Below, piece after piece: positions 1 through 64,000 of a stretch of DNA of 64,000 nt; the first letter of the stretch is position 1, and each line of letters opens with the position of its first letter. The stretch is from IMG/VR virus record IMGVR_UViG_3300021959_006017, positions 172,752 through 236,751 of that record; one strand, written 5' to 3'. A program made the translations under genes and the position numbers. The notes beneath the pieces were generated by a model that ran no database searches, was not told the DNA's origin, and was given only the letters and a program-made list of their open reading frames with translations.

Positions 1-2
1 TT

Positions 3-1796
3 ATACACAATGCTGAAGCAGATGACTTTACATTTGAAAGCGGATTAGGTATTGCAGAACTAAATGCTGTCGCAGACTTATTATTAAAAGCAGGCAACAG
101 AATAAGGGTAGTAGACACTCCAGTACGCTTTGCTAGATTTACAGATGCAGAAGCAGCATTAGTAGTTGCACAAAACGGTGATGTTATTTACAACACTGAT
201 CAAAATAGATTGCAGATATATCAAAATGATGCATGGATAGATTTACACAAAGGCGAGTTTGACGGTAACGTAACAACAGCAACAGGTGAATCAAACTTTA
301 ATGACGTTGTTATTGCAGGCGACTTAACTGTACAAGGTACAACTACAAGCGTTGAAACAACAAATACAACTATAAGCGACAATGTAATCGTACTTAATAA
401 CGGTGAAACAGGCGCAGGTATTACTAACACAACTGCTGGTATTGAAATAGACAGAGGTTCTGCTGCAAACGTAACTTTCGTATATGATGACAGTATTGAC
501 AAGTGGACACTTGGAACAGAAAGATTAGTAGCAGCAACATTCGAAGGCGATTTGATAGGTAACGTAACCGGTGATGTTACAGGAGATGTTACAGGCGACT
601 TAACAGGTGATGTTACAGGTAACGTAACTGCTAGTTCTGGAACAAGTACATTTACAGATGTTTCAGTTACAGGATCAATCACAGTTGATGGCGCACTTGA
701 AGCAGCAGCATACAAAGGTACTTTTGTAGGTGACGATAGTACAATACTTGTTGACGGTGTTAACAACCAAATAACAGGTGACTTGTACGGCTCTATTAGA
801 GGCTATAACTGGATGTACGGTGGTGATGCTATATTGTCTATTGTACACGGCGGAGCACCAGATGATGGTATTATTAGAGTTCTTGCTACAGGCGATGTGC
901 GTATAACTTCATCAAATAGAAATGTTGACATTGAAGCAACAACTGGTGTTATTAACTTAAACAGCAACGTAAATGCAAAAACAATTACAGGTGACTTAAT
1001 AGGATCAGTCTTTGGTGATGATAGTACTCCTATTATAGATGCTGTTAACGGAACACTAAGTGGTAACTTAACTGGCAACGTAACAGGAAACGTAACTGGT
1101 AACATTGATAATACTACATTAGATATAGGTGTAGACGATGCTACTGCAATCACAATAGGCAACAGCGGAAGTACAACTACAGTAGAAGGTACTATCCAGT
1201 TTACAAATGCATTGATTGCAAACAACTTAAAAGCAGATGATAGTATTAGTATTACTACAAACGGACTTACATCAGGCGAAGCTATTAGTATTGGCCCAGG
1301 AGGCTCAAATACATTTATTAACTTAACTGCAACAAACATTAGATTCTTTGGGAACATAACAAATAATATTAATGCTACAGCAGGTATAACAGGTGATTTA
1401 AAAGGTAGTGTTGTTGCAGATGATAGCACAGTTATTATTGACGGTGTTAGCGGAACAGTATATAAAGCAAATATTGAAGGTGCAACAAACTGGGATACAG
1501 CATACAGTTGGGGCGATCACAGTACAGTTGGTTACTTACAAGACGGTGGATCATTTACAGGTGATGTAAAAGGTAGTGTGTTTGCAGATGACTCAAGTGT
1601 AATGGTTAACGCTGTTGACTTTACAATGACGAGTGACTTGCTTACTCTAACACCGCTGAATGCAGAACCTACAAATCCTGTAAATGGCATGATAGCAGTA
1701 GCAGATGGTACTGGTTGGGATCCGCATACTACAGGTGTAAACACAATGACAGTATACTTAGGCGGCGCTTGGAGACAAATAGCAAGTGCTGTATAA
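3..1796 (+). CDS. Tail fibre/virion structural protein, 5'-partial
   Basis: Frame is open from position 3 through the 210 TTG. Thr/Gly/Asp-rich, with GDVTG/GNVTG and GSVFxDDS repeats; C-terminus shared with 61459..62679. Confidence 0.75.
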   Translation: MHNAEADDFTFESGLGIAELNAVADLLLKAGNRIRVVDTPVRFARFTDAEAALVVAQNGDVIYNTDQNRLQIYQNDAWIDLHKGEFDGNVTTATGESNFNDVVIAGDLTVQGTTTSVETTNTTISDNVIVLNNGETGAGITNTTAGIEIDRGSAANVTFVYDDSIDKWTLGTERLVAATFEGDLIGNVTGDVTGDVTGDLTGDVTGNVTASSGTSTFTDVSVTGSITVDGALEAAAYKGTFVGDDSTILVDGVNNQITGDLYGSIRGYNWMYGGDAILSIVHGGAPDDGIIRVLATGDVRITSSNRNVDIEATTGVINLNSNVNAKTITGDLIGSVFGDDSTPIIDAVNGTLSGNLTGNVTGNVTGNIDNTTLDIGVDDATAITIGNSGSTTTVEGTIQFTNALIANNLKADDSISITTNGLTSGEAISIGPGGSNTFINLTATNIRFFGNITNNINATAGITGDLKGSVVADDSTVIIDGVSGTVYKANIEGATNWDTAYSWGDHSTVGYLQDGGSFTGDVKGSVFADDSSVMVNAVDFTMTSDLLTLTPLNAEPTNPVNGMIAVADGTGWDPHTTGVNTMTVYLGGAWRQIASAV

Positions 1797-1802
1797 TAAA
1801 TA
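1795..1802 (+). promoter_or_regulatory. Late-type promoter (AATAAATA)
   Basis: T4 late-promoter-like octamer overlapping the upstream stop codon, ahead of the subtilisin gene. Confidence 0.5.
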
Positions 1803-1821
1803 TATTAAATAGGAAAAACAA

Positions 1822-3681
1822 ATGAGCGAAAGAGAATATATTGTTACGTTAAAGAAAGGTGTAGACTACACTGCATTTAATGCAGAAATGATTGCTACAA
1901 CTGGCGCAGGTGACATACCAGGTAGAAGTGTTACGGTTGCTAACGCTCGTCCAGCATCACAGCGTAATACACACTATATGCTTACTGATGCAGAAGCAAC
2001 AGCACTTAACAATGATGCAAGAGTAGTTGCATGCGAGTTACGTCCAGATCTAAGAGATGACATTGAACTAGTCCGTTTCGCTCAACAGACTGGTGATTTT
2101 AGTAAGACTGAAGATACACGTGGTGAATATGTTAACTGGGGATTGCGTAGAGTTAACGAAATAAACAATCCTTACTTTGGATATAGCATTTCAGGAGGAT
2201 ACAACTACACACTTGACGGTACAGGTGTAGACATTGTTATCCAAGACAGTGGTTTACAAATAGATCATCCTGAGTTCCAAGATAGTTCAGGTACTACACG
2301 AGTAGTACAACAAGACTGGTATAGCGGATTCAGTGGCGGCGGATCTATGCCAACAGAACACTACACTGATTATGACGGACACGGTACTCACTGTGCAGGG
2401 ATTGCAGCAGGTAAAACATATGGTTGGGCTAAAAATGCACGTATCTATGCTGTAAAAGTTAATGGCTTACAAGGAGCGAGTGATCCTAACAGCGGTATTC
2501 CAATCACAAATGTTTTTGATGTTATTAAAGAATGGCATGCAGCTAAAGCAGTTGACCCTGTTACTGGCGCAAAACGTCCGACTATTGTTAATATGAGTTG
2601 GGGATACACGTCTGCTTTTGCAAACATCACTGGAGGAGAATATAGAGGAACTCCTTGGACAGGCACTGCTAGAGATACTGCTAAAGGTATGGTAGGAAAT
2701 TTAGTTAGCGGACTTTATAGATATCCTACAAGAGTTGCTTCTGTAGATACAGATGTTGAAGAACTAATCGATGCAGGAGTACATGTTTGTATTGCCGCAG
2801 GTAACTACAAACAAAAGATTGATGTAGATGGTGGCGCTGACTATGACAACTACTTTACAAGTAGCCTATACGGAACAAGATACTATCATAGAGGAGGATC
2901 ACCGTATGGCCAAGAAGCATTTATTGTAGGCAATATTGATACTGATCTTGCAAGCAATGGTAGAGAACAAAAAGCAACTAGTTCAGAAACAGGCCCGGGT
3001 GTAAATGCATGGGCTCCGGGGACTAGAATCTTTAGTAGTTTAAGTACAACTACAGCATATACTAGTGGACCATATCCACTAGACAGCGATTTTAATATTG
3101 GTAGCTTAGGTGGTACTTCAATGGCTTCTCCACAAGTAGCAGGTGTACTTGCATTATGGTTGCAAGTAAATCCAGGTGCAACTCCTGCACAAGCTCTTAG
3201 TTATTTTAAAAGTAGCTCTAAAACAGATAGAGTATATCAAACAGCAAACAACGATACAGACTACACAGACAATAGAAGTTTATTAGGTTCTAGTAACAGA
3301 TTTCTTTGGAATAAGTTTAACCGTAAAACTCAACTTTCTATCGGAAGTGTATTTACAGAAGCAGAAACAGATACTAGTATAATAAAAACTTACTCTTTGG
3401 CTTCGAGTGCAGCAAGTGTAAATGAAGGTGATAGTTTTACTATTACTTTAACTACAACAAATGTTCCAGATGATACTGTTATAAACTACGGTATTACTGG
3501 TGTTTCTAGCGGAGATATCGGCGTACCACTAGACGGAACATTTACTGTATCATCTGACTCAGCAACAGCAGATTTTACAGTGTCAGCTGACACAACACTA
3601 GAAGGTGCAGAAACTTTTACTATGACATTAGAAGGCATAAATGTTTCAGTTAGTGTAACTATAAATGATACTAGTACATAA
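1822..3681 (+). CDS. S8 subtilisin-like serine protease with N-terminal prodomain and C-terminal Ig/Calx-beta-like domain
   Basis: Catalytic triad motifs IQDSG, HGTHCAG, GTSMASP; oxyanion AAGN. Confidence 0.9.
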   Translation: MSEREYIVTLKKGVDYTAFNAEMIATTGAGDIPGRSVTVANARPASQRNTHYMLTDAEATALNNDARVVACELRPDLRDDIELVRFAQQTGDFSKTEDTRGEYVNWGLRRVNEINNPYFGYSISGGYNYTLDGTGVDIVIQDSGLQIDHPEFQDSSGTTRVVQQDWYSGFSGGGSMPTEHYTDYDGHGTHCAGIAAGKTYGWAKNARIYAVKVNGLQGASDPNSGIPITNVFDVIKEWHAAKAVDPVTGAKRPTIVNMSWGYTSAFANITGGEYRGTPWTGTARDTAKGMVGNLVSGLYRYPTRVASVDTDVEELIDAGVHVCIAAGNYKQKIDVDGGADYDNYFTSSLYGTRYYHRGGSPYGQEAFIVGNIDTDLASNGREQKATSSETGPGVNAWAPGTRIFSSLSTTTAYTSGPYPLDSDFNIGSLGGTSMASPQVAGVLALWLQVNPGATPAQALSYFKSSSKTDRVYQTANNDTDYTDNRSLLGSSNRFLWNKFNRKTQLSIGSVFTEAETDTSIIKTYSLASSAASVNEGDSFTITLTTTNVPDDTVINYGITGVSSGDIGVPLDGTFTVSSDSATADFTVSADTTLEGAETFTMTLEGINVSVSVTINDTST

Positions 3682-3690
3682 GGATTAATA

Positions 3691-4389
3691 ATGGCAGTAC
3701 AACTAATAAACATAGGTAATGTTGCAAATGATGGTACAGGTGATGATCTAAGAGAAGCATTTATCAAAGTAAACCAAAACTTTGAAGAGCTTGATCTAAG
3801 AGATGACGAAAAAACTACAGGTAGTAATCTTGGGCCAGACGGCGAAGGTCTTTTTGCAAATAGAATCAACTATGATCTACAGTTTAAAAAAATCGTAGGC
3901 GGAGATAACATTACACTTACTGCTACAGATAATAATATTACTATAAGTAGTGAAAGCACACTTACAATAGCAAGTGATTCTGGAGATACTGACTTAGTTG
4001 GATCTACTACTTTGAATATTTTAGGCGGAGACGGAATAAGCACATCTGCTACAGATAATACTCTTACAATCACAAATGATTATAATGCAGAACTAGTAGA
4101 AGATCTTACACCCCAACTAGGTGGCAATCTAGATGCACAAGGGTTCAACCTTACAAATGTTGGAAATATAGATGCAGCACAAGTATCTGGTTCGTTTGTA
4201 GGTAACTTAACAGGACTAGTACACGGTTACGATATGAGAGATTGGGCAAGCTGGAACGAAGGTTGGGACTTTGGTGCTGTTTCAGAAGATTATACTAGTG
4301 CTATACAGTTTATCGTTGCAAACACAGCCGTTGATTTCGGTAGCTTTAGTGCTCCAGCAGTAGGTAATGTAGATTTAGGAAGTATTTGA
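3691..4389 (+). CDS. Baseplate/fibre protein with T4 gp9/gp10-like N-terminus
   Basis: N-terminal INIGNVANDGTGDDLREAFIKVNQNF; PQLGGNLD motif. Confidence 0.75.
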   Translation: MAVQLINIGNVANDGTGDDLREAFIKVNQNFEELDLRDDEKTTGSNLGPDGEGLFANRINYDLQFKKIVGGDNITLTATDNNITISSESTLTIASDSGDTDLVGSTTLNILGGDGISTSATDNTLTITNDYNAELVEDLTPQLGGNLDAQGFNLTNVGNIDAAQVSGSFVGNLTGLVHGYDMRDWASWNEGWDFGAVSEDYTSAIQFIVANTAVDFGSFSAPAVGNVDLGSI

Positions 4390-4393
4390 TTCC

Positions 4394-4401
4394 GATAAAT
4401 A
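4394..4401 (+). promoter_or_regulatory. Late-type promoter GATAAATA
   Basis: Recurring intergenic octamer upstream of a structural gene. Confidence 0.65.
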
Positions 4402-4422
4402 CTACTGTAGAAGGAATCACGT

Positions 4423-7400
4423 ATGGCCAATCCCGATAGTTTATGGAGTATCCAAACAGGTAAAAAGATTGCAACACTGATCGAAAGATCTAATGTTAAT
4501 CTTTTACTCCCGTTAAATGTAAATATCCCAAGTACAGTTAAAATTATAACAGGATCCTTGCCTGCCGGGTTAAGATTATCAGCAGACGGAAAGTTTATTG
4601 AAGGCACAGTTTACGAAGTAGCTTATAATACTACAAGTAAGTTTGTATTAAGGGCAGAATATCAAGGTCAGTTTGAAGATAGAACTGTACAGATAGATGT
4701 AAGCGGACCTGATGACCCTGTATGGCAAACAAACGAAGGGTTATTACCAGTAGGAAGTAATCAATCTTTGTTTATACTTGATAACGAGCAAGTTGACTTT
4801 CAACTACAAGCAACAGATACTGATCTAAGTGCAGGCGATATTTTAGAATATTTTATAGCAGAAGGAGACGGCGAGCTTCCTCCAGGCATTACGCTATCTT
4901 TAGATGGAAAACTTACAGGTATAGTAGAACCTCTATTAAGTTTAGATAAAAGGTATCAAGCAGGAGGCTATGACGGTGCGCCGTATGGAGCACTTCCTGC
5001 AGATTATGGCACAATATCTTCAAATGGTTATGGTAGTTTCTTTTACGATACTGTAGATTTTGATTACAACGAACCAGTTGTTAATCCTAGAAAACTTAAT
5101 AGATTTTATCCTTTTAGAGTAACTGTTACAGACGGCGAAAACTTTGTTAAACGAGAGTTTAAAATATATCTTGTCGGCGATGATTATTTAAAAGCAGATA
5201 ACACTATTATGCAAGCAGGAACAGGAGTGTTTACTGCTGATACAACTAATGTTAGAACTCCAGTTTGGCTTACACCTAGAGACTTAGGATTTAAACGTGC
5301 TAATAACTATACTACAATCAACTTAGATATTATTGATAATCCAAACTTAGAAGGTGTAGTAACATATACATTAGATAGTACAAACGATGACGGTACTCCT
5401 AGCATATTACCTCCAGGGACTTCACTAGATAGTCAAAGCGGAGAAATAGTTGGTCGTATTCCGTACCAACCAGCAATAACAAAAGATTATAAGTTTACTG
5501 TTAGAGCAACAAGAATAACAACAGATTTAGATACTGTTTCTATTAATGCCAACTACTATGAAGATACTTTGTTAGGTAAAGATAACTTTAAAATTTATAA
5601 AATAGATTTAACTGGCGATATCGACGGTATAAACGATTTATTAGAGCTTATTGGTAGAGACATACTTTTAGAAAATAGAACGTATAGAGTAACCAACGTT
5701 GATGCTAGAAATACTGATTATGACATTATTTTCTTAGATAGTACTTTATCTCCTAGCATCAGTTTAATAACTAGCAGAACTGCACTTAAAAATCAAGATG
5801 CTGTTTTTGTTAATAGATTAAACGAATCTCAAAAAGAAAAGTACAGAGGACGTACTATACGTCTTAGTGACAGTGAAGCATATGTTATAAATGATATTGT
5901 TCCTTATATAGAATGGGACATTCAACAAGTAACCCCGGGTAATGATCAAATATATCCGAACGGATCTCCAAGAAGAATGGAAGCAGGAACAAACTATTTC
6001 TTAGGAGATCTTGTCATTTACGGAACAGAAGTAGGTGGCAATGATAGAGTTTACAGGGCAACATTTACTCATAACTTAGAAGCTCAAACTGATCCTGTAA
6101 CAGAAGTTCCAATCACAGTAGATGGTGTTGTACAAGTTGTCTTTAATCCTGCTAACTGGACTGAAGTAGTTGAAAACCCAGATGATCTATCACTGTCTGA
6201 TAGAGTTCTTGCACTTAAACAATCTTTAGAAGCAGCATACGGACACACAGCATATGTAGATGTATTTAATCAGCAAAACTGGAGATTACGCATTCCTAGT
6301 ACAAGTTTAAGTAGAATCGCAAAAAATATTGAGCAGTTCTTCTTACTAGGCGATGATAGTACAAGAATGAAAATCACTACAGTTAGAGATAATGAAGACA
6401 GAATAAAGTTTGATGTAAATCTTTCTACACAATTTAACCAAGGACGAAACATAGGTATTGCACTATTTAGAAATGAAGGATTTGTAGAAAATGTTATTGT
6501 TGCAGCAAATGACGAAGTAGATATTCCAAGCACATCTAAAACTTTTGAGATTAAAGTTATAGGAGAAATAGACAGTAATATATCTTGGATAACAGCAGCA
6601 GATCTTGGAACTATACGTGCAAACTTCAACAGCTACTTAAAAGTAGTAGCAGAAACTACAGTTCCAGATAGTCCTATGATTTATACATTAAAGTCGGGTA
6701 AACTTCCTTTTGGTATGCAACTAAGTTATAACGGAGATATTACCGGTAATCCTAGACAATACCAAACTAGCGAAGGACTTGGTCTTACAATATTTGATAA
6801 TAAGGCAGTAACATTCGATGGCTTTATTCCGGGCGATACTTCCTTTGACAGAAGATATAACTTTACTATTGAAGCTCGTGATAGATTTGGATATACAGCA
6901 ATAGAAAGAGAGTTTACACTTTTAGTTGAAGATTTAGACAATACTGTGTATACAGACATATATGCAAAACCGTTAATCCCTGCAGAACAAAGAACTGCAT
7001 TTAGAAACTTTACTAGTAATCCGGACATATTTCCACCAAATAGCATTTATCGTCCAAACGATCCTTCGTTCGGTGTTAAAACAAGTTTAGAAATGCTAGT
7101 ATATGCAGGTATAGAAGCAAAAACTATTGAAAACTTTGTAGCGGCAGCAGCTAAAAACCATAAAAGAAAAACTTACGCAGTTGGTGAGATAAAAAGTGCT
7201 AAAGCTATTGAACCAGGAACTACCGACACTGTTTATGAAGTTGTATACTTAGAAGTTGTAGATCCTAGTCAGCCTACTACAGGAAAAACAAGAAAAAGTT
7301 TTAGCATAGAAAACAAAAAGAAACTTACTGTTGACAGTATACAGTATGCTCTTAAAGATGACGAAACTAGAACTGGTGCAGGTTATGAACTATTACCAGT

Positions 7401-7953
7401 GTATGGTAGAGCTCAAGTAAGATTTATTTACGCTGAAGACGGAAAGATAATAGTAGAAACTAGAGATAGTGATGTACTACTCGATGTTGACAATGCAGAT
7501 TTTGAACTTGATTTAAGAGTAGGCGAAGATGCAGTTATAAGATTACAACAATCAGATTCAGAACCTTATAGATTCCGTCCAGATACTAATACAATAAAAA
7601 CAGACAGTGATGCAATCAAAGTAAGTCAAAGCAATGATAATGTGAGATATATATCTAACATAGACAATATGCGAGACAATATAAAAGCAATAGGAAAAAA
7701 TGAAAGAAACTATTTACCACTATGGATGCGTACATCACAAGAAGGGTTTCAAGAGCTTGATTATGTAACTGCTATTCCTATTTGTTATGTTAAACCGGGT
7801 GAAGCAGAAAACGTAATAGATAATATAACCAATAGTGGATTTGATTTTAGACAGTTTAATATTGATATTGATCGTTATATTGTTAAAAGAACTGACGATT
7901 ATGAAACTGAACAATACATTCTTTTTGCAAACTATGCATACAATGTAGGATAA
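4423..7953 (+). CDS. Large virion structural protein (baseplate wedge-like, Ig-like repeats)
   Basis: 1176 aa; repeated GxLPxGxxL Ig-like (He_PIG-type) motifs; structural context. Confidence 0.65.
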   Translation: MANPDSLWSIQTGKKIATLIERSNVNLLLPLNVNIPSTVKIITGSLPAGLRLSADGKFIEGTVYEVAYNTTSKFVLRAEYQGQFEDRTVQIDVSGPDDPVWQTNEGLLPVGSNQSLFILDNEQVDFQLQATDTDLSAGDILEYFIAEGDGELPPGITLSLDGKLTGIVEPLLSLDKRYQAGGYDGAPYGALPADYGTISSNGYGSFFYDTVDFDYNEPVVNPRKLNRFYPFRVTVTDGENFVKREFKIYLVGDDYLKADNTIMQAGTGVFTADTTNVRTPVWLTPRDLGFKRANNYTTINLDIIDNPNLEGVVTYTLDSTNDDGTPSILPPGTSLDSQSGEIVGRIPYQPAITKDYKFTVRATRITTDLDTVSINANYYEDTLLGKDNFKIYKIDLTGDIDGINDLLELIGRDILLENRTYRVTNVDARNTDYDIIFLDSTLSPSISLITSRTALKNQDAVFVNRLNESQKEKYRGRTIRLSDSEAYVINDIVPYIEWDIQQVTPGNDQIYPNGSPRRMEAGTNYFLGDLVIYGTEVGGNDRVYRATFTHNLEAQTDPVTEVPITVDGVVQVVFNPANWTEVVENPDDLSLSDRVLALKQSLEAAYGHTAYVDVFNQQNWRLRIPSTSLSRIAKNIEQFFLLGDDSTRMKITTVRDNEDRIKFDVNLSTQFNQGRNIGIALFRNEGFVENVIVAANDEVDIPSTSKTFEIKVIGEIDSNISWITAADLGTIRANFNSYLKVVAETTVPDSPMIYTLKSGKLPFGMQLSYNGDITGNPRQYQTSEGLGLTIFDNKAVTFDGFIPGDTSFDRRYNFTIEARDRFGYTAIEREFTLLVEDLDNTVYTDIYAKPLIPAEQRTAFRNFTSNPDIFPPNSIYRPNDPSFGVKTSLEMLVYAGIEAKTIENFVAAAAKNHKRKTYAVGEIKSAKAIEPGTTDTVYEVVYLEVVDPSQPTTGKTRKSFSIENKKKLTVDSIQYALKDDETRTGAGYELLPVYGRAQVRFIYAEDGKIIVETRDSDVLLDVDNADFELDLRVGEDAVIRLQQSDSEPYRFRPDTNTIKTDSDAIKVSQSNDNVRYISNIDNMRDNIKAIGKNERNYLPLWMRTSQEGFQELDYVTAIPICYVKPGEAENVIDNITNSGFDFRQFNIDIDRYIVKRTDDYETEQYILFANYAYNVG

Positions 7954-7956
7954 ATA
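7949..7956 (+). promoter_or_regulatory. Late-type promoter GATAAATA
   Basis: Octamer overlapping the upstream stop codon. Confidence 0.6.
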
Positions 7957-7979
7957 TGTGTAAGGATATGGAATAAACA

Positions 7980-9491
7980 ATGAGTGGTATATTAGGAACA
8001 CACGATTTAACAGGCGGCGTTACACAGTCAATTTACGCTTGTGACACTGATCAGTTTACAACTGCAAACATTAGTCTTTGTAATAGGCATAATGTTGCTG
8101 TTAAAGTAACACTTGCAATCACAGATGCAGAAAATGCATTTGATGATGCACGTTATATAGAATACGAAACTGAACTAAAACCTAAAGGTGTTTTAGAACG
8201 CACAGCGGTTATTGTTCCAGTTGGAAAGTTTATTACAGTATTAAGTACACACAATGCAGTTTCAGCAGCAGCATGGGGTATAAGAGCAGGTAATACTGTT
8301 TCAGTAAGTGCTATTACAGATGCAACAGATGCAGTAGCACCTACATTTATTGTAAACACAGTGGCATTTTTACCGGGCGCATTAACAAATACCCAACTTG
8401 AAACTAACGAGATAGGTGCAGTAACTTTTGAACTGACAGCAGGAACACTTCCTACAGGACTATCACTTACTTCAGATGGAGTAGTCACAGGAACAACTGA
8501 TGCAGCTGATTACGGAATATACGCTGTTACAATAACAGCGACTGATCAAAGTGGAAATAGCACAGCTAACACTGTTAGTATAGGACCTGGGTTGAAAGGT
8601 GTTGCAACTTCAGGAGATTTATCTCACATCTTTTTAGGATCTGGATCAACTCCTGGTGTAATTTCAGCAGAGCATAATCCTACTCTTTCTGGTTACGGTT
8701 ATGATGATATTACATGGATACCAGATACTAATATTACTTGTGATATTTACTGTTGGGGCGCAGGCGGCGGCGGCACTAGAAGAACTGCTGCTATAACAGG
8801 AGGACCCGGTGGCTTTTCAAGTGGTAGATATACATTTACCAGCGGCACAACTTATAAAATTGTTGTCGGGGGTGCAGGCGAAGCAGGAGACGAAACGCCT
8901 GCTACTAATACTATATATAATGGAGCAGCAACGGGCGGCGGAACAGCAGGCGGAAACTCTAGCGCCGATTCCGACGGCGGTGGTGGTGGAGGATATACAG
9001 GTATATTTGAAACTAGTGTAGCAGTTGGTAATGCTATTATTATTGCAGGAGCCGGAGGCGGCGGAACAGGAGACACCGCCTATGGTGGTGGTGGTGGTGG
9101 CAACACCGGCGGAGATGGTTCTAACGGAGCTAGAGGCGGCGACGGCGGCACCCAAAGTGCTGGTGGTGCGCAAGGTACTGATGGTACAGCGGGCACAGCA
9201 GGCGCGGCACTATTAGGCGGCAATGGCGGATCTGGTGGCGGAACATCAGAAGGTGCTGGCGGTGGCGGTGGCTACTATGGCGGTGGTGGTGGCGGATCGA
9301 CAGGTCCAGGCGCCGGCGGCGGTGGATCTGGATATATCGGCGGTACTGGGCTCACTAATGGTGTAACTACACAATCTGGAACCAACACAACACCTGCACA
9401 GTCAAGCAATGCCTTTTATATAGATGGTGTAGCAGTAGGCGGCAACCAAAACAGAGGCGGCGGCGGTCTTATAGTTCTTGTAGAAGTATAA
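7980..9491 (+). CDS. Virion protein with Ig-like and glycine-rich domains
   Basis: GTLPTGLSL Ig motif; CWGAGGGG and many poly-Gly runs. Confidence 0.7.
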   Translation: MSGILGTHDLTGGVTQSIYACDTDQFTTANISLCNRHNVAVKVTLAITDAENAFDDARYIEYETELKPKGVLERTAVIVPVGKFITVLSTHNAVSAAAWGIRAGNTVSVSAITDATDAVAPTFIVNTVAFLPGALTNTQLETNEIGAVTFELTAGTLPTGLSLTSDGVVTGTTDAADYGIYAVTITATDQSGNSTANTVSIGPGLKGVATSGDLSHIFLGSGSTPGVISAEHNPTLSGYGYDDITWIPDTNITCDIYCWGAGGGGTRRTAAITGGPGGFSSGRYTFTSGTTYKIVVGGAGEAGDETPATNTIYNGAATGGGTAGGNSSADSDGGGGGGYTGIFETSVAVGNAIIIAGAGGGGTGDTAYGGGGGGNTGGDGSNGARGGDGGTQSAGGAQGTDGTAGTAGAALLGGNGGSGGGTSEGAGGGGGYYGGGGGGSTGPGAGGGGSGYIGGTGLTNGVTTQSGTNTTPAQSSNAFYIDGVAVGGNQNRGGGGLIVLVEV

Positions 9492-9521
9492 TTTAACTAA
9501 ATGAAAATGTAAGGATAAAAT

Positions 9522-10130
9522 ATGGCAAGTTCAATAATAAGCACAACATTAGATGCGAACTATCCTGTAGCTGGTGTTGATAATGATACCCAAGGATTTC
9601 GTGATAACTTTCAAATCATTAAAGATGGTTTAACAACAGCAGCAAGTGAAATAACATCGTTGCAGAACAATACTGCAAAACTAAACGAATCAAACGATTT
9701 TAACGGTACAAATATTTCAGATGCTAATCTTGTAACAAATACCGAGCAATATCATAACATCGGTACAGTTATTAGTGACCAAAACATTAGTTTCTTAAAT
9801 GGTCATTATCAAGTAATGACTATTAATCCAGCAGATAATGATATTACATTTACCCTAGCTGATTGGCCTGATAGAGATGGACTTGCAAAAATAACTGTCC
9901 AGATTAGTACACTATCAAAAGACCCAGAGCCAGAAGTAGATCAAACTATTACATGGTTATCAGCAGGCGGCGGCACAATCAAGGCTAGCCAAAATTTTCC
10001 TAGCCCATTTGTTTTAAACACTGCTACAAACGATGTTGATGATGGTGGTCCAGCTATTATTGAGTTTTGGACTTACAATCAAGGAACAACTGTTTTTGCT
10101 AACTATTTAGGTAGATTTAACGCAATCTAA
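9522..10130 (+). CDS. Putative virion structural protein
   Basis: N-terminal YPVAGVDNDTQGFRDNF plus coiled coil; SD AAGGA. Confidence 0.6.
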   Translation: MASSIISTTLDANYPVAGVDNDTQGFRDNFQIIKDGLTTAASEITSLQNNTAKLNESNDFNGTNISDANLVTNTEQYHNIGTVISDQNISFLNGHYQVMTINPADNDITFTLADWPDRDGLAKITVQISTLSKDPEPEVDQTITWLSAGGGTIKASQNFPSPFVLNTATNDVDDGGPAIIEFWTYNQGTTVFANYLGRFNAI

Positions 10131-10366
10131 TGCATCCATTTATAAACAACTTATCAGAACTAAGCGACAACGAAGTAGAAGAAAAAATATTTCTACTTCA
10201 ACGCCGCTTTTTTCAAACTTCTAATCCAGATCTACAAGGGCAAATCCAACTTGCTCTTGACACGTATAAACAAGAAATAAACACAAGAAGAGCTCTAGCA
10301 GCCCAACGTCAAAAAGATCAACAAGACGGTAATAAAGGTCTTGACAATCTTATAAATGTATCGTAA
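10130..10366 (+). CDS. Hypothetical protein
   Basis: TAATG coupling to upstream gene. Confidence 0.6.
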   Translation: MHPFINNLSELSDNEVEEKIFLLQRRFFQTSNPDLQGQIQLALDTYKQEINTRRALAAQRQKDQQDGNKGLDNLINVS

Positions 10367-10369
10367 AAT
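10341..10369 (+). promoter_or_regulatory. Sigma70-type promoter
   Basis: TTGACA-N17-TAAAAT, ending 6 nt before ATG 10376. Confidence 0.6.
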
Positions 10370-10375
10370 ACATTA

Positions 10376-10933
10376 ATGCTTATGAAAACAGACGAACTAG
10401 GTATACCACGATTCTCTAACCGCGATCTTATCGATATGATCTATAGCGGCAATGCTGACAAAGTACACGTTGTACTATGTAGCGAATCTGACGAAATTGA
10501 CAAGTTCAATAGTGCAATGGAAGAACAAGGTATGAATCCATTGCAAAGGTATATTCCACTAGATGTAGATCAAAAGACATTTGACGGTGTATGTCAAGGT
10601 GAATGGTTTATGCCACAAGAGTATAAAGAACTTAATCCTAACAAATGGCTTGAAGCAAAACTAATGGAAAAACTACAAATAGAAGATCCTGTGGCGTTGC
10701 GTGATACACAAGAATGGATCCGTGTAACCGAAGAACTTACAGAATATTCTGCTCGTGGTATGTATCCATTATTACAATATATGATATATTTGGTAGACTT
10801 TATGCGTGAGAACGATATTGTATGGGGTGTAGGACGTGGATCAAGTGTGGCTAGTTATGTGTTATACTTAATAGGTGTACACAAAATAAACTCAATCCAA
10901 TATGGCCTAGATTGGCGTGAGTTCCTTCGATAA
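10376..10933 (+). CDS. DNA polymerase III alpha-like fragment (no catalytic aspartates)
   Basis: GVGRGSSVASYVLYLIGV...YGLDWREFL matches the DnaE GRGS region; only 185 aa. Confidence 0.75.
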   Translation: MLMKTDELGIPRFSNRDLIDMIYSGNADKVHVVLCSESDEIDKFNSAMEEQGMNPLQRYIPLDVDQKTFDGVCQGEWFMPQEYKELNPNKWLEAKLMEKLQIEDPVALRDTQEWIRVTEELTEYSARGMYPLLQYMIYLVDFMRENDIVWGVGRGSSVASYVLYLIGVHKINSIQYGLDWREFLR

Positions 10934-10936
10934 ATA
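10929..10936 (+). promoter_or_regulatory. Late-type promoter GATAAATA
   Basis: Octamer overlapping the stop codon, followed by SD AAGGAG. Confidence 0.6.
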
Positions 10937-10960
10937 AGTACGTAGTTTAAGGAGTCTATA

Positions 10961-11344
10961 ATGGCGAAAAATAACCAAGTTAAAGCACAGCATAGAAGTA
11001 TGCGTGGTAAAATAGTAGATATGGATCTACTAAGAAAAAGAAATGAGCTTACACCAGCAGTAGGTAATGCTCGTGTAAATGCACGTGGTGACGAACTAGG
11101 ACCAGGCGGAAAGATTATCCGCAAAGCAGATGATCGTGTACGCGAACATTATAAAGTAGCGGGTAAAGTTCGTAGCAGTTCGGGTCGTGCAAAAGCAAAA
11201 GCAGACGAAGTTGTTTCAACACCAGAAGAAACTGTTGCTATCACTGAAGAAGTTTCTGTAGAAGAACAAGCAGAACTTGAAGCAATGGATGAAGAATGGG
11301 TTGAAGACAAAGAAGGAAATTTTGTACCTAAGAGCGAGGCATAA
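10961..11344 (+). CDS. Hypothetical protein (basic N-terminus, acidic C-terminus)
   Basis: SD AAGGAG; NARGDELGPGG motif. Confidence 0.65.
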   Translation: MAKNNQVKAQHRSMRGKIVDMDLLRKRNELTPAVGNARVNARGDELGPGGKIIRKADDRVREHYKVAGKVRSSSGRAKAKADEVVSTPEETVAITEEVSVEEQAELEAMDEEWVEDKEGNFVPKSEA

Positions 11345-11755
11345 ATGGCAGTACACTTACAAAAGTTCAAAGGAAATTTAAAAGCAATAGGGGACCGTGT
11401 GTTAGTTACCGATATGTATTTTGGTGAACAAAAAACAGCAAGCGGCCTTATCATTAACAACGATGACGGGACCACACGTGGCATTTACCCACGTTGGGGC
11501 AGAGTATATTCAAAAGGTTCAAGAAACGAAGACATCTATGAAATCGGTGATTGGATCTTAATCGAACACGGTCGTTGGACTCGTGCAATGGCATTAGAAA
11601 CAGATGATGGCGAACTTGAAGTAAGAATGGTAGACAGTGAATGTGTACTAGCATATAGTAAAGAAAAGCCGGATGATGTACAGATTGGTGCAGAGTACAA
11701 CGATGGTGCTCATGCAACTATTGATCCAACTAACTTTATGGGACAACAGCATTAA
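11345..11755 (+). CDS. groES: GroES/gp31-like co-chaperonin
   Basis: LKAIGDRVLV...KTASGLII GroES signature. Confidence 0.75.
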   Translation: MAVHLQKFKGNLKAIGDRVLVTDMYFGEQKTASGLIINNDDGTTRGIYPRWGRVYSKGSRNEDIYEIGDWILIEHGRWTRAMALETDDGELEVRMVDSECVLAYSKEKPDDVQIGAEYNDGAHATIDPTNFMGQQH

Positions 11756-12114
11756 TGACAAATCCATTTAAAGATATTGACACGTTTGGTTCTGCGTGTG
11801 ACCAAGAACCAAGTGAAGCAAACTATAAAATGTATCTTAGTTTGATCAAAGAAGAGTACGAAGAACTACAAGAAGCAGTCGAAGCAAATGACACTGTAGA
11901 ACAACTTGATGCACTTGTTGATATTCTTGTTGTTACTATGGGTGCGATCCGTGCCGCAGGTTGGGACGGAGAAGGTGCTTGGAAAGAAGTAATGGACACA
12001 AACTTTGCTAAGATTGATCCAGACACAGGCAAAGTTCGCAAACGTGAAGACGGCAAAGTGCTAAAGCCGGAAGGCTGGAAGGCTCCAGAACTTGCACAGT
12101 TTATAGGAGATTGA
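11755..12114 (+). CDS. MazG-like / all-alpha NTP pyrophosphohydrolase
   Basis: EEYEEL...DALVDILVV...N..K...REDGKVLKPEGW. Confidence 0.8.
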   Translation: MTNPFKDIDTFGSACDQEPSEANYKMYLSLIKEEYEELQEAVEANDTVEQLDALVDILVVTMGAIRAAGWDGEGAWKEVMDTNFAKIDPDTGKVRKREDGKVLKPEGWKAPELAQFIGD

Positions 12115-12115
12115 T

Positions 12116-12799
12116 ATGAATACAAGAACTATGACAGGTGCAGCATACGATGAATATTTACGGCAGTTTATGCTGGCCCTTTATAACTATACAGCACTAG
12201 GCTTAGGTATTACTGGTGTTGTTGCATACCTTACATATGCAAGTGGATTAATGTTTGCTATGGGTGGGTTAATGTGGGTATTTGTTTTTGCACCTTTGGG
12301 GATGATCCTTTACTGGAGTTTTGCAGGACAAAACTGGTCGTTTGAAAGCACACGGATGTTTTACTTGATCTTTACAGCAGTAATGGGTGTAAGTATGAGT
12401 ACGATATTTGCTGTATATACAGCTATGAGTATTGCACAAGTATTTTTTATTACTGCTGCAACATTTGCAAGTGCTAGTCTGTACGGATACACTACCAAGA
12501 AAGATCTTAGCGGTTGGGGTAGTTTCTTACTAGTAGGATTGATTGGTATTATTATTGCAAGTATTGTAAACATCTTTATGCAAAGTAGTGCAATGATGTT
12601 TACTATTAGTGTATTAGGCGTCTTAATATTTACCGGCCTCACTGCATACGATACACAAAGAGCAAAGACCACTTTTCTTAGTGGAATGCTAGGTACAGAA
12701 GAACTAGCAAAGTTTGCTATTTCAACAGCGTTAAGTTTATATCTAAACTTTGTCAATATGTTCCAAATGCTACTAAGTTTATTAGGCAATCGAGAATAA
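12116..12799 (+). CDS. Bax inhibitor-1/YccA family membrane protein
   Basis: About 7 TM helices; YGYTTKKDLS, LTAYDTQ, ALSLYLNFVNMF. Confidence 0.9.
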   Translation: MNTRTMTGAAYDEYLRQFMLALYNYTALGLGITGVVAYLTYASGLMFAMGGLMWVFVFAPLGMILYWSFAGQNWSFESTRMFYLIFTAVMGVSMSTIFAVYTAMSIAQVFFITAATFASASLYGYTTKKDLSGWGSFLLVGLIGIIIASIVNIFMQSSAMMFTISVLGVLIFTGLTAYDTQRAKTTFLSGMLGTEELAKFAISTALSLYLNFVNMFQMLLSLLGNRE

Positions 12800-12805
12800 A
12801 AACAC

Positions 12806-12853
12806 TTGACTCCTTAGCATTTATACGCTATAATATGTATAAAGCTAAGGAGT
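12806..12853 (+). promoter_or_regulatory. Sigma70 promoter inside an SD-sequestering inverted repeat
   Basis: TTGACT-N17-TATAAT; arms ACTCCTTAGC(A)TTTATAC / GTATAAAGCTAAGGAGT. Confidence 0.7.
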
Positions 12854-12857
12854 TTTC

Positions 12858-13016
12858 ATGAAAATAACAAATCAAACAGCAGGTATTGGTACTACGGGTG
12901 CTACAGGGTTAACACTCATGATACTACATACCACAGGATATCTCACAGGTTGGGCATGGCCTTTACTGTATGTATTCTTAATAATCGCAGGTATTGGACA
13001 AGAGAATAGGAAATAA
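12858..13016 (+). CDS. Small membrane protein (52 aa, not in ORF track)
   Basis: MKITNQTAGIGTTGATGLTLMILHTTGYLTGWAWPLLYVFLIIAGIGQENRK; SD AAGGAG. Confidence 0.65.
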   Translation: MKITNQTAGIGTTGATGLTLMILHTTGYLTGWAWPLLYVFLIIAGIGQENRK

Positions 13017-13017
13017 T

Positions 13018-13557
13018 ATGGCAACTCATGCAATGATCGACTTAGAAACACTAGACACAAAACCTAGTTGTACTATTCTAAGTTTAGGTGCAGTAAAGTT
13101 TGACCCTATGTCAGATTCAGAACCTCATAGTGAACTTTACTTTAAGATTAATATCGACGAACAGAGTCAACTAGGACGTACTGTTAGTGATGACACTATT
13201 AAATGGTGGAGTCAGCAAGATCCTAAAGCACAAGAAGAAGCATTTAGCGAACACGGCCGTGTTGGTGTAGAAACTGTAGCGAACGAACTAACCAAATGGA
13301 TTCATAATACTGATGTTATTTGGGGACATGGATATGGATTTGACATTACAATCTTAGAAGATTATTTCCGTATGTTAAAGCGTCCTATTCCGTGGCAGTT
13401 TTGGCAAGTGCGAGACAGTCGTACATTGTTTAGTGCAATGAAGAACGGAGATCCTCGCAAGGGTATGCAAACAGATCTTCACAATGCGCTTGCGGATGCA
13501 TACTATCAGGCTAAATCAGTACAAATGGCATATAAAGAATTAGGAATAACTCGATGA
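13018..13557 (+). CDS. DEDDh 3'-5' exonuclease
   Basis: MIDLETL, FDITILE, HNALADA motifs; start moved to ATG 13018. Confidence 0.85.
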   Translation: MATHAMIDLETLDTKPSCTILSLGAVKFDPMSDSEPHSELYFKINIDEQSQLGRTVSDDTIKWWSQQDPKAQEEAFSEHGRVGVETVANELTKWIHNTDVIWGHGYGFDITILEDYFRMLKRPIPWQFWQVRDSRTLFSAMKNGDPRKGMQTDLHNALADAYYQAKSVQMAYKELGITR

Positions 13558-14468
13558 AAGAACTATGGGTAGAAAAGTATCGTCCAAAGACAGTAGACGG
13601 TTATGTGTTTCGTGATGATGCACAACGCAATCAGGTAAAGACATGGATAAAAGACAAAACAATCCCGCACTTGCTGTTCTCAGGCAACGCAGGTATAGGA
13701 AAAACTACCCTGGCAAAGCTATTATTCAACGAGTTAGACGTGAACGATCTAGACGTCTTGGAAATCAACGCTAGTCGTACGAACAGTGTAGATGACGTTC
13801 GCGATAAGATTGTAAACTTTGTACAGATGATCCCATTTGGGGACTTCAAGGTGGTACTACTAGATGAGGCTGATTACTTATCTCCAAACGCACAAGCCGC
13901 ACTTCGTGGAGTTATGGAAGAATATCATACTACTGCTCGTTTTATTCTTACCTGTAATTATCCTAACAGGATTATTCCTGCTATTCACAGTCGTTGTCAA
14001 GGCTTCCATATTGCCAAAATCGATCAGACAGAGTTTACAGCAAGGGTTGCAGAGATTCTTATAACAGAAGGTGTTACTCCAGACTTAGATACATTAGACA
14101 CATATGTGAAAGCAACTTATCCAGACTTGCGCAAATGTATCAATATGGTGCAAATGAACAGTACAAACGGACAGTTACTTGCACCAAACGAAGGTGATAC
14201 AGGAGACAGTGACTGGAAACTAGAAATGGTTGAGCTGTTTAAAGCAGGTAAGATCCAAGATGCACGTAAACTACTGTGCGGTGCTATTCGTCCAGAAGAA
14301 ATGGAAGAAGTTTATCGTTGGTTGTATGACAACATTGAACTGTTCGGAACTGAGGAACAACAGGATCAAGCAGTACTAACTATTAAGCAGGGTATGGTTG
14401 ATCATACCCTAGTAGTTGATCCGGAGATTAATCTAGCGGCAACATTGATTAGATTAGCGAGACTTTAA
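13554..14468 (+). CDS. Clamp loader ATPase subunit (gp44/RFC-like)
   Basis: WVEKYRP, GNAGIGKTT, LLDEAD, SRC motif. Confidence 0.92.
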   Translation: MKELWVEKYRPKTVDGYVFRDDAQRNQVKTWIKDKTIPHLLFSGNAGIGKTTLAKLLFNELDVNDLDVLEINASRTNSVDDVRDKIVNFVQMIPFGDFKVVLLDEADYLSPNAQAALRGVMEEYHTTARFILTCNYPNRIIPAIHSRCQGFHIAKIDQTEFTARVAEILITEGVTPDLDTLDTYVKATYPDLRKCINMVQMNSTNGQLLAPNEGDTGDSDWKLEMVELFKAGKIQDARKLLCGAIRPEEMEEVYRWLYDNIELFGTEEQQDQAVLTIKQGMVDHTLVVDPEINLAATLIRLARL

Positions 14469-15361
14469 TGATCAATCCTTTATTATACCTTTATCTTCAT
14501 ATACCTCGAACAGGTGGCACAACATTTCAGTGGAGTGTTGGACATCCGGGCGACAAAGAAAATGATAGACATTTAGCACACTATCTTTATGTAGACAGTT
14601 GGTCAGAAACAGCATACGAAGACTGGCTTGTTCCTACACTTAGCAAAAGAACAAAAGAACAACAGCAAAAACTTAAAATAATGAGTGGTCACAGTGTGTT
14701 TTGTAATAGCCATAGATGGCTTAGAGAAAAACGTGAGCCCAGATATATTACAACTGTAAGACATCCTATTGAAAGACTGTTGAGCGACTTTAACTATAGA
14801 TATGTAAAACAACACTATTGTCAAGATCCAGCACTTTTTAGTAGATGCGCACCAAGAAGTGACGAACACGCTATTAGACAAAAGAAAAACGTAGAAGATT
14901 ATGACACACTTTATGAGTTTTATCAAGACAACAGTTTTCAACACAACATTCAATGTAAATGGATAATTAAAAGTTTTCTAACATACGAAAACGACATATG
15001 GAAGGCACACAAAGATTATATATACGGTCCTGACACAGGTATAGCAAACGACGAAGCAATACCTATGACATGGCCAGACTGGTGCAGATATGAAAGTGGC
15101 ATTGATTGGCACGAGTTTTTACAAAGTTTAATGGATCGTATGTGGTGGATTGGTACAACAGAAACACTAGCAAAAGATATTCCTGCGTTTTGTAAGCATT
15201 CAGGGCTTGAAAACACTTATGAGAAAACAAATGAAAGTAAGTTGCAGTACTGGACTATGGATGATATACGCAAGCAGCCAGACATTGATAAACTTTTAAA
15301 AGCAGAGCGTTATGACATGAAGTTATATGAGTATGCTAAAACAAGAATACGACCGTTTTAA
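14468..15361 (+). CDS. Sulfotransferase-family protein
   Basis: HIPRTGGTT (5'-PSB loop) and RHPIERLLS (3'-PB motif). Confidence 0.8.
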   Translation: MINPLLYLYLHIPRTGGTTFQWSVGHPGDKENDRHLAHYLYVDSWSETAYEDWLVPTLSKRTKEQQQKLKIMSGHSVFCNSHRWLREKREPRYITTVRHPIERLLSDFNYRYVKQHYCQDPALFSRCAPRSDEHAIRQKKNVEDYDTLYEFYQDNSFQHNIQCKWIIKSFLTYENDIWKAHKDYIYGPDTGIANDEAIPMTWPDWCRYESGIDWHEFLQSLMDRMWWIGTTETLAKDIPAFCKHSGLENTYEKTNESKLQYWTMDDIRKQPDIDKLLKAERYDMKLYEYAKTRIRPF

Positions 15362-15942
15362 TGCAAGTAATAGAAACTACACTTGAGCTGACAAAAATAA
15401 TGCACTTTAAGGGTGCATTATCTAGTTCTGATTGTGCTGATATTGTTCAACAGGTAAAAAATGCAAAACTTAAAGGTATGCATAATATACAAGGCGGCAG
15501 TCCTAATACTTGGCGAGCTATAAACGAAAATATTCTTTTAGTAGAATCTGCTAACGCTCTAGCTAATAGTATATACAACTGTGTAGATATATATTTTGAA
15601 AGTTTAGATACTAAAATAGATCTAAACAAATACAATATAAACAGTTGGTTTAATATAAACAGCAAAGATGGGTACAATCTTTTTCATACACATGCTGGTA
15701 GTTTGTTAAGTGGAGTTGTTTATTTCCAAGGCACAGGTACTGGTCCTATACAGTTAAACACACTAAACAATATCTATAAGCTGACACATCCTGATTGGCC
15801 TTTTTCAAGCGGACACTCTATTGATCCAGAAGAAGGAGATATAATACTATTCCCATCTTATCTAGGTCATAGCGTAAATCACAATACTAGCGATAAAAGC
15901 AGAGTAAATCTTGCGTTTAATATTATGGATAGACTACAATGA
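15361..15942 (+). CDS. 2OG-Fe(II) oxygenase-like protein
   Basis: HTH...SGVVY...FPSYLGHSV...RVNLAFN. Confidence 0.8.
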   Translation: MQVIETTLELTKIMHFKGALSSSDCADIVQQVKNAKLKGMHNIQGGSPNTWRAINENILLVESANALANSIYNCVDIYFESLDTKIDLNKYNINSWFNINSKDGYNLFHTHAGSLLSGVVYFQGTGTGPIQLNTLNNIYKLTHPDWPFSSGHSIDPEEGDIILFPSYLGHSVNHNTSDKSRVNLAFNIMDRLQ

Positions 15943-16598
15943 TAACAAACTATAAAAATATGGATATATTGTGGCCTACACTTGTGTTTACATACGAGTA
16001 TGAAAAATACTGGCAAGATAAAAACAGTTTAGTAGAAGAAATATATGCAGAATCTAACAAACAGAATAAAGACATTGATAGTGGTGTTGCCCCCACAATA
16101 AAAAATAACTTGAAAGAAAGCAAGTTTGATTTTTTAAATAGAGATAATCCTGCTACAAAAAAACTTCGACAGTTTTTTGAACAATCTTTAGCACATCTTA
16201 TTACACAGGCTTTGCCCGCAAGTGGTTATTATAACTTGACAGATGATAAGATAGGCTGTAGAATAAAAGAAAGTTGGTATCATATTGCAAACAATAATGC
16301 TAGACACGGTATACATACTCACCCTAACACTAGTTGGGCTGGTATATTTTATGCGCAAACAGGAGATTGCAATATTGAAACACTTAATGGTATAAACACA
16401 ATGTTTAACTTTAATGTAGAACATATTCAAGGAGACCCTGGAGCAGAATGGGCTGGACAACCTAGCCATAGTTTTGTTCCTAAGGAAGGACAACTTTTAT
16501 TGTTTCCTGGTTGGATACCACACGAAGCCACTCCATATATTGGAGACAAAGATAGAATAATAGTGAGTGCAAACTCAAATTTTTATTATGAGAGGTAA
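15939..16598 (+). CDS. 2OG-Fe(II) oxygenase-like protein
   Basis: HTHPN...GIFY...FPGWIPHE...RIIVSAN. Confidence 0.8.
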
Positions 16599-16600
16599 TA

Positions 16601-16948
16601 ATGACATATCTAGTTAATGACAACTGTATTAAATGTAAACACACAGATTGTGTCGAAGTTTGCCCAGTAGACTGTTTCTATGAAGGTGAAAACTTTTTAG
16701 CAATCAATCCTGACGAATGCATCGACTGCGGTGTATGTGAACCTGAATGCCCAGCAAACGCAATCATACCTGACAATGCTATTGAAGGGGCTGAACTTGA
16801 AAAATGGATGGATATCAATACTAAGTACAGTCAAATCTGGCCAAATATTACACAAAAGAAAGACCCATTACCAGATCACGAACAGTGGGACGGTGTACCT
16901 AACAAATATGAAGAACACTTTTCAGAGGAGCCCGGTACAGGTGATTAA
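16601..16948 (+). CDS. fdxA: 7Fe ferredoxin (FdxA type)
   Basis: [21 protein letters not shown]...[12 protein letters not shown]. Confidence 0.93.
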
Positions 16949-17423
16949 AGCAATCTTAGCATGTGATGACACTGGTGGTGTAAGTAAAAAAGGAACACTG
17001 CCTTGGCCTAATAATAGCACAGACTTAAAATGGTTTAAAGACAATACAGCCGGACATATTGTTATTATGGGATCTACTACATGGAATGATCCTCATATGC
17101 CTAGACCGTTACCTAACAGATTGAACTATCTTGTAACAAGTAAACCAGAAAATTATAAAGGTGCTGATCATTATATACAAGGTGATCTTAAAAAAATAAT
17201 AAAAGAAGTTGAATATTCTAACCTTGGTATAATCACATGGATTATTGGCGGACCTAATATTATTGAACAAACATTAGATATTATCGATGAGTTTTATTTA
17301 AGTCGTATTCCAGGAGAATATAACTGTGACACATTTTTAAACTTGGGCGAAATAACAAAAGGTAGAGATTTAATATTTGAAGAAGCTCATCCAGAAGTTA
17401 CATTTCAAATTTGGAGAAAATAA
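16941..17423 (+). CDS. folA: Dihydrofolate reductase
   Basis: GTG start; LPWP, DLKWFK, IMGSTT, PLPNR, IIGG. Confidence 0.9.
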
Positions 17424-18289
17424 TGAAACAATATATAGATGCTCTAAAACATATACTTGAAAATGGTAAAGATCGTAATGACAGAACTGGTGTAGGAACA
17501 CGATGTGTATTTGGATATCAAATGCGTTTTGATTTGCGAAACGAGTTTCCTGCTGTTACAACCAAAAAACTTGCTTGGAAAAGTGTTGTAAGTGAGCTAC
17601 TATGGATGTTAGAAGGATCTAGTGATGAGCGTAGGCTAGCTGAAATACATTATGGTAAGCCTAGAGAAGAACTAGTAGGCAAAACAACTATTTGGACTGC
17701 AAATGCCGATGCTCAAGGTAAAGAACTAGGTTATATAAACGACGATACTACAAAAGATCTAGGACCAGTATATGGCCACCAGTGGCGAAACTGGGACGCA
17801 CAGCTAGGATTTGTTGATCAGATTGCTGAGGTTTTAGAAAATATGTATTACAATCCGGATAGCCGTAGACACATTGTAAGTGCATGGAATGCTGACCGGA
17901 TCAACGTAATGGCTTTACCTCCTTGTCATACTATGTTTCAATTTCACATACATGATGGAGAACTAAGTTGCCAACTATATCAGCGTAGTGCAGATATGTT
18001 CCTTGGCGTACCGTTTAATATTGCATCGTATAGTTTGCTTACACATATGTTTGCACAACTATTAGAACTTAAAGTAGGTGATTTTGTTTGGACAGGTGGC
18101 GATTGCCACATATATAACAACCATTTTGATCAAGTAAAAGAACAGATACAACGTGTTCCAGTAAAAGGTCCTATATTAGAAATGCCTACGTTTGCAGATT
18201 TAGATCAGCTTGTAAAAACAACACCTGAACAATATAAACTATTAAACTATAATCCTATGGACAGTATTAAGGCTCCGATGGCAGTATGA
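17423..18289 (+). CDS. thyA: Thymidylate synthase
   Basis: DRTGVGT, LPPCH, YQRSADMFLGVPFN. Confidence 0.95.
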   Translation: MKQYIDALKHILENGKDRNDRTGVGTRCVFGYQMRFDLRNEFPAVTTKKLAWKSVVSELLWMLEGSSDERRLAEIHYGKPREELVGKTTIWTANADAQGKELGYINDDTTKDLGPVYGHQWRNWDAQLGFVDQIAEVLENMYYNPDSRRHIVSAWNADRINVMALPPCHTMFQFHIHDGELSCQLYQRSADMFLGVPFNIASYSLLTHMFAQLLELKVGDFVWTGGDCHIYNNHFDQVKEQIQRVPVKGPILEMPTFADLDQLVKTTPEQYKLLNYNPMDSIKAPMAV

Positions 18290-18555
18290 AACATATAAGT
18301 GCTATATTAGGATCACCTAAAGAAACTATTACTGAAAAATTTGCTTGGTGGCCTGTACGCAGTACCTGGAGTAAAAAAGTTATTTGGTTGAAAAAGTATA
18401 TGCACATGGAACTTTACTACGATAGCGAAATGTCCCATCCTATACGTTCAAATACATTTACATTCGTTTACACAAAAAACGAATATCTATTATATCTATT
18501 AAGAAAGAAAGAAGGGAGTGTTTCAAGAGATCCACTCCCTAAAGTTAGTTATTAA
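18286..18555 (+). CDS. Hypothetical protein
   Basis: ATGA coupling; FAWWPV motif. Confidence 0.55.
   Translation: MKHISAILGSPKETITEKFAWWPVRSTWSKKVIWLKKYMHMELYYDSEMSHPIRSNTFTFVYTKNEYLLYLLRKKEGSVSRDPLPKVSY
18501..18540 (-). terminator. Rho-independent terminator downstream of phoH
   Basis: AGGGAGTG/CACTCCCT stem followed on the - strand by TCTTTCTT. Confidence 0.6.
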
Positions 18556-19274
18556 GCGTCTCCGTATACCTGGAGTACTTCTTTAACTGCTTCGTGTCTT
18601 TCTATATCTCCTTGTCCAAAGTTGACTATGTCTATATGATTTGCACTTGATTGTTCTAGTAGTTTTGTAAAGTTTATTAGCCCATTATCGTTAAGTCTAT
18701 CTGCTTGCGCAAGATCGCCTGTTACAGCCATCATAGACCCTTCACCTAGACGTGTAAGCAACATTTTCATTTGGTTTTGTGTTGCATTTTGCATCTCATC
18801 TGCTAGAATAAAAGCATTTTTAAAAGTCCGTCCACGCATATATGCTAATGGAGCGATTTCAATAATACCTTCTTCTATCATTCCTTCTATTTCCCGTGCA
18901 TTAAAATACTCACGTAAAACATCAAAAATCGGCCGTGTCCACGGTGCCATTTTTTGTTCTAATGTGCCGGGTAAGAAACCTAGATCTTCGTCAACGCTCA
19001 CTGCTGGGCGTGTAACAATAATCTTGTCTACTGCACCTTCCTTGAACATTTTTACTGCAACTTGTACAGCCAATAAAGTTTTACCAGTACCAGCTGGACC
19101 AATACCGAAAACGATATCTTTGGTATCATCTAGTAACTTTAATACGTAACTTTCTTGGTTTCTATTTCTTGGAAGTATTTGAACTTGTTTCTTTTTTTGG
19201 AATGTATTGAACTTAATAACGTTATCTACGTTTGCGTTTGAATGCTGCCGAGCAGCCTTTCTTTTTGCACCCAT
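18552..19274 (-). CDS. phoH: PhoH-family ATPase
   Basis: GPAGTGKT, LGFLPG, YMRGRTF, DEMQN, GDLAQAD. Confidence 0.95.
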   Translation of the reverse strand: MGAKRKAARQHSNANVDNVIKFNTFQKKKQVQILPRNRNQESYVLKLLDDTKDIVFGIGPAGTGKTLLAVQVAVKMFKEGAVDKIIVTRPAVSVDEDLGFLPGTLEQKMAPWTRPIFDVLREYFNAREIEGMIEEGIIEIAPLAYMRGRTFKNAFILADEMQNATQNQMKMLLTRLGEGSMMAVTGDLAQADRLNDNGLINFTKLLEQSSANHIDIVNFGQGDIERHEAVKEVLQVYGDA

Positions 19275-19302
19275 TAAGTGTCCTCCTTTGGGTTAGATTG
19301 GA

Positions 19303-19351
19303 GTAGGGTAGTATGTTCCGTAGAACACTTTGCCCTACAAAAGTATTTATC
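19303..19351 (-). promoter_or_regulatory. Late promoter plus structured 5' leader of phoH
   Basis: - strand GATAAATA (19351-19344), then hairpin GTAGGG..GTTC-TACG-GAAC..CCCTAC. Confidence 0.6.
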
Positions 19352-19387
19352 ACCAGTTCTCGAATAATAACTTATAAGTTAAATCCT

Positions 19388-19395
19388 GATAAATA
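19388..19395 (+). promoter_or_regulatory. Late-type promoter GATAAATA (divergent from the phoH promoter)
   Basis: Intergenic octamer. Confidence 0.65.
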
Positions 19396-19416
19396 AGTAT
19401 ACAAGGAATAATAAAC

Positions 19417-19950
19417 ATGCGTGACGTAGAAGACATTCTAAAAAATATCGAATCTATTTACGATTCAAACACTTCATTCAATGTTCTGAAAGACTTTGAA
19501 AGAGTTCTAGATTCACTAGATTTATATGTGTACGATAACTGGAGTGATGGCGAACTTTGTGAAGGTCCTAAAATGGAACGTCATTGGGTAACTTGTTGCT
19601 TTATATGGGATAGAGACAATATGCCTGATCCGATGGGAGGCAAGCGTCTACTAGATTATGACTGTAAAGTAAAGTTTGAAAAAACGCACGTTATTGAACC
19701 AAGAAAAATTAAATCACAAGACGATTTCCGTCCTAATACTAAAAAAGGTAAACTAGATCGTAAGCCGGTTTGGGTAGTAGAAATACAAATGCCAAAAAGA
19801 TTAATAGCAGATATTTACAGCGGTTATTACGAAGACGTTTATATCGAGCCAACACAAACACCAGAAACAAATGCAGAACCGCAAGCAGCAGATGAAACAG
19901 CAGCAGCAGCACCTGCACCAGAAGCAGGAGCGGAGGCACCAGCAGTATGA
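19417..19950 (+). CDS. Hypothetical protein
   Basis: SD AAGGA; MPDPMGG motif; Ala/Pro-rich tail. Confidence 0.65.
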   Translation: MRDVEDILKNIESIYDSNTSFNVLKDFERVLDSLDLYVYDNWSDGELCEGPKMERHWVTCCFIWDRDNMPDPMGGKRLLDYDCKVKFEKTHVIEPRKIKSQDDFRPNTKKGKLDRKPVWVVEIQMPKRLIADIYSGYYEDVYIEPTQTPETNAEPQAADETAAAAPAPEAGAEAPAV

Positions 19951-20663
19951 CACTAGAAGCAAACTCACTTAGAAATCTTGTTGACCATATCGTTGAAATA
20001 GATAGTTTCAAAAGCAAAATGGGATCTGATGACAGCATTGTTACTCTTGCATTTAAAGTAAAAACTGAAGAAAGTGCAAAAGATCTAGCAGGATTTATCG
20101 AGCGTGGTTATCCTTTTGTACTAGATGCTGATAAAACAGCAGGTGAACAAGCAGATGGGTTGTATCGCGTGTTTATTGAACTAGAAAGAAATCGTCATGC
20201 TGTTGAACAAATAATGGAACTTGTAGACGGTGTAGGTAAACTTGCACAACTAGAAGATATGAAGTATAGATACTACAAAAACTTCCGCAGTGAGCCTATT
20301 ACACAAGAAGCATTAGAAAATAGTATTCCTAAAAATAGTGATGAATATAATAATCGTGTTACTGAAACACGTATGTCAAACTACAAAAACTTCTTTAGTG
20401 ATAGTTTTGTAGAAGATGTAGATATGACAGGCGATACTCTTACTATTAAGAAAAAGTATGCTGAGCCTGTACACTTTAAGTTTGTAGATTTCGGCGATAC
20501 ACAAGAAACACTAGATGCTATTAAAGAATCCTTTAACCCTTGGGACTTTGCAGAAATAGTATACCTGTCAAAATATATAGGTGACTATAATATCACAAAG
20601 TATGGTGACAAACTTACATTCGAAAATGCCGGAAAGACCCTAGTAGTTGAAAGGATCCAATAA
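19947..20663 (+). CDS. Hypothetical protein
   Basis: ATGA coupling; 238 aa. Confidence 0.65.
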   Translation: MTLEANSLRNLVDHIVEIDSFKSKMGSDDSIVTLAFKVKTEESAKDLAGFIERGYPFVLDADKTAGEQADGLYRVFIELERNRHAVEQIMELVDGVGKLAQLEDMKYRYYKNFRSEPITQEALENSIPKNSDEYNNRVTETRMSNYKNFFSDSFVEDVDMTGDTLTIKKKYAEPVHFKFVDFGDTQETLDAIKESFNPWDFAEIVYLSKYIGDYNITKYGDKLTFENAGKTLVVERIQ

Positions 20664-20704
20664 ATAGCTATAGTCGGGCATGCCCGCAAAGCAGGATTGG
20701 AAAT

Positions 20705-21562
20705 ATGGCAAAAGAACATTTCAAATTTAATTTTGAACCTTGGATGGCTGAAGAGTTAATCCATCGTGACGATTGGGAAGACTGGTACGAAGCAATGTGC
20801 GAGATTCTTCCACTATGGGAAGTAGACACTATTGAACGTGTAGCAATGTTTGTTGCACAGTGTGGTCATGAAAGCGGCGGCTTCCGAGTACTAAGTGAAA
20901 ATCTTAACTATAGTGCAAAAGCTCTAAACACTATCTTCCCTAAGTACTTTAAAAGAGCAGGAAGGGATGCCAATGAGTATCACAGACAGCCTGAAAAAAT
21001 TGCGAACGTTATTTACGCAAATAGAATGGACAATGGCGACACCGATTCCGGTGACGGTTGGATGTTTAGAGGTGGCGGTATTCTACAACTTACCGGACGC
21101 TATAACTACACCAAGTTTGGCGAAGCAGTCGAAATGTCAGCAGAAGAAGCAGTCGACTACGTCAGAACGAAAAAAGGCGCACTAGATAGTGCTTGCTGGT
21201 TCTGGGATAGCAACAATATTAACCGTTGGTGCGATGATATGGATGTTGTTGGTGCAACAAAACGCATTAATGGTGGTACTATTGGTTTAGATGATCGTAA
21301 AAAGCATTACCTACATGCAATGGATGTACTAGGTGGCGATTATGAAGAGCCTGAAGAACAAGAACTTAATCTTAATCAAACTATACGCAAAGGCAGCAGA
21401 GGACCACTAGTTGCAGAAGTACAAGAAAAACTTGATATTTCTCCAGCAGACGGTATCTTTGGTCCAGGCACAGAGCGCATTGTAAAAGAATGGCAAAGTG
21501 CAAACGGATTAACAGCTGATGGCATAGTAGGACCCAAGACATTGGGAAAATTACTGGGGTAG
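20705..21562 (+). CDS. Endolysin: GH19 domain plus C-terminal peptidoglycan-binding domain
   Basis: AQCGHESGG, ENLNYS, FRGGGILQLTGRYNY, RINGG; DGIFGPGT/DGIVGPKT. Confidence 0.92.
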   Translation: MAKEHFKFNFEPWMAEELIHRDDWEDWYEAMCEILPLWEVDTIERVAMFVAQCGHESGGFRVLSENLNYSAKALNTIFPKYFKRAGRDANEYHRQPEKIANVIYANRMDNGDTDSGDGWMFRGGGILQLTGRYNYTKFGEAVEMSAEEAVDYVRTKKGALDSACWFWDSNNINRWCDDMDVVGATKRINGGTIGLDDRKKHYLHAMDVLGGDYEEPEEQELNLNQTIRKGSRGPLVAEVQEKLDISPADGIFGPGTERIVKEWQSANGLTADGIVGPKTLGKLLG

Positions 21563-21567
21563 GTGGT

Positions 21568-22065
21568 ATGGGTGCCAAGTTAGCAATCGTTTTTTTCTTT
21601 TTAATGACTGGAATGGCAGGCGCAGGGTATCTCTATTATCAAGATACTCAGGAGCGTATACAAATTCTTACGGAAAATAATGCTAAGTTGGAGACAGCCG
21701 TACAAACTAACGAAGAAGCTCTAGCAACACAACAGGCTTCATTTAAAGCAATGCAAGCAGAAAACAGTAGATTGCAAACTGAATTCCAAGCAATCAATGA
21801 TCGTAATAGAGCTTTAGAAAATAGATTGTCGCGACACGATATAGGTGCCGCGGCAGTAGCTAAACCAGGGCTAACAGAACGTGTACTAAACGGTGCAACT
21901 AGAAATGCACAACGTTGTTTAGAAATACTAAGTGGGGCAGACCTGACAGAAGCAGAACTGTCAGCAACAAAGCCAAGCGAGATAAATCCAGAGTGCTGGA
22001 GAGATGCAAATCCAAACTTTGATCCAAATATTCAATCAGATGCTTGGAAAAGGAAGAATCTATGA
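21568..22065 (+). CDS. Inner-membrane spanin (Rz-like)
   Basis: N-terminal TM helix plus long coiled coil; directly follows the endolysin. Confidence 0.7.
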   Translation: MGAKLAIVFFFLMTGMAGAGYLYYQDTQERIQILTENNAKLETAVQTNEEALATQQASFKAMQAENSRLQTEFQAINDRNRALENRLSRHDIGAAAVAKPGLTERVLNGATRNAQRCLEILSGADLTEAELSATKPSEINPECWRDANPNFDPNIQSDAWKRKNL

Positions 22066-22517
22066 AGACACTAGTTGTAGCATTGCTCGGACTTACACTG
22101 TTAGTTGGTTGTACTACACAACCTCAACGTATTGAAATAAGTGCAAAACCTATTGACAAACCTCAACTTATATTACCTCCGGTAGAACCGTTGAGACTAA
22201 AAGATGTTGAGTGGGTCATTATTACAGAAGAAAACGCACAAGAAGTTTTCGAACAATTACTAAAAGACAGAAAAGATCCTATGCTCATAGGACTTACAGA
22301 TGATGGGTATGAAATTCTATCACTTAATATGAGTGATATAATGAAACTGATTGCACAACAAAGGCAAATAATTGCTGCCTATCGCAACTACTACGAAGAA
22401 TCTGAGCAAGCACTTGATGATGCAAATGCAAATATAGAAGGTGCTCAAGCAGAAGTAGAAGCACAAAATAATAAACCAACTGAATCTATCCTCGGAAATC
22501 TTAATCCTTTCAAATAA
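22062..22517 (+). CDS. Outer-membrane lipoprotein spanin (Rz1-like)
   Basis: Signal peptide with lipobox LVGC, then a Pro-rich segment. Confidence 0.7.
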   Translation: MKTLVVALLGLTLLVGCTTQPQRIEISAKPIDKPQLILPPVEPLRLKDVEWVIITEENAQEVFEQLLKDRKDPMLIGLTDDGYEILSLNMSDIMKLIAQQRQIIAAYRNYYEESEQALDDANANIEGAQAEVEAQNNKPTESILGNLNPFK

Positions 22518-22544
22518 ATACATATAGTAAAACGGAGGGTTACT

Positions 22545-22841
22545 ATGTGGGAAATGATACAAGAGATGGCAGGAGACCGTCTTTGGATTTATACTAGTAT
22601 TGCTGGTTCGCTATTAGGCGCAGCATTTTTATTCTGGTTTAAAGACACAAGAATGGCAACATGGGGCGTAACTAAATTTGACGCAACACTAGAGTATCTA
22701 GCAATACGCTGGGGTTGGACTTGGTTACAAAATGATCCAAATGCATGGCGTGTAAAGTATCCCAAAATAACTTCCAAAATTGATGAGCTCGAAGCTCGAT
22801 TAGAAAAATTGGAGGCCAAAAATGCCAAGAAAAAAACTTGA
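22545..22841 (+). CDS. Small membrane protein, holin/antiholin candidate
   Basis: N-terminal TM helix; late octamer AATAAATA at 22513; lysis context. Confidence 0.5.
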   Translation: MWEMIQEMAGDRLWIYTSIAGSLLGAAFLFWFKDTRMATWGVTKFDATLEYLAIRWGWTWLQNDPNAWRVKYPKITSKIDELEARLEKLEAKNAKKKT

Positions 22842-23244
22842 AGATTTAGATACTAAACCAGCAGCGAAGCCAGCAGCGGCGCCAGCGCCAACAAGGACAG
22901 AACCTATGAAGTACGAAGAACAAAAATATGAAGCAGAAGTAGTTTCAAGTAGCGATTCAACAACACGTAAAGTAAAACTTGATCTAGAAGTAGATACAAG
23001 TGTTAAAGACTTAGGTCCAAATCCTTATGCTAAAATTATTCATCTAGCAAAAGCAGTAGATGCTTGGAGGATCTTCCCACGTTTGTTCTTAACAGTTTAT
23101 ATTATACTACTTTACAAAACTGTTATATGGTACATGGAACTTCCTGCACCAAGCATGGAACAAAGTGGATTAATTTCAGTTGTAGTAGGTGCGGGTGCAG
23201 CATGGTTTGGCTTGTACACCGGATCTAGCAAAAAGGACAAATAA
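22822..23244 (+). CDS. Two-TM membrane protein, holin candidate
   Basis: DAWRIFPR plus two TM helices and a basic C-terminus. Confidence 0.5.
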   Translation: MPRKKLEDLDTKPAAKPAAAPAPTRTEPMKYEEQKYEAEVVSSSDSTTRKVKLDLEVDTSVKDLGPNPYAKIIHLAKAVDAWRIFPRLFLTVYIILLYKTVIWYMELPAPSMEQSGLISVVVGAGAAWFGLYTGSSKKDK

Positions 23245-23259
23245 TCCGATAAGTACTGT

Positions 23260-24066
23260 ATGGACTTATATACAGTATTGGGCATCCCACGAACAGCATC
23301 TCCAGATGAAATAAAAAAGGCGTATAAGAAACAAGCCATGCGACACCATCCTGACAGAGGTGGTAATCCTGATGAGTTTCGTAAAGTGACTGAAGCATAT
23401 GACGTTCTAAGTAACAGTGATAAAAAGGCAGCATACGACAATCCACAACCAGGATTTAGTTTTAGATCACAGGACTTTGCACAAGGAAATCCTTTCGAAG
23501 GTACACCTTTTGAAAGTATATTTAGGCAAAGGCAAACACCTCGTAATAGAGATGTTCAAATGCCTGTTAATGTTACACTAAGAGATATTGTAACAGGGAA
23601 TCGAGTTGCTATAAACTACCAACTTAGTACAGGTAGAATCGAAACTGTAACTATTGATATTCCACCTGGTGCAAAACACGGTGATCAAATACGTTACGAA
23701 GGATTAGGCGATGAAGGCAATAAAAATTATCCTAGAGGAAACTTAATAGTTCAAATAAGAGTTCGAAAACATCGAGATTGGGCTAGAGATGGAGATAACT
23801 TAACTACAAAAAAATCTGTAAATTTGTTTGACTTTTTAACAGGAGGTGTTATAATAGTTAATACAATAGATGAAAAAAGTGTTAAACTTAACATACCACC
23901 AGGCACTAAACCAGGCACAACATTTAGTATATCAGGATATGGCATTCCTAATATTAACACAAGAAAACCTGGTAACTTATACGTCAAACTTGAAGCAGAA
24001 ATGCCAAAGATAAAAGATGCAAAGTTACTTGAAGAAATAGAAGATTTAAAAAGGAAAATAGGGTAA
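23260..24066 (+). CDS. dnaJ: DnaJ-class co-chaperone (CbpA-like, no Zn finger)
   Basis: J-domain with HPD; C-terminal substrate-binding domain. Confidence 0.9.
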   Translation: MDLYTVLGIPRTASPDEIKKAYKKQAMRHHPDRGGNPDEFRKVTEAYDVLSNSDKKAAYDNPQPGFSFRSQDFAQGNPFEGTPFESIFRQRQTPRNRDVQMPVNVTLRDIVTGNRVAINYQLSTGRIETVTIDIPPGAKHGDQIRYEGLGDEGNKNYPRGNLIVQIRVRKHRDWARDGDNLTTKKSVNLFDFLTGGVIIVNTIDEKSVKLNIPPGTKPGTTFSISGYGIPNINTRKPGNLYVKLEAEMPKIKDAKLLEEIEDLKRKIG

Positions 24067-24070
24067 AATA

Positions 24071-26320
24071 ATGGTAGAACCATCAAAGGATTTACAACTG
24101 GTTTTTGACAAAGCTATCAAAGATGCACAGAAGTTGCGTCACGAATATGTTACACTTGAACATATGATGTTTGCTATGATGTGTGAAGATAACTTTGTTA
24201 AGTTATTAGAAATGTATGGTGCAGATATTGATTATATCAAAGCCAACCTCGAACATCATTTAAAAACAAACAGCGATGATATTATTCTCCCCGAGGATAT
24301 TAAAAAATACAAGCCAAAGAAAACACAGGGTGTAGAACGTGCTTTGAATAGAGCATTTACACAGGTTCTTTTTGCAGGGCGTAGCCATATTGAGTTAAAA
24401 GATCTTTTGCTTAGTATTCTACATGAGAAGAAAAGTATTAGTGCTTACATCTTAGAAAAAGGTGGCGTTGGAAAAGATAAATTCAGTGACTTTGTAAACA
24501 ACGAAGTAGATGAAACACTACTGGAAGATCCTGAACTAACTAACGAAATGCGTAGAGCTATTAAGAGCTTTACAACTAACTTAAACGATCAAGTAAAACG
24601 TGGCAAGGTTGATCCTATTATTGGACGGGCTGACGAACTAGAAAGCCTTTGTTTGGCATTAGGTCGTCGAAGCAAAAATAATGTGCTAATGGTAGGTGAT
24701 CCGGGTGTTGGTAAAACTGCTATTGCAGAAGGACTTGCGTTTAATATCGAACAAGGTAATGTTCCAAGTTTCCTCAAAGAGTATAAAGTCTACAATCTAG
24801 ACATTGGTGCTATGCTTGCTGGTTCAAAATACCGCGGTGACTTTGAAGAACGTTTTAAACTTGTACTAAACGGACTTATCCGTGAAGGCAAGACTATTAT
24901 GTTTATCGACGAAGCACATATGATGAATGGTGCAGGTGCAGGCGGCAGTGGCAACTCAAACGATCTTGCTAATATGCTCAAGCCGGCACTAGCAAAAGGT
25001 GATCTAAAAGTTGTTGCTTCGACTACTTGGGAAGAGTTCCGCAAGTACTTTGAAAAAGATCGTGCGCTGATGCGTCGATTCCAGCGTGTAACTATTGGGG
25101 AACCTTCAAAAGAAACAACATCAGACATTCTAAGAGGTTTACGCAAGTACTATGAAGACTACCATGGAACAACTATTACTGATGACGCTATTGATGCGGC
25201 TATTAAACTAAGCGTTAAGTACCAAAGCGATAAGAAACTGCCAGACAAGGCTATTGACTTGATCGATGTTGCTTGTGCTAGATTTAAAGTTAACGATGAC
25301 GAAAACGAAGAAAAAACTGTAACTGAAGATAGTATCTTTTTTGAGCTTTCAAAAATGCTAAACTTGCCTACAGAACAAGTAGCACAGCGTGAATCAGAAA
25401 ACCTACAACATCTTGAAGACAATCTCAAGAAAGTTGTGTATGGACAAGACGATGCTATTGAAAGTATTGTTGATAAGATTCTTGTTAGCCAAGCAGGACT
25501 TAAACCAGATGATAAACCAGTAGGTGCATTTGTGTTTATGGGTCCAACAGGCACAGGTAAAACTGAAACTGCTAAACAGCTTGCAAATCAACTGGGTGTT
25601 AAACTTGTACGATTTGATATGAGTGAATACATGGAGAAACATAGTGTTGCAAAACTTATTGGCTCACCTCCAGGTTATGTAGGACACGAAGAAAACGCAG
25701 GTCAGTTGATTACTAAACTACAAGAGTCTCCTAACTGTGTACTCCTATTGGATGAGATCGAAAAAGCACACCCTGATGTTGCGCAGATTCTACTACAGAT
25801 TATGGACAACGGCTTGGTTACAGGCTCAAACGGTAAGGAAGCAGATGCACGTAACTGTACACTTATCCTTACAACTAACCTAGGTGCAGCACAAGCTGAA
25901 AAAGGTAGCATTGGTTTTGGTGATGACGAAGACTTTGGTTACGAAGATACAGAGTTTAAAAAGTATTTTGCTCCAGAGTTCCGCAATAGACTTGACGGTG
26001 TTATTACGTTTGCTAAACTTGGCAAAGAAGTAATGATGAAGATTGTTGGCAAGTTCCTTGTTGAACTTAAAGATATGGTCAAAGACAAAGGTATTGCTAT
26101 CGAAGTAACAGATGACGCACTTGACTATTTGGTAGACAAAGGTTTTGATCCTAAAAACGGTGCTCGTCCGCTACAACGTGTGATTGACAAAGACATTAAA
26201 CGTCCTCTTTCAAGACAGATGTTATTTGGTGATCTAAAAAATGGTGGCAAAGTAACAATCGATGTTAAAGATGACGAAGTAGTTCTTTCTGTAGAGGAAC
26301 TTGCAGTTGAAATATTATAA
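24071..26320 (+). CDS. clpA: ClpA AAA+ unfoldase
   Basis: Clp N domain; two AAA modules (GDPGVGKT, GPTGTGKT); IGF loop; no ClpB middle domain. Confidence 0.92.
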   Translation: MVEPSKDLQLVFDKAIKDAQKLRHEYVTLEHMMFAMMCEDNFVKLLEMYGADIDYIKANLEHHLKTNSDDIILPEDIKKYKPKKTQGVERALNRAFTQVLFAGRSHIELKDLLLSILHEKKSISAYILEKGGVGKDKFSDFVNNEVDETLLEDPELTNEMRRAIKSFTTNLNDQVKRGKVDPIIGRADELESLCLALGRRSKNNVLMVGDPGVGKTAIAEGLAFNIEQGNVPSFLKEYKVYNLDIGAMLAGSKYRGDFEERFKLVLNGLIREGKTIMFIDEAHMMNGAGAGGSGNSNDLANMLKPALAKGDLKVVASTTWEEFRKYFEKDRALMRRFQRVTIGEPSKETTSDILRGLRKYYEDYHGTTITDDAIDAAIKLSVKYQSDKKLPDKAIDLIDVACARFKVNDDENEEKTVTEDSIFFELSKMLNLPTEQVAQRESENLQHLEDNLKKVVYGQDDAIESIVDKILVSQAGLKPDDKPVGAFVFMGPTGTGKTETAKQLANQLGVKLVRFDMSEYMEKHSVAKLIGSPPGYVGHEENAGQLITKLQESPNCVLLLDEIEKAHPDVAQILLQIMDNGLVTGSNGKEADARNCTLILTTNLGAAQAEKGSIGFGDDEDFGYEDTEFKKYFAPEFRNRLDGVITFAKLGKEVMMKIVGKFLVELKDMVKDKGIAIEVTDDALDYLVDKGFDPKNGARPLQRVIDKDIKRPLSRQMLFGDLKNGGKVTIDVKDDEVVLSVEELAVEIL

Positions 26321-27005
26321 AACACAAAAACTTTTCTACGGCAAGTACTTGTATAAGGTTTACTTTTACAACGAACTAAATGGCTTCTTTAGAACAGAGT
26401 TCCAGAAAAAAGGAACTCTGAGCTATGCTAGAGAAAAAATAGATCAACTTACAGAATACTATAGACAGGGAATGCCTATGCAAACACCTATCTATAGAAC
26501 ATTTAAACATATTGATGAAGAAACTTATTTAGATGCACGGTTTTTATACGCTACGCTAATACGAAGCAAAGAAGAATACCGTGTTAGAGTTGAAAGTTGC
26601 AACAGAATAAGTATTTTTTCAAACGATGAAAAGTTCATTGACAAGACCGCCAACGGTGTAAGGACTCGATTAGTAGAAGTTCATAAACCTGATGATGTTG
26701 TTAAAGATGAAATACTTGCAAATAAAAACATTATTGTATCACCTAACCCAGTATATTGGCCTATTAAAGTAACACTAGGTAAAAACCGTAGAGATTACAG
26801 TGGTTTGGCTAACTGGATTGAAGCAAATCCAGACAAAGTAAAAATAGGCGAAGTTGCATTAAAATCGTTAAAATCACATGGCTTTGTAAGTGGCTACTAT
26901 TTGTTTGTAAAAACTGACAAAATATTAAATCTTATCAATATAATGATAGGCGATAATATACGCCGTATAGATCAGATTGTTTATAAAGCAGATTTAGATA
27001 AATAG
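26301..27005 (+). CDS. Hypothetical protein
   Basis: 234-aa ORF; start uncertain. Confidence 0.6.
   Translation: MQLKYYKTQKLFYGKYLYKVYFYNELNGFFRTEFQKKGTLSYAREKIDQLTEYYRQGMPMQTPIYRTFKHIDEETYLDARFLYATLIRSKEEYRVRVESCNRISIFSNDEKFIDKTANGVRTRLVEVHKPDDVVKDEILANKNIIVSPNPVYWPIKVTLGKNRRDYSGLANWIEANPDKVKIGEVALKSLKSHGFVSGYYLFVKTDKILNLINIMIGDNIRRIDQIVYKADLDK
26997..27004 (+). promoter_or_regulatory. Late-type promoter GATAAATA, 5 nt before ATG
   Basis: GATAAATA-GTTAT-ATG; heads the 27-35 kb cluster. Confidence 0.6.
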
Positions 27006-27009
27006 TTAT

Positions 27010-27378
27010 ATGCCGAGTAATAGTGAAACAATATTAACACAAAACGTACATCCAGGAGATAGTCAAACAGAAACTATCACAGGAGATGCAGCCAAGGGCG
27101 ATGGATATTATGGACGTTCCGACGGGTTCCATACAGTTCAGTATGATCTAGATAACTTTCTAGGAACTGTTATTGTCCAAGGCACATTGGCAACTACCCC
27201 TACAGCAGATGATTGGTTTGATATAACTGATACCGAACACGTAAGCACATCAAATGACAGTTCAAGTTCAACTAGTGATGGTGGATTTGTTTACAACTTT
27301 ACCGGTAACTACGTATGGGTAAGGGTATATGTTGAGTATACAGACGGCGCAGTAAACTCAGTAAAGCTAAATCACTAA
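27010..27378 (+). CDS. Hypothetical beta-rich (virion?) protein
   Basis: GDGYYGRSDGFHTVQY...NFTGNYVWVR. Confidence 0.6.
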   Translation: MPSNSETILTQNVHPGDSQTETITGDAAKGDGYYGRSDGFHTVQYDLDNFLGTVIVQGTLATTPTADDWFDITDTEHVSTSNDSSSSTSDGGFVYNFTGNYVWVRVYVEYTDGAVNSVKLNH

Positions 27379-27387
27379 GGACACATA

Positions 27388-27957
27388 ATGGAACACTTTG
27401 TAAACATAGTAATGGAAAAGAATGATAACCTAACTGAAAGCCTAGATGAAAGTATCTTTCCAGGCAATATTGTTACAGAATCAGAACAAGGTGCTACTGT
27501 TATTCAAATACCTTTGCCTCGTCATCTAAGCGAACAAGAATCAGATGAATATGCTAACAGACTAGCAAACTATATGTTTGAAAATGGCTATGACGATTTT
27601 GACATTGAAATAAGTTCAGATGAAGAACTTGATGAAATAGAAGAAACATATGACAGTGATGAGTTTTTTGAAAACTATGGTGTTATGTGGTTCAACGAAG
27701 ATGATGAAATGGACGAGGCAGAATATCAAGGACGTAAAGTTAAGCTAGGCAAGCCAATGCGTGGCGATGTTAAAAAGTTTAAAGTATACGTTAAGGATCC
27801 AAAGACTAAGAACGTTAAAAAAGTAAACTTTGGCGATCCTGACATGAAGATTAAAAAATCAAATCCGGCACGTAGACGTTCATTCCGTGCTAGACACAAC
27901 TGTGATAACCCAGGTCCACGTACTAAGGCACGTTACTGGTCATGTAGGAAATGGTAA
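27388..27957 (+). CDS. Acidic leader plus basic C-terminal module (putative internal head protein)
   Basis: Acidic half ends MDE|AEYQGRKVKL...RRSFRARHNC...YWSCRKW. Confidence 0.65.
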   Translation: MEHFVNIVMEKNDNLTESLDESIFPGNIVTESEQGATVIQIPLPRHLSEQESDEYANRLANYMFENGYDDFDIEISSDEELDEIEETYDSDEFFENYGVMWFNEDDEMDEAEYQGRKVKLGKPMRGDVKKFKVYVKDPKTKNVKKVNFGDPDMKIKKSNPARRRSFRARHNCDNPGPRTKARYWSCRKW

Positions 27958-27958
27958 T

Positions 27959-28285
27959 ATGCGTATTGACGAGTTTGCACCACGAGTAGATAATAGCTTA
28001 CCCTATGATGTAGTAGACGATGTAAAATCATATATGATAAACGATAAGGATTTTTATCGTAGATCTCTATATCCAGCAATGTGTAAGTTACAAGATCAAA
28101 TGAAAAGTGGAAAAATGTCACCACTTACACTTGCTCCTGTAATAGATAAAGCATGTGCAGGATATTGTTCAAAGTTTAATATTCCAAAAGAACCTAAAGA
28201 CCTGTTGGATAAGTCAGAAAAAGTAGAACTTATGCAGCGTCTTATAGCAGATGAAAGAGAGAACTTAGAAAAAGGAGAGTTTTGA
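27959..28285 (+). CDS. Hypothetical protein (MRIDEF start)
   Basis: Start reassigned to ATG 27959 after the upstream stop. Confidence 0.6.
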   Translation: MRIDEFAPRVDNSLPYDVVDDVKSYMINDKDFYRRSLYPAMCKLQDQMKSGKMSPLTLAPVIDKACAGYCSKFNIPKEPKDLLDKSEKVELMQRLIADERENLEKGEF

Positions 28286-29271
28286 TGCTCCTTAGACAAC
28301 TCTTCGAAGAAAAAGCTCGTAAAGTAGTAGCAGTTATGCCAGGTGGGTTTCATCCATTTCATCCTGGACATAAAAGTTTATATGATTGGGCAGTCAAAAC
28401 ATTCGGACAAAGCAATGTTTACGTGGCAGCAACTAATGACACTGCTACAAGACCTTTCCCATTTGAAGTTAAGAAGAAACTAGCAGCAATGGCTGGTGTT
28501 CCTGAAAGCAACTTTATGCAAGTTAAATCCCCATTTAATAATAGAGAGTATGCCGGCCTTGTAGATGCAGACACTGCCTTAGTATTTGTACGCAGTCAAA
28601 AAGATAAATCAGAACAACCTTTGCCAGATCAAACTAAGAAGAATGGCGAGCCAGGTTACTTGCGTACTTACACAGGCAAAGACCTAAACACTTCAGATGA
28701 AATGGGCTATATGGCATACGGTCCTACTATTAACTTTGACTTTAGTGGTATGCAGATAAAGAGTGCAAGTGAACTTAGAGCCACTTGGCCTGAAATGTCA
28801 GATGATGATAAACTAAAGGCTGCACAACTAATGTACGGAAATGGTGCAGAAGCAGCAGTACAACTTCTAAACAAAGCATTAGGCGATACAGAAGCACCAG
28901 TAGGCGAAAGTGAAGTAGTACTAGACAAAACTAGTTTACGTGGATATATTCGTGATATGATTATAGATCATATTAACCAAGTCGACGATATTAAAAAACT
29001 GTCAGAAATATTATACAATCTAGTAGGCAAGCAAGTTAAGCACCGCGGACAAAGATTTACTGTTACTGATGAAGATATTACAGAAATACTAGGCTTTGCT
29101 ACTAAACGTCCTAAGCAAGCAACAAAAACAGTAAAGCGTAGACCGCCTGAAGAAGATAGTGTACAAGATAAGTTAGCCAAGCGTAGAAAACTAGCAAGTA
29201 GAGTAGGCGTAGATAAAGCATTTACAAGCAAAAGTGTTGATAAAGATTTAAACAAATATTTTGGAAAGTAA
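28285..29271 (+). CDS. HxGH nucleotidyltransferase domain plus C-terminal modules
   Basis: MLLRQLFEE leader; PGGFHPFHPGH and SASELR motifs. Confidence 0.75.
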   Translation: MLLRQLFEEKARKVVAVMPGGFHPFHPGHKSLYDWAVKTFGQSNVYVAATNDTATRPFPFEVKKKLAAMAGVPESNFMQVKSPFNNREYAGLVDADTALVFVRSQKDKSEQPLPDQTKKNGEPGYLRTYTGKDLNTSDEMGYMAYGPTINFDFSGMQIKSASELRATWPEMSDDDKLKAAQLMYGNGAEAAVQLLNKALGDTEAPVGESEVVLDKTSLRGYIRDMIIDHINQVDDIKKLSEILYNLVGKQVKHRGQRFTVTDEDITEILGFATKRPKQATKTVKRRPPEEDSVQDKLAKRRKLASRVGVDKAFTSKSVDKDLNKYFGK

Positions 29272-29272
29272 A

Positions 29273-29494
29273 ATGGATGAGCTAGAATATATTAAAAAAC
29301 TAGCTGGTGTAAATGAGTTTAAAGGTTACACAGAATATCAAATAGACGAAAACCCTAGCATTACTGCCACAGCAATCAAACAAAAAGAACGAGAAATGGG
29401 AGTTAAGCCAGGCGATCAAGAATGGTTTAAACTTTGGTTCTCTAAACCTTATATGACCGGTGTTCCAAATTTTAGAGGACGCAAGAAAAAATGA
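29273..29494 (+). CDS. Hypothetical protein (KKLAGV motif)
   Basis: MDELEYIKKLAGVNE...PGDQEWFKLWFS. Confidence 0.6.
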   Translation: MDELEYIKKLAGVNEFKGYTEYQIDENPSITATAIKQKEREMGVKPGDQEWFKLWFSKPYMTGVPNFRGRKKK

Positions 29495-30198
29495 AAATAA
29501 CTGACTTGCTGGAAGATGGACGTATTGTTAAAGGTGTTAATACTACAGTTGATGTAGGTGTTAATCAGATTCCTATCGAAGCAAATAAGTTTGGCAACAA
29601 AGTAGACAAAGACGGGCGGCCGCCCACCCTAAGCAAAAAAGTCAAAGGCTCTAGTACAAATGTACTGTTTAATCTAGGACTTGCAGAAGGCTACAAACTA
29701 CAACTAGAGCGTGACAAGCAAATGCTTGTTCTAAATATTAAGAATACAAAAACAGGTCAACGCACAGAAGTCCGTGGTAAACCGGGTTACGAAAGTGGTA
29801 ACTACGATCCAACTGACGATTTACATCAACTATTAGACACACTAGGTAAAAGTGTTGATATTTCACAACTGATGAATGGAGAACCTGTAGGTATACGTCC
29901 TGATCATCCCGATGGAAAGAAAGCAAAAGCAGCTACTCACAGAGCATTTAGTAAAATGGAACTTGCATACATGGAGGGTGGACATAGTCTAGATGATTTA
30001 GACAAGCCTACTCCTAGTGTTGCAGACATCGCTAAAATGCACGATGTTAGTGTAAGTCATATTGTACGTCAACTTGAAAAAGGCATTGAAGCAGAATACG
30101 AACACACATCAGACTTTGATCTTGCAAAAGAAATAGCACTTGATCATCTAGCAGAAGATCCTGACTACTACTTTAAACTTGGGATATTAGAGCTATGA
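29491..30198 (+). CDS. Modular putative internal head protein
   Basis: MKITDLLE leader; C-terminal module GIEAEYEHT...IALDHLAEDPDYY. Confidence 0.65.
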   Translation: MKITDLLEDGRIVKGVNTTVDVGVNQIPIEANKFGNKVDKDGRPPTLSKKVKGSSTNVLFNLGLAEGYKLQLERDKQMLVLNIKNTKTGQRTEVRGKPGYESGNYDPTDDLHQLLDTLGKSVDISQLMNGEPVGIRPDHPDGKKAKAATHRAFSKMELAYMEGGHSLDDLDKPTPSVADIAKMHDVSVSHIVRQLEKGIEAEYEHTSDFDLAKEIALDHLAEDPDYYFKLGILEL

Positions 30199-31463
30199 GA
30201 TGGTCAGAAGTTACAGAAAAGTGGTCACAGAAATACAAGCGTAGTATTAACTGTTCAAATCCAAAAGGATTTAGTCAAAAAGCTCATTGTGCTGGACGCA
30301 AGAAAACAAATGAAGCATTTGTTAAGCCACAGTTTGATGTAGAATGGGACGAAGCGGCTCGCTATCCAGAGTTTCAAAAGATTGGCAAAGAAGCGTGGAT
30401 TGAACTTGCTAAAACTGGTAAGGCTATAACTATTAAAAGTGCTAAGGGTATTGAGAACACAGATGCCGCAGATCCAGATAGTTTTAAAAGTTTAGATCCA
30501 GCAAAGCAGAAAAGAGCGTTAGCACAACTAGAAAAAGGTTCGGTTGAAATGCCTATTGTTGCTGTTTACAGTGACGGATACAAAGAACTTGTAGGCGGTA
30601 ATACAAGACTTACTGCTATGATGGCACAAAACGGCAAAGCAACTGTGTGGGCATTTAAAGTGCCAGACGAAGTTGCCGAACTAGCTGAAAACTTTGCTGA
30701 TGGTAAAAGTAAAGCAAAGCGTAGACAAATGGATGAAAAAACATACCATGAGTCATTAGAAGAAGCACTAGGTGAAATTGCTCCTAATACAGAAATATAT
30801 GTTGATATGGATGGCGTACTTGCTGACTTTTTTGGCGAATGGTCAAAGTCGCAAGGTGTTGATAACTGGAAAGACATCAAAGATCCTGCAAAAGCAATTG
30901 GTGATATTAAAAGCATAGAAGACTTTTGGTTAAACTTACCAATACTACCTAAAGCAAAAGAATTACTAGGACTAATAAAACAAGTTAAAGGCAAGTATAA
31001 GATATGTACAAGTCCATTGGCAGACGATCCACGTAGTGAACCACACAAACGTGAGTGGGTAAAGAAGAATTTATCGTTTTTCCCACCAGAAGAAGTCATT
31101 GTTACACATAACAAGCCGCAGTTTGCAAAACAAAAAGACGGTACTCCTAACATACTAATAGATGACTATGGTGTTAATATAAACGCTTGGGAAGAAGCAG
31201 GCGGCATAGGATTTAAATACAAAGACTATAAGTTTAATAGAACAGCAAAGGCAATAAAAAATAGAATAGAAGATCCTGTAGAAGAAAACTTTGCTGACGG
31301 TAAGAAAAAAGGAAAGAGCCGCCCAGGGCGTGTAAAACGTGCTGGTGCAAGTTGTAATGGCAGTGTAACTGCACTCCGCAAACGAGCAAAAAATAGCTCC
31401 GGAGAAAAAAGGAGGATGTATCATTGGTGCGCAAACATGAAATCGGGAAGGAAGAAAAAATAG
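30195..31463 (+). CDS. Modular polyprotein: basic peptide, ParB/Srx-like domain, 5'(3')-deoxyribonucleotidase-like HAD domain, basic peptide
   Basis: MRWSEVTE leader; PIV...LVGGNTRL; YVDMDGVLADF...ILIDDYGVN; two ENFADGK linkers. Confidence 0.75.
   Translation: MRWSEVTEKWSQKYKRSINCSNPKGFSQKAHCAGRKKTNEAFVKPQFDVEWDEAARYPEFQKIGKEAWIELAKTGKAITIKSAKGIENTDAADPDSFKSLDPAKQKRALAQLEKGSVEMPIVAVYSDGYKELVGGNTRLTAMMAQNGKATVWAFKVPDEVAELAENFADGKSKAKRRQMDEKTYHESLEEALGEIAPNTEIYVDMDGVLADFFGEWSKSQGVDNWKDIKDPAKAIGDIKSIEDFWLNLPILPKAKELLGLIKQVKGKYKICTSPLADDPRSEPHKREWVKKNLSFFPPEEVIVTHNKPQFAKQKDGTPNILIDDYGVNINAWEEAGGIGFKYKDYKFNRTAKAIKNRIEDPVEENFADGKKKGKSRPGRVKRAGASCNGSVTALRKRAKNSSGEKRRMYHWCANMKSGRKKK
30687..31303 (+). 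repeat. 20-bp near-perfect direct repeat flanking the HAD domain
   Basis: GAAAACTTTGCTGATGGTAA (30687) and GAAAACTTTGCTGACGGTAA (31284). Confidence 0.85.
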
Positions 31464-31660
31464 TAGAACTATATCCAGACGGATATAGCAGAAAATGGAG
31501 AGAATATGAAAGTGTTCCTGTAGAACACTATATCGCCAAACACAAAGAACACGAAGCACGAAGAGCAAGTTTTAATGAACGTGCAGAGTACTGGAAAACA
31601 TACAAAAAATATTTAAAAAATACTAATCCCGAAACTGGTTTTAACATGAATGACTTCTAA
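31424..31660 (+). CDS. Hypothetical protein
   Basis: Fills the gap between genes; start uncertain. Confidence 0.45.
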   Translation: MVRKHEIGKEEKIVELYPDGYSRKWREYESVPVEHYIAKHKEHEARRASFNERAEYWKTYKKYLKNTNPETGFNMNDF

Positions 31661-31672
31661 GGTAAATACAAT

Positions 31673-32020
31673 ATGAAGATGAAAGAACTATTAACAGAAG
31701 AAGAGTTTAAGGATGTACATAGTAGTACACTTCCTCATGCAAGTTATTATCCGGAAATGCCTGCAAGTAGTCCTTACTACGCATACCGTTTCGGAATGGG
31801 CATGGCGGATCATACTACTTTTCATCCCAACGGACCATCAAAAAACTCAGCAGTTATAGTTCAGTATTCAAAAGGGGAAGAAGAAATAGTCGCCGCAACA
31901 GAAAAGAAACTAGGAAAGTTTGGTAAAAAGACCTTAGCAGATGGTGGAAGTAACGAACCAGAAGGCACAAACAAAACCAGTCCTGTTGCAAAGAAAAAGA
32001 AAAACAAATACGGTGTATAA
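31673..32020 (+). CDS. Putative internal head protein
   Basis: MKMKELLTEE leader; YYAYRFG; basic KKKKNKYGV end. Confidence 0.6.
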   Translation: MKMKELLTEEEFKDVHSSTLPHASYYPEMPASSPYYAYRFGMGMADHTTFHPNGPSKNSAVIVQYSKGEEEIVAATEKKLGKFGKKTLADGGSNEPEGTNKTSPVAKKKKNKYGV

Positions 32021-32022
32021 CT

Positions 32023-32364
32023 ATGAGATTTCGTGAACTAATAAAAGAAGAAGGATATGACACACAACGTGATGCAGATGCTGTAAGTGGTAAGCCTCGT
32101 AAAACATCTGTAGGTGGTGGCAAAAAGCCTAAAGGTTATAGCAAAGACAAAGCAGAGAAAGCCGCTATGGATAATGTTAAAAAAGCCTTAGCAAAAGAAT
32201 CAGCAACAGGTATGGGTGCAGCAAGTATTGCTACAGCAGTAGGAAATGTAGGCCCAACTATCAGTAGAAACATGTATAACGACGATGGCACTATGAAAAA
32301 CGGCGTTGACTTTGATAATCTAATGGGTGGCAAAAAGAAATCAAAGAAGCGTAAAAAGGCATAA
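32023..32364 (+). CDS. Putative internal head protein
   Basis: MRFRELIKEE leader; LAKE|SATG junction. Confidence 0.6.
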   Translation: MRFRELIKEEGYDTQRDADAVSGKPRKTSVGGGKKPKGYSKDKAEKAAMDNVKKALAKESATGMGAASIATAVGNVGPTISRNMYNDDGTMKNGVDFDNLMGGKKKSKKRKKA

Positions 32365-32367
32365 ATA
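32360..32367 (+). promoter_or_regulatory. Late-type promoter CATAAATA
   Basis: Octamer overlapping the stop codon. Confidence 0.55.
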
Positions 32368-32395
32368 CTATATAATGCGCATTACGGAGTAATCA

Positions 32396-33145
32396 ATGAG
32401 AGAAAAAGATTTAAAAGAAGGTTTAGGCGATCTAGCTCATAAAGCAGAAAAAGACCATGAAGTACAAATGGCTCGTGCTGACCTATACAAACTAGCAAAG
32501 TATGCTATCAAGTTACACGATATGCTCAAGCAAGTACCTGAAGAAGCAGGACTAGAAGGTTGGGTACAATCAAAAATCACAAAAGCAGCTGATTACATTG
32601 GCAGTGTTTATCACCATCTTGATTACGAAGAAGCAACAGGCGAACTAGGTGAAAGCGCAGTAAAAGAAGCAAGTTGCGGATGCGATGAAAATAGCTGTTC
32701 ACACTGCAAAGGTAAGCACACACTAGACGAAGTAGGTCAAAAGTGTGAGTGCTGTGGCAATATGATTAAAGAAGTAACTGCTGAAGGCAAGTTCAAATCA
32801 GATGCACAACGTAAAGCTATTCATGCAGCAAAAGCAAGTGGCAAGCGTAGCAAAAAGAAACTCCGTGACCACAGTGACTTATCAGATAGACTAGCAGCAA
32901 AACTCGAATCAAAAAAAAAGGTAGCTGAACGCAGTCTTTCCAAAGGCGAAGAAAAAGACAAAGAAAAGTACGTCAAAGGCATGAAAAAAGCCAAAGGCGA
33001 CTTTAAAGATCGCTACGGCAAAGATGCAGAAGCAGTTATGTATGCAACTGCTACCAAAATGGCTAAAGAGGCAACTAAGATTACACCAAAACAAATCAAA
33101 GCAGATAAAATAAAATCTCAAAAGATTACAGCAAAGACGGAGTAA
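32396..33145 (+). CDS. Modular putative internal head protein with Cys-rich (Zn?) module
   Basis: MREKDLKE leader; LEGWVQSKITKAADY; CGC..CSHC..CECC. Confidence 0.65.
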   Translation: MREKDLKEGLGDLAHKAEKDHEVQMARADLYKLAKYAIKLHDMLKQVPEEAGLEGWVQSKITKAADYIGSVYHHLDYEEATGELGESAVKEASCGCDENSCSHCKGKHTLDEVGQKCECCGNMIKEVTAEGKFKSDAQRKAIHAAKASGKRSKKKLRDHSDLSDRLAAKLESKKKVAERSLSKGEEKDKEKYVKGMKKAKGDFKDRYGKDAEAVMYATATKMAKEATKITPKQIKADKIKSQKITAKTE

Positions 33146-33148
33146 CAC

Positions 33149-33457
33149 ATGTCAGAGTCATTTAAAGCACTTATGCAAAAGATTGCAGAAATAGAAGAAC
33201 GCAAAGAAGACGACAAAGACGGAGATTTAAAAGGCTTTGACAGTCGTACAATGCGAGCATTAACTCGTATTAAGGCACAGTATCCAAATGCTCCAAACGA
33301 CCTTGCAGCACTTCTACGCCATGTAACTAACGTTGATAAAGACAGTGATACTAATGACGATGAACATATTAGCAGAATCAAAAAACTAGAAGATAAAGTA
33401 GAAGAACTAGAAAAGAAACTTACACTATTGTTAAGGAAAAAAAGTAATGGACTTTAA
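33149..33457 (+). CDS. Hypothetical coiled-coil protein
   Basis: 102-aa ORF within the cluster. Confidence 0.55.
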   Translation: MSESFKALMQKIAEIEERKEDDKDGDLKGFDSRTMRALTRIKAQYPNAPNDLAALLRHVTNVDKDSDTNDDEHISRIKKLEDKVEELEKKLTLLLRKKSNGL

Positions 33458-35003
33458 CGCACTACAACATAAACTTTTTGCACTAGATCCAAGCGATCTT
33501 GCAGCTGACAAACAAGCACTTATAGCACAAGCACAAGGAGCAGTTGTAGATACGCCAAAAGTAGATTATGTAACAGAAAGTACAGAAGTTCCAAAAGGCA
33601 GTATGCCTATTGATTTAGATCTAGCAGGACTTACAGCACTTGCAGGTGTAAGACTAGATGAAAAACAAAAGATGGGTAGTGCAGGACAAGCAAAAGGCAA
33701 AGACCCTATGCCAAAAGCAGAACCTGGACGTACAAAGCATCCATTAAAAGATAAACTTGTAGGCGAAGCAGAAACCTCAACAGGTTTTGAACCTCAAGGA
33801 TTCAAAGCAGCATTTAAAAACTATAATAAAGTTGATCCGTGGTTAGGTACTAGTACTGACGATGATGGTAAAAAGAAAGACGAACCAAAAACTCCACCTA
33901 AAAAAGGTGAAAAGCCAGCACCAGGACCAACACCAGGACCAACTCCAAAACCTACTCCAAGTCCGTGGCCTACAAGTAAAGAAGGTTATACACTAAAAGT
34001 AGGAGACTTAGTCACTTACGCAAACAAAAAAGGACAAACACGAGAAGATGTTCCAGTTGTTAAACTTTTAAAAGGAACAAAAGACGGTAAAGGTCGTCCA
34101 CAGATACAGCTACAACTACGTGGTGCAACTTATGCTATTAGTAGAGAACAAATACAAAAAGTAAATGGTAAAACATTTACACTAGATGATGCTGAAGCAG
34201 GTACAGGTACACTAAAAGACCAACTGTTACAAGCTCTAGAAGCGTACAAGCAAAAGCCACAGATTAAACCACGTGATCCAAATGCACAAGCAATGAATGA
34301 CTTGCGCAGAAGTGGTGCAATGGGTGCGCACAAAGACAAAAAGCGTGATGCTAAGATGGGCAAAGTTAAGCACAAAGGCAAGATAGACGAAAGCAAAATG
34401 TCGTTTAACGACATGATGAAAAACAGAGAGTTTTATTACACATATAAACAATATGTAAGTGGTAACGCTAATGTAGATCAAGTGGCTGAGTTAGTAAGAG
34501 GCCGTGTTGATAAAGAAAAGTTTGCTGACGAAATACATAGAAAAGGTGTTGAGTACGGTGGCGCAAAAGGTAAACGAATCAAAGATCTTGCAGATATTAT
34601 AAGAAAAGATTCTAACGTGCTTGATTTACCAGGAAAAGCATTTAGTAAGATTAAAAAAATGGTAGGTATGGGCGAAGGTATGGACGAATCTTATACTAAA
34701 GTAGATGGTATGGAAGCTGAAGAACTACGCAAACAGTATGCCAAAGACTGGGAAATACGTAAAGGCAAGTATCTTTATAAAAAAGTAGCCTTTGACGACT
34801 ACAACACTGTACTACGTTTCTTAATGGTTATCGAAAAACCACAGATTGAACTAGATCATTTTGCAAATATTAAGTTCTTTTACAATGAAGCAGAGCTTGT
34901 TGTATACACACACGACACAAAAGGTCTTACAACACTTGACTTTAAACTTGCTGTGCAAATAGATCGTGCGTTAGATCGAATGGGAGCGAAAGAGATAGGA
35001 TGA
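33447..35003 (+). CDS. Modular polyprotein ending in a pterin-4a-carbinolamine dehydratase-like domain
   Basis: LAGVRLDE, LVGE, IDE, MDE junctions; Pro/Thr linker; C-terminal W...LDHFANI...YTHDTKGLTTLDFKLA..ID. Confidence 0.7.
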   Translation: MDFNALQHKLFALDPSDLAADKQALIAQAQGAVVDTPKVDYVTESTEVPKGSMPIDLDLAGLTALAGVRLDEKQKMGSAGQAKGKDPMPKAEPGRTKHPLKDKLVGEAETSTGFEPQGFKAAFKNYNKVDPWLGTSTDDDGKKKDEPKTPPKKGEKPAPGPTPGPTPKPTPSPWPTSKEGYTLKVGDLVTYANKKGQTREDVPVVKLLKGTKDGKGRPQIQLQLRGATYAISREQIQKVNGKTFTLDDAEAGTGTLKDQLLQALEAYKQKPQIKPRDPNAQAMNDLRRSGAMGAHKDKKRDAKMGKVKHKGKIDESKMSFNDMMKNREFYYTYKQYVSGNANVDQVAELVRGRVDKEKFADEIHRKGVEYGGAKGKRIKDLADIIRKDSNVLDLPGKAFSKIKKMVGMGEGMDESYTKVDGMEAEELRKQYAKDWEIRKGKYLYKKVAFDDYNTVLRFLMVIEKPQIELDHFANIKFFYNEAELVVYTHDTKGLTTLDFKLAVQIDRALDRMGAKEIG

Positions 35004-35638
35004 GACTTCAGGACTTATATCCTAAGTTCAATCCAGACCCTTACTTACGCAAACCAATAGCACGACATCAAGTAGAAAATCTTCCATTTAAAGACTTTGA
35101 TAAGGACGGATATGAAGTTCCGACTCCTTTAGAGTGGTTACACTACGAAGCAAACAATATTAATCTTAATAGAGAAATACAATACCATATTGCACCTGTA
35201 CAAGAATGGTATACAGACGTAGAACAAAGTGAACACGGGCTTGTGCTAGATCATTGTATGCTATTAACACGTTATGCGTTCGCAGGTGAAGCAAGAGAAC
35301 AAATCATAGAAGTTTCAAAAAACAGACCAATCTTACAAAAACTGTTAAATATCAAACCCAAGTGGGGTATAGACTTTAGTCTTGATTATGTAACACACGA
35401 TATTGTTATGGAAGTGATACATATAGAACAAGACTTTGATGATATTAACGAAGCAGAGCAAGCAAAGGCAAAACTTGAATACATTATTGATTCAACAGAT
35501 TGGTATGATGGAGCAATGCGTTTATGGCAACGCAAAGACGAATGGATCAACCTTTCTTCAGACGATCATTCGGACTATAAAGCACAGTTCTTTGGCTGGC
35601 ATCGTGCTTTTGACAACAAAAAAGTATTTTCTACTTGA
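35000..35638 (+). CDS. Hypothetical protein
   Basis: FDKDGYE, KPKWGIDFSLDY; ATGA coupling. Confidence 0.65.
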   Translation: MRLQDLYPKFNPDPYLRKPIARHQVENLPFKDFDKDGYEVPTPLEWLHYEANNINLNREIQYHIAPVQEWYTDVEQSEHGLVLDHCMLLTRYAFAGEAREQIIEVSKNRPILQKLLNIKPKWGIDFSLDYVTHDIVMEVIHIEQDFDDINEAEQAKAKLEYIIDSTDWYDGAMRLWQRKDEWINLSSDDHSDYKAQFFGWHRAFDNKKVFST

Positions 35639-35663
35639 CAAATACCTAAATATATCATATACT
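35635..35663 (+). promoter_or_regulatory. Sigma70 promoter with nested CTAAATA
   Basis: TTGACA-AATACCTAAATATATCA-TATACT. Confidence 0.75.
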
Positions 35664-35688
35664 TAATGTAACTTAACGGAGGTAATAC

Positions 35689-35949
35689 ATGAGTGACCGT
35701 ACCTATGGTGCTGAAGAAAAAGCAAAACTAGAACGTCTAGTACGTGAAGGTGTAACTGTTATGCAGGAAGTTGAAGATCTGCAAACAGGTCTTAAAGAAA
35801 CTGTAAAAGCAGTTGCCGAAGAGCTTGATATTAAACCAGCACTTATTAACAAAGCGATTAAGATCGCAAAGAATCGTGATTGGGACACACACGCTGACGC
35901 ACACGAAGATTTAGAAACACTTATAGCAACACTAGGCTATGACAAATAA
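35689..35949 (+). CDS. Small dsDNA-binding protein (T4 DsbA/GapR-like)
   Basis: 86-aa helical protein, LKETVKAVAEELDIKPALINKAIKIA; SD GGAGG. Confidence 0.55.
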   Translation: MSDRTYGAEEKAKLERLVREGVTVMQEVEDLQTGLKETVKAVAEELDIKPALINKAIKIAKNRDWDTHADAHEDLETLIATLGYDK

Positions 35950-36230
35950 TGCAAAAAGTAAAAGACTTTTGGGTAAACAGCTATCGTAGTGATAAAACTG
36001 CATTTTGTTTTGAACTAATCAGTTTTATATTTACTGTAGGCGCAAGCATGACTCTTGCTATAAATGCAGATGATCCAAATATGCTTGTTGTTTATCCAGG
36101 ATTCTTTGTAGGAAGTGTAACACAAGTATATGCAAGTTGGCGTAGAGGAGCAGCATGGATTATGCTCCTCACATCATATTTTGCTTGTATAAATGTATTC
36201 GGATTTGGAGTGGCAGCAGGATGGTGGTAA
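35949..36230 (+). CDS. Small membrane protein
   Basis: About 3 TM helices. Confidence 0.6.
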   Translation: MQKVKDFWVNSYRSDKTAFCFELISFIFTVGASMTLAINADDPNMLVVYPGFFVGSVTQVYASWRRGAAWIMLLTSYFACINVFGFGVAAGWW

Positions 36231-36439
36231 AACCCTATCAATGGTTAGCATGGCTTAGTACAGCATGTTTGTTAACAGCGGCCACTTTAGCCGCATTTAA
36301 TGTTTACCCTTTGTACATTTGGGCATTCATTATTAGTAATAGTCTATGGATACTTGTAGGTATTCTGTGGAAAGAAAAAAGTCTTATTGTAATGAATGCT
36401 GGACTAACTGTAATCTATGTAGCAGGGCTGTTATTTTGA
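36221..36439 (+). CDS. Small membrane protein
   Basis: About 3 TM helices; start at ATG 36221. Confidence 0.6.
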   Translation: MVVKPYQWLAWLSTACLLTAATLAAFNVYPLYIWAFIISNSLWILVGILWKEKSLIVMNAGLTVIYVAGLLF

Positions 36440-37011
36440 ATATACTACTTGCTGGCGACAGTTTTGCAGCAAAGTGGCCAGAAGCTGGCGGTTGGCCAGA
36501 ACTTCTCGCACAACAACACACTGTAAAAAACGTAGCCCAAGCAGGTATAAGCGAATACAAAATACTTAGACAAATACAAAATGCTAATCTTGACGATTTT
36601 GATAAGATTATTGTAAGCCACACTAGTCCAACAAGAGTACATACACGTAAACATCCAATACACGAAAGCGGACTACACGCAGACTGTGACTTGATATACA
36701 ATGATATTGTTGATAGAAACAGTTGGTTTAATCCTAGTTTACGTGGTGCTAAAGATTGGTTCAAATATCATTATGACGAAGATTATCAAACAGATATTTA
36801 CTTGCTTATCCGTAAAGAGATAAGAAAAATACTTGGAAAATCTAAATACATTAGCATAATACATCTGCCAATAAGTACAAAGTATGCAATAGAACATAAT
36901 AATATTAGTTTTAGTACTGTTTGGCAACAACACAAAGGCACAGTAAATCATTACACAGAACAAGGCAACCAGATTGTATATAAACAAATACTTGACATTA
37001 TTAACAAATGA
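36436..37011 (+). CDS. SGNH/GDSL hydrolase-like protein
   Basis: AGDSFA nucleophile motif; C-terminal NHY; TTG start overlapping the upstream TGA. Confidence 0.6.
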   Translation: MNILLAGDSFAAKWPEAGGWPELLAQQHTVKNVAQAGISEYKILRQIQNANLDDFDKIIVSHTSPTRVHTRKHPIHESGLHADCDLIYNDIVDRNSWFNPSLRGAKDWFKYHYDEDYQTDIYLLIRKEIRKILGKSKYISIIHLPISTKYAIEHNNISFSTVWQQHKGTVNHYTEQGNQIVYKQILDIINK

Positions 37012-37020
37012 TGTTATATT
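36992..37020 (+). promoter_or_regulatory. Sigma70 promoter for DNA polymerase
   Basis: TTGACA-N17-TATATT. Confidence 0.65.
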
Positions 37021-37083
37021 AATAATAACGCCGCATAGGCATGTAGAAGGTTAAGTTGGCCACAAGCAACGTAGGAGAAACAT

Positions 37084-39753
37084 TTGAGTTACGTAGACGC
37101 ATTCTTTGATCGTGATCAAGATATTATTCGAGTAGTCGAACGCAGAGATGGAAAGCGACATTTCCACGAATACCAAGCAAAATATACGTTTTACTACGAA
37201 GACCCGAGAGGCAAGTACAAAAGTGTGTACGGAGATCCTTTGACTCGTGTCGTATGTAAAAACACAAAAGACTTTCGCAAAGAAGTTGCTATTAACAAAG
37301 GCAAAAACTTGTTTGAAAGCGATATCAATCCAATATTCCAATGTCTAAGTGAAAACTATCTCAATCAAGACGCACCTAAACTAAACATTGCGTTCTTCGA
37401 TATTGAAACAGACTTTGATCCAGAACGTGGATTTGCTGATCCAGCAGATCCCTTTATGCCTATTACAAGTATCTCGGTATACTTGCAATGGATGGAGACA
37501 ATGATTTGTTTAGCAGTTCCACCTAAGACACTTACAATGGACGAAGCTAAAAAAGAACTTGAAGGCATTGAAAATGTAATGCTGTTTGAAAAAGAAAGTG
37601 ACATGATTGACACTTTCTTGACACTGATTGAAGATGCTGATATACTATCAGGTTGGAACAGTGAAGGTTATGATATTCCGTATACTGTAAATAGAACAAG
37701 TCGTGTACTAAGCAAAGATGACACAAGACGTTTTTGTTTGTGGGGACAACTTCCTAAGAAACGTGAATATGAAAAGTATGGCAAATCAGCTGTTACCTTT
37801 GACCTAATAGGCAGAGTGCATTTAGATAGTTTGGAATTATATCGTAAATACACATATGAAGAAAGACATACATATAGACTTGATGCCATTGGCGAAATCG
37901 AAGTTGGGGAGAATAAAGTTCCTTATGAAGGCACTTTGGACCAGTTGTACAACAATGACTTTAGAAAGTTCATCGAATACAACATACAAGATACCGCACT
38001 ACTGGACAAGCTGGACAAAAAACTAAGATTTATTGACCTAAGTAATGAGCTGGCTCATGCAAATACGGTTTTGCTACAGACCACTATGGGTGCTGTTGCT
38101 GTTACAGAGCAAGCTATTATTAACGAAGCACATCATAGAGGACTACAAGTTCCTAATCGTCCAAGACGTGATGACGAAAATACACAAGCCGCAGGTGCTT
38201 ATGTTGCATTTCCGAAAAAAGGCTTACACAAGTATATTGGTTCAATGGACTTGAACTCACTGTATCCGTCGGTGATTCGTGCGCTCAACATGGCTCCAGA
38301 AACTATTGTAGGACAACTTCGTCCTGAGATTTCAGATGCCCGTGTACACGAAGATATGACGCTGAAGAAAAAGAGCTTTGCAGGCAGTTGGGAAGGACGT
38401 TTCAATGTTGAAGAATACGATATGGTTATGGAAAAGCGCAAAGACGTTGCACTAACTATCGACTGGGAAGATGGACGTTCAGATGTACTAAGTGGTGCAG
38501 AGATTCATCAACTTATATTCGACAGTAATATGCCATGGATGCTAAGTGCAAACGGCACAATATTTACAACAGAGTTTGAAGGAGTTATTCCTGGTATTCT
38601 AAAGAGGTGGTATGCAGAACGAAAAGATCTACAGAAGATGCTCAAGAAGGCAAAAGACGCTGGCAATGAAGCGGAGATTGCATTTTGGGACAAACGACAA
38701 CTTGTTAAAAAGATTAATCTTAACTCTCTTTATGGGGCCATTCTTAATCCTGGTTGCAGATTTTTTGACAAACGTATAGGACAGTCAACTACACTTACTG
38801 GTAGACAGATTGTTAAGCATATGAGTGCAGAAGTAAACAAAGTTATCACAGGCGAATATGATCACGTAGGTAAAAGTGTTATCTATGGCGACACTGACTC
38901 TGTGTACTTTAGTGCGTGGCCTGTGCTTAAAGATGATGTAGAAGCAGGACGTCTTGATTGGAACATTGACAAGTGTATTACACTTTATGACCAAGTAGCA
39001 GAACAAGCAAATACAACATTTACAGACTTTATGGCAAAAGCATTTCACTGTCCAAAGAGTCGTTCAGATGTTATTGCGGCAGGTAGAGAGATTGTTGCAC
39101 AGTCAGGTTTGTATATTACTAAGAAGCGTTATGCGGCTCTTGTTATCGACTTAGAAGGCTTTAGAGCAGACACAGATGGCAAGCCAGGCAAAGTAAAAGC
39201 AATGGGCTTGGACTTGCGTAGATCAGACACACCTGTGTTCATGCAAGAGTTTCTAAGTGAACTATTACTTATGGTTCTTACTGACAAGCCTCAAGAACAA
39301 GTATTAGAACGTATTACAGAGTTCCGTAAAGAGTTTGAAGAACGTCCAGGACATGAAAAAGGTTCGCCTAAACGTGCAAACAAGATTGGACACTATCAGC
39401 GTCTTGAGCAGAAACAAGGTAAAGCAAATATGCCTGGACATGTAAGAGCAAGCATTAACTGGAACACACTAAAACGTATGAATGGTGACAAGTACTCGCA
39501 AGAGATTGTAGACGGTATGAAAGTTATTGTTTGCAAGCTCAAGCAGAATCCGCTGGGCTATACAAGTGTTGCATATCCGACAGATGAGTTGCGGTTGCCA
39601 GAGTGGTTTAAAGAACTGCCATTTGACGATGCAGCTATGGCTGAAACTATTATTGATAATAAGTTAGACAACTTAATCGGTGTGCTTGACTATCCATTAG
39701 AGGATACAAAACAACATAATACATTTAACAGTTTGTTTGACTTTGGAGATTAG
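37084..39753 (+). CDS. Family B DNA polymerase (gp43-like)
   Basis: Exo FDIETD; DLNSLYPS, KINLNSLYG, YGDTDS, KKRY; TTG start with SD GGAG. Confidence 0.97.
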   Translation: MSYVDAFFDRDQDIIRVVERRDGKRHFHEYQAKYTFYYEDPRGKYKSVYGDPLTRVVCKNTKDFRKEVAINKGKNLFESDINPIFQCLSENYLNQDAPKLNIAFFDIETDFDPERGFADPADPFMPITSISVYLQWMETMICLAVPPKTLTMDEAKKELEGIENVMLFEKESDMIDTFLTLIEDADILSGWNSEGYDIPYTVNRTSRVLSKDDTRRFCLWGQLPKKREYEKYGKSAVTFDLIGRVHLDSLELYRKYTYEERHTYRLDAIGEIEVGENKVPYEGTLDQLYNNDFRKFIEYNIQDTALLDKLDKKLRFIDLSNELAHANTVLLQTTMGAVAVTEQAIINEAHHRGLQVPNRPRRDDENTQAAGAYVAFPKKGLHKYIGSMDLNSLYPSVIRALNMAPETIVGQLRPEISDARVHEDMTLKKKSFAGSWEGRFNVEEYDMVMEKRKDVALTIDWEDGRSDVLSGAEIHQLIFDSNMPWMLSANGTIFTTEFEGVIPGILKRWYAERKDLQKMLKKAKDAGNEAEIAFWDKRQLVKKINLNSLYGAILNPGCRFFDKRIGQSTTLTGRQIVKHMSAEVNKVITGEYDHVGKSVIYGDTDSVYFSAWPVLKDDVEAGRLDWNIDKCITLYDQVAEQANTTFTDFMAKAFHCPKSRSDVIAAGREIVAQSGLYITKKRYAALVIDLEGFRADTDGKPGKVKAMGLDLRRSDTPVFMQEFLSELLLMVLTDKPQEQVLERITEFRKEFEERPGHEKGSPKRANKIGHYQRLEQKQGKANMPGHVRASINWNTLKRMNGDKYSQEIVDGMKVIVCKLKQNPLGYTSVAYPTDELRLPEWFKELPFDDAAMAETIIDNKLDNLIGVLDYPLEDTKQHNTFNSLFDFGD

Positions 39754-40147
39754 TTATCTTTTTTGAATGTAAACTGATATTAATAAAATCACTAAGAAAC
39801 TCGAAATGGTTTGATAGGTCGTTAAAAAGCTCACCTGTAACTTGGCTGTAAGAGGTTTTACCTATGTTTTGGAAATATGATCTAGGAAGTCCTTTGTTAG
39901 ATCCAAAAGACGGAAACACACCAGAAACAAAAAGGCAAGTATCACCAAGTTCTTTTGCATTTGATCTATTGTTGATTTTTAAATATGCTTCTGCAAAAGA
40001 GTTTTCAGGATGCCAGTTAGGTTTATCTATGTGTACTGCAAGTACCATAACAACATAATGCTCAAGATGCACCGGCAACTCATAGCCCGATGTTTCCTGA
40101 GCTTCTCTAACTATACCAAAGAAGGCATTAGTAAAAGCATCGTTCAT
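39725..40147 (-). CDS. Hypothetical protein, antisense orientation
   Basis: KELGDTCLFVSGVFP; GATAAATA ends 4 nt before ATG 40147. Confidence 0.6.
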   Translation of the reverse strand: MNDAFTNAFFGIVREAQETSGYELPVHLEHYVVMVLAVHIDKPNWHPENSFAEAYLKINNRSNAKELGDTCLFVSGVFPSFGSNKGLPRSYFQNIGKTSYSQVTGELFNDLSNHFEFLSDFINISLHSKKITNLQSQTNC

Positions 40148-40161
40148 AAAGTATTTATCGG

Positions 40162-40190
40162 TTGACAAACTAACCTAAATACTGTATTAT
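40162..40190 (+). promoter_or_regulatory. Sigma70 promoter with nested CTAAATA
   Basis: TTGACA-AACTAACCTAAATACTG-TATTAT. Confidence 0.7.
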
Positions 40191-40209
40191 AATATTAGGA
40201 GTATAGAGA

Positions 40210-40629
40210 ATGAAAGTAGGTTTTACCTGTTCAACATTTGATTTATTGCATGCAGGGCACGTACAAATGTTACGTGAAGCAAAAGAGCAGTGTGAATATT
40301 TGATCTGCGGACTACAAGTAGACCCTAGTCAAGATAGAGCAGAAAAAAACGCTCCTATACAAACTATTGTTGAACGTTATACACAACTAAAAGCAGTAGG
40401 TTATGTAGACGAGATAGTTCCATATGGTACAGAACAGGATCTAGAAGATATTTTAACAATGTATCATATTGATGTTAGAATACTGGGAGAGGAGTATAGA
40501 GATAAAGACTTCACAGGCAAAGATATTTGCCGTAGACGTGATATTGATCTATACTTCAATAAACGAGACCATCGCTTTAGCTCAAGTGGGTTGAGGAAGC
40601 GTGTAGCAGAAAGACAAAATAGTGCTTAA
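40210..40629 (+). CDS. Cytidylyltransferase (TagD/RfaE-like)
   Basis: TFDLLHAGH, RFSSS. Confidence 0.85.
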   Translation: MKVGFTCSTFDLLHAGHVQMLREAKEQCEYLICGLQVDPSQDRAEKNAPIQTIVERYTQLKAVGYVDEIVPYGTEQDLEDILTMYHIDVRILGEEYRDKDFTGKDICRRRDIDLYFNKRDHRFSSSGLRKRVAERQNSA

Positions 40630-40756
40630 CCAAGATCCTACTATTAACGAACTTAGAAGAATCTTTATTGATGCTGGTTTAGAGTTTTACATCAAGAAAG
40701 AAAAAGGCAATGTAGCTAAAGTACACTTTATTATTAAGGAGAAAGAAAATGGCTAG
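40622..40756 (+). CDS. Small hypothetical protein (44 aa)
   Basis: GTG start; overlaps both neighbours; not in ORF track. Confidence 0.4.
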   Translation: MLNQDPTINELRRIFIDAGLEFYIKKEKGNVAKVHFIIKEKENG

Positions 40757-40919
40757 ACCCGAAAGAACAGCAGAAGATCAAAGGTTAATCGACGAATGGT
40801 TAAGCAAGAACAAAGTCACAGTGTTAGCACCAAATGCTCGCACAGACGCAAACGAGATTAGGTCCCTTTGGGGCAAAAAGAAAAAGGCTGGCAGACCAAA
40901 AAAGGAGAGTAATGTATGA
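40749..40919 (+). CDS. Small basic hypothetical protein (56 aa)
   Basis: SD AAGGAG; MARPERTAEDQRLIDEWL... Confidence 0.55.
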   Translation: MARPERTAEDQRLIDEWLSKNKVTVLAPNARTDANEIRSLWGKKKKAGRPKKESNV

Positions 40920-41065
40920 AACTTACATTAACGATAACATTCTTAGCAGGGTTTGTATTAGGTGGTTTACTAGTAACACTTACACACCCTTATGAAGAAT
41001 GTAAGCGTATGTATACAACACCAGAAGATATTTCAGAATGTGTTTGGATCAAGGAGAATCCATAA
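40916..41065 (+). CDS. Small membrane-anchored protein (49 aa)
   Basis: SD AAGGAG; ATGA coupling; N-terminal TM helix. Confidence 0.55.
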   Translation: MKLTLTITFLAGFVLGGLLVTLTHPYEECKRMYTTPEDISECVWIKENP

Positions 41066-41229
41066 TGTGGGCATTATTTGTTATTAGCACAGTTGTTGGA
41101 TTAGAAGAACCTAAAGTAACACGCTATGCAGAGTTTGACACTAAGCATGAGTGTTATGTCGAATGGTATAACCTAACCGAAAAGTTTACGCAAAATGAAA
41201 TTGCGTATTGCAAGGAATCAAATGGATAA
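41065..41229 (+). CDS. Small hypothetical protein
   Basis: TAATG coupling; SD AAGGAG; MWALFVIS... Confidence 0.5.
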   Translation: MWALFVISTVVGLEEPKVTRYAEFDTKHECYVEWYNLTEKFTQNEIAYCKESNG

Positions 41230-41929
41230 CTTTATATTTGATGTAGACGGCACACTAACGCCAAGTAGACAAGAAATAGTTCCTCAGTTTAGAGAGTACT
41301 TTAAACACTTTTGTGACGAACATGCTGTATATCTTGTAACTGGTAGCGACTACGCAAAAACTCTTGAGCAGTTAGGTCCCGAAATATGCAACAAAGTAAA
41401 GCGCATCTATAACTGTTCAGGCAATGATGTTTGGGAAAAAGGTGTAAATGTTCGCACAAATGAATGGACACTGCCAGAAGATGCACACGAATGGTTAAGT
41501 GAACAACTAACTGCAAGTGCATTTCCGTTGCGTACTGGGTTACACTTTGAACATAGGCCCGGATTAGTAAACTTTAGTATAGTAGGACGTAACGCTACAC
41601 TAGGCGAACGTAAGCTATATGTTGAATGGGATACAGAGCATAACGAACGAGAAGTTATTTCACATAACTTTAATAAACTATTTAAAGAACTAGAAGCAAG
41701 GCCTGGTGGCGAAACAGGAATAGATATTGCACCCGAAGGTGCAAATAAAAGTCAAATAATCAATGACTTTACAAAATATGAATGGATAAACTTTTTTGGT
41801 GATAGAATGGATCCAGCTGGAAACGACTATCCTTTAGGAAGTATTATCAAATACGGCATGGCCTATCATGTGAAAGATTGGATGGATACCTGGGAGAGAC
41901 TACGTGCATATACTGATTACGGGAAATAA
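41222..41929 (+). CDS. HAD-IIB phosphomannomutase-like enzyme
   Basis: FDVDGTLT, VTGSD, NFSIVGR, FFGD...GNDY (PMM-type). Confidence 0.85.
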   Translation: MDNFIFDVDGTLTPSRQEIVPQFREYFKHFCDEHAVYLVTGSDYAKTLEQLGPEICNKVKRIYNCSGNDVWEKGVNVRTNEWTLPEDAHEWLSEQLTASAFPLRTGLHFEHRPGLVNFSIVGRNATLGERKLYVEWDTEHNEREVISHNFNKLFKELEARPGGETGIDIAPEGANKSQIINDFTKYEWINFFGDRMDPAGNDYPLGSIIKYGMAYHVKDWMDTWERLRAYTDYGK

Positions 41930-42668
41930 AGGCTTCGTAGGAAGTGCTTTATACGATAGATTGAGTTTACGTAACGATGTACAAGCGGTACACGGTATAG
42001 ACTTAAAAGACGGACAAGATTTACTTACATTTGATCGATGGCGTGAAGTAGATCTTGTTATTCATCTTGCAGGTAAAAGCGGTGTACGTGAAAGCCTAAG
42101 TGATCCTAGTTCTTATTGGTTTAATAATGTAGAAGCAAGTCGTAAACTATTTGAACGTTATGCAGATACACGCATACTATATGCGAGTAGTTCGAGCGCA
42201 TACGAACCCGATCTAAATCCTTATGCGGCTAGTAAGTTTTGTTTGGAAGAACTTGCAGAACGTTATCCAAATACACTGGGTATGCGTTTCCATACAGTGT
42301 ATTCAGAAAAATGTCCCAGAGAAAATATGTTCTTTAACAAACTATTAAATGGTAAACTAGAATATGTAACTAGGCACTATAGAGATTTTATACATCTAAA
42401 CGACATACTAGATGCAATAGAAATACTAATCAACGCTACACATGTCAAGGGTGTAGTTGATATCGGAACAGGCAATCCTGTAAAGATCCAAGACTTGGCG
42501 CCGGACTTACCTGTCCGTCTAAATACCCCAGGAGAGAGAAGTTGGACTTGTGCTAACATAGAAAAAATGAAAGCACTAGGCTTTAAACCTAAATACTCAG
42601 TAGAAAACTTCTTGACAAACAAAGGCAAAGATAATATAATAAACTTATTCAATGGAGAAACAGTATGA
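41904..42668 (+). CDS. NAD-dependent epimerase/dehydratase
   Basis: ITGNKGFVG, HLAG, YASSS, YAASK. Confidence 0.88.
   Translation: MHILITGNKGFVGSALYDRLSLRNDVQAVHGIDLKDGQDLLTFDRWREVDLVIHLAGKSGVRESLSDPSSYWFNNVEASRKLFERYADTRILYASSSSAYEPDLNPYAASKFCLEELAERYPNTLGMRFHTVYSEKCPRENMFFNKLLNGKLEYVTRHYRDFIHLNDILDAIEILINATHVKGVVDIGTGNPVKIQDLAPDLPVRLNTPGERSWTCANIEKMKALGFKPKYSVENFLTNKGKDNIINLFNGETV
42612..42640 (+). promoter_or_regulatory. Sigma70 promoter for the clamp/TGT-like operon
   Basis: TTGACA-N17-TATAAT, perfect consensus. Confidence 0.75.
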
Positions 42669-43405
42669 AAGATATCTTACAAGACGTAGTTGCTCACACA
42701 CACGCACTTGGCTTCCTTAGCTTAGTAAAAGTAAGCAACGACGAAGGCACACAGATTGATGCTATGGCAGAAGATCGTTCAGTTATTTTGAGCGCAACTG
42801 CACATGCACCTGTTGCTGAGTTTAAAGGCACATTTGGTATGCCTAACTTAGACAAGTTAGCGTTACACTTAAAGAATCCGGAGTATCAAAAAGATGCAAA
42901 GATTAATGTAGTTGAAGCAGAGCGTAATGGCGAAACTGTTCCAACACACATTCACTTTGAAAATGATGCTGGTGATTTCCAAAACGACTATCGTTTTATG
43001 AACAAAGCGATTATCGAAGAAAAACTTAAAACAGTTAAGTTTAAAGGTGCAGCATGGAATGTAAAACTGCAACCTAGCATTGGTGCTATTGGACGTTTGA
43101 AGTTGCAAGCGGCAGCACATTCAGAAGAGCCTACATTTAATGTTACTACTGCTGAAACTGGCGGTGTTAACGATCTAGTGTTTAGCTTTGGTGATGCAAG
43201 CACACACGCAGGTAAGTTTGTATTTGAAACAAATGTAGAAGGTACACTTACACATACTTGGAGTTGGCCGGTAGCGCAAGTTCAAGCAATTCTTAACTTG
43301 GACGGTGATGTTACAATGAGTATTTCAGATCAAGGTGCTATGCAGATCACTGTTGATTCAGGACTAGTAAAGTACGACTACATTCTACCAGCACAGAGCA
43401 AGTAA
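42665..43405 (+). CDS. Probable sliding clamp (gp45-like)
   Basis: 246 aa alpha/beta protein ending YDYILPA; clamp loader and PolB also present; no strong motif. Confidence 0.55.
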   Translation: MKDILQDVVAHTHALGFLSLVKVSNDEGTQIDAMAEDRSVILSATAHAPVAEFKGTFGMPNLDKLALHLKNPEYQKDAKINVVEAERNGETVPTHIHFENDAGDFQNDYRFMNKAIIEEKLKTVKFKGAAWNVKLQPSIGAIGRLKLQAAAHSEEPTFNVTTAETGGVNDLVFSFGDASTHAGKFVFETNVEGTLTHTWSWPVAQVQAILNLDGDVTMSISDQGAMQITVDSGLVKYDYILPAQSK

Positions 43406-44955
43406 TGAACAGAGATTTAACTGCAACACAAAATGACTATGCTGTTTTTCTTCCAGCGTTAAGTGGCTTCTATGCCACTTACGTTGGTAAACAGCGTCAT
43501 GATGAATACGTAGACAAAAATCGTATTCCAAGCAACTTTGCTAATGGTGTTGAGAGTTTAAACTATCTTAATGCACAAGAAGGTGCATTTACTTACAAAT
43601 GGACTCTATACTCTGCAGGACACGCTGACTTAGACACAACTAAGTTTGTTCCAAAAGAAGATATGGTGCGTAACAGAGATAGAGAGAACACTTGGCTACT
43701 AGGCGACTCAGGCGGCTTCCAGATTGGTAAAGGCGTTTGGGAAGGTGATTGGAAGGATCTTAACTGTCCAAAAGCACAAAAGAAACGTGATGGTGTGTTA
43801 CGTTGGATGGATGCTTATATGGACTATGGTATGATCCTTGATATTCCAGCATGGGTTGCACGTAGCCCAGAAGGCGCAAAAGCAACAGGCATTTCAACAT
43901 ACCAAGAAGCAGTAGAAGCAACACGTATTAACAATGAATACTTTATGAAACATCGTACTGGTGCTTGTAAGTTCTTAAACGTACTACAAGGCGAAAACCA
44001 TGTGGAAGCAGATGACTGGTACGAGCAGATGAAAGACTTTTGTGATCCAGTTAAGTATCCCGATAATCATTTTAATGGCTGGTCAATGGGTGGACAAAAC
44101 ATGTGTGACCTAGAGCTTGCACTAAGACGTATTGTAACACTACACTACGACGGCTTGCTACAAAAAGGTGTACACGATGTAATGCACTTCTTGGGTACTT
44201 CAAAACTCGAATGGGCATTGTTGTTAACAGACATTCAACGAGCAGTAAGGAAGTATTATAATGAAAACTTCACTATCACTTTTGACTGTGCTAGTCCTTT
44301 CCTTGCAACCGCAAACGGACAGGTATACATACAGAATGAAACTACGGACAGGTCGAAATGGACATATCGAATGGTGCCGTCAGTTGACGATAAAAAATAT
44401 GCTACAGACACCCGTCTGTTTAGAGATGCTACTGTATCAGATGGGGTATTTAAAAACTTTGAAGACAGTCCCATCACTGCCGAACTCAAAGTATCAGACG
44501 TTTGTACATATGCTCCCGGAGATCTAAATAAAATAGGTAAAGAAGGAAAAACATCATGGGATAGTTTTTCATATGCGATCCAAATGGGTCATAACGTGTG
44601 GAGTCACATTAATGCAGTTCAAGAAGCGAACAGACAATACGACAATGGAGTTATTCCGAAAATGCTTGTACAAGAGCGATTTGACAGGGTTCTATTTAGA
44701 GATGTTGTGGAAGAAATATTCTCAAAGACTACGCTAGAAGATTCACTTGCAGTTATTAAAGAACACGAAAAGTTCTTTATGAGTATCAGAGGCACACGCG
44801 GTTATACTGGCAAAAAGATTGTTAGTGCTAGACCTAAGTTTGCTGAACTATTTGATGTAGAAGAAGTAGAAGTAGATTCGGAAGAGTTTACTGAAGCACA
44901 AATACAAAAACTTGAGGAACTAGAAGATGAGCAACTTCACGGAGAAACACAATAA
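43405..44955 (+). CDS. dpdA: TGT/DpdA-like guanine transglycosylase
   Basis: DSGGFQ, ILDIP, VLQG, HFLG, TFDCASP; clustered with queD/folE/queE. Confidence 0.75.
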   Translation: MNRDLTATQNDYAVFLPALSGFYATYVGKQRHDEYVDKNRIPSNFANGVESLNYLNAQEGAFTYKWTLYSAGHADLDTTKFVPKEDMVRNRDRENTWLLGDSGGFQIGKGVWEGDWKDLNCPKAQKKRDGVLRWMDAYMDYGMILDIPAWVARSPEGAKATGISTYQEAVEATRINNEYFMKHRTGACKFLNVLQGENHVEADDWYEQMKDFCDPVKYPDNHFNGWSMGGQNMCDLELALRRIVTLHYDGLLQKGVHDVMHFLGTSKLEWALLLTDIQRAVRKYYNENFTITFDCASPFLATANGQVYIQNETTDRSKWTYRMVPSVDDKKYATDTRLFRDATVSDGVFKNFEDSPITAELKVSDVCTYAPGDLNKIGKEGKTSWDSFSYAIQMGHNVWSHINAVQEANRQYDNGVIPKMLVQERFDRVLFRDVVEEIFSKTTLEDSLAVIKEHEKFFMSIRGTRGYTGKKIVSARPKFAELFDVEEVEVDSEEFTEAQIQKLEELEDEQLHGETQ

Positions 44956-45130
44956 ACTTGCTACACACCTGCAAGAACTTTATCGCAAGCACAGAGCACT
45001 TGACGAAGAAGTAAAAGACATGTATACTAAGTTTGCAGATGACGGTGCTATTAACCGTAAGAAAACTCAAAAGCTATGGCTCAAAGATGAAATACACAGA
45101 TTAGAAACAGAACTAAAGGCACTAGGATGA
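44927..45130 (+). CDS. Small coiled-coil protein (DUF465/YdcH-like)
   Basis: KHRALDEEV...KTQKLWLKDEI. Confidence 0.6.
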   Translation: MSNFTEKHNKLATHLQELYRKHRALDEEVKDMYTKFADDGAINRKKTQKLWLKDEIHRLETELKALG

Positions 45131-45729
45131 CATTAAATGTAGTTAAACTAAACAAAGCAATCGAAGTCGGAACTGTGATTCCTCTAAAAGAATGCGGTGG
45201 TAATATCGGCCGATGGGTTGAAGATCAGCTTGAAGATAACGGATACTCTGTTAACAGAGGCAAAGGTATTGATTTGCAAAAGTTAGGTATTGAAGTCAAA
45301 ACTCGTAAAGTTGATAGCGGAAGCGGACATACAGTAGGTGCAATGTTACCACAAGACATTGTTCAAGAAGATTGGCAAGCTGGTAATAATATGTTTGACA
45401 AAGTACAACGTCAGTACAGAGTTAAACATAAAGTAAACGAACTTACAGGCGATAACATTGTTGTAAGTGCGAAAGTACATGACTTTACTGACGATACAAT
45501 CCAAACGAAACTTAAAGAAGCATGGAGCCATTGTCGAAATGTTCTTGTGCAGAACTCCGGACATGACTTTTCTTATATTAGAGGAGAAGGTATGTGGGCT
45601 TATTTAGAACTACAAGAAAATGGTTCCTATCAGTTCCGTATTACTGACAAGTATATGAATGAAATGGAAAACATTGCAAACCTTAATCGAACAAAAATGT
45701 TTTTTGTAGAGGCACAGTATGAAGCGTGA
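45127..45729 (+). CDS. PD-(D/E)xK restriction-endonuclease-like protein
   Basis: GNIGRWVE...GIDL...IEVKT. Confidence 0.55.
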   Translation: MTLNVVKLNKAIEVGTVIPLKECGGNIGRWVEDQLEDNGYSVNRGKGIDLQKLGIEVKTRKVDSGSGHTVGAMLPQDIVQEDWQAGNNMFDKVQRQYRVKHKVNELTGDNIVVSAKVHDFTDDTIQTKLKEAWSHCRNVLVQNSGHDFSYIRGEGMWAYLELQENGSYQFRITDKYMNEMENIANLNRTKMFFVEAQYEA

Positions 45730-46252
45730 TTATGAAACTGGTGTAGCAGATGATGCAGTTTTCTTCATAGGCGTAGAAGTAGAAAAGACTCCTGCATTTG
45801 GATTAAAAACATTATTTGTTACAGGTGTACAACCTTGTGATGTTATTCAAAAACATTACGATGAAGAACAATGCGAACATATCTTCTTTGGTGCTAATCA
45901 TAGTTTTAATCCAGGTGTAAACTTTCCAGAAGATAATGATCAATGGGATCCTTGGGACAATATGATCAAAGCATTTTTAACAGCAGGCAAACTGTGTAGT
46001 TTAGATATTCCCATTTCACTTGCAGAAGCATTTTTAGAATCACCATTGATCGAATACGACAACTTTATCCCACAACTACGCATTCCATTGCCTTATGCAA
46101 AACTGTGGAACTACAACACAATGTTGAAGATTGATGATAAAGACTTTAAGGCAACTAATCCTGGTGTTTGGTGTCATAGTTTACACGATCTAATGGACAG
46201 AGAAAAGTTTACAGATTGGGGCAAATATGGGCTTGACAAAGTTATTGAATGA
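45719..46252 (+). CDS. Hypothetical protein in the modification locus
   Basis: GVEVEKTP, HIFFGANHSF, KIDDKDFKATNPGVW. Confidence 0.65.
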   Translation: MKRDYETGVADDAVFFIGVEVEKTPAFGLKTLFVTGVQPCDVIQKHYDEEQCEHIFFGANHSFNPGVNFPEDNDQWDPWDNMIKAFLTAGKLCSLDIPISLAEAFLESPLIEYDNFIPQLRIPLPYAKLWNYNTMLKIDDKDFKATNPGVWCHSLHDLMDREKFTDWGKYGLDKVIE

Positions 46253-46261
46253 AAGTATACT
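46233..46261 (+). promoter_or_regulatory. Sigma70 promoter
   Basis: TTGACA-N17-TATACT. Confidence 0.7.
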
Positions 46262-46270
46262 ATAAAAACA

Positions 46271-46741
46271 ATGGAACAAGAACGTTACGAAACTTATATG
46301 AAACGTAGAATGAAAGAAGAAGATTTTAAAATGGCTCAAGACAATGTAATGAGTAAAGCAGATCGTAGTATTTGGGTAACCTTCCGCAAAGAAGGTGTGC
46401 ATATGTATCCAGGTGCTGACAAAGATCCTAAACTAGCAACAGGCGATTGGGATGATGTATCATTCCTTGGCATTCCACATCGTCATATCTTTCACTTCAA
46501 AGTACGTATTCAGGTATTTCATAATGATCGTGACATTGAGTTTATTCAGTTTAAACGTTGGATGGAGCGTCTTTATGATGTAGAAGGTGTACTAGAACTT
46601 AATCATAAATCATGTGAGATGATCGCAGATGATCTCTATGAAGCTATTTCTGCAAAGTATCCCGGCCGCTTTGTTGAAATTGATGTAGCCGAAGATGGCG
46701 AAAATGGCTGTTCAATCTTTTATCCTAAACCGCAACTTTAA
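46271..46741 (+). CDS. queD: QueD-like 6-carboxytetrahydropterin synthase
   Basis: T-fold metal motif HRHIFH, SCEMIA, final strand VAEDGEN. Confidence 0.7.
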   Translation: MEQERYETYMKRRMKEEDFKMAQDNVMSKADRSIWVTFRKEGVHMYPGADKDPKLATGDWDDVSFLGIPHRHIFHFKVRIQVFHNDRDIEFIQFKRWMERLYDVEGVLELNHKSCEMIADDLYEAISAKYPGRFVEIDVAEDGENGCSIFYPKPQL

Positions 46742-46757
46742 TGCAGAGGAACCTAAA

Positions 46758-46970
46758 ATGGCAATCGAGTTTAATCGAGAAGCATATAATAAAGTCTTTA
46801 ACGACTTGGATAAGTACCGCGACTACTGTCGCTTTGAAGGTAAGGTCTTTGATGAAGCAGACCTTTTTAAAAAGGATTCGCCAAGATGGCAAGCCTATCA
46901 AAAGTACCAAGGTTGGCTACGAGCAAAAGCTCGAACTGCCGGAAGGAAATTTAACAATCGGAGAAACTAA
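46758..46970 (+). CDS. Hypothetical protein
   Basis: SD GAGGA; MAIEFNREAY... Confidence 0.6.
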   Translation: MAIEFNREAYNKVFNDLDKYRDYCRFEGKVFDEADLFKKDSPRWQAYQKYQGWLRAKARTAGRKFNNRRN

Positions 46971-48029
46971 ATGACTATCTATATCGTAGACATCGAAGCA
47001 GTTGATACACGTTACACTAAACAATGGAAGGACTATCTTCCAAAGCAACTGCAACGGGCTACGAATAAAGAAGTTGTAGTTATTAGTGGAGGAGAAACGC
47101 CTCAGGCTACTACGCCTGGGGCTTTTCTTAACTTCGGTGGTACAAATGTTTATAAGTCAAAACAACTAGAACAGATTGGAGAAATGTTCTGCAATGGTGA
47201 AGTTAAGAACGGCGATTATTTTTTGTATACCGATGCCTGGAATCCTACAGTTATACAACTACGCTACATGGCAGAGTTACTTGGTGTTAATGTTAGCATT
47301 GGTGGCCTCTGGCATGCTGGTAGTTATGACCCACAAGATTTCTTGGGCAGACTAATAGGTAGCAAACCTTGGGTCAGACATGCTGAGATGTCAATGTTTG
47401 AATGTTACGATGACAACTTCTTTGCAAGTGATTTCCATATTGATATGTTTACAGATGTATTTGACGAAGATTATGCAGTTGACTGGAATAGAATACATCG
47501 TGTAGGTTGGCCCATGGAGTATCTAAAGAACAGTTTAGATAGCTATAAAGGTATGGAAAAACGAGATCTTATTCTCTTTCCGCATCGTGTTGCTCCTGAA
47601 AAACAAGTTGATATTTTCCGTGATCTAGCAGAGCAACTTCCTGAGTACGAGTTTGTTATCTGTCAAGAACGTGAACTTACTAAAAATGAATACCATAACT
47701 TGTTAGGTGAAGCAAAACTTGTGTTTAGTGCTAACCTACAAGAGACACTGGGCATTAGTTGGTATGAAGGTGCTCTTGTAAATGCTATTCCTATGGTTCC
47801 TGATAGATTAAGTTATTCAGAGATGGCACTACCCGAGTTTAAGTATCCAAGTGTGTGGACTGAAGACTTTACAAGTTACAGACAGCATAGAAATAAAGTA
47901 GTTGCACAAATACGTGAGTACATGGAAAACTATGACGATTTCTTAGTAAGCCTTGAGAAGCAACGTACTAAACTAAACAAAGAATTTTTTTCAGGAGCAG
48001 CATTGTATGACGCAATCAAAGAAAGATGA
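46971..48029 (+). CDS. GT-B glycosyltransferase
   Basis: FPHRVAPEKQ, QETLGISWYEG (EX7E), PDRLSYSEM. Confidence 0.8.
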   Translation: MTIYIVDIEAVDTRYTKQWKDYLPKQLQRATNKEVVVISGGETPQATTPGAFLNFGGTNVYKSKQLEQIGEMFCNGEVKNGDYFLYTDAWNPTVIQLRYMAELLGVNVSIGGLWHAGSYDPQDFLGRLIGSKPWVRHAEMSMFECYDDNFFASDFHIDMFTDVFDEDYAVDWNRIHRVGWPMEYLKNSLDSYKGMEKRDLILFPHRVAPEKQVDIFRDLAEQLPEYEFVICQERELTKNEYHNLLGEAKLVFSANLQETLGISWYEGALVNAIPMVPDRLSYSEMALPEFKYPSVWTEDFTSYRQHRNKVVAQIREYMENYDDFLVSLEKQRTKLNKEFFSGAALYDAIKER

Positions 48030-48387
48030 TACCTTTACTATTAGTGTTGGTGATACTATTTGGCATTCTAATGAATCCCCTAATATTACATTCGACACTA
48101 TGATAACAACAGCAGATACATTTACTATCAGTGATCCTGCAGATACAGTTACTATTGACATAAACGATTATGTAAGTGATGATACTTTTGATATCAGTAA
48201 CATTACATTTGGTAGTGTTCCATTTGTAGATACTATGCCTAGTTTAGATCGTGTTAATAATATGTGCGAAGAATATCCTGCACTTGCAAAGGCATACGAA
48301 AACTTCAAAACAATATACAAAATGACTGAACAAGACTACAAAGGCAAACTAAAAGAAAGAGGCTTAGACGATGACATTCCGTTCTAA
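48007..48387 (+). CDS. Hypothetical protein
   Basis: Thr/Asp-rich N-terminus; YPALAKAYENFK. Confidence 0.55.
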   Translation: MTQSKKDDTFTISVGDTIWHSNESPNITFDTMITTADTFTISDPADTVTIDINDYVSDDTFDISNITFGSVPFVDTMPSLDRVNNMCEEYPALAKAYENFKTIYKMTEQDYKGKLKERGLDDDIPF

Positions 48388-48808
48388 ATTTTTATCCTGG
48401 TTAGACAAGCTAGGACGCAAGCGAGTAATTATGGACCGTTATGAAAACGAGCCGTACTTAACTCGCTATTATCTTTTCTTAAAAAACCGTAAATGGTTTC
48501 CGTTTAACGTGTTTCTACACAATTTTCACAAAGGAGATTTAGATGATTTACACGATCACCCTTGGCCTTATCTTACTATCATTTTGCGTGGCGGGTATTG
48601 GGAGCATACTCCCCGAGGACGCTTTTGGAGAGCACCGGGACACATCAGAATTAGTACTCCAAGTAGTTTGCATCGGATTGAGCTTGAGCCTGGTGTTGAT
48701 GCTTGGACACTCTTTATACCAGGTCCTAAAATAAGAGAATGGGGATTCATTCGCAAAGGCGAGTGGGTTCAAAATGAACAATATCTAAAAGAGAAATATG
48801 AACAATGA
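48371..48808 (+). CDS. Cupin-fold protein
   Basis: LHDHPW...GGYWE...HRIEL. Confidence 0.7.
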   Translation: MTFRSKFLSWLDKLGRKRVIMDRYENEPYLTRYYLFLKNRKWFPFNVFLHNFHKGDLDDLHDHPWPYLTIILRGGYWEHTPRGRFWRAPGHIRISTPSSLHRIELEPGVDAWTLFIPGPKIREWGFIRKGEWVQNEQYLKEKYEQ

Positions 48809-49365
48809 TTAAGAAACATTATTATTCGTGGCAAGACATTGAACGTGCTTGCCTAAACATTGCATTGCAAATGTATAAAGATAACTGGCGTCCTGACTAC
48901 ATTGTAGGTATTACACGTGGCGGCAATGTACCAGCTACTATCCTTAGCAATATGTTAGGTGTACGTGGCGATGCCCTTAAAGTAAGTTTAAGGGACAATC
49001 AAGGCGGTGAAAGTGAATCTAACTGTTGGATGAGCGAAGATGCATTTGGTTATGTTGACGAAGAACAACGAGACTTGTTTAAAACTCGTTGGGATATTAG
49101 TAAACGTAAAAACATTCTCGTTGTAGATGACATTAACGACACTGGTGCTACATTTAACTGGATCAAAGAAGATTGGCGCAGTACATGCTTGCCAAATGAA
49201 GATAAGGCTTGGGAAAGTGTTTGGCATCGTAACGTTCGGTTTGCTACTATTACAGATAACTTGTCAAGCGAGTTTAACGGTAAAGTAGACTACACTACAC
49301 ACGAAGTAAACAAAGCAGAAGAAGATGTATGGTTAGTTTACCCATGGGAGAATGTAGGACAATGA
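48805..49365 (+). CDS. Purine phosphoribosyltransferase (xanthine-guanine type)
   Basis: GITRGG, LVVDDINDTGAT, WLVYPWE. Confidence 0.85.
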   Translation: MIKKHYYSWQDIERACLNIALQMYKDNWRPDYIVGITRGGNVPATILSNMLGVRGDALKVSLRDNQGGESESNCWMSEDAFGYVDEEQRDLFKTRWDISKRKNILVVDDINDTGATFNWIKEDWRSTCLPNEDKAWESVWHRNVRFATITDNLSSEFNGKVDYTTHEVNKAEEDVWLVYPWENVGQ

Positions 49366-49541
49366 ACAAAGAATATATTGAAGCTTTAGAAAAAACTATA
49401 GCTCGTAAAAAAGCTGAACTTGAGCAAATGTATAAAGACGGAGTAAAGATGCAAGCATGTATTAACTTTCGAGAAGAAATCACAAGAAAGCAAAAAACAC
49501 TTGCAAGAGCTAAAAAAGAAATGCAAGGCAAAAGAAAATGA
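49362..49541 (+). CDS. Small coiled-coil protein
   Basis: ATGA coupling at both ends. Confidence 0.5.
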   Translation: MNKEYIEALEKTIARKKAELEQMYKDGVKMQACINFREEITRKQKTLARAKKEMQGKRK

Positions 49542-49924
49542 CATTTAATGAAATACCTTGGAAGGACGTTTTAGTTGATACAAGAGAATATACAGTTTTT
49601 AAAGATGGTTTTCCAGTTACCGAAGGCCATGTTCTTTTTGTGCCTAAGGTGGAAGATTGGGATCACTTGGCTAAATGCTATAAAGCAGCTTATGCTTGGG
49701 GCTATGACTGGGTTCAAAAGGGTTATTGTGATAGTTACAACATCGGACAAAATGTAGGCGAAGAAGCAGGACAAACTGTTATGTGGCCTCATGTACATTT
49801 GATTCCACGCCGTAAAGGTGATATGGATGATCCTCGTGGCGGGGTGCGTCACGTTATACCAGAGAAAGGAAACTATAGACTATGGCATGTGGATGCGGAA
49901 GATCGCCAACCGGAAAATGCATAG
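49538..49924 (+). CDS. HIT-family nucleotide hydrolase
   Basis: FPVTEGH, AGQTV.WPHVHLIPR. Confidence 0.88.
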   Translation: MTFNEIPWKDVLVDTREYTVFKDGFPVTEGHVLFVPKVEDWDHLAKCYKAAYAWGYDWVQKGYCDSYNIGQNVGEEAGQTVMWPHVHLIPRRKGDMDDPRGGVRHVIPEKGNYRLWHVDAEDRQPENA

Positions 49925-50019
49925 GTTGGCATAAACTAAGTGAAGACGAGTATCGTCAAAAACTTGCAGAATACGAAGAAAAACAACTACAAAAAAGATT
50001 AAAGGAGTCAAAAGAATGA
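49882..50019 (+). CDS. Small CDGSH-like Fe-S/metal-binding protein (45 aa, not in ORF track)
   Basis: MACGCGRSPTGKCIGWHKLSEDEY...; stop coupled to ATG 50016. Confidence 0.55.
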   Translation: MACGCGRSPTGKCIGWHKLSEDEYRQKLAEYEEKQLQKRLKESKE

Positions 50020-50219
50020 AAGAACAACTAGTCAAAGCAGCACGTATGCACGCCGAAGGTGAACTAGAACGTGCAAAAACAAACATCCTAGTTTATATGA
50101 ATCAAAGTGTAGGTATTGGTGAACACAGCGATATTGTTGAAGCTATTCAAGAAGAACTTGATAAAATGGCTTCTGCAACAGATCGTATTGAGATGCTAGA
50201 TAAGTATTTCTCAGCATAA
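50016..50219 (+). CDS. Hypothetical protein
   Basis: VGIGEHSDI motif; SD AAGGAG. Confidence 0.65.
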   Translation: MKEQLVKAARMHAEGELERAKTNILVYMNQSVGIGEHSDIVEAIQEELDKMASATDRIEMLDKYFSA

Positions 50220-51034
50220 TGTCTATTACACTTTTTTTAGGCGACAGTCACAGTGCAGGGTATACCATTAACAAAGAAGGTATACCTCTATACTGGACTG
50301 AAAATAACTATGCAGAAATATACGCTGAAAAAAATAGTACACCAAGTGTTATTTACGCACAAGCGGGAGGCTGTAATAGAAAGTTTCCTATATGGCTAAG
50401 TTGTATGCTAGATAGGTATGATATTTCAAAAATATTTATACAAAGCACACACTGGAATAGATATCTTGTTGCGAATGATCCTAGTTTAGACTTAGGCGAA
50501 AGTTACAAAAACGATACTTTTTTAGAAAGAAGTGAAGATAGTAAAAACGGTTTAGTCCATAGATATACTGATAAAAAATATGCAGGTAATAGATTTGAAA
50601 ATCTAATGGGACAGTATGAAGAATACTGGGACAAGTTTAAAGGTTTTAAAGGAAGTTTAGACAATCCAAAAGGAGAGTTTGAAATATTAGAAAACCAATA
50701 CCGCTATACAAAACTTTGGCACGAAGCACTAACGTATCTACAACTACGTGAATACCTTATGGATTTTACTGTAATAGATCATATGGTAAGAAAAACAAAT
50801 ATTCCTGTTTATGTTTGGACTATTAATAATAGAATACATTTGCCTAAGAATACAAACTTATACAAAGATTTTGACAATGTTAGGTTTGTATATACTTCTG
50901 CCGAAGATTTCTTGTTTGAAAGACATCGAATGAAGATATCTAAAATGGTCGTAGTAGACAAAGAACATTATACATATGATGTACATAGTGCAATAGCAGA
51001 ACACTACTTGCCGTATATTGAAAAAAACTATTGA
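50219..51034 (+). CDS. SGNH hydrolase-like protein
   Basis: FLGDSHS; C-terminal DKEHY. Confidence 0.55.
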   Translation: MSITLFLGDSHSAGYTINKEGIPLYWTENNYAEIYAEKNSTPSVIYAQAGGCNRKFPIWLSCMLDRYDISKIFIQSTHWNRYLVANDPSLDLGESYKNDTFLERSEDSKNGLVHRYTDKKYAGNRFENLMGQYEEYWDKFKGFKGSLDNPKGEFEILENQYRYTKLWHEALTYLQLREYLMDFTVIDHMVRKTNIPVYVWTINNRIHLPKNTNLYKDFDNVRFVYTSAEDFLFERHRMKISKMVVVDKEHYTYDVHSAIAEHYLPYIEKNY

Positions 51035-51059
51035 CAAAAACCTAAATATATCATATAAT
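51031..51059 (+). promoter_or_regulatory. Sigma70 promoter with nested CTAAATA
   Basis: TTGACA-AAAACCTAAATATATCA-TATAAT. Confidence 0.75.
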
Positions 51060-51101
51060 AAAACAATAAGACATCCTCGTCTTTAACTCGGAGTATAAAA
51101 A

Positions 51102-51791
51102 TTGATGAGCAAAGCAGAACAAATAAAAGCAAAACTAGAAGATGCTGGCATCCGCTATTGGGCAGGTGACAACATCTCAGAAGTCCTACAAGCAGGTGAC
51201 AAAGAAGCACTTATTGAAGATGCCACACTAGCATTTAATCAAGTACTAGATGCACTAGTTATTGATCGCTATAACGATCCTAACTCGCAAGGTACAGCAA
51301 GACGTCTTGCAAAAATGTACTTTAATGAGATTATGGCAGGACGCTATGATCCTAAACCCGACGCAACAGCATTTCCAAATGATAGCGATGACCGTTATGA
51401 AGGTATGCTAGTTGTACGTTCAGAACTAAAAAGTATATGTTCACATCATCACCAGCCAGTTACTGGTGTAGCGTACATTGGTATTATTGCCGCAGACAAA
51501 CTTATCGGACTTAGCAAGTACACACGTATTGCACAATGGTGTGCTAGACGTGGTACACTGCAAGAAGAACTTGCAAACGATATTGCACGTGAGATTAAGG
51601 CTGCAACTGGTGCTCAAAACTTAGGTGTATACATTCAAGCAACACACGGTTGCTGTGAAAATCGTGGCATTATGGCACATAGTTCACTTACACAGACAAC
51701 TGTACTTGAAGGTAGTTTTAAACACGATCCAGGTGCAAAGAAAGAGTTCTTTGACAACATTAAACTACAACAGGAGTTTGCACCACGATGA
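51102..51791 (+). CDS. folE: GTP cyclohydrolase I
   Basis: CSHHH, GLSKYTR, LQEEL, HGCCENRG. Confidence 0.93.
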   Translation: MMSKAEQIKAKLEDAGIRYWAGDNISEVLQAGDKEALIEDATLAFNQVLDALVIDRYNDPNSQGTARRLAKMYFNEIMAGRYDPKPDATAFPNDSDDRYEGMLVVRSELKSICSHHHQPVTGVAYIGIIAADKLIGLSKYTRIAQWCARRGTLQEELANDIAREIKAATGAQNLGVYIQATHGCCENRGIMAHSSLTQTTVLEGSFKHDPGAKKEFFDNIKLQQEFAPR

Positions 51792-52681
51792 AGTTAAGAT
51801 ATTCAGAAGCATTTTATAGTGTACAGGGCGAAGGCAAGTTTGTTGGAGTCCCTAGTGTGTTCTTAAGAACATTTGGTTGTAACTTTCGTTGCATGAACTT
51901 TGGCACAGGCGAAACAAAAGATCGATGGACACTGCACAAAGAAGGTAAGAAGTATAACGATGAAGTTAAAGCTCTTATCGATGCTGGTGTTCATAAGACT
52001 ACAAAAGAGTTTAATGACTTGCCTATCATTCACACAGGCTGTGACACATATGCAAGTATCTATCCAGAGTTTAAAGACTTCAACAAACTAGCAGAAGTTG
52101 ATGAAGTAGTTGAACATTTGCTGTCACTTACTCCAGAAGGTAAGTGGACACAGGACAATGGTCAAGACATTCATTTGATTATGACCGGTGGAGAGCCTTT
52201 GTTAGCGTGGCAAAAGCTCTACATTGATTTGTTCGAACATCCACGTATGCAGGATTTAAAAAATGTCACATTTGAAACAAACACTACACAACATTTACAC
52301 GACGATTTCTTCAACTATCTCACAGACCAAGACAGATTTGCGGTCACGTGGTCTTGTTCCCCAAAACTTAGTGTTAGCGGAGAACCTTGGGATACTGCTA
52401 TACTGCCTGCTGTCGCTCGCGAGTATAGCCTTGTTGACGGCAGTGACATGTATCTCAAGTTTGTTGTCGCTACTGCTGACGATTTCGAAGAAGTTACAAG
52501 AGCTGTCGAAGAGTATCGTAGCGCCGGGGTCGAGTGTCCGGTATATCTTATGCCGCTTGGAGGACGTAGCGAAGAATACAACCTCAATGTTAAAGAAGTC
52601 GCCGAAGCATGTATGGAGCGAGGTTGGAGGTTCAGCCCCCGACTACACATCAGCCTATTCGGAAATGCATGGGGGACCTAA
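51788..52681 (+). CDS. queE: 7-carboxy-7-deazaguanine synthase (radical SAM)
   Basis: FYSVQGEG, FLRTFGCNFRC...CDT, TGGEP, ETN, SPKL, SPRLH. Confidence 0.9.
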   Translation: MKLRYSEAFYSVQGEGKFVGVPSVFLRTFGCNFRCMNFGTGETKDRWTLHKEGKKYNDEVKALIDAGVHKTTKEFNDLPIIHTGCDTYASIYPEFKDFNKLAEVDEVVEHLLSLTPEGKWTQDNGQDIHLIMTGGEPLLAWQKLYIDLFEHPRMQDLKNVTFETNTTQHLHDDFFNYLTDQDRFAVTWSCSPKLSVSGEPWDTAILPAVAREYSLVDGSDMYLKFVVATADDFEEVTRAVEEYRSAGVECPVYLMPLGGRSEEYNLNVKEVAEACMERGWRFSPRLHISLFGNAWGT

Positions 52682-52826
52682 GACATTGGAAAAAGCAAAG
52701 AAACACGAACAAGCATTTGAAGCACCGGTATTCGAAAAAGGTTATCCTTCTTACGATGCAGTAAATCGTAAAGAAAAAGAATATGATGTAGATTTAGAAA
52801 AACGTGCTAGGGAGGCAGGACTATGA
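52665..52826 (+). CDS. Possible small hypothetical protein
   Basis: 3' part of ORF 52263..52826 fills the gap; ATGA coupling to 52823. Confidence 0.35.
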   Translation: MHGGPKTLEKAKKHEQAFEAPVFEKGYPSYDAVNRKEKEYDVDLEKRAREAGL

Positions 52827-53023
52827 AAGATCCAAAAGTAACAAAACTTGTTAATGAGTTTAAAAAGCAGTTGAAAGACTTAAACACTCTTTGGGCTACA
52901 TTGCAAAAGGAAGGTATGTATATTGATCTAAGAGCAGAAGGTACACATACCTATAACGATCCTAAGTACTTTTCAATAACACGTATGACACAAAGCGTGG
53001 AATACTTAAAGGATGAAAAATAA
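52823..53023 (+). CDS. Hypothetical protein
   Basis: SD GGAGG. Confidence 0.55.
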   Translation: MKDPKVTKLVNEFKKQLKDLNTLWATLQKEGMYIDLRAEGTHTYNDPKYFSITRMTQSVEYLKDEK

Positions 53024-53409
53024 TGGGTTGGTGGAACAAACTCGTAAGAGACAAAAAGAAAGAGCAGGCTACAGAAGAAGTAAAGACTTCTGAAGAACTA
53101 CGTCGTGAAGCACTAGAAGCAGAAAAAGAAGCGGCTACTGCAAAAGGCGAACCTTGGGTTGCTGTACTAGATACCCAAGTTAATCCTGAAAACATTCGTA
53201 ATGGTTTCTTTGAACTAGATTGGAATAATGAGTTTATTGAACAACTGCTTGATGCAGGTTATAAAGGTGAAACAAACGAACAGATTGTTGATGCTTGGTT
53301 TAAAACTATTGTTATTCAAATGCTTGAAGAAGACGGTCAGTCAACTGACCGAGGTATGGGACACATTAATGTTGTTCCGATTGATAAAGGCCGCTCGGAG
53401 GTATCATAA
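53023..53409 (+). CDS. Hypothetical protein
   Basis: NGFFELDWN motif; TAATG coupling. Confidence 0.65.
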   Translation: MGWWNKLVRDKKKEQATEEVKTSEELRREALEAEKEAATAKGEPWVAVLDTQVNPENIRNGFFELDWNNEFIEQLLDAGYKGETNEQIVDAWFKTIVIQMLEEDGQSTDRGMGHINVVPIDKGRSEVS

Positions 53410-53654
53410 TGTCTTTTAGTTGGGATAGAATGTATAAGCACGAAGAAAATATAGAAAGAGATGTTATCGATCGTGTAGAAGAATATGTATGTGAGTTTTA
53501 CGAAGTAAGTGAAGTTGAGTTGTTATCTCCTTCACAGTTTGAAGAACTTGAAATGTTTTACAGAGAAATGAACGAATATAGTGTTATGTACTGTGGATTT
53601 ACAAATGTAATAAATCGTTGGCTAGATAACCAAGAGTTTGATCATGATGCGTGA
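53409..53654 (+). CDS. Acidic hypothetical protein
   Basis: SD GGAGG; TAATG coupling. Confidence 0.55.
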   Translation: MSFSWDRMYKHEENIERDVIDRVEEYVCEFYEVSEVELLSPSQFEELEMFYREMNEYSVMYCGFTNVINRWLDNQEFDHDA

Positions 53655-54054
53655 TGATTTAATGGTACAACAGCAAGTGTCTACTGTGTGGCAACACATG
53701 GTAGGTGTTATTTGTTTGAATCAAACAAACCGTAAACAAGTAAAGCGTGTTCTTCCTATGCTGTTAGGCATTTGTCCTACACCTGTACACTTAATAAATA
53801 CTGCTCCAGACACAATCAAAATGATTATACAACCTTTGGGCATGTTAAATGTCCGAGAGAAGCGTCTTCGCCAAATGTCAAAAGATTACTTGACATGGGA
53901 CGGAAATGATGCTACAATGTTATATGGCATTGGGAAGTACGGTAGTGATAGCTATAGACTTTTCTATAAGAATGAGATTCCCGACAACATCGGTGATCAT
54001 GAACTGAAACGATATGTGGAAGAAGAACTAAATGGCAACTTATATACTAGTTGA
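53644..54054 (+). CDS. HhH DNA glycosylase-like protein (MBD4/EndoIII-like)
   Basis: ICLNQT, PLG, LYGIGKYGSDSYRLF, DHEL. Confidence 0.75.
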   Translation: MMRDDLMVQQQVSTVWQHMVGVICLNQTNRKQVKRVLPMLLGICPTPVHLINTAPDTIKMIIQPLGMLNVREKRLRQMSKDYLTWDGNDATMLYGIGKYGSDSYRLFYKNEIPDNIGDHELKRYVEEELNGNLYTS

Positions 54055-55015
54055 TACAGCAAACACTTTCTTTAGAGCTCGGCACGTTGTACGTGGTGAC
54101 TTAGATACAAAAGTAGGCATGGCCCTACATATTACACTTAGTGGCGTTAAGAAAGCATGGCGTGACTTCGATGCAGATCATGTTGTGTTCTGCCTAGAAG
54201 GTCGTAGCTGGCGCAAGGATTATTACGAACCTTACAAGCGTAATAGGCAAGAAACTCGTGATGCGATGACTCCTGCACAGCAAGAAGAAGATACTGTGTT
54301 TTGGGAAATCTTTGACGAGTTTAAAGACTTTGTAAGTACAAAGACTAACTGTACTGTTATGCGTCATTCGCAACTAGAAGCAGATGATTTGATTGCAGGC
54401 TGGGTACAATCACACCCTAATGACAATCATGTTATTATTAGCACTGACGGTGATTTTGCACAACTGATTGCACCTAATGTACGTCAATACAACGGTATAC
54501 AAAACGTTACTATTACACACGAAGGTTACTTTGACGATAAAGGTGCGCCTGTAGTAGATAAGAAAACTAAAGAAGCAAAGCCTGCGCCTGAGCCTGACTT
54601 TATGCTGTTTGAAAAGTGTATGCGTGGCGATACTAGTGATAATGTGTTTAGTGCTTATCCTGGTGTACGCAAGAAAGGCACAAAGAACAAAGTCGGACTT
54701 ATTGAAGCATTTGCAGACAAGACTACAAAAGGCTATAACTGGAATAACATGATGCTACAACGTTGGGTAGATCATGAAGGTGTTGAACATCGTGTGCTAG
54801 ATGACTACAATCGCAATGTTACACTTTGTGACTTAACTGCACAGCCAGCTGACATAAAAGAGATAATTAATAATACCATTGCAGAAGTAGAACCTAAAGA
54901 CATTACACAAGTTGGTATGCGTCTTATGAAGTTCTGTGCTAAGTGGGATATGCAACGTATTGCAGATCAAGCAGCATCTTTTGCAGAACCATTACAAGCG
55001 AGGTATCCTAAATGA
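54032..55015 (+). CDS. 5'-3' exonuclease / T4 RNase H-like protein
   Basis: LVDTAN, YKRNR, EADDLIA, STDGDFAQL, GDTSDNV. Confidence 0.9.
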   Translation: MATYILVDTANTFFRARHVVRGDLDTKVGMALHITLSGVKKAWRDFDADHVVFCLEGRSWRKDYYEPYKRNRQETRDAMTPAQQEEDTVFWEIFDEFKDFVSTKTNCTVMRHSQLEADDLIAGWVQSHPNDNHVIISTDGDFAQLIAPNVRQYNGIQNVTITHEGYFDDKGAPVVDKKTKEAKPAPEPDFMLFEKCMRGDTSDNVFSAYPGVRKKGTKNKVGLIEAFADKTTKGYNWNNMMLQRWVDHEGVEHRVLDDYNRNVTLCDLTAQPADIKEIINNTIAEVEPKDITQVGMRLMKFCAKWDMQRIADQAASFAEPLQARYPK

Positions 55016-55494
55016 CATTAAAAGCTAAACCTGTTTTAAAAGATAAGTTCTGGATTGTAGAACAAAATGGCGAACGTGTAGGAACTATGTCATATAACGA
55101 AGAACAGCGTTATATGTTTAGTAGTGCTGCCGAAACATGCTTCTTTGATAATACAAGACAAATGAAACGTAAGTTTGGCATTGATATCGAATGGGGTGAT
55201 GCAACAACAAATATCGAATCTGTTACACCTGATAAAGAAGTTCACGGATTTCCTACTAGTGTTTGTCCGTACAATAGTATGTATGATGTTAAACATAAGT
55301 TACCGTTGTTTACTAAAAGTGAAAAATCTAAAAGCCTTTATTGTGCAGGTTATTATATCATTCATTTCGACAAAGGATGGGTTAAAAGTTTTTGTCCTAA
55401 ACTAATCACAATCGAACGTTATGAAAGCCAAGGTCCATTTAAAACTGATATAGAAATGAAACAAGCATTGAGTAAAGCAAATGGATCCTCTTAA
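55012..55494 (+). CDS. Hypothetical protein
   Basis: YCAGYY...FCPKLITI. Confidence 0.65.
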   Translation: MTLKAKPVLKDKFWIVEQNGERVGTMSYNEEQRYMFSSAAETCFFDNTRQMKRKFGIDIEWGDATTNIESVTPDKEVHGFPTSVCPYNSMYDVKHKLPLFTKSEKSKSLYCAGYYIIHFDKGWVKSFCPKLITIERYESQGPFKTDIEMKQALSKANGSS

Positions 55495-55711
55495 CACAAG
55501 TGAAATAGAACGCTTTATATCAGCAGTAAAAAATGCTGAAAACAGTCGTGCAAAAGAACTTCGTATTGATATACAAAATGCAAAGAACCTTGCGTACACA
55601 CTAGGTATTGTAATGAGTCGTCTACACGGAGACTTAGAAAAACTAGTAGTATCACAAGAAGATAATCAAACAATCGAAATAAAACTCGATCAAGGATCTG
55701 GCTGGGGTTAA
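55481..55711 (+). CDS. Hypothetical protein
   Basis: Overlapping in-operon ORF. Confidence 0.55.
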   Translation: MDPLNTSEIERFISAVKNAENSRAKELRIDIQNAKNLAYTLGIVMSRLHGDLEKLVVSQEDNQTIEIKLDQGSGWG

Positions 55712-55726
55712 ATAGTCTGTTAAAGA

Positions 55727-55734
55727 GATAAATA
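55727..55734 (+). promoter_or_regulatory. Late-type promoter GATAAATA
   Basis: Intergenic octamer. Confidence 0.6.
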
Positions 55735-55763
55735 TATACGTAGTTAATAAGGATTACGTATAT

Positions 55764-56057
55764 ATGAGTAGACCAAAGCCCAATGTACTTTTAGAGTATG
55801 TAGATAATAAAACCTATCGGTCTGAACAAGTTCTTGAAGCAGATGCCATATGGGCAGTGTTTCATCAGAACAAGCCGTTTAACTTAAAAAGCTCAAACGC
55901 ACTTACAAACTACCCCGGACCTAAATATAAAAAGACTTCCTTTTCCAATCCAGGTCATGCTTTTAATCTTGCAGAAAAACTAAACAAGATGTTTAACTCA
56001 CAGGATTTTACTGTGGTAAAACTAACTGAGGGCGAGTTAGTTGTTGAAGAAGAATGA
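55764..56057 (+). CDS. Hypothetical protein
   Basis: MSRPKP...YKKTSFSNPGHA. Confidence 0.65.
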   Translation: MSRPKPNVLLEYVDNKTYRSEQVLEADAIWAVFHQNKPFNLKSSNALTNYPGPKYKKTSFSNPGHAFNLAEKLNKMFNSQDFTVVKLTEGELVVEEE

Positions 56058-56437
56058 ACTGGAAAGAAACATATACTAAGGTATTTTTAAAAGAACTTGG
56101 CAAAAGTACAACAGATGCCAATGTAAAAGAGTATATGCCATTATGGTGGCAAAACACTAGAAACAAAGAAACAGGCGGTCTTCGACTTACAGATCGGGGA
56201 TACGAAGTGCTACAGCAAATAGAACTTGCTACATATGATATCCCTTACCCAAAGGATATGCCACTTACAACACAAGTTATAATATTTTTAGATCAGTTTA
56301 TTGATTGTCCATACTATCTTACAAACAGAAGTATTACAGTAACTAATGAAAGGAAAGCAGTTGAGCTTACTCTTTTTAGCGGTGATTTACGTAAATATGG
56401 GCTAACAAAAGCAATGAGCAGATCTAAAAAAGGTTGA
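56054..56437 (+). CDS. Hypothetical protein
   Basis: GGLRLTDRG; ATGA coupling. Confidence 0.65.
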   Translation: MNWKETYTKVFLKELGKSTTDANVKEYMPLWWQNTRNKETGGLRLTDRGYEVLQQIELATYDIPYPKDMPLTTQVIIFLDQFIDCPYYLTNRSITVTNERKAVELTLFSGDLRKYGLTKAMSRSKKG

Positions 56438-56472
56438 CTTATACCGTAGTTGTGTTATACTATATGTATAGT
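56434..56472 (+). promoter_or_regulatory. Sigma70 promoter with palindrome ACTATATGTATAGT
   Basis: TTGACT-N16-TATACT with TG extension. Confidence 0.7.
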
Positions 56473-56496
56473 TGAAAATGCAAGAGGGAATCAAAA

Positions 56497-57363
56497 ATGT
56501 ATACAACCATCCTAACAAGAGCAGAAGCTCTATTAGAGAAACGCGGTATTACCGGACATACAGCCGCGGATCGGTTTGTAAAAGACTTCAAAGCATATCT
56601 TGTCTATTATGATGCAACTGGTTTAGGTAATGCAGAAAACACTATTGATCTTTTAGAAGATGATAGCAATCTTACAGATAGTTCCATACTTAATAAAAAC
56701 TTTCGTTGTACATTAGACGACCTTATATCTCCAGCACTACGAAACGATAAAGTTTTTATGGAACTTTTTACTGTGTTAATGGATAACAACGGTAAAGGTG
56801 TAGGTGCTGGTGAACTTGCTCTTCCTTTGATTTTAGCAAACTATCGGTTTTCAAATGATTCAGACGGTGTATTTGATAGCGACAAAAAAGTTGAAATCAA
56901 AAAAGATGGTGCAAGTTTAAAGCCTGTTAAGACCGGACTTACTAAAAAGGGATTGGTAGACACTTTAAACAAAAAGTATTGGAGCGGTACAGTACCTGGT
57001 AAAAAGTCAAAGAAGCTATTTGGAGAGCACCAGAGCGCAGTTCACAATCCAGAACTATACGAAGATTACTTCAAAGAGTTATATGTAGATTGTGATATAA
57101 AAGAACTAGCAAAAGAAGTTATTAGCGGCGCATATAAAGATCCAGTAAAGTTTAATACAGCAGTTGGCAAGTTTGCGCTTCGCGAATACCAAAAAGTTGA
57201 TGGCTGGAATAACATTATTTACATTAACCAAGAAAATCGTAAAGTTGTAAACATTGCAGATCCGTCAAATATAGACGATTTAAACTTAAAATTTAGTCCT
57301 GTAATGCGTCGCGGTAACGATACACAAGCGATTGCAGATGGATATGTAAATGTTAGCATTTAG
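56497..57363 (+). CDS. Putative PD-(D/E)xK nuclease
   Basis: GVGAGEL...SDG...KVEIKK. Confidence 0.45.
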   Translation: MYTTILTRAEALLEKRGITGHTAADRFVKDFKAYLVYYDATGLGNAENTIDLLEDDSNLTDSSILNKNFRCTLDDLISPALRNDKVFMELFTVLMDNNGKGVGAGELALPLILANYRFSNDSDGVFDSDKKVEIKKDGASLKPVKTGLTKKGLVDTLNKKYWSGTVPGKKSKKLFGEHQSAVHNPELYEDYFKELYVDCDIKELAKEVISGAYKDPVKFNTAVGKFALREYQKVDGWNNIIYINQENRKVVNIADPSNIDDLNLKFSPVMRRGNDTQAIADGYVNVSI

Positions 57364-57366
57364 GGG

Positions 57367-57405
57367 TTGACAAACAATCTAATGATGCTATACTATATGT
57401 ATAGT
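57367..57405 (+). promoter_or_regulatory. Sigma70 promoter with the same palindrome ACTATATGTATAGT
   Basis: TTGACA-N16-TATACT with TG extension. Confidence 0.7.
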
Positions 57406-57442
57406 TAGAAATAAGCACTGATGACTAAGAAGGGTAATACAA

Positions 57443-58528
57443 ATGGAAAACTCAGCACTACGCACTGTAACGCCTAACAAGGCTAAGAAATCAATCCAAC
57501 GAGCTTTTGCTAAAAAGCGTCCTATCTTCCTTTGGGGACCTCCAGGCATTGGCAAATCAGATATTATTCACCAGATTGGTGATTATATGGATGCTCACGT
57601 TATTGACATTCGTTTGTCACTTTGGGAGCCAACAGATATTAAGGGTATTCCTTATTATGCGGCTAACGATAACAAAATGGTGTGGGCAGCTCCGTCAGAA
57701 CTGCCAGACGCAGAACTGGCTGCAAAACACAAATACGTTATTTTGTTCTTAGACGAAATGAACTCGGCAGCGCCAGCAGTACAAGCGGCAGCATACCAGT
57801 TGATTTTGAATCGTAAAGTAGGACAATATGTACTGCCAGACAATGTTCTTATTGTTGCGGCAGGTAACCGCGAAGCAGATAAAGGTGTTACATATCGTAT
57901 GCCTGCTCCGTTGGCAAACCGTTTTGTTCACTTGGAAATGGCAGTTGACTTTGACGACTGGTTCCAGTGGGCTGTTAACAACGATATTCACAAGGATGTT
58001 GTTGGTTACTTGACGTTTGCTAAGAAGGACTTGTATGACTTTGATCCTAAGTCACCGAGCCGTTCTTTTGCAACACCTCGTTCTTGGTCGTTTGTATCAG
58101 ACTTACTTGACGACGAAGGCGATGAAGAAACAACAACAGATCTTGTATCAGGTTCAGTTGGTGAAGGTTTGGCTGTCAAGTTCATGGCGCACCGTAAAGT
58201 TGCGTCAAAGATGCCCAACCCAACTGATATTTTGGCAGGTAAGGTCAAAGAGCTACAGAACAAAGAAATCAGTGCTATGTATTCCCTTACTGTTTCTCTT
58301 TGCTATGAGTTGAAAGAAGCATCAGACAAAAATGACAAAAAGTTTGATGACAAAGTCAACAACTTCCTGCGCTTTGCAATGGATAACTTTGATACTGAGT
58401 TAGTTGTTATGGGTATTAAACTCGCACTAACACAGTATGCATTGCCCATTGATCCAGACGAAGTGGAATGCTTTGATGAGTTCCACGATCGTTTTGGCAA
58501 ATACATTAAGGCTGCTCAATCAGTATAA
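57443..58528 (+). CDS. MoxR-like AAA+ ATPase
   Basis: GPPGIGKS, LFLDE, AAGN, LANRF, TPRSW. Confidence 0.88.
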   Translation: MENSALRTVTPNKAKKSIQRAFAKKRPIFLWGPPGIGKSDIIHQIGDYMDAHVIDIRLSLWEPTDIKGIPYYAANDNKMVWAAPSELPDAELAAKHKYVILFLDEMNSAAPAVQAAAYQLILNRKVGQYVLPDNVLIVAAGNREADKGVTYRMPAPLANRFVHLEMAVDFDDWFQWAVNNDIHKDVVGYLTFAKKDLYDFDPKSPSRSFATPRSWSFVSDLLDDEGDEETTTDLVSGSVGEGLAVKFMAHRKVASKMPNPTDILAGKVKELQNKEISAMYSLTVSLCYELKEASDKNDKKFDDKVNNFLRFAMDNFDTELVVMGIKLALTQYALPIDPDEVECFDEFHDRFGKYIKAAQSV

Positions 58529-58533
58529 TGTAC

Positions 58534-58570
58534 AAAAGAGTGGGTTCTTTTGAGCCCACTCTTTTTTTTT
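58534..58570 (+). terminator. Rho-independent (bidirectional-type) terminator
   Basis: AAAAGAGTGGGTTC-TTTT-GAGCCCACTCTTTTTTTTT. Confidence 0.9.
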
Positions 58571-58574
58571 ATGG

Positions 58575-58602
58575 TTGACAAATCCTGTAAATAATGTATA
58601 AT
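58575..58602 (+). promoter_or_regulatory. Sigma70 promoter
   Basis: TTGACA-N16-TATAAT; TAAATA in the spacer. Confidence 0.7.
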
Positions 58603-58635
58603 ATAAGTATAAAGTAAGATAGAGGACATAGCACA

Positions 58636-59937
58636 ATGAGCGATATGAGTAAAACAAGTTGGACTCCAGACCCCAACATTACTCCTGAACAACTTGACGA
58701 AATGCGTGTAGAAGTACTTGACCGCATTATTGTTGCACGAGTAGGTTTGCTACTACGTCATCCTTTCTTCGGTAACATGGCAACACGACTGCGTATTTTA
58801 TCTGCAGACGACTGGTGCCCTACTGCCGCTGTAGACGGACGTAACCTTTATTTCAACACACAGTTTTTTAATGCAATGTCAAACAAAGAAATCGAGTTTG
58901 TTATTGCACACGAAATCCTGCACTGCGTATTTGACCACTTAGATCGTAGAGAAGACCGTGATCCTATGATCTTCAACATTAGTGCAGACTATATTGTAAA
59001 CAACACACTAGTACGTGATCGTATTGGCGAAATGCCCAAACTAGTAAATTGTTTCCAAGACTTTAAATACGAAGGTTGGACTTCAGAAGAAGTTTACGAT
59101 GACATCTTTAAAAAATATGATGAAGAACAACTTAAACAACTAGGCGAACTGCTTGATGAGCATCTTGACTGGGGTGATGATGGTGATGGTAACGAAGGCG
59201 GTAGCGAAGGCCAAGAAGGCGAAGATTCAAACGGTAACAAAACTAGCAAGAAGCGTCCTAGTTATTCTAAAGAAGATTTACGCAAGATTCGCGATGAAGT
59301 AAAAGAAAGTATGCTTAGTGCCGCACAATCGGCAGGCGCAGGTAACGTTCCTGCAGGTGTTGAGCGCATGATTAAAGAGCTTACAGAACCTAAAATGAAC
59401 TGGCGTGAAATACTACGTCAACAAATCCAATCAACAATCCGTAACGACTTTACATTTAGTCGTCCATCACGCAAAGGCTGGCACACTGGTGCTATTTTGC
59501 CTGGTATGAACTTTGACACAACTATTGATATTTGTGTTGCACTTGATATGAGTGGTAGTATTGGTAACCCGCAGGCTGCTGACTTCTTAGGTGAAATCAA
59601 AGGCATTATGGACGAGTTTAAAGACTACAATATCAAGATTTGGTGTTTTGATACTAAAGTTTATAACGAGCAAGACTTTAGTGCAGACGGCGGTGAAGAT
59701 CTTATGGACTACGAAATCATGGGCGGTGGCGGCACCGACTTTATGGCTAACTGGCACTACATGAAAGAAAACGATATTGTTCCTAAAAAGTTCATTATGT
59801 TCACAGACGGCTATGCTTGGGATAGTTGGGGTGAAGATGATTACTGTGAAACAATCTTTGTTATTCACTCACACCATGACAAAAATGTACAGGCACCATT
59901 TGGTATAACTGCACACTACGAAGAAAATGTTGCATAA
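58636..59937 (+). CDS. HExxH metallopeptidase-like plus VWA domain protein (DUF2201-like)
   Basis: AHEILH; DMSGS MIDAS motif; GGGGTDF; FTDG. Confidence 0.85.
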   Translation: MSDMSKTSWTPDPNITPEQLDEMRVEVLDRIIVARVGLLLRHPFFGNMATRLRILSADDWCPTAAVDGRNLYFNTQFFNAMSNKEIEFVIAHEILHCVFDHLDRREDRDPMIFNISADYIVNNTLVRDRIGEMPKLVNCFQDFKYEGWTSEEVYDDIFKKYDEEQLKQLGELLDEHLDWGDDGDGNEGGSEGQEGEDSNGNKTSKKRPSYSKEDLRKIRDEVKESMLSAAQSAGAGNVPAGVERMIKELTEPKMNWREILRQQIQSTIRNDFTFSRPSRKGWHTGAILPGMNFDTTIDICVALDMSGSIGNPQAADFLGEIKGIMDEFKDYNIKIWCFDTKVYNEQDFSADGGEDLMDYEIMGGGGTDFMANWHYMKENDIVPKKFIMFTDGYAWDSWGEDDYCETIFVIHSHHDKNVQAPFGITAHYEENVA

Positions 59938-60208
59938 GAAAGAACCAAATCCTTTAAATGTATTCAAAGTGAGGCAAGTAAAGTCTGCTCCGCCTCACTT
60001 TGACTATATAAACCTACCACAAAAATACAACTTAGAAGAAAGTCTAGCTAAATGGATTAAAAAGAACTGCAAACACAGATTCTATTTAGGTAAAAATATT
60101 GTATTAGACAATGAAAGAAAGATGGTAAATGTTCTTACTGTAGGGTTTGAACAAAACAAAGACATGAGTTATTTCATGTTGGCTTGTCCACATTTGAAAT
60201 ATAATTAA
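59927..60208 (+). CDS. Hypothetical protein
   Basis: VGFE...YFML. Confidence 0.6.
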   Translation: MLHKKEPNPLNVFKVRQVKSAPPHFDYINLPQKYNLEESLAKWIKKNCKHRFYLGKNIVLDNERKMVNVLTVGFEQNKDMSYFMLACPHLKYN

Positions 60209-60245
60209 ATAAAGTACGCATATATATTAGTAAGGAGTTAAAAAT

Positions 60246-60494
60246 ATGAGCGACGAAAAGAAAGTTTCTGAAACAACTGCGCCAGAAGCGGCAACAGAAG
60301 CACCTGCGGTACCGCAACAACAAGGTCCAGATTTAACTGTACAAGATTTGCAAAATCTTAAAAGTATTATCGATGTTGCAAGTCAGCGCGGCGCATTTAA
60401 GCCAAATGAAATGATGACAGTTGGTCAGACATATTCAAAACTAGAAATGTTCTTAGAAGCAGTATCTAAGGCACAACCACAACAAGGAGCATAA
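60246..60494 (+). CDS. Hypothetical protein
   Basis: SD AAGGAG; IIDVASQRGAFK. Confidence 0.65.
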   Translation: MSDEKKVSETTAPEAATEAPAVPQQQGPDLTVQDLQNLKSIIDVASQRGAFKPNEMMTVGQTYSKLEMFLEAVSKAQPQQGA

Positions 60495-60495
60495 A

Positions 60496-61110
60496 ATGGC
60501 ATTTAAACATGTAGGCAGAATTGCCTCAAACAGAAGAAAGGTTGTTGTAGCATACAGAGTAGTTCCGGATGAACCAGAAAACTGTGTTGTTGTACAAACA
60601 GAAAACCTTTCTGCAGACGAGCATGATGCACTTATTAAAGCAGTCGAATCAGCTGCTGGACAAGAAGCAGAAGAGTTTGCGGTAGCAATGGCTCGTGCAT
60701 ATCTTCCAGACGGGCGTAATATGCTTGCTGGATTCCATACTACAGGAAAGATGCGCAAAGTACCGTCAGCAGACATTGAAATGACACCAAACGGTAACAC
60801 TACAATTAATCTTGCAGAGCTTAACAAGATGATTGCAGAGCAAAAAGGTGTCACGGTAGGCGATCTTGCAATGCGTACAACACCAGCAACTGATACTCCT
60901 GTAGAAACAGAAGTAGATCCTGTTGCACAGTATACAACAGAGGCTACACCAGCACCTGCTACAGATGGCGTACTTACTGACGAACAACTAGCGGCACAAT
61001 ATCGGTCACAAGCTGATGCTTTATTTAAAGAAGCAAAGGCTCTAAGAGAACAAGCAGAAGAACTCGTTCCTACTAAGAGAAAAAAGAAGACCGAAGAAAG
61101 TGTCCAGTAA
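60496..61110 (+). CDS. Hypothetical protein
   Basis: SD AAGGAG; MAFKHVGR. Confidence 0.65.
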   Translation: MAFKHVGRIASNRRKVVVAYRVVPDEPENCVVVQTENLSADEHDALIKAVESAAGQEAEEFAVAMARAYLPDGRNMLAGFHTTGKMRKVPSADIEMTPNGNTTINLAELNKMIAEQKGVTVGDLAMRTTPATDTPVETEVDPVAQYTTEATPAPATDGVLTDEQLAAQYRSQADALFKEAKALREQAEELVPTKRKKKTEESVQ

Positions 61111-61411
61111 TGGTAAACTACCTCCCGACGTAGTAAGACACTGGCCTGAAATATTTAGTGATGTTGAAATACAGACTATTCCTGTACAATATCTAGTGTC
61201 TATACGTGTGGAATTTAATGACGGTAAAATATGGGAAATAGATTTAGATCGCACTAAGTTAACAGGCGATGAAACTGTAGAAGACAGTTTAACATCGTTT
61301 TTTGACGAATATAGCGAGTCTATTTCCAATATTGACTTTCGCTTGGACACCCAAAAAGTCATCAAAGATGTTAAAGAACGTACTAGACTATTTATGAAAA
61401 AACGTAAATAG
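61100..61411 (+). CDS. Hypothetical protein
   Basis: GTG start; HWPEIF. Confidence 0.6.
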   Translation: MSSNGKLPPDVVRHWPEIFSDVEIQTIPVQYLVSIRVEFNDGKIWEIDLDRTKLTGDETVEDSLTSFFDEYSESISNIDFRLDTQKVIKDVKERTRLFMKKRK

Positions 61412-61420
61412 TCAATATGA

Positions 61421-61428
61421 GATAAATA
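61421..61428 (+). promoter_or_regulatory. Late-type promoter GATAAATA
   Basis: Intergenic octamer before the fibre gene. Confidence 0.65.
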
Positions 61429-61458
61429 TATATAAGAGAATATTCTAGGAGTATTATA

Positions 61459-62679
61459 ATGGCTTTACGTCTAAGACGCGGTACAGACGCACAACGACAA
61501 CTTATAACGCCGAGCGAGGGCGAGTTAATCTATGTTACAGACACCACAGAACTATATGTAGGTGATGGAACCACATTAGGTGGTATTAGAATATCAGGAG
61601 AAGTTGTTGATACACTTAATCAACTAGATGACGTTGATGCCGCATTACCGCAAGACGGTGACGTTCTAGTTTACGATAGTGCAACAGGCGATTGGGTAGC
61701 AGGTGAGCTTCCATTAGGTGATTTATCAGACGTAGAAGTTAGCGGAGTACTAGACGGACAAGTTCTTGCATTTGATGCAGCAACTACTTCTTGGGTTCCT
61801 GCAAACAATGTAGGAGGTGGAGATACTACCTTTAGCGGTGATTTAGTAGGTAGTGTATTTGCAGACGATTCTACTATAATGGTAGATGCAGTATCTGCTC
61901 GATTCTTCGGAAGACTCGAAGGCACTACAGTCGGACAACATATTGGTAATGTAGACGGAGATCTTTCAGGTAATGTTAATGGTACAGTATTTGGAGAACT
62001 TTCGGGGTCTGTATTCGGCGATGATTCAAGTTTAATCGTAGATGGACCAACAGGATTTATAAATTCTCGTAAAATAGATGCAGGAGCATCTAGATTACAC
62101 CTACAAGGTGATACTTTGGGTATTGTTGCAAATGACGGAAATACTGTACAGATTGGCGGAACAGACTACGACGGAACATTCAAAAATAATACTTTAAGCA
62201 TAGCTAGAAATGGAACTAGTGGCATTGCTTTTAGTATAGAAACATATCACGAAAGTGATAATGTTGCTGATTTTAGAAGTGTTAAATATAGAGGAACAAC
62301 TAGTGCTCCTGCAACATATCAAAACGGTGACAGATTACTAGAGTTTGTAGCTTCAGGCTACGATGGTTCAACCATTTCAGACGGCGGATTTATTAAATTT
62401 ATTGCAGATGGTTCAGCAGCAAATAGTTTAATACCAGCTAAAGTTCAACTTCAAGTTCCAAACGCCACAGCAACTGCCGGTATTACATATGAAGGTAACA
62501 AATACGGCACATGGTCTGCTTCACAGTTAATGTTAACTCCTTTAGATGCAGAACCAACAGACGTTGCAGAAGGAATGATTGCTGTTGCTGATAGAGCAAC
62601 TTGGGATCCTGCTGCAAAAGGTTCGGGCGGAAGTTATGTTGTTTATTACGACGGTTCAGCTTGGAACGCAATGTCCTAA
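61459..62679 (+). CDS. Tail fibre-like virion protein
   Basis: MALRLRRGT...GELIYVTDT N-terminus; LSDV repeats; GSVFxDDS repeats; shared C-terminal domain. Confidence 0.75.
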   Translation: MALRLRRGTDAQRQLITPSEGELIYVTDTTELYVGDGTTLGGIRISGEVVDTLNQLDDVDAALPQDGDVLVYDSATGDWVAGELPLGDLSDVEVSGVLDGQVLAFDAATTSWVPANNVGGGDTTFSGDLVGSVFADDSTIMVDAVSARFFGRLEGTTVGQHIGNVDGDLSGNVNGTVFGELSGSVFGDDSSLIVDGPTGFINSRKIDAGASRLHLQGDTLGIVANDGNTVQIGGTDYDGTFKNNTLSIARNGTSGIAFSIETYHESDNVADFRSVKYRGTTSAPATYQNGDRLLEFVASGYDGSTISDGGFIKFIADGSAANSLIPAKVQLQVPNATATAGITYEGNKYGTWSASQLMLTPLDAEPTDVAEGMIAVADRATWDPAAKGSGGSYVVYYDGSAWNAMS

Positions 62680-62698
62680 TACTTAAATAAGTATTTTA

Positions 62699-63652
62699 AT
62701 GAAATATGTAAATCTTCCAGAACACATATGGTGGTCTGTTAATAATGTTCCATATGCAAACTTTAAGAGTTTTTTAGATAAATCAGAAAAACTAGAAAAG
62801 TTTGATTATCAAATATTAAATAATATTTCTATTGAATCTAAATCCTTTAGAGAAGAATGCATCAGTGCTGCATCTCTTCTTCCAGATCTACATCTAGCAA
62901 TACCTGTAAGCGGAAGTGATAGTGAAATAGTAGCACGTTCTGCTCATGCTAACGGAAAAAAGGCTACTATATATTACGAAGACTATCCTTGGGCTGATTC
63001 TAGTTATAAAGAAAAAAGTATGAAACTAGCATATGATCTTGGTTATGATTGGATTGGGTTCGAAGCCGACTACGACGAATGCTTAGAACGAATGAAATAT
63101 TACAGTGTAAAACTAGGTAATATGAGTAGAGGGTTCCTTATTAGCATGGGTATGTTTGATAAGATTCCAAATGAGCAGTTTATTGTAGGAGGACTAGGCG
63201 AACTTGAAAAAGATGGCTGGATATATCGTAAAACTATAGAAAACTGTATAGGTGAAGACTGGGACAAAGAAGTAGTTATACCGTGTCCTCCTACAGAAAT
63301 GATTTGGTGGTTATACGGTGAAGAAACAGGAAAACAAGGTATGTGGACTTTTTTTAATAGCACCCTACCTTTAATAAAAAGTCAAGCAACACACCCTTTG
63401 CTAAGTTATGGTAAACAAAACAAAGGAGTGTGTAATACTATTGCTTTAAAAAACAGCGAATGGCCTGAACTTATATTCAAATCAAAAACAGATCATTTTC
63501 ATCCATCAGATGATTTTTATTTAGAAATTTATTATAAAATGGAGGAAAATATGTATAAACATTATCCTCGAGAGTTGTTTAGTTTAGTTAAGAATGGATT
63601 TTGTGGATTTGTTAATTACACAAAAATATTTGACACTTCCTCAGTTTTATAG
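62699..63652 (+). CDS. Hypothetical protein, possible degenerate PP-loop fold
   Basis: IPVSGSDSEIV resembles SGGxDS. Confidence 0.5.
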   Translation: MKYVNLPEHIWWSVNNVPYANFKSFLDKSEKLEKFDYQILNNISIESKSFREECISAASLLPDLHLAIPVSGSDSEIVARSAHANGKKATIYYEDYPWADSSYKEKSMKLAYDLGYDWIGFEADYDECLERMKYYSVKLGNMSRGFLISMGMFDKIPNEQFIVGGLGELEKDGWIYRKTIENCIGEDWDKEVVIPCPPTEMIWWLYGEETGKQGMWTFFNSTLPLIKSQATHPLLSYGKQNKGVCNTIALKNSEWPELIFKSKTDHFHPSDDFYLEIYYKMEENMYKHYPRELFSLVKNGFCGFVNYTKIFDTSSVL

Positions 63653-63658
63653 TATAAT
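63630..63658 (+). promoter_or_regulatory. Sigma70 promoter, 6 nt before ATG
   Basis: TTGACA-N17-TATAAT-AGTAAT-ATG. Confidence 0.75.
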
Positions 63659-63664
63659 AGTAAT

Positions 63665-64000
63665 ATGTTAGAAGTTCTACTTATTATTGTTCTAGGAGTA
63701 TTATGGGGATTGGTTTTTGGTGTGATTCCAACAGCAGGTCCTACCACAGCACTTCTAACATCATATGCTTTCTTTCCATTGTTCTATGACAATCCTTATC
63801 TAGGTGTTGCATTTTATACAGCAATGATAGCAGCCTGTACCACAGGTGATACATGGAGTAGTATCTTACTCGGCATACCTGGGTCAAGTTCAAGCGCCGC
63901 AACTATTGTGGACGGATATCCTTTGGCACAAAAAGGCAAAGCTACAATGGCTCTGAGTGCAGCTTTTACCAGCAGTACATTTAGTGGCTTGTTGTTTGGT
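63665..64000 (+). CDS. tctA: TctA tripartite tricarboxylate transporter permease, 3'-partial
   Basis: Manual translation: GLVFGVIPTAG...SILLGIPGSSSSAATIVDGYPLAQKGKA. Confidence 0.85.
   Translation, partial: MLEVLLIIVLGVLWGLVFGVIPTAGPTTALLTSYAFFPLFYDNPYLGVAFYTAMIAACTTGDTWSSILLGIPGSSSSAATIVDGYPLAQKGKATMALSAAFTSSTFSGLLFG

What the first reader, a model, noticed from the sequence alone, without database searches (positions are those of the whole stretch)
23248..62701. Late promoter variant GATAA(A/G)TA producing apparently leaderless mRNAs
Seen: the octamer recurs at gene boundaries (4394, 7949, 10929, 19388, 26997, 55727, 61421; - strand 19351 and 40159), differing from T4 TATAAATA at position 1 and often reusing the upstream TAA stop. 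In five cases ATG follows only 4-5 nt later: 23248 (dnaJ), 26997, 31661, 40159(-) and 62686. Sigma70 promoters at 10341 and 63630 likewise end 6 nt before ATG. Inference: transcription starts at or next to the ATG, so the phage uses leaderless translation, which could keep these mRNAs translated when SD-led initiation is impaired.
Basis: partly seen in the sequence, partly recalled or inferred. Interest (0 to 1): 0.6.

Follow-up and report, generated by a model that had tools for sequence, protein, structure and literature searches.

The report
Late promoters that abut start codons
In this uncultured giant phage and hundreds of relatives, the T4-style late promoter box often sits 4-5 bases before the start codon, so tail-tube, terminase and chaperone genes are probably expressed from mRNAs with no leader or ribosome-binding site, though no transcript 5' end has been mapped.

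Summary
The window is the last 64 kb of a 236,751-bp IMG/VR contig, about 67% of a roughly 350-kb T4-superfamily jumbo phage.

- **Motif:** (G/N)ATAAATA is 9-fold enriched upstream of genes and has no -35 partner. It precedes structural genes.
- **Sigma factor:** 5 of 5 large relatives encode a gp55-like sigma. This partial contig lacks it.
- **Spacing:** box-to-start distance is bimodal, at 4-5 nt or 18-30 nt with a Shine-Dalgarno (SD) sequence.
- **Frequency:** about 5% of ORF first starts carry NNTAA(A/G)TA-N4-5-ATG, against 0.45% of internal ATGs (p about 1e-8). A complete 357-kb relative gives the same result.
- **Consistency with a start site at the A:** the start codon is always ATG, and position -1 is almost always a pyrimidine.
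- **Conservation:** the arrangement is kept in every orthologue set with enough relatives. These are tail tube 37/37 loci, w27010 56/56, dnaJ 55/55, and TerL and two structural genes 32/33.
- **Controls:** T4, PA5oct, Atu_ph07, Phosso, 121Q and a Vibrio phage show no such peak.
- **Sigma70-type cases:** two promoters at 10341 and 63630 also abut ATG, and the first is conserved in 52 relatives.

No RNA data were available, so start sites are inferred from T4 geometry.

The parts
23248..23255 (+). Late-type box GATAAGTA, 4 nt before ATG 23260 of the DnaJ-like gene (23260-24066). No SD.
   Evidence: Pfam finds the J domain from residue 2. 55 distinct orthologue upstreams carry (G/A)(A/C)TAAGTA or GGTAAATA at d=5 (51) or d=4 (4). 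All use ATG and all have T or C at -1.
26997..27004 (+). Late-type box GATAAATA, 5 nt before ATG 27010 (gene 27010-27378, virion-structural-like). It overlaps the TAG stop of ORF 26301-27005.
   Evidence: 56 of 56 distinct orthologue upstreams keep the box at d=5, all with ATG.
31661..31668 (+). Box variant GGTAAATA, 4 nt before ATG 31673 (gene 31673-32020, unknown function).
   Evidence: ATG is the first start of the ORF. No independent orthologue was found, so conservation is untested.
40152..40159 (-). Late-type box GATAAATA, 4 nt before ATG at 40147 (gene 39725-40147, minus strand, unknown function).
   Evidence: The one independent orthologue (L200, 74% identity) has TATAAATA-N4-ATG.
62686..62693 (+). 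Box variant AATAAGTA, 5 nt before ATG 62699 (gene 62699-63652, unknown function). This is the weakest case.
   Evidence: first start, no SD. No orthologues were found.
10341..10369 (+). Sigma70-type promoter TTGACA-17-TAAAAT ending 6 nt before ATG 10376 (gene 10376-10933). Its -10 element contains the TAA stop of ORF 10130-10366.
   Evidence: 11/12 match. 52 distinct orthologue upstreams keep the arrangement, 50 at d=6. The synonymous sites CTT and GAC of the upstream ORF are invariant.
63630..63658 (+). Sigma70-type promoter TTGACA-17-TATAAT ending 6 nt before ATG 63665. The gene runs off the contig end.
   Evidence: 12/12 match. Conservation not tested.
4394..4401 (+). Late box GATAAATA with a leader. 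ATG 4423 is 21 nt downstream, SD aGGAa. Box-N5-GTAG.
7949..7956 (+). Late box with a leader. Its TAA is the stop of ORF 4423-7953. ATG 7980 is 23 nt downstream.
10929..10936 (+). Late box with a leader. Its TAA is the stop of ORF 10376-10933. ATG 10961 is 24 nt downstream, SD AAGGAG.
19388..19395 (+). Late box with a leader. ATG 19417 is 21 nt downstream (virion structural protein). It is back-to-back with the box at 19344-19351 (-).
   Evidence: Orthologues keep GATAAATAagtatA plus SD.
19344..19351 (-). Late box with a long 69-nt leader to ATG 19274 (gene 18552-19274, minus strand). Strong SD AAAGGAGGA.
   Evidence: Orthologues keep NNTAAATA-N5-GTAG 63-70 nt upstream of the ATG.
55727..55734 (+). 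Late box with a leader. ATG 55764 is 29 nt downstream.
61421..61428 (+). Late box with a leader. ATG 61459 is 30 nt downstream, SD AGGAG.
   Evidence: Orthologues at 25-44% identity keep (G/C/T)ATAAATA, a 30-40 nt leader and AGGAG.
1795..1802 (+). Further NATAAATA box with a leader: AATAAATA, ATG 1822. Similar sites at 20659 (ATG 20705), 22513 (ATG 22545) and 32360 (CATAAATA, ATG 32396).

Best explanation
(G/N)ATAAATA is the late promoter of this phage clade. It is a -10-type box read by host RNA polymerase carrying a phage gp55-like sigma, with no -35 element. I infer that transcription starts about 6 nt after the box, as in T4.

In roughly three quarters of these promoters the transcript has a 13-25-nt leader, occasionally longer, with an SD sequence. 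In the remaining quarter the A of the start codon sits at the predicted +1. That amounts to about 16-22 genes in the 236 kb, five of them in the window. Those mRNAs would begin with AUG and be translated without a leader or SD.

This class includes the tail tube, large terminase, several virion proteins, a DnaJ co-chaperone and a MazE-like/IF1 operon. A few sigma70-type promoters use the same design (10341, 63630).

Shown here: the motif, its placement, the bimodal spacing, the clade-wide conservation, the absence of SD, exclusive use of ATG, the pyrimidine at -1, and a gp55-like sigma in relatives.

Inferred: promoter activity, the exact start site, and leaderless translation.
For: 1. **Promoter identity.** GATAAATA is 9-fold enriched upstream of ORFs. 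Forty gene-linked NATAAATA sites show at most 0.1 bit of conservation from -45 to -1, so there is no -35 element. Downstream genes are tail tube, TerL and virion proteins. A gp55-family sigma is present in 5 of 5 large relatives, including a 100%-complete 357-kb genome (phrog_12791 E about 1e-79, phrog_234 E about 1e-23). An ATAAATA late motif was already predicted in the related phages CBB and GAP32 (PMC5259590).

2. **Geometry.** The T4 box lies about one helical turn upstream of the start site (PMC2988020). Spacing to the next start is bimodal: 4-5 nt (9 sites), one site between 6 and 17 nt, and 18-30 nt (26 sites). Leadered promoters often carry a pyrimidine-purine step at box+5/+6, for example box-N5-GTAG. 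That is the position of the A of ATG in the abutting class.

3. **Statistics.** NNTAA(A/G)TA-N4-5-ATG occurs at 16 of 313 ORF first starts against 7 of 1547 internal ATGs (odds ratio 11.9, p = 2e-8). In relative G001 the figures are 19 of 382 against 9 of 1951 (p = 1e-9). Position -1 is a pyrimidine in 15/16 and 18/19 abutting starts, against about 38% for SD genes.

4. **True starts.** The ATG is usually the first start of the ORF. Family profiles align from residues 1-5. Terminator hairpins lie immediately upstream of the box at the tail tube, TerL and g99693, leaving 12-13 nt to the ATG.

5. **Conservation of the abutting arrangement.**
- Tail tube: 37/37 loci at 41-100% identity.
- g28002(-): 10/10. 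g39792: 11/11. TerL: 11/12.
- dnaJ: 55/55. w27010: 56/56. All use ATG.
- The one TerL exception has TATAAATA with a 23-nt SD leader instead, which shows the two designs are interchangeable.

6. **Controls.** T4's 32 TATAAATA sites peak at d=21-29, with none at gene starts at d=4-5. Five cultured relatives show no excess over a reversed-pattern control. PA5oct has GATAAATA before its sheath and tube genes, but with SD leaders.
Against: - No transcript 5' end was seen. No RNA run was listed and the metagenome scan was uninformative.
- The sigma factor is not on this contig.
- No gp33 or gp45 homologue was detected in G000 or G001, so the T4 activation mechanism may differ and the start-site distance is assumed.
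- Several abutting genes follow an upstream ORF closely (w27010 4 nt after the stop, g39792 10 nt, dnaJ 15 nt). Termination-reinitiation on read-through transcripts could also translate them.
- The host is unknown, so the efficiency of leaderless initiation there cannot be judged.
- Cases 31661 and 62686 have no comparative support.
Confidence: 0.72

Rival explanations
1. The box is a late promoter elsewhere, but at the abutting sites the genes are translated from longer read-through transcripts. This would happen by SD-independent means: termination-reinitiation coupling, or ribosome loading on the unstructured A/U-rich box through protein S1. The 4-5-nt spacing would then reflect genome compaction, with the box doubling as stop codon and spacer.
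For: The box often overlaps the upstream stop codon (TGA, TAA or TAG registers) at 7949, 10929, 26997, g39780 and g36535. w27010, g39792 and dnaJ lie 4-15 nt after an upstream ORF with no terminator between.
Against: - The tail tube, TerL and g99693 have a terminator hairpin and T-run directly upstream of the box, so there is little read-through and no upstream ORF to couple to.
- Coupling does not require an exact 4-5-nt gap, a pyrimidine at -1, or a conserved TAAATA. All are kept at 37-64% protein identity.
- If the box is an active promoter, a transcript starting at or next to the ATG is produced anyway.
Confidence: 0.15
2. TAAATA-N4-5-AUG is an RNA-level signal rather than a promoter. It could be a binding or cleavage site for a phage or host factor that processes polycistronic late RNA just upstream of AUG, or that recruits ribosomes.
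For: Strict spacing to AUG would also suit a processing or recruitment signal. The clade encodes translation proteins IF1 and bS21.
Against: - The same box occurs 18-70 nt upstream of SD-led genes, where such a role makes no sense.
- It occurs in divergent back-to-back pairs typical of promoters (19344-19395; g28008-28027).
- It matches the T4 late box, and a gp55-like sigma is present in relatives.
- No RegB-like nuclease was found.
Confidence: 0.06
3. The pattern is chance or a compositional artefact of an AT-rich genome and of gene-start calling.
For: The window-only count of GATAARTA is not significant. Three GATAAGTA sites are intragenic. My refined start calls used the motif as a criterion.
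Against: - Tests independent of start calling give P = 4e-5 to 1e-9.
- A second genome replicates the result.
- More than 200 distinct orthologous upstream regions conserve it.
- T4 and five relatives show no peak.
Confidence: 0.02

Closest known systems
Phage T4 late promoters (TATAAATA, gp55 sigma with gp33 and the gp45 clamp)
   Same: An 8-bp A/T box at the -10 position, no -35 element, located upstream of virion genes. A gp55-family sigma is encoded by the clade.
   Different: Position 1 prefers G (G > A, C > T) and is loose in the abutting class. No gp33 or gp45 homologue was detected. T4's boxes all drive SD-led leaders with a distance peak of 21-29 nt and none at start codons. Here about a quarter abut ATG.
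Predicted ATAAATA late promoters of Rak2-like jumbo phages (CBB, GAP32; PMC5259590)
   Same: The same core motif before structural genes, in distant relatives of the same jumbo-phage assemblage. CBB has a gp55-like sigma, and gp33 and gp45 were not found there either.
   Different: That work reports the motif only and does not mention promoter-start codon abutment. 121Q, Atu_ph07, Phosso, Vibrio 2.275.O and PA5oct show no TAAATA-N4-5-ATG excess.
Leaderless middle and late transcripts of Thermus phages phiYS40 and Lalka27a
   Same: A phage that expresses much of its later programme from mRNAs starting at the initiator codon (PMC3594737; bioRxiv 10.64898/2026.04.20.719267).
   Different: Unrelated phages with different promoters (a TAGGGT-type -10). 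Their host phylum uses leaderless mRNAs routinely. There most transcripts are leaderless, whereas here a conserved minority is, and SD-led late genes coexist with it.
Lambda cI mRNA from PRM, and -10 boxes adjacent to ORFs in Deinococcus-Thermus (PMC10491246, PMC12340547)
   Same: A -10 element placed so that +1 is the A of AUG. There is a strict AUG requirement.
   Different: Those are sigma70/SigA promoters. The two sigma70-type cases in the window (10341, 63630) are of this kind. The late-box cases use a different sigma family.

Membership tests
T4-type late promoter | Conserved 8-bp (T/N)ATAAATA box | tested here: met
   GATAAATA is 9-fold enriched upstream of ORFs. It is conserved in orthologous upstream regions.
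T4-type late promoter | No -35 element | tested here: met
   Information content is at most 0.1 bit at every position from -45 to -1 in 40 gene-linked sites.
T4-type late promoter | gp55-family sigma factor encoded by the phage | tested here: inconclusive
   Absent from this 67%-complete contig. Present in 5 of 5 large relatives, including a complete genome. 34% identity to T4 gp55 over 97 residues.
T4-type late promoter | gp33 co-activator and gp45 sliding-clamp activator | tested here: not met
   phrog_254 and phrog_223 find nothing in G000 or the complete relative G001. Divergent homologues are not excluded.
T4-type late promoter | Drives late (virion) genes | tested here: met
   Tail tube, TerL, virion structural, baseplate and tail-fibre-like genes lie downstream. 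Timing itself is untested.
T4-type late promoter | Transcription starts about 6 nt downstream of the box | not testable with these tools
   No RNA run was listed.
Leaderless mRNA | 5' end at, or within a few nt of, the start codon | not testable with these tools
   Inferred from box geometry only. No reads were available.
Leaderless mRNA | No Shine-Dalgarno sequence and no room for one | tested here: met
   Only 4-5 nt of A/T-rich spacer separate the box from ATG. Terminators lie directly upstream in several cases.
Leaderless mRNA | AUG as initiator (GUG and UUG are poorly tolerated) | tested here: met
   All abutting starts are ATG, including 111 distinct orthologue sequences. There is no GTG at d=4-5. 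SD-led genes use TTG or GTG in about 9-11% of cases.
Leaderless mRNA | Start codon is the authentic N-terminus | tested here: met
   Family profiles align from residues 1-5, and the J domain starts at residue 2. The ATG is the first start of the ORF in most cases. N-terminal peptides are conserved.

The most novel reading that the evidence does not exclude
This clade has turned leaderless initiation into a dedicated late-expression channel. High-copy virion proteins are made from AUG-first mRNAs, and the phage tunes host ribosomes for them with its own initiation proteins. IF1 is co-transcribed behind a leaderless MazE-like gene from a late-type box, an arrangement conserved in G001. A bS21 homologue is expressed from a sigma70-type promoter. 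This would give a translation-level temporal switch layered on the gp55 transcriptional switch.
Probability: 0.1. Interest if true: 0.85.

Novelty: new variant of a known kind. Interest (0 to 1): 0.62.

Why it matters
T4-type late transcription is a textbook system, and its promoters have so far been described with SD-led leaders.

Here a large, widespread clade of uncultured aquatic jumbo phages has fixed a design in which the late box doubles as the whole 5' region of the gene. IMG/VR holds 470-590 related stretches for single marker genes. The design applies to abundant proteins such as the tail tube.

If confirmed, four things follow:
- Leaderless initiation can carry bulk virion production outside the phyla where it is usual.
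- Gene callers that require an SD will misplace these starts in such phages.
- The box-to-ATG rule gives a simple sequence signature for finding late genes in metagenomic giants.
- It gives a handle on what kind of translation apparatus the unknown host has.

Tried and rejected
- **RNA evidence.** The look-up of sequencing runs (kind rna) on a 10-kb stretch holding three abutting promoters listed no run.
- **Metagenome scan.** An 18-mer from the tail-tube 5' end gave 40 hits, none with a contig end at the ATG. Many are probably chance matches. One hit, L478, comes from a human-gut metagenome assembly and was not examined further.
- **Phage identity.** Megablast against known phages found nothing.
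- **gp55 on this contig.** Not found by the T4 protein or by two PHROG profiles. I explain this by incompleteness, since all large relatives have it.
- **RegB-like nuclease** as a reason to avoid SD sequences: not found.
- **IF3:** not found.
- **bS21 and IF1 as correlates of the trait.** Rejected as specific correlates. bS21 is also in Atu_ph07, Phosso, Vibrio 2.275.O and PA5oct. IF1 is also in Phosso. None of these shows the abutting pattern. Published structural work links the absence of bS21, not its presence, to easier leaderless initiation (PMC10491246).
- **Host inference from IF1.** Best hits are 58-75% identical and scattered across phyla, so this is unresolved.
- **Orthologues of w31673, w62699 and w63665.** None found beyond an identical contig.
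- **Literature.** Searches for leaderless late mRNAs in T4-like or jumbo phages found no prior description. The phiKZ dRNA-seq study found no leaderless transcripts, and AR9 leaders are 26-491 nt.
Full report
**What the window is.** The window is bases 172,752-236,751 of a 236,751-bp linear IMG/VR viral contig with 39% G+C. CheckV rates it 67% complete. Its family-B DNA polymerase (window 37084-39753) is 44-50% identical to those of giant myoviruses: Sinorhizobium phage Phosso, Agrobacterium phage Atu_ph07, a 349-kb Vibrio phage, and the 121Q group. Its tail tube is nearest to that of Pseudomonas phage PA5oct, at 29% identity. IMG/VR holds hundreds of much closer relatives. There are 472, 589 and 492 related stretches for three marker genes. 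One of them, G001, is a 357,559-bp contig rated 100% complete. The object is therefore about two thirds of a roughly 350-kb uncultured jumbo phage of the T4 superfamily. The host is unknown.

**Checking the observation.**
- The raw count in the window is unremarkable. There are 13 GATAARTA against 8.4 +/- 2.9 expected.
- Three GATAAGTA sites (13875-, 46809, 50199) lie inside genes and are probably chance.
- Two of the five 'abutting' cases differ from the stated octamer by one base: 31661 is GGTAAATA and 62686 is AATAAGTA.
- An unbiased 8-mer enrichment over the whole contig picks out two motif families upstream of ORFs.
  - One is GGTTGACAAA...TGCTATA(G/C)T, a sigma70-type presumably early promoter.
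  - The other is GATAAATA(C), with 20 of 28 copies within -80..+10 of an ORF start, a 9-fold enrichment.
- The stop-codon reuse is real. The TAA of the box ends the upstream ORF at 7949 and 10929, and a TAG overlaps the box at 26997. Elsewhere in the genome a TGA overlaps the first two bases.

**Is it a late promoter?** Four lines of evidence agree.
- Forty gene-linked NATAAATA sites show no conservation at all between -45 and -1 (at most 0.1 bit per position). There is only a weak G preference at box position 1 and C/T just after the box. That is the hallmark of T4 late promoters, described as an 8-bp TATA box about one helical turn upstream of the start site with no -35 (PMC2988020).
- The genes downstream are virion genes. 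They include tail tube, large terminase, several 'virion structural protein' families, a tail-fibre-like protein, and baseplate and tail genes in window 1-19,000.
- A gp55-family sigma is encoded by all five large related contigs tested, including the complete one. It is about 283 aa, with phrog_12791 E about 1e-79, phrog_234 E about 1e-23, and 34% identity to T4 gp55 over 97 residues. It is missing from this contig, most simply because a third of the genome is missing.
- The same ATAAATA core was already predicted as the late promoter of the related giants CBB and GAP32 (PMC5259590). I also see GATAAATA before the sheath and tube genes of PA5oct.

No gp33 or gp45 homologue was detected in G000 or G001. 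The CBB authors reported the same absence. The activation mechanism may therefore differ from T4's.

**The spacing.** This is the core of the finding.
- After GATAAATA (28 sites) an ATG follows at a gap of 3, 4, 5 or 6 nt in 2, 2, 6 and 1 cases. The d=4-5 total of 8 compares with 1.2 expected (P = 4e-5).
- For the loose core TAAATA (219 sites) the d=4-5 count is 25. The internal control gives 9.6 and Markov simulations give 10.5 +/- 3.0.
- The distance from NATAAATA to the next predicted gene start is bimodal. There are 9 sites at 4-5 nt, a single site between 6 and 17 nt, and 26 sites at 18-30 nt.
- A test that does not depend on my start-codon refinement uses only the first start codon of each ORF. 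NNTAA(A/G)TA-N4-5-ATG occurs at 16 of 313 ORFs against 7 of 1547 internal in-frame ATGs (odds ratio 11.9, p = 2e-8). In G001 the figures are 19 of 382 against 9 of 1951 (p = 1e-9). Several of the 'internal' hits are in fact true starts that have spurious upstream in-frame codons.
- The complete relative G001 reproduces the raw peak, with d4 = 9 and d5 = 21 against a background of 4.9 per offset.

**Properties of the abutting class.**
- There is no SD and no room for one.
- The initiator is always ATG. No GTG occurs at d=4-5, and none appears in 111 distinct orthologous sequences. SD-led genes in the same genomes use TTG or GTG in about 9-11% of cases.
- The base before the ATG is a pyrimidine in 15/16 (G000) and 18/19 (G001) abutting starts, and in 111/111 orthologue sequences. 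For SD-led genes the figure is about 38%. A pyrimidine at -1 and a purine at +1 is the usual start-site preference of bacterial RNA polymerase.
- Many leadered promoters of the same phage show the same step at the same distance from the box. Examples are box-N5-GTAG at 4394, 10929, 55727 and 19351(-), and GATAAATAagtat|A at 19388. Both are conserved in relatives.
- The ATGs are genuine N-termini. PHROG and Pfam profiles align from residues 1-5, and the J domain of the DnaJ-like protein starts at residue 2.
- At the tail tube, TerL and g99693, a terminator hairpin and T-run sit directly upstream of the box. Only 12-13 nt remain before the ATG.

**Conservation.**

| Gene | Relatives keeping the abutting arrangement | Protein identity |
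|---|---|---|
| Tail tube | 37/37 loci: terminator, then (G)ATAAATA or CTAAATA, N4-5, ATG | 41-100% |
| g28002(-) structural | 10/10 distinct upstreams | 60-100% |
| g39792 structural | 11/11 distinct upstreams | 57-95% |
| TerL | 11/12 distinct upstreams | 79-95% |
| w27010 | 56/56 distinct upstreams, all GATAAATA or CATAAATA at N5 | 37-64% |
| DnaJ-like (w23260) | 55/55 distinct upstreams, d=5 in 51 and d=4 in 4 | 39-78% |
| w40147(-) | 1 independent orthologue, TATAAATA-N4-ATG | 74% |

- The single TerL exception has TATAAATA followed by a 23-nt leader with AGGAG. A natural swap between the two designs at one gene is what one expects if the box is a promoter in both.
- At dnaJ the G-variant TAAGTA is itself conserved in 51 of the 55 upstreams. 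It is therefore a real variant at that gene, perhaps a weaker or differently timed promoter.
- w31673 and w62699 have no detectable orthologues in the fetched loci. Those two cases rest on the sequence alone.
- Leadered promoters are conserved too, with variable leader length: 61421, 19388 and 19351(-).

**Controls in other phages.**
- In T4 the 32 TATAAATA boxes give a single broad peak of ATG distances at 21-29 nt. None falls at d=4, and the one at d=5 is not a gene start.
- Whole-record pattern counts show no excess of TAAATA-N4-5-ATG over the reversed-pattern control. Observed against control: Atu_ph07 17 vs 26, Phosso 4 vs 2, Vibrio 2.275.O 6 vs 5, 121Q 6 vs 25, PA5oct 20 vs 30.
- The abutting design is therefore a derived feature of this uncultured clade, not of T4-like or Rak2-like phages in general.

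**Sigma70-type promoters.** Most of the roughly 55 TTGACA-N17-19-TANNNT promoters in the contig have 19-63-nt leaders.
- 10341-10369 scores 11/12 and 63630-63658 scores 12/12. Each ends 6 nt before ATG, which places the canonical +1 on the A.
- The first is conserved in 52 distinct relatives, with d=6 in 50 of them. It lies inside the last codons of the upstream ORF, yet the synonymous positions of CTT-GAC never vary. This indicates selection on the DNA rather than on the protein.
- Two more cases occur outside the window (g62916, g93750).

**Mechanism and rivals.** The best-supported reading is that host RNA polymerase with the phage gp55-like sigma starts about 6 nt after the box. About three quarters of late promoters give short SD-containing leaders, and about one quarter give mRNAs that begin with AUG.

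- **SD-independent translation from read-through transcripts.** This is the main rival. Translation would occur by termination-reinitiation or by loading on the A/U-rich box. It is plausible for w27010, g39792 and dnaJ, which closely follow an upstream ORF. It does not explain the terminator-preceded cases, the exact spacing, or the -1 pyrimidine. The two routes may also coexist.
- **An RNA-processing or ribosome-recruitment signal.** This is unlikely because the same box sits 18-70 nt upstream of SD-led genes and occurs in divergent back-to-back pairs.
- **Chance.** This is excluded by the controls.

I found nothing that supports this.
- There is no RegB-like nuclease and no IF3 homologue.
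- Most late genes still use an SD sequence.
- The phage does encode IF1 (G000:139103-139321) and a bS21 homologue (G000:121228-121479). The IF1 gene follows a 69-aa MazE/AbrB-like ORF that has its own GGTAAATA-N4-ATG, and this arrangement is conserved in G001.
- However, bS21 is also present in four cultured relatives that lack the abutting pattern, and IF1 is present in Phosso. Structural work on the lambda cI mRNA associates loss of bS21, not its gain, with easier leaderless initiation (PMC10491246).
- I therefore keep a link between these factors and the leaderless class only as a low-probability novel reading.

**Comparison with what is known.**
- The box belongs functionally with T4-type late promoters. 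Membership is incomplete because gp33 and gp45 were sought and not found, and the sigma is seen only in relatives.
- Leaderless later-phase transcripts are known in Thermus phages phiYS40 and Lalka27a. Single leaderless genes are known in lambda. ORF-adjacent -10 boxes are common in Deinococcus-Thermus.
- I found no report of gp55-type late promoters abutting start codons. phiKZ and AR9 transcript maps show no leaderless mRNAs.
- I rate this a new variant of a known kind. The motif is known, and the conserved clade-wide architecture and its inferred leaderless output are new.

**Limits.**
- No transcript data could be obtained, so start sites, timing and translation mode are inferences.
- The host is unresolved.
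- My gene calls are home-made, based on codon-usage log-odds and greedy selection.
One metagenome hit from a human-gut assembly (L478) was left unused.

Noticed in passing
G000:138907-139321 (outside the window; locus L275:1284-1698): A 69-aa MazE/AbrB-domain ORF (Pfam 26.3 bits) with its own GGTAAATA-N4-ATG is followed, with overlap, by a bona fide translation initiation factor IF1 gene (72 aa, PF01176, E = 2e-23). The same two-gene arrangement, with the box, is present in the complete relative G001.
   Followed up: partly
G000:121140-121479 (outside the window; locus L278): A phage-encoded ribosomal protein bS21 homologue (82 aa, TTG start, strong SD) lies behind a sigma70-type promoter with a 58-nt leader. 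bS21 is also present in G001, Atu_ph07, Phosso, Vibrio phage 2.275.O and PA5oct.
   Followed up: partly
window 37020-37083: Upstream of the DNA polymerase gene, relatives conserve a hairpin followed by GGTTAAGTTGGCCA(T/C/A)AAGCAACGAAGGAG and then the start codon, which is TTG here and ATG in most relatives. It may be a translational operator like the one T4 gp43 uses to repress its own mRNA.
   Followed up: no
window 19275-19343 (minus strand): The 69-nt leader between the late box at 19351(-) and ATG 19274 is conserved in length (63-70 nt). It contains repeated GTAGG/CCTAC-type complementary segments and a very strong SD (AAAGGAGGA). It may be a structured regulatory leader.
   Followed up: no
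G000:71,700-83,700, minus strand (outside the window): About 20 small genes each carry a near-identical module of GGTTGACAAA-N-TGCTATA(G/C)T, then gtatgtatagttagaa..., then GAGGGCA before ATG. This is a repeated early promoter and 5'-UTR cassette with an SD-like GAGGGC that does not fully match the usual anti-SD.
   Followed up: no
G000:36535-36570 and G000:161912-161945 (outside the window): In two places the ATG 5-6 nt after GATAAATA opens only a 5-6-codon mini-ORF. Its TGA stop overlaps the ATG of the real SD-led gene in an ATGA overlap. These may be leaderless upstream mini-ORFs coupled to the downstream gene.
   Followed up: no
window 23260-26320: A DnaJ-type co-chaperone (J domain plus DnaJ_C) is directly followed by a 749-aa ClpA/ClpB-like double-AAA+ protein (Clp_N, AAA_lid_9, AAA_2, ClpB_D2-small). 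This chaperone pair is conserved in more than 470 related viral contigs.
   Followed up: partly
window 19344-19395; G000:28008-28027: Late boxes occur as divergent back-to-back pairs 4-36 bp apart, driving genes on opposite strands. At G000:28008-28027 one arm abuts its ATG and the other has an SD leader. The pairing is conserved in relatives.
   Followed up: partly
L015 (IMG/VR relative), TerL upstream: One relative has replaced the abutting NNTAAATA-N4-5-ATG of the terminase gene with TATAAATA, a 23-nt leader with AGGAG, and a different N-terminal peptide. This is a natural switch between the two promoter-start designs.
   Followed up: no

What the first reader, a model, noticed from the sequence alone, without database searches (positions are those of the whole stretch)
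27388..35638. Array of capsid-targeted, protease-cleaved modular polyproteins: a candidate injected-cargo system
Seen: about 12 consecutive genes behind late-type promoters, seven with a similar short leader ending in Glu (MRIDE, MLLRQLFEE, MKITDLLE, MRWSEVTE, MKMKELLTE, MRFRELIKE, MREKDLKE). Inside, unrelated modules are joined at hydrophobic-X-Glu junctions (MDE|AEY, VGE|SE, ITE|IL, LAE|GY, LAE|NF, VEE|NF, LGE|SA, VAE|RS, LDE|KQ, IDE|SK, MDE|SY). Modules alternate between very basic peptides and recognisable enzyme folds (HxGH nucleotidyltransferase, ParB/Srx-like, HAD nucleotidase, pterin dehydratase-like, Cys-rich). Known: T4 internal proteins carry an N-terminal capsid-targeting sequence that prohead protease gp21 removes after (I/L)-X-E, and they are injected with the DNA. 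Inference: this phage extends that principle into beads-on-a-string polyproteins, so one gene packages several effectors that are cut apart in the head and delivered before any transcription.
Basis: partly seen in the sequence, partly recalled or inferred. Interest (0 to 1): 0.9.

Follow-up and report, generated by a model that had tools for sequence, protein, structure and literature searches.

The report
Leader-tagged modular cargo precursors in phage
A T4-related marine phage carries a late-gene array of mosaic proteins whose short N-terminal leaders and hydrophobic-x-Glu joints match the T4 signals for loading proteins into the head and cutting them there. This suggests, but does not prove, that several cargo proteins are packaged as one precursor.

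Summary
Twelve + strand genes (27388-35638) lie between a ClpA-like gene and the DNA polymerase of a T4-related phage (IMG/VR contig, no cultured close relative).

- **Leaders:** eight of the 12 genes start with a hydrophobic-x-Glu leader, against 8 of 76 other genes in the window.
- **T4 match:** the leaders follow the same pattern as the T4 ipII, ipIII, gp24 and gp22 N-termini read from NC_000866.
- **Mosaic array:** in about 34 related loci the array is syntenic, but modules recur alone, fused or permuted. Module starts are preceded by hydrophobic-x-Glu.
- **Global test:** one basic C-terminal module occurs in 1842 protein clusters. In the 151 occurrences examined, P1 was Glu in all 151 and P3 was V/I/L/M/F in 114, in unrelated contexts.
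- **Cross-virus test:** another module starts at Met in podoviruses and an archaeal virus, but sits behind hydrophobic-x-Glu in three T4-like lineages.
- **Promoters:** ATAAATA late-type motifs head two transcription units, not every gene.
- **Folds:** HAD nucleotidase and pterin dehydratase are confirmed, HxGH transferase is marginal, and ParB/Srx is unconfirmed.

Capsid targeting with prohead-protease processing is the best explanation (about 0.6). Virion presence, cleavage and injection are untested. I rate it a new variant of a known kind.

The parts
26998..27004 (+). ATAAATA late-promoter-like motif heading the first transcription unit
   Evidence: Eleven of the 12 + strand ATAAATA sites in the window lie just upstream of gene starts, although the motif is under-represented overall (16 seen, 25.7 expected). 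It is conserved upstream of the orthologous gene in 47 of 51 relatives. It resembles the cyanomyovirus late promoter NATAAATA (PMC2984593).
27010..27378 (+). Conserved 122-aa gene resembling a virion structural protein; first gene of the operon that holds the array
   Evidence: It matches phrog_14467 'virion structural protein' at 3.9e-13. It is 40% identical (E 4e-12) to Atu_ph07 gp290, which was detected in virions by one peptide (PMC6102473 Table S5).
27388..27957 (+). g1 (189 aa): folded N-domain 1-81, acidic linker, junction [MLIV]-D-E|A-E-Y at E110 (nt 27715-27717), basic module 111-189 (pI 10.8)
   Evidence: D109, E110 and A111 are invariant in 32 orthologues, and P3 is always M, L, I or V. 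The C-module stands alone and starts at Met in a podovirus, a Roseobacter phage and an archaeal spindle virus. In HTVC008M and Melnitz it is fused behind hydrophobic-x-Glu. The AF2 model puts residues 3-10 in a strand of the N-domain, so 'VME' at 8-10 is probably not a free leader.
27959..28285 (+). g2 (108 aa) with the 5-residue leader MRIDE
   Evidence: The leader pattern M-[RK]-[ILM]-x-E-F is kept in relatives. No family match was found.
28285..29271 (+). g3 (328 aa): leader MLLRQLFE, HxGH nucleotidyltransferase-like core, then junction ITE|IL at E267 before a basic tail (pI 10.5)
   Evidence: Pfam CTP_transf_like scores 21.6 bits against a 21 cut-off. Homology with relatives drops at E267. 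Melnitz and HTVC008M carry a leader plus the same enzyme at the head of 650- and 596-aa mosaics.
29273..29494 (+). g4 (73 aa): 15-residue leader ending LAGVNE, then a basic peptide
   Evidence: The ..[KR]-L-A-G-[VI]-x-E leader recurs in 38 relatives, and internally in g12-like proteins it is followed by hydrophobic-x-Glu.
29491..30198 (+). g5 (235 aa): leader MKITDLLE, GRIVKGVN module 9-66, junction LAE|GY at E66 (nt 29686-29688), then an acidic part ending in DUF5661
   Evidence: Homology with relatives drops exactly at residue 66. The module is a stand-alone gene in L007 (66 aa) and in Sinorhizobium phage Phosso (64 aa). Of 117 short homologues worldwide, 57 have a leader ending in hydrophobic-x-Glu directly before the module. 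DUF5661 matches at 2e-13.
30195..31463 (+). g6 (422 aa): leader 1-8 | Cys-basic KWS module 9-40 | unknown domain 41-165 | short basic NFADGK piece | 5'(3')-deoxyribonucleotidase 191-364 | basic C-module 365-422 (nt 31287-31460)
   Evidence: The same modules occur in other orders and other proteins in relatives. L048 has nucleotidase, then the unknown domain, then the C-module. The nucleotidase core is always preceded by hydrophobic-x-Glu. AF2 is confident for 194-359, and E190 and E364 fall at its edges in low-confidence linkers. The best Foldseek match is 1q92 at 4e-6. The C-module is preceded by Glu in 40 of 41 local contexts and 151 of 151 global ones.
31673..32364 (+). g8 (115 aa, leader MKMKELLTE) and g9 (113 aa, leader MRFRELIKE): small basic proteins with Lys-rich tails, behind a GTAAATA variant at 31663
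   Evidence: g8 has no homologue in the 80 loci. Only the C-terminal part of g9 is shared.
32361..32367 (+). ATAAATA late-promoter-like motif heading the second transcription unit
   Evidence: It is present upstream of the orthologous GLGxLA gene in 26 of 27 relatives.
32396..33145 (+). g10 (249 aa): leader MREKDLKE, helical GLGDLA module 9-86, Cys-rich basic module 87-178, basic module 179-249
   Evidence: The GLGxLA module lies behind leaders in 20 contexts and behind an internal hydrophobic-x-Glu in 8. Homology breakpoints fall near E83-E91 and at E178. The module is also found inside large mosaics of cyanophages S-SM2 and S-SCSM2R and of Flavobacterium phage Immuto.
33149..33457 (+). g11 (102 aa), no homologue in the related loci
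   Evidence: Its membership of the system is uncertain.
33447..35003 (+). g12 (518 aa): N-module ending LAGVRLDE (E72), long basic Pro-rich part, junctions IDE|SK (E315) and MDE|SY (E414), pterin-4a-carbinolamine dehydratase domain 415-518
   Evidence: Pfam Pterin_4a matches at 2.3e-14 over residues 423-507. Homology breakpoints fall at E315 and E414. The LAGV-x-hydrophobic-x-E motif is conserved in relatives.
35000..35638 (+). g13 (212 aa, acidic): conserved last gene, with a leader-like start that lacks the Glu
   Evidence: No family match was found. Its membership is uncertain.

Best explanation
The array encodes precursor proteins that are loaded into the prohead and cut apart there by the phage's T4 gp21-type Glu-specific maturation protease.

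**Proposed steps (all inferred):**
1. Late transcription starts from the ATAAATA motifs.
2. An 8-10-residue amphipathic N-terminal leader (M-[KR]-hydrophobic-x-[DE]-hydrophobic-x-E) acts like the T4 capsid-targeting sequence and docks the whole precursor onto the scaffolding core.
3. The protease cuts after each exposed hydrophobic-x-Glu, removing the leader and separating the modules.
4. Acidic pieces leave the head. Basic modules (pI about 10-11.6) stay with the DNA, and the enzyme modules stay trapped. These are a deoxyribonucleotidase, an HxGH nucleotidyltransferase and a pterin dehydratase-like domain.
5. The retained products enter the cell with the DNA.

**What is shown:** the leader and junction grammar, its conservation, the module shuffling at the junctions, and the late-type, virion-gene context.
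For: - **Leader enrichment.** Leaders are enriched 5- to 28-fold in array genes over neighbouring genes.
- **T4 pattern.** They share the pattern of the T4 ipII, ipIII, gp24 and gp22 N-termini read from NC_000866. In T4, residues 4 and 7 of the propeptide direct targeting and residues 8 and 10 direct processing (PMC9026906).
- **Peptide-level similarity.** Leaders of different genes share at most 9 nt.
- **Module starts.** Four modules checked locally are each preceded by hydrophobic-x-Glu, whether they are N-terminal behind a leader or internal. So is the nucleotidase core.
- **Global survey.** For the NFADGK module, P1 is Glu in 151 of 151 occurrences and P3 is V/I/L/M/F in 114 of 151. P2, P4 and P5 are unconstrained. 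All five stand-alone forms keep a leader; the shortest is MVIE.
- **Unbiased test.** Hydrophobic-x-Glu ends within +/-4 residues of 85 of 206 homology breakpoints, against 40 +/- 5.5 at random. Hydrophobic-x-Asp and hydrophobic-x-Gln show no clear excess (39 against 30 +/- 4.7; 18 against 15.5 +/- 3.5), and hydrophobic-x-Lys is depleted.
- **Cross-virus comparison.** The g1 C-module starts at Met-Ala in three non-T4-like viruses. In three T4-like lineages hydrophobic-x-Glu sits exactly where that Met would be.
- **Shuffling.** Modules are permuted and redistributed between relatives.
- **Structure.** The junctions flank the confidently modelled nucleotidase domain, in low-confidence linkers.
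- **Context.** Late-type motifs are conserved, and the first gene of the operon resembles a virion protein.
- **Atu_ph07 slot.** In Atu_ph07 the syntenic slot between ClpA and the polymerase holds proteins found in virions by MS.
- **Slot in nearest relatives.** In L003 and L004 the same slot holds very large genes that I read as tail-fibre-like from their N-termini only; no family search was run.
- **Protease in relatives.** Relatives encode a gp21 homologue, and their capsid, scaffold and portal-adjacent proteins start with the same kind of leader.
Against: - No proteomic or biochemical datum shows that any of these proteins is in a virion or is cleaved.
- The protease, scaffold and capsid genes of this contig are outside the window. 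The head modules I fetched could not be tied to this lineage.
- The virion proteins in the Atu_ph07 slot are not homologues of the array, apart from gp290.
- Within the window, internal hydrophobic-x-Glu is hardly above chance. Only 41% of homology breakpoints carry the motif.
- An invariant Glu before a module could instead be the first residue of that module.
- In g1 the N-terminal 'VME' is modelled inside a beta-strand.
- The enzymes are of types usually regarded as cytoplasmic auxiliary metabolic genes.
- Some modules also occur in viruses that have no such protease.
Confidence: 0.6

Rival explanations
1. The precursors are targeted and processed as above, but the products are assembly and DNA-condensing components (prohead core, charge neutralisers) rather than host-directed effectors. 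They are either expelled during maturation or act only inside the head.
For: Many modules are simply very basic or very acidic peptides with no enzyme fold. T4 core proteins gp22, gp67 and gp68 carry the same N-terminal motif and are cut into fragments (PMC9026906). The array backbone is conserved in order across relatives, as a structural set would be.
Against: Intact enzyme domains are embedded in the precursors: the nucleotidase retains its DMDGV motif, and there are also Pterin_4a and an HxGH transferase. The high turnover of modules between close relatives looks more like an arms-race periphery than an assembly core.
Confidence: 0.25
2. These are ordinary uncleaved multidomain cytoplasmic proteins (auxiliary metabolism and DNA binding). 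On this view hydrophobic-x-Glu is a favoured linker or N-cap at domain starts, and the leader is an N-terminal helix selected for expression or folding.
For: The enzyme types are typical auxiliary genes, annotated as such in other phages. Hydrophobic-x-Glu is common by chance. There is no direct evidence of cleavage. Modules also occur in viruses without a T4-type protease.
Against: This does not explain four findings:
- Stand-alone forms in T4-like lineages always keep a leader that ends in the same tripeptide, while non-T4-like viruses start the module at Met.
- P3 is constrained while P2 and P4 are free, across 151 unrelated contexts.
- Asp and Gln do not substitute for Glu at these positions.
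- The leaders match the T4 propeptides.
Confidence: 0.2
3. The leader and junctions are signals for another machine, for example the adjacent phage ClpA-like unfoldase with ClpP, or a different Glu-specific protease acting in the cytoplasm.
For: The array lies directly downstream of conserved DnaJ-like and ClpA-like genes in all relatives and in Atu_ph07.
Against: No known Clp recognition signal resembles hydrophobic-x-Glu. The ClpA and DnaJ pair is also conserved in Atu_ph07, where the slot holds unrelated virion proteins without leaders. The motif matches the gp21 logo instead.
Confidence: 0.07
4. It is a chance resemblance or a DNA-level repeat (a recombination cassette at gene starts).
For: The motifs are short and Glu-rich in a Lys- and Glu-rich region (AT skew up to 0.37).
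Against: The statistics argue against chance. Leaders share at most 9 nt between genes and vary freely in sequence while keeping the pattern.
Confidence: 0.02

Closest known systems
T4 internal proteins IPI, IPII, IPIII and Alt, with the capsid-targeting sequence and gp21 processing
   Same: Both have a short N-terminal propeptide with hydrophobic residues three apart that ends in (L/I)-x-Glu. Both have unrelated, often basic, cargo behind a shared leader, and an enzyme cargo has a precedent in Alt. Both show late expression and high turnover of cargo between relatives (PMC3012670).
   Different: Here one leader serves a chain of two to six unrelated modules separated by further hydrophobic-x-Glu sites. 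There is no sequence homology to the T4 mature proteins. P3 also accepts Val and Met. Packaging and cleavage are unproven.
Polyvalent proteins of phages and conjugative elements (Iyer et al. 2017, PMC5512222)
   Same: Both are mosaic multidomain proteins in late or virion gene contexts that are proposed to travel with the DNA. Both show extensive domain shuffling, and processing into separate effectors has been proposed for both.
   Different: Those proteins are very large and are thought to be processed by their own peptidase domains, with a characteristic domain repertoire. Here no peptidase domain was found, the modules are small, and the joints carry the signature of the prohead protease.
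Inner-body and ejection proteins of phiKZ, 201phi2-1 and SPN3US
   Same: In both, many head proteins are cut after Glu by a gp21 homologue, with multiple sites per protein and paralogous families that share conserved N-termini (PMC5694885; PMC9026906).
   Different: Their motif has a small residue at P3 (S/A/G-x-E) and their propeptides often exceed 100 residues. Here P3 is hydrophobic and the leaders are 5-15 residues, as in T4.
Core-protein precursors of adenovirus, and the pp220 and pp62 polyproteins of African swine fever virus (from my own knowledge, not tested here)
   Same: In both, basic DNA-associated peptides and core components are released inside the particle by the virion maturation protease.
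   Different: The viruses, proteases and cleavage motifs are unrelated. This is an analogy only.

Membership tests
T4-type capsid-targeted internal proteins | N-terminal propeptide of about 7-20 residues resembling the capsid-targeting sequence and ending in (L/I)-x-Glu | tested here: met
   Seven window genes meet this, and 101 of 446 array proteins in relatives fit the strict pattern. The pattern equals that of the T4 ipII, ipIII, gp24 and gp22 N-termini.
T4-type capsid-targeted internal proteins | The phage encodes a gp21-family prohead protease and a scaffolding core | tested here: inconclusive
   Neither is in the window. The relative Atu_ph07 has a gp21 homologue (gp204, PMC6102473). More than 570 IMG/VR loci encode proteins 52-58% identical to it. 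None shares a gene with the window, so they could not be linked to this lineage.
T4-type capsid-targeted internal proteins | Late transcription | tested here: met
   ATAAATA motifs lie at 26998 and 32361, of the same kind as those upstream of the baseplate and virion genes, and are conserved in relatives. This rests on the motif only; there are no expression data.
T4-type capsid-targeted internal proteins | Mature protein present in the head with its N-terminus after the Glu, and ejected with the DNA | not testable with these tools
   No proteome of a carrier phage was readable. The S-SCSM2R supplement is not held.
T4-type capsid-targeted internal proteins | Homology of the mature part to T4 IPI, IPII, IPIII or Alt | tested here: not met
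   No PHROG or Pfam match to internal proteins was found. These proteins are not conserved even among the T-even phages, so this is a weak criterion.
Polyvalent proteins (Iyer et al. 2017) | Two or more unrelated domains in one phage polypeptide, with shuffling between relatives | tested here: met
   g3, g5, g6, g10 and g12 all qualify.
Polyvalent proteins (Iyer et al. 2017) | An own processing peptidase (zincin-like MPTase) or the typical effector domain repertoire | tested here: not met
   No peptidase, ART or other signature domain appeared in the Pfam or PHROG scans.
phiKZ-type processed head proteins | Cleavage motif with a small residue at P3 (S/A/G-x-E) | tested here: not met
   P3 is V, I, L, M or F in 114 of 151 cases, and A in 10.
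5'(3')-deoxyribonucleotidase, NT5C/HAD (g6 residues 191-364) | Profile match above the curated cut-off, HAD fold, and the DxDxV motif | tested here: met
   Pfam scores 31.5 against a 24.8 cut-off. phrog_2643 matches at 2.4e-21. AF2 pLDDT is about 90 and Foldseek matches 1q92 at 4e-6. The DMDGV motif is present.
Pterin-4a-carbinolamine dehydratase (g12 residues 415-518) | Profile match above the curated cut-off | tested here: met
   Pfam PF01329 scores 53.7 against a 26 cut-off, covering positions 4-90 of 91.
HxGH nucleotidyltransferase (g3 residues 9-200) | Profile match and the HxGH motif | tested here: inconclusive
   Pfam PF01467 scores 21.6 against a 21 cut-off, over the first 57 profile positions only. 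The H-P-G-H motif is visible.
ParB/Srx-like (g6 residues 41-165) | Profile or fold match | tested here: not met
   No Pfam hit at E <= 0.1. The AF2 model of this part has pLDDT below 50.

The most novel reading that the evidence does not exclude
Marine T4-like phages share a general cargo grammar. They include cyanophages, SAR11 and OM43 phages and their jumbo relatives, which are among the most abundant viruses. Under this grammar any module placed behind hydrophobic-x-Glu in a leader-tagged precursor is packaged, released by the prohead protease and delivered with the DNA. Internal head cargo would then be a combinatorial, rapidly shuffled library. It would include ready-made enzymes of nucleotide and possibly NAD metabolism that act before any phage gene is expressed.
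Probability: 0.35. Interest if true: 0.85.

Novelty: new variant of a known kind. Interest (0 to 1): 0.75.

Why it matters
Targeting proteins into the T4 head with a short propeptide is a classic result, but it is known for single small proteins in coliphages.

If the reading here is right, the same device has become a modular polyprotein system. Pieces of it occur in 371 cyanophage records, and one module alone occurs in 1842 protein clusters. That would:
- assign a role to a large block of 'hypothetical' genes in ocean phages;
- predict cleavage sites to the residue;
- suggest that metabolic enzymes counted as auxiliary genes may in part be delivered as protein.

It is directly testable in phages that are already cultured. 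No paper in the searchable library contains these motifs.

Tried and rejected
- **Megablast.** A search of the region against 50,697 phage records gave no match.
- **T4 late consensus.** TATAAATA occurs once, on the - strand. I replaced it with ATAAATA after reading the intergenic spacers.
- **tblastn.** Searches with g12 and with the basic C-module found nothing in phage records, the latter probably because of the low-complexity filter.
- **DNA-level repeat or recombination cassette.** Rejected, because leaders share at most 9 nt.
- **Alignments of g6.** MAFFT alignments with permuted fragments misplaced the N-terminal domain (A2 and A3). I dropped those rows, so the N-terminal half of the model is uninformative.
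- **Fold of the g1 N-domain.** Only insignificant PII- and ferredoxin-like matches appeared (E about 0.08).
- **Linking the window to a head module.** Gene sharing with L092-L171 failed, and no array motifs lie near those proteases.
- **Proteomic evidence.** The S-SCSM2R supplement is not held and the ORF is not named in the text. Two cyanophage reviews say nothing on internal proteins.
- **Database names.** All 117 short homologues of the GRIVKGVN module are unnamed, 'hypothetical', or in one case evidently misnamed.

Full report
**What the window is.** The window is the last 64 kb of IMG/VR contig IMGVR_UViG_3300021959_006017 (236.7 kb). Its genes are T4-like: a baseplate hub, a clamp loader, and a DNA polymerase 44-50% identical to those of Sinorhizobium phage Phosso, Agrobacterium phage Atu_ph07 and other jumbo T4 relatives. 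Nothing close is in the phage collection at DNA level.

The finding covers 12 + strand genes between a DnaJ-like and ClpA-like pair and the polymerase. The same order is seen in Atu_ph07: DnaJ, ClpA, a variable slot, polymerase, then later an ATPase and an HNH gene.

**The observation.** All seven quoted leaders are there. In the window, a hydrophobic-x-Glu tripeptide ends within the first ten residues of 8 of 12 array genes, against 8 of 76 others (p = 7e-5).

Inside the proteins the tripeptide is common anyway (61 seen, 47 +/- 6 expected).

**Comparative evidence.** A search with the ClpA-like protein returned 473 relatives, and 80 loci were fetched. The slot is syntenic, but its proteins match the window's only in pieces.

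- **Sharp breakpoints.** Homology drops at LAE|GY in g5 and at VEE|NF in g6, among others.
- **Modules move.**
  - The GRIVKGVN module is a gene of its own in L007 and in Phosso.
  - The basic C-module of g6 is a 64-aa gene behind the leader MKISEITE in L025.
  - L048 carries the g6 modules in a different order.
- **Module starts.** Four modules checked, and the nucleotidase core, each follow hydrophobic-x-Glu, whether behind a leader or inside a protein.
- **Unbiased count.** The tripeptide lies within four residues of 85 of 206 homology breakpoints, against 40 +/- 5.5 at random. The same tripeptide ending in Asp or Gln shows no clear excess, and the one ending in Lys is depleted.
- **Leader enrichment in relatives.** 226 of 446 array proteins carry a leader, against 99 of 1061 others.

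**Global tests.** A profile of the C-module, built without the Glu, found 1842 cluster representatives among 1.84 billion proteins.

In the best 150, the residue before the module is Glu in all 151 occurrences. P3 is V, I, L, M or F in 114. P2, P4 and P5 vary freely, and the upstream sequences are unrelated. The five stand-alone forms all keep a leader, the shortest being MVIE.

Of 117 short homologues of the GRIVKGVN module, 57 begin with very diverse leaders of the same pattern.

The basic C-module of g1 gives a natural control. In a pelagiphage podovirus, a Roseobacter phage and an archaeal spindle-shaped virus it is a stand-alone protein that starts Met-Ala-x-Tyr. In this lineage and in the T4-like phages HTVC008M and Melnitz it is fused, with hydrophobic-x-Glu placed exactly where that Met would be.

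**Comparison with T4.** I read the T4 N-termini from NC_000866 rather than from memory. ipII, ipIII, gp24, gp22, gp67 and gp68 all begin with short leaders ending in (L/I)-x-Glu, the same pattern as here.

The review PMC9026906 states three relevant points:
- The first ten residues of IPIII suffice for targeting.
- Residues 4 and 7 govern targeting, and residues 8 and 10 govern processing.
- The device may let T4-like phages load various proteins.

Atu_ph07 has a gp21 homologue. Its capsid, scaffold and portal-adjacent proteins, and those of related IMG/VR head modules, start with the same kind of leader.

**Expression context.** ATAAATA is under-represented overall, yet 11 of its 12 + strand copies sit just upstream of genes. 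These include baseplate and virion genes, the endolysin, the gene before the array (26998) and g10 (32361). Both array sites are conserved in relatives.

The motif resembles the cyanomyovirus late promoter NATAAATA. Replication genes carry TTGACA...TATAAT instead.

The gene heading the operon resembles a virion protein and Atu_ph07 gp290. In Atu_ph07 the slot holds gp284-gp290, all found in virions by MS. In L003 and L004 it holds very large genes whose N-termini look like those of tail fibres; I ran no family search on them.

**Structure.** AF2 models the g6 nucleotidase domain confidently for residues 194-359. E190 and E364 lie at its edges, in low-confidence linkers. The fold matches deoxyribonucleotidases.

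In g1 the junction lies in a low-confidence acidic stretch. The N-terminal 'VME' is inside a strand, so g1 may lack a free leader.

**Reach.** The same modules appear in mosaic proteins next to structural genes in several cultured phages:
- HTVC008M, a 596-aa protein;
- Melnitz, a 650-aa protein;
- Immuto, 907- and 841-aa proteins;
- S-SCSM2R, a 724-aa protein between the two terminase genes.

Pieces of the S-SCSM2R protein occur in 371 cyanophage records.

**Verdict.** The sequence grammar is real, conserved and specific. Its best explanation is capsid targeting plus prohead-protease processing of modular precursors (about 0.6).

Retention of the products in the head and their injection are inferred, not shown. 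The main rivals are processed assembly components and uncleaved fusion proteins.

I found no prior description of these motifs, and the databases name none of these proteins informatively. It is a new variant of the T4 internal-protein system and is related in concept to polyvalent proteins.

Noticed in passing
window 23260-26320: A phage-encoded J-domain protein and a 749-aa ClpA-like double AAA+ protein are conserved next to each other in 473 relatives and in Atu_ph07 (gp293, gp292). The translation shows an I-G-F tripeptide in a Gly- and acid-rich loop of the second AAA+ module, about where ClpA carries its ClpP-docking loop.
   Followed up: partly
window 12800-12857, 40059-40209, 57364-57442, 58529-58635: Sigma-70-like TTGACA-N17-TATAAT pairs sit upstream of replication and nucleotide-metabolism genes, in contrast with the ATAAATA motifs upstream of virion genes. 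A stem plus T-run follows at about 58540-58575.
   Followed up: partly
window 31464-31672: The only long gap inside the array holds a small conserved reading frame (..EHYIAKHKEHE..YWKTYKKYL). It is shared with 41-48-aa genes in L011, L073 and L075. Its start codon in the window is unclear.
   Followed up: partly
L003:13962-19769, L004:13367-21455: In the two relatives closest by ClpA identity, most of the array is replaced by very large genes (1935, 1195, 621 and 605 aa). I read them as tail-fibre-like from their N-termini only. The slot is therefore a hyperplastic region for virion-associated genes.
   Followed up: partly
window 27718-27954; L085, L086, L087: The 79-aa basic module with a conserved Cys pair (..HNCDNPGP..ARYWSC..) is shared by T4-like myoviruses, pelagiphage podoviruses, Roseobacter phages and a Nitrosopumilaceae spindle-shaped virus. 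That is an unusually wide spread for a small viral protein.
   Followed up: partly
window 31287-31460 and alignment A1: In a variant of the C-module both Cys residues are replaced together (Cys...Cys becomes Thr/Lys...Leu). This suggests a paired contact or a disulfide.
   Followed up: no
L084 (Flavobacterium phage Immuto, 97-120 kb): A different N-terminal motif (..F-[DN]-L-[KR]-x-F-L-x-E-N-K-L..) recurs on three genes. The 'MKKSxL..' leaders recur on several others, between the tail spike and the terminase. This may be a second leader type.
   Followed up: no
window 18552-19416: This is the only stretch with a - strand gene (18552-19274), followed by a long non-coding gap. Local GC skew drops to about zero there.
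   Followed up: no
L091 (Atu_ph07 gp195): A nucleotidyltransferase annotated as a T4-like conserved gene lies near the portal, inside a cluster of virion proteins found by MS. It is not similar to g3 by BLAST.
   Followed up: partly

Follow-up and report, generated by a model that had tools for sequence, protein, structure and literature searches.

The 64,000-nucleotide stretch of DNA analyzed here (the window) belongs to an uncultured aquatic jumbo phage, whose source contig is 67% complete, and carries a ~9-kb island, from ClpA to DNA polymerase, of small proteins that by their sequences are "polyvalent-like", i.e., built from shuffled modules, and most of which start with a short portable leader. 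By analogy with phage T4, we favor the reading that these proteins are packaged and ejected like the T4 internal proteins and Alt, with the leader corresponding to the capsid targeting sequence (CTS), and give it a probability of about 0.45. This is the best reading because the leader ends in L/I-x-E, the lineage encodes a prohead protease, and a head-module protein has a matching N-terminus. What the sequences establish directly is which domains are present (the ParB/Srx-like one as probable) and that their catalytic motifs are intact, that the leader exists, is portable, and is clustered, that the gene order is syntenic, and that relatives encode the protease.

Island organization and conservation

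The lineage comprises uncultured aquatic jumbo myoviruses, kin of RaK2, BF, Vibrio phage 2.275.O, and Phosso, and the island is conserved across it. It lies on the same strand as the lysis cassette, after it, with ThyA, DHFR, and the clamp loader on one side and DNA polymerase on the other. The syntenic order lysin-DnaJ-ClpA ... PolB is present in most of 65 related viral contigs, and in nearly every related locus that extends far enough, DnaJ and ClpA come ahead of the island. The genes in the window are as follows.

23260..28285, plus strand: upstream part of the island (DnaJ, ClpA, and four conserved small genes), syntenic in 42-56 of 65 related loci
23260-24066, plus strand: DnaJ
24071-26320, plus strand: ClpA, 861 bits to TIGR02639
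26301-28285, plus strand: the four conserved small genes
28285..29271, plus strand: gene for a modular protein of 328 aa, in which the leader and the HxGH nucleotidyltransferase are followed by a helical, shuffled C-terminal part
29273..29494, plus strand: small basic protein (73 aa, pI 9.2) starting MDELEYIKKLAGVNE, syntenic in 53 of 65 related loci
29491..30198, plus strand: gene for a 235-aa modular protein (leader, GRIVKGVNTT module, middle module, DUF5661)
29491-29514, plus strand: leader MKITDLLE, start of the 235-aa protein
30025-30186, plus strand: DUF5661 (PF18905 at 2e-13)
30195..31463, plus strand: gene (open reading frame) for a 422-aa four-module protein, with 5127 homologues in which module order is permuted
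31673..35638, plus strand: downstream part of the island (leader-bearing basic proteins and a 518-aa pterin dehydratase protein)
33447-35003, plus strand: the 518-aa protein, with a C-terminal pterin-4a-carbinolamine dehydratase domain at about 34713-34967

The modules of the island are an HxGH nucleotidyltransferase, a divergent ParB/Srx-like module, an NT5C nucleotidase, DUF5661, a pterin dehydratase, and short basic two-Cys peptides, to which homologues add GNAT, Cu/Zn-SOD, and sigma-70 r4 modules. This inventory does not bear out the claim of the initial annotation that the putative cargo enzymes all act on nucleotides: DUF5661 lies inside the very interval that the claim covered, the pterin-4a-carbinolamine dehydratase elsewhere in the island, and the GNAT, SOD, and sigma-r4 modules in homologues. 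A literature search on DUF5661 found no papers, and in homologues the modules of the 235-aa protein occur joined, in varied order, to NT5C or the transferase. The KKLAGV motif of the 73-aa protein resembles the C-terminal peptide of the scaffold proteins of related phages. Eight of ten measured island proteins have a pI of 9-10, and the downstream leader-bearing basic proteins start MKMKELLTEE, MRFRELIKEE, and MREKDLKE. In Phosso, the ClpA-PolB interval holds long unannotated proteins with repetitive N-termini, fibre-like by eye, which we counted, like the basic pI values and the place after the lysis cassette, as support for packaging. A sigma-70 promoter scan stayed at chance level (59 sites vs. 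49.9 expected), and a search for plus-strand terminators inside the island found none.

Catalytic domains and candidate reactions

The transferase gene starts with ATG, in agreement with P0001, and its 3195 homologues are 80-93% identical over the first 210 aa and variable in their C-termini. Its features are listed below.

28285..28311, plus strand: leader MLLRQLFEE (h6-x-E8), pLDDT 63, detached from the domain in the model
28318..28899, plus strand: HxGH (cytidylyltransferase-like) nucleotidyltransferase domain, from motifs, fold, and Pfam
28342-28371, plus strand: HxGH motif, GGFHPFHPGH, residues 20-29
28762-28779, plus strand: SxSxxR motif, SASELR, residues 160-165

The Rossmann-like alpha/beta phosphodiesterase fold of the HxGH superfamily (PF01467) is present, and PF01467 is passed marginally (21.6 bits vs. 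a gathering cut-off of 21), while TIGR00125 scores slightly below its cut-off (26.4 vs. 27.7). H23, G28, H29, S160, and R165 are invariant among 94 transferase sequences, and the clade has invariant RPFPF, RSxKD, and Y125/Y145 positions of its own. Relatives in the ESM Atlas and BFVD are viral only; the transferase belongs to a virus-only clade of HxGH nucleotidyltransferases with intact motifs, and since this clade stays 80-90% identical in contigs that otherwise diverge, its reaction appears to be under strong selection.

Which reaction that might be was also addressed, as phages are known to rebuild NAD+ (bioRxiv 10.1101/2024.02.11.579819; PMC13464706) and the initial annotation had pointed to NMN adenylyltransferases of this superfamily. 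The transferase would then be an NMN/NaMN adenylyltransferase that counters NAD+-depleting defences, like the NARP2 Nmnat or the NARP3 NadR-like enzyme, and the top Foldseek matches of the model are indeed NadD and NMNAT (E 3e-6 to 1e-4). VIA-align, however, puts PPAT first, with PPAT, NMNAT, and NadD all within 1.2 Z units, and the modelled fold matches the three equally well. The HMM and structure searches that had been proposed against the NMNAT and PPAT families thus recovered the HxGH fold and missed the curated cut-offs for both, i.e., those of the NMN/NaMN adenylyltransferase models by a wide gap (NF000843, 14.8 vs. 240; TIGR01527, 12.4 vs. 181) and those of the CoaD (phosphopantetheine adenylyltransferase) models as well (TIGR01510, 15.5 vs. 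103; NF001985, 17.8 vs. 104). Further, no NAPRTase/Nampt-family gene was found in the window's contig and five related contigs (the related ones 38-77% complete), nor a PnuC gene in five of these six, and controls worked in both searches. With equivalog scores this low, a tied fold, and no Nampt/PnuC partner found in the contigs searched, NAD+ rebuilding by this enzyme, the most concrete form of the putative counter-defence role that the annotation proposed, is very improbable. As the annotation correctly stated, the sequence does not reveal the substrates.

The 422-aa protein carries the other two domains that had been recognized at the outset.

30195-30218, plus strand: leader MRWSEVTE, start of the 422-aa protein
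30222..30305, plus strand: basic two-Cys module WSQKYKRSINCSNPKGFSQKAHCAGRKK, common to cyanomyoviruses and mobile in homologues
30312..30704, plus strand: divergent ParB/Srx-like module, from a fold-level and a weak profile match
30594-30608, plus strand: GGNTR motif, invariant in 16 sequences
30687-30713, plus strand: second junction, ENFADGKSK, between modules
30786..31268, plus strand: NT5C-type HAD 5'(3')-(deoxy)nucleotidase domain (PF06941, 31.5 vs. a cut-off of 24.8)
30804-30818, plus strand: DMDGV, NT5C domain motif
31005-31019, plus strand: CTSPL, NT5C domain motif
31155-31172, plus strand: LIDDYG, NT5C domain motif
31284..31460, plus strand: junction E/NFADGKKKGKSRPG and basic two-Cys helical tail (..YHWCANMKSGRKKK), pLDDT 90-96 over residues 377-417

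In its AlphaFold model, separate confident domains are connected by disordered linkers, and a structure search with the whole model returned HAD matches only, the HAD domain filling the lists. HAD motifs I-IV are complete (DMDGV, CTSPL, K307, and LIDDYG) and conserved in homologues, and among solved folds deoxyribonucleotidases come closer than generic HADs; the family assignment of this domain as an NT5C-type HAD (deoxy)nucleotidase is solid, and dNMP phosphatase activity is predicted. One candidate role, the removal of dTMP or dCMP for base replacement, was considered and dropped: by its score above the equivalog cut-off, ThyA is a true thymidylate synthase, and DHFR is present. The two-Cys module WSQKYKRSINCSNPKGFSQKAHCAGRKK also occurs in the cyanomyoviruses S-SM2, P-TIM68, S-SRM01, and Bellamy.

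The GGNTR module probably belongs to the ParB/Srx superfamily. In an ESM Atlas structure search, it reached a TM of 0.81 with a viral cluster labelled automatically as ParB/Sulfiredoxin and of 0.45-0.52 over 88-99 residues with PF02195 clusters, and hhalign matched the module to the NGHHR module of homologues (probability 66%, E 5.5e-5) with GGNTR aligned on NGHHR; the NGHHR module itself matches SbnI, ParB nuclease, SerK, and sulfiredoxin. In the superfamily, the Gxx(R) phosphate-binding motif that follows the strand-turn reads GERR, GCHR, or DGHHR; the module has neither the Srx Cys nor the acidic residues of the ParB nuclease. It gave no Pfam match at E 0.05, PF02195 included, only chance matches in a profile search of the PDB (e.g., bilin-binding protein), and no tblastn match in isolated phages. 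Hence, of the three domains named initially, the HxGH transferase and the DxDGV nucleotidase are confirmed, and the ParB/Srx-like one is probable, from its fold and a weak profile match.

The leader and the packaging reading

The "putative targeting leaders" of the initial annotation proved to be real, non-random, N-terminally enriched, and clustered sequences. The leader has the consensus M-[KR]-[LI]-R-[ED]-[LI]-[LFY]-E, spans 8-10 residues, is portable, and resembles a ~10-residue N-terminal propeptide ending in L/I-x-E (MLLRQLFE/E, MKITDLLE/D, MRWSEVTE/K, and others; a slash marks the putative cut). Across 65 related loci, the pattern occurs at 10.2% of ORF N-termini and at 0.19% per internal position, a ~50-fold enrichment, and the modules that follow it are unrelated to one another. 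Of the 308 ORFs in the window's own contig, 17 match a loose form of the pattern and six the strict one; five of these six, together with the transferase (with its ATG start), lie at 28.3-33.1 kb of the window. The 236-kb relative G003 has the leader on only five of ~400 ORFs, four in the island and one in the head module. This last is a small protein between portal and protease that starts MILRELYYFD in G003, MKLVELFEANTD in Vibrio phage 2.275.O, and MLDEIFEAKDD in Serratia phage BF, so that by sequence the island N-terminus appears to match that of a head-module protein in all three.

We infer targeting, cleavage, packaging, and ejection, as well as every substrate. The leader would dock each protein on the prohead core, like the T4 CTS, and a T4-type (Peptidase_S77) prohead protease would then cut it off after Glu and might additionally cut [VLI]-x-E/NFADGK junctions between modules. 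The mostly basic products would remain with the packaged DNA and be ejected into the host at infection, where the enzymes could act on nucleotides prior to any phage gene expression. T4 itself has a 10-residue CTS, cut after L/I-X-E, on diverse cargo that has only the CTS in common (PMC9026906, PMC3012670), and the relatives 121Q and phAPEC6 contain internal protein mass by bubblegram imaging (PMC7247149). The related contigs G002 and G003 encode the Peptidase_S77 prohead protease (E 1e-26), and the gp23-like capsid protein of the lineage is 65-71% identical to its BF, 2.275.O, and Phosso counterparts; a Pfam search of the window's own contig, 67% complete, gave no S77 protease, gp23, or gp20 match, with controls likewise silent. 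Delivery at injection, as initially suggested, appears plausible on this comparative evidence because the leader is like the T4 CTS in its length, its position, and its L/I-x-E ending, the lineage has the S77 protease, and the same N-terminus is on a head-module protein. A complex predicted for the scaffold protein of G003 with residues 1-215 of the G003 transferase scored 0.00, run without controls, and is evidence neither way.

Several observations stand against packaging and would fit ordinary intracellular auxiliary enzymes that reshape nucleotide pools and are never packaged, their leader being an N-terminal helix that is conserved but does not target the protein. The neighbours of the island are genes of DNA replication and nucleotide metabolism (ThyA, DHFR, clamp loader, and PolB), outside the head module. 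NT5C nucleotidases are common as cytoplasmic auxiliary genes in phages (phrog_2643), are filed by PHROGs under auxiliary metabolic genes, and have related genes that stand alone in many phages. The T4-type late promoter TATAAATA has nine plus-strand sites in the contig, none upstream of the island; since one of them precedes a likely ribonucleotide reductase gene (identified by its N-terminus only), TATAAATA is not a late-gene marker here. A plain helix, on the other hand, accords poorly with a leader that is optional within one enzyme family, common to unrelated modules, and confined to one island and a head-module protein. Relatives of the transferase, for example, have MFISELFEA.., MRLRELFEA.., or begin directly at MKKIVIMPGGFHPFH, while all 35 leader-bearing representatives have E8 and an aliphatic residue 6. 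Moreover, ThyA is a bona fide thymidylate synthase, and therefore the replacement of T or C in DNA, for which phages classically need a dNMP phosphatase, is no longer a reason for having one here. On balance, we consider the purely intracellular alternative somewhat unlikely.

The constant presence of DnaJ-ClpA ahead of the island also counts against packaging in offering another role for an N-terminal tag, i.e., recognition by the phage DnaJ/ClpA/ClpP set for timed turnover, or for folding or assembly of the island proteins. ClpA reads N-terminal segments of substrates such as P1 RepA, the phage ClpA is real by its TIGR02639 score, and the contig also contains a ClpP-like ORF (146019-146633). 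Yet the head-module proteins of BF and 2.275.O have the same N-terminus, in Phosso, which encodes DnaJ and ClpA as well, a single leader-like gene was found in the interval, and the leader does not appear to fit the published ClpA/ClpX N-motifs. We regard this role as improbable, though it could be compatible with packaging.

The packaging reading can be taken further to a combinatorial cargo-cassette system, in which polyproteins defined by the leader and the [VLI]-x-E/NFADGK junctions would be loaded into the prohead, cut, and injected as a kit that edits the host nucleotide pool or signals ahead of all phage transcription; its modules would include the virus-only HxGH transferase, the ParB/Srx NTP-binding domain, and the dNMP phosphatase. 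NFADGK occurs in 104 distinct contexts, preceded by E in 98% and with V/L/I/M at position -3 in 74%, which we count in favor of packaging; that V at this position is not the canonical T4 L/I tells against it. We consider this extension rather unlikely. Should the leader prove to be a capsid-targeting tag, injected cargo could be recognized among metagenomic proteins by the thousands, which would provide a sequence rule for spotting ejected effectors in uncultured jumbo phages and a first case of packaged nucleotide-metabolising enzymes. If it is not, the island still clearly illustrates how domains are shuffled in phage auxiliary genes and offers a possible substrate set for the phage-encoded ClpA.

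Comparison with known systems

At the level of single domains, the cyanomyovirus "cytitidyltransferase" genes, phrog_395, and phrog_3041 are likewise viral, often multi-domain, and have the HxGH fold in common with the transferase, although identity to them is only 15-20%; a literature search on "cytitidyltransferase" found no papers. Both NARP2 and NARP3 employ an HxGH adenylyltransferase, whereas here, unlike in NARP1, NARP2, and NARP3, no Nampt/PnuC partner was found in the contigs searched, family cut-offs were missed, and NMNAT is no closer than PPAT. The nucleotidase has the fold, the VDMDGVLADF motif I, and the DD motif of known NT5C enzymes (human cdN/mdN, S. epidermidis 3bwv, and phage phrog_2643) but here stands as a single module within a leader-tagged protein that also contains a ParB/Srx-like domain and basic tails.

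The polyvalent proteins found in phages and conjugative elements, whose entry into the host along with the DNA is predicted (Iyer et al. 2017, PMC5512222), likewise combine conflict-type domains (ParB, GNAT, and others) in one chain in variable order. The island proteins, too, have at least two unrelated conflict-type domains per polypeptide, in an order that varies among relatives, and the longest homologues (1149 aa) join the transferase to three GNAT domains and DUF5872. They are, however, much smaller, with two to four modules and a leader of their own, and their island is not linked to MuF, portal, zincin, relaxase, or T4SS genes but sits between ClpA and DNA polymerase in most related loci; a keyword search of that paper returned neither the HxGH transferase nor NT5C. 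The inner-body and ejection proteins of phiKZ, 201phi2-1, and SPN3US offer a jumbo-phage precedent, with many packaged proteins trimmed after Glu by a gp21-like protease, but in another lineage, at another motif (S/A-X-E), and with no homology to those here.

T4 offers a further close comparison. The island proteins have no sequence homology to the T4 internal proteins, their cargo combines several modules, whose domains are shuffled and which may be separated by internal cleavage junctions, and, in contrast to Alt, the enzymes are predicted to act on nucleotides rather than on proteins and only presumed to be packaged. Like IPI, IPII, IPIII, and Alt, nevertheless, they have a ~10-residue N-terminal tag ending in h-x-E, form a diverse, mostly basic set with only the tag in common, are encoded in tandem, include enzymes as T4 does in one cargo class (Alt), and belong to a lineage with a counterpart of the gp21-type protease.

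Gene order and lineage

The window is the final 64 kb of a 236,751-bp IMG/VR viral contig (67% complete by CheckV; nearly all genes on the plus strand) that encodes a contractile tail sheath and tube, large terminase, gp32-like SSB, UvsX, clamp loader, and family-B DNA polymerase. This polymerase shares 44-50% identity with the enzymes of Sinorhizobium phage Phosso, Agrobacterium phage Atu_ph07, Vibrio phage 2.275.O, and RaK2-like coliphages, and a related contig's capsid protein is 65-71% identical to its counterparts in Phosso, 2.275.O, and Serratia phage BF, identities by which we assign the source, an uncultured aquatic virus, to the T4-superfamily jumbo myoviruses. It may belong to a group described in 2025 as "moraphages", or stand close to it; ClpA, DnaJ, PhoH, and a prohead core protease are common to that group (PMC12619734). 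Elsewhere, the contig carries KDO-8-phosphate synthase and CMP-KDO synthetase genes (contig 57083-58517), and a 433-aa ORF (window 58636-59937) matches phrog_1314, an HNH endonuclease (6e-112).

Features of the island and its surroundings (window coordinates unless stated)
20705-23244, same strand as DnaJ and directly upstream of it: lysis cassette
23260-26320: DnaJ and ClpA, the latter with a near-full score (TIGR02639, 861 bits)
28285-29271, plus strand: transferase gene, 328 aa, motifs GGFHPFHPGH and SASELR
29491-30198, plus strand: gene whose product has DUF5661 at its C-terminal end
30195-31463, plus strand: 422-aa fusion protein; residues 40-170 form a GGNTR-bearing module for which Pfam and PDB sequence searches gave no match
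34713-34967: pterin-4a-carbinolamine dehydratase (PF01329, 2e-14), C-terminus of the 518-aa product of gene 33447-35003
146019-146633 of the whole contig: ClpP-like ORF

Most of 65 related viral contigs share the order lysin, DnaJ, ClpA, four small genes, transferase, small protein, DUF5661 protein, NT5C fusion, more leader-bearing proteins, and DNA polymerase, and DnaJ-ClpA always precedes the island in related contigs. The same order recurs in a more distant branch, where three GNAT domains are fused to a leaderless transferase. Among isolates the nearest is Phosso, in which the ClpA-to-polymerase interval is occupied by ThyA and DHFR, by long unannotated proteins with repetitive N-termini of fibre-like appearance, and by a single leader-like basic protein. 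The lysis cassette comprises an endolysin (phrog_181, 3e-70; peptidoglycan-binding part at the C-terminus), a transmembrane ORF, a lipoprotein-like ORF (MKTLVVALLGLTLLVGC), and two further membrane ORFs; it precedes the island on the same strand, and the two are not separated by any convincing terminator, an arrangement mildly compatible with late expression, for which promoter scans yielded no evidence. Just past the island lies a 93-aa ORF with three predicted membrane helices (35949-36230) and no family match, perhaps the candidate from a PnuC search of this contig that ended below threshold.

Enzymes and modules of the island

The four plus-strand genes at 28285-31463 have abutting or overlapping ends. 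The initial annotation read the first as an HxGH nucleotidyltransferase, and this holds: beyond its two motifs, the protein passes PF01467 marginally (21.6 bits against a cut-off of 21), and a model from an alignment of 94 relatives has pLDDT >90 across residues 11-200. ESM Atlas and BFVD place it solely among viral "cytidyltransferase-like" proteins, which are often multi-domain. Motifs, confident fold, and viral neighbours together make it a real HxGH nucleotidyltransferase of a virus-specific clade, probably active.

In comparison with the NadR/NMNAT/PPAT families, Foldseek ranked NadD/NMNAT first (E 3e-6); scores against curated NMNAT, NadD, and PPAT models lay far under every cut-off, and the family profile found only weak, motif-level matches in PDB. 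The earlier caution that substrates cannot be read from the sequence stands; these searches gave the transferase no substrate assignment. The suggestion that the enzyme rebuilds NAD+ is weakened to the point of being improbable, since the family cut-offs failed, the fold tied with PPAT, and the partners Nampt and PnuC were absent from the contigs searched. Three more HxGH genes occur at window 40210-40629 (RfaE/TagD-like) and contig 47400-48173 and 60299-60712 (the last weakly NMNAT-like).

The 422-aa fusion is modelled as separate confident domains joined by disordered linkers. Its GGNTR module had been called ParB/Srx-like, a call we rate as probable: sequence matches in Pfam and PDB are lacking, but its ESM Atlas structure reaches TM 0.81 to a viral cluster auto-named ParB/Sulfiredoxin and 0.45-0.52 to PF02195 clusters. 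Homologues contain a second module, with NGHHR, whose profile matches SbnI, a ParB nuclease, free serine kinase, ParB, and sulfiredoxin, and hhalign aligns the GGNTR module to it (probability 66%), placing GGNTR on NGHHR. A role of the NT5C domain in base replacement was rejected because the phage encodes bona fide thymidylate synthase and DHFR (window 16731-18289).

That all cargo acts on nucleotides proved too broad a claim, given DUF5661 and the dehydratase in the window and GNAT acetyltransferases, Cu/Zn superoxide dismutase, and sigma-70 region 4 as extra modules in homologues. The 518-aa protein also contains a Pro/Thr-rich linker, and its dehydratase is fused to NT5C in homologues. Relatives are numerous (3195 for the transferase and >5000 for the fusion in a 90%-clustered protein collection; the transferase domain by itself forms 1567 clusters at 50% identity), and homologues mapped onto the window's genes present the same modules in nearly any order or combination. 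NT5C stands before or after the ParB-like module, or has as its fusion partner the dehydratase or the adjacent gene's N-terminal half, while the transferase domain holds 80-93% identity despite changing C-terminal partners.

A portable leader and its match in the head module

Most genes between 28285 and 33145 open with the pattern M-[KR]-[LI]-x-[ED]-[LI]-x-E (e.g., MLLRQLFEE, MKITDLLED, MRWSEVTEK, MKMKELLTEE, MRFRELIKEE, and MREKDLKEG). Across the contig, 17 of 308 ORFs carry it in loose form and six in strict form; five of these six, plus the transferase when its ATG start is taken, fall within this 5-kb stretch. In 65 related viral loci the pattern precedes unrelated modules; 10.2% of N-termini have it, compared with 0.19% per internal position. 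Of ~400 ORFs in a 236-kb relative (G003), only five have it, the head-tail module contributing one and the island the other four. In a pattern-independent test, transferase relatives retrieved by catalytic domain either started straight at MKKIVIMPGGFHPFH or bore a 9-13-residue extension; in 35/35 representatives, residue 6 of that extension was aliphatic and residue 8 was Glu. Both protein models (328 and 422 aa) render the leader as a short low-confidence helix apart from the domain. The leaders noticed initially are thus confirmed and amount to a portable, optional element under protein-level selection.

A second leader-like gene group lies at contig 95921-102721 (MRFTEFRTVLTE, MKINEVIARE, MDFIKDLHEA, MLLREFFIDE, MQLRELITEW, MKINEIIVET, and MHIREFTKP); one member is a DUF6267 protein, and DUF6267 is fused to the same transferase in some ESM Atlas relatives.

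In T4, the first 10 residues of IPIII suffice for encapsidation, the gp21 prohead protease cleaves after L/I-X-E, and the internal proteins are otherwise mutually unrelated (PMC9026906, PMC3012670). The island leader resembles the T4 capsid targeting sequence (CTS) in length, position, and ending. A prohead protease search found no match in the window's contig, which is 67% complete and in which the search's controls were also unmatched; two related contigs carrying a 78%-identical transferase encode a Peptidase_S77 (E 1e-26) within a head module whose genes follow the T4 order (portal, small protein, protease, scaffold, capsid protein). The small protein begins MILRELYYFD in G003, MKLVELFEANTD in the isolate 2.275.O, and MLDEIFEAKDD in phage BF; by sequence it carries the island leader, and its gene position marks it as a head-core component. 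Before a recurrent basic tail, NFADGKKKGKSR, Glu occupies position -1 in 98% and V/L/I/M position -3 in 74% of 104 distinct contexts, with differing modules preceding the junction, a pattern that would fit internal processing of island proteins as small polyproteins. Of ten island proteins whose pI was measured, eight fall at 9-10, high as in T4 internal proteins.

Scaffold proteins of related phages terminate in a motif, h-x-x-h-[KR]-x-[LI]-AG-[LIV] (..VDMKRLAGLN, ..LTKIAGIRK, ..ISQLSGINKKR), which also closes a 622-aa virion protein encoded by the window's contig (..EFDRMRELAGLR). In two island proteins the motif sits close to the N-terminus (ELEYIKKLAGVNE; DLAGLTALAGV), and it could serve as a second peptide for capsid binding. 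Loci listed with it are window 29273-29494 and 33447-35003, contig 39732-41600, and, in other loci compared, L072 11822-12910, L086 10072-11169, and L089 5732-6856. Short basic two-Cys modules (window 30222-30305, 31329-31460, and 27700-27957; L002 3464-4585) are shared with marine cyanomyoviruses (WSxKYKxSIxCxNPKGFSQKAHC; ..YHWCANMKSGRKK; phrog_7595 tail), and Prochlorococcus phage P-TIM68 encodes a protein with such a module, starting MMKSFIDFSE, directly after its major capsid gene.

Proposed packaging and comparison with known systems

The best single reading, to which we give a probability of roughly 0.45, is that island proteins would be packaged through the CTS-like leader, trimmed by the S77 protease, and ejected together with the DNA; targeting, cleavage, ejection, substrates, and counter-defence are all matters that we infer. 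Its main rival, a less likely one, takes the proteins as intracellular enzymes of the ordinary kind that act on nucleotide pools, their N-terminal helix having no function, which accounts for their location close to replication genes but leaves the leader's portability, optionality, and head-protein match unexplained. Less likely still, the leader could address the phage's own DnaJ/ClpA/ClpP, a role able to coexist with packaging; the invariant adjacency of DnaJ-ClpA fits this idea, whereas the head-module match does not.

By working principle, the island comes closest to two known systems: T4's internal proteins and Alt, with their CTS, and the polyvalent proteins described by Iyer et al. (PMC5512222), from whose link to MuF or portal genes the island departs. 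Membership in either group cannot be claimed. Our literature searches turned up no account of the leader array, of the junction motif, or of this transferase clade. That a tag can direct diverse proteins into a T4-type head is already known; what would be new, as proposed here, is a cargo built from modules, with protease junctions and with nucleotide enzymes among its members, in uncultured jumbo phages.
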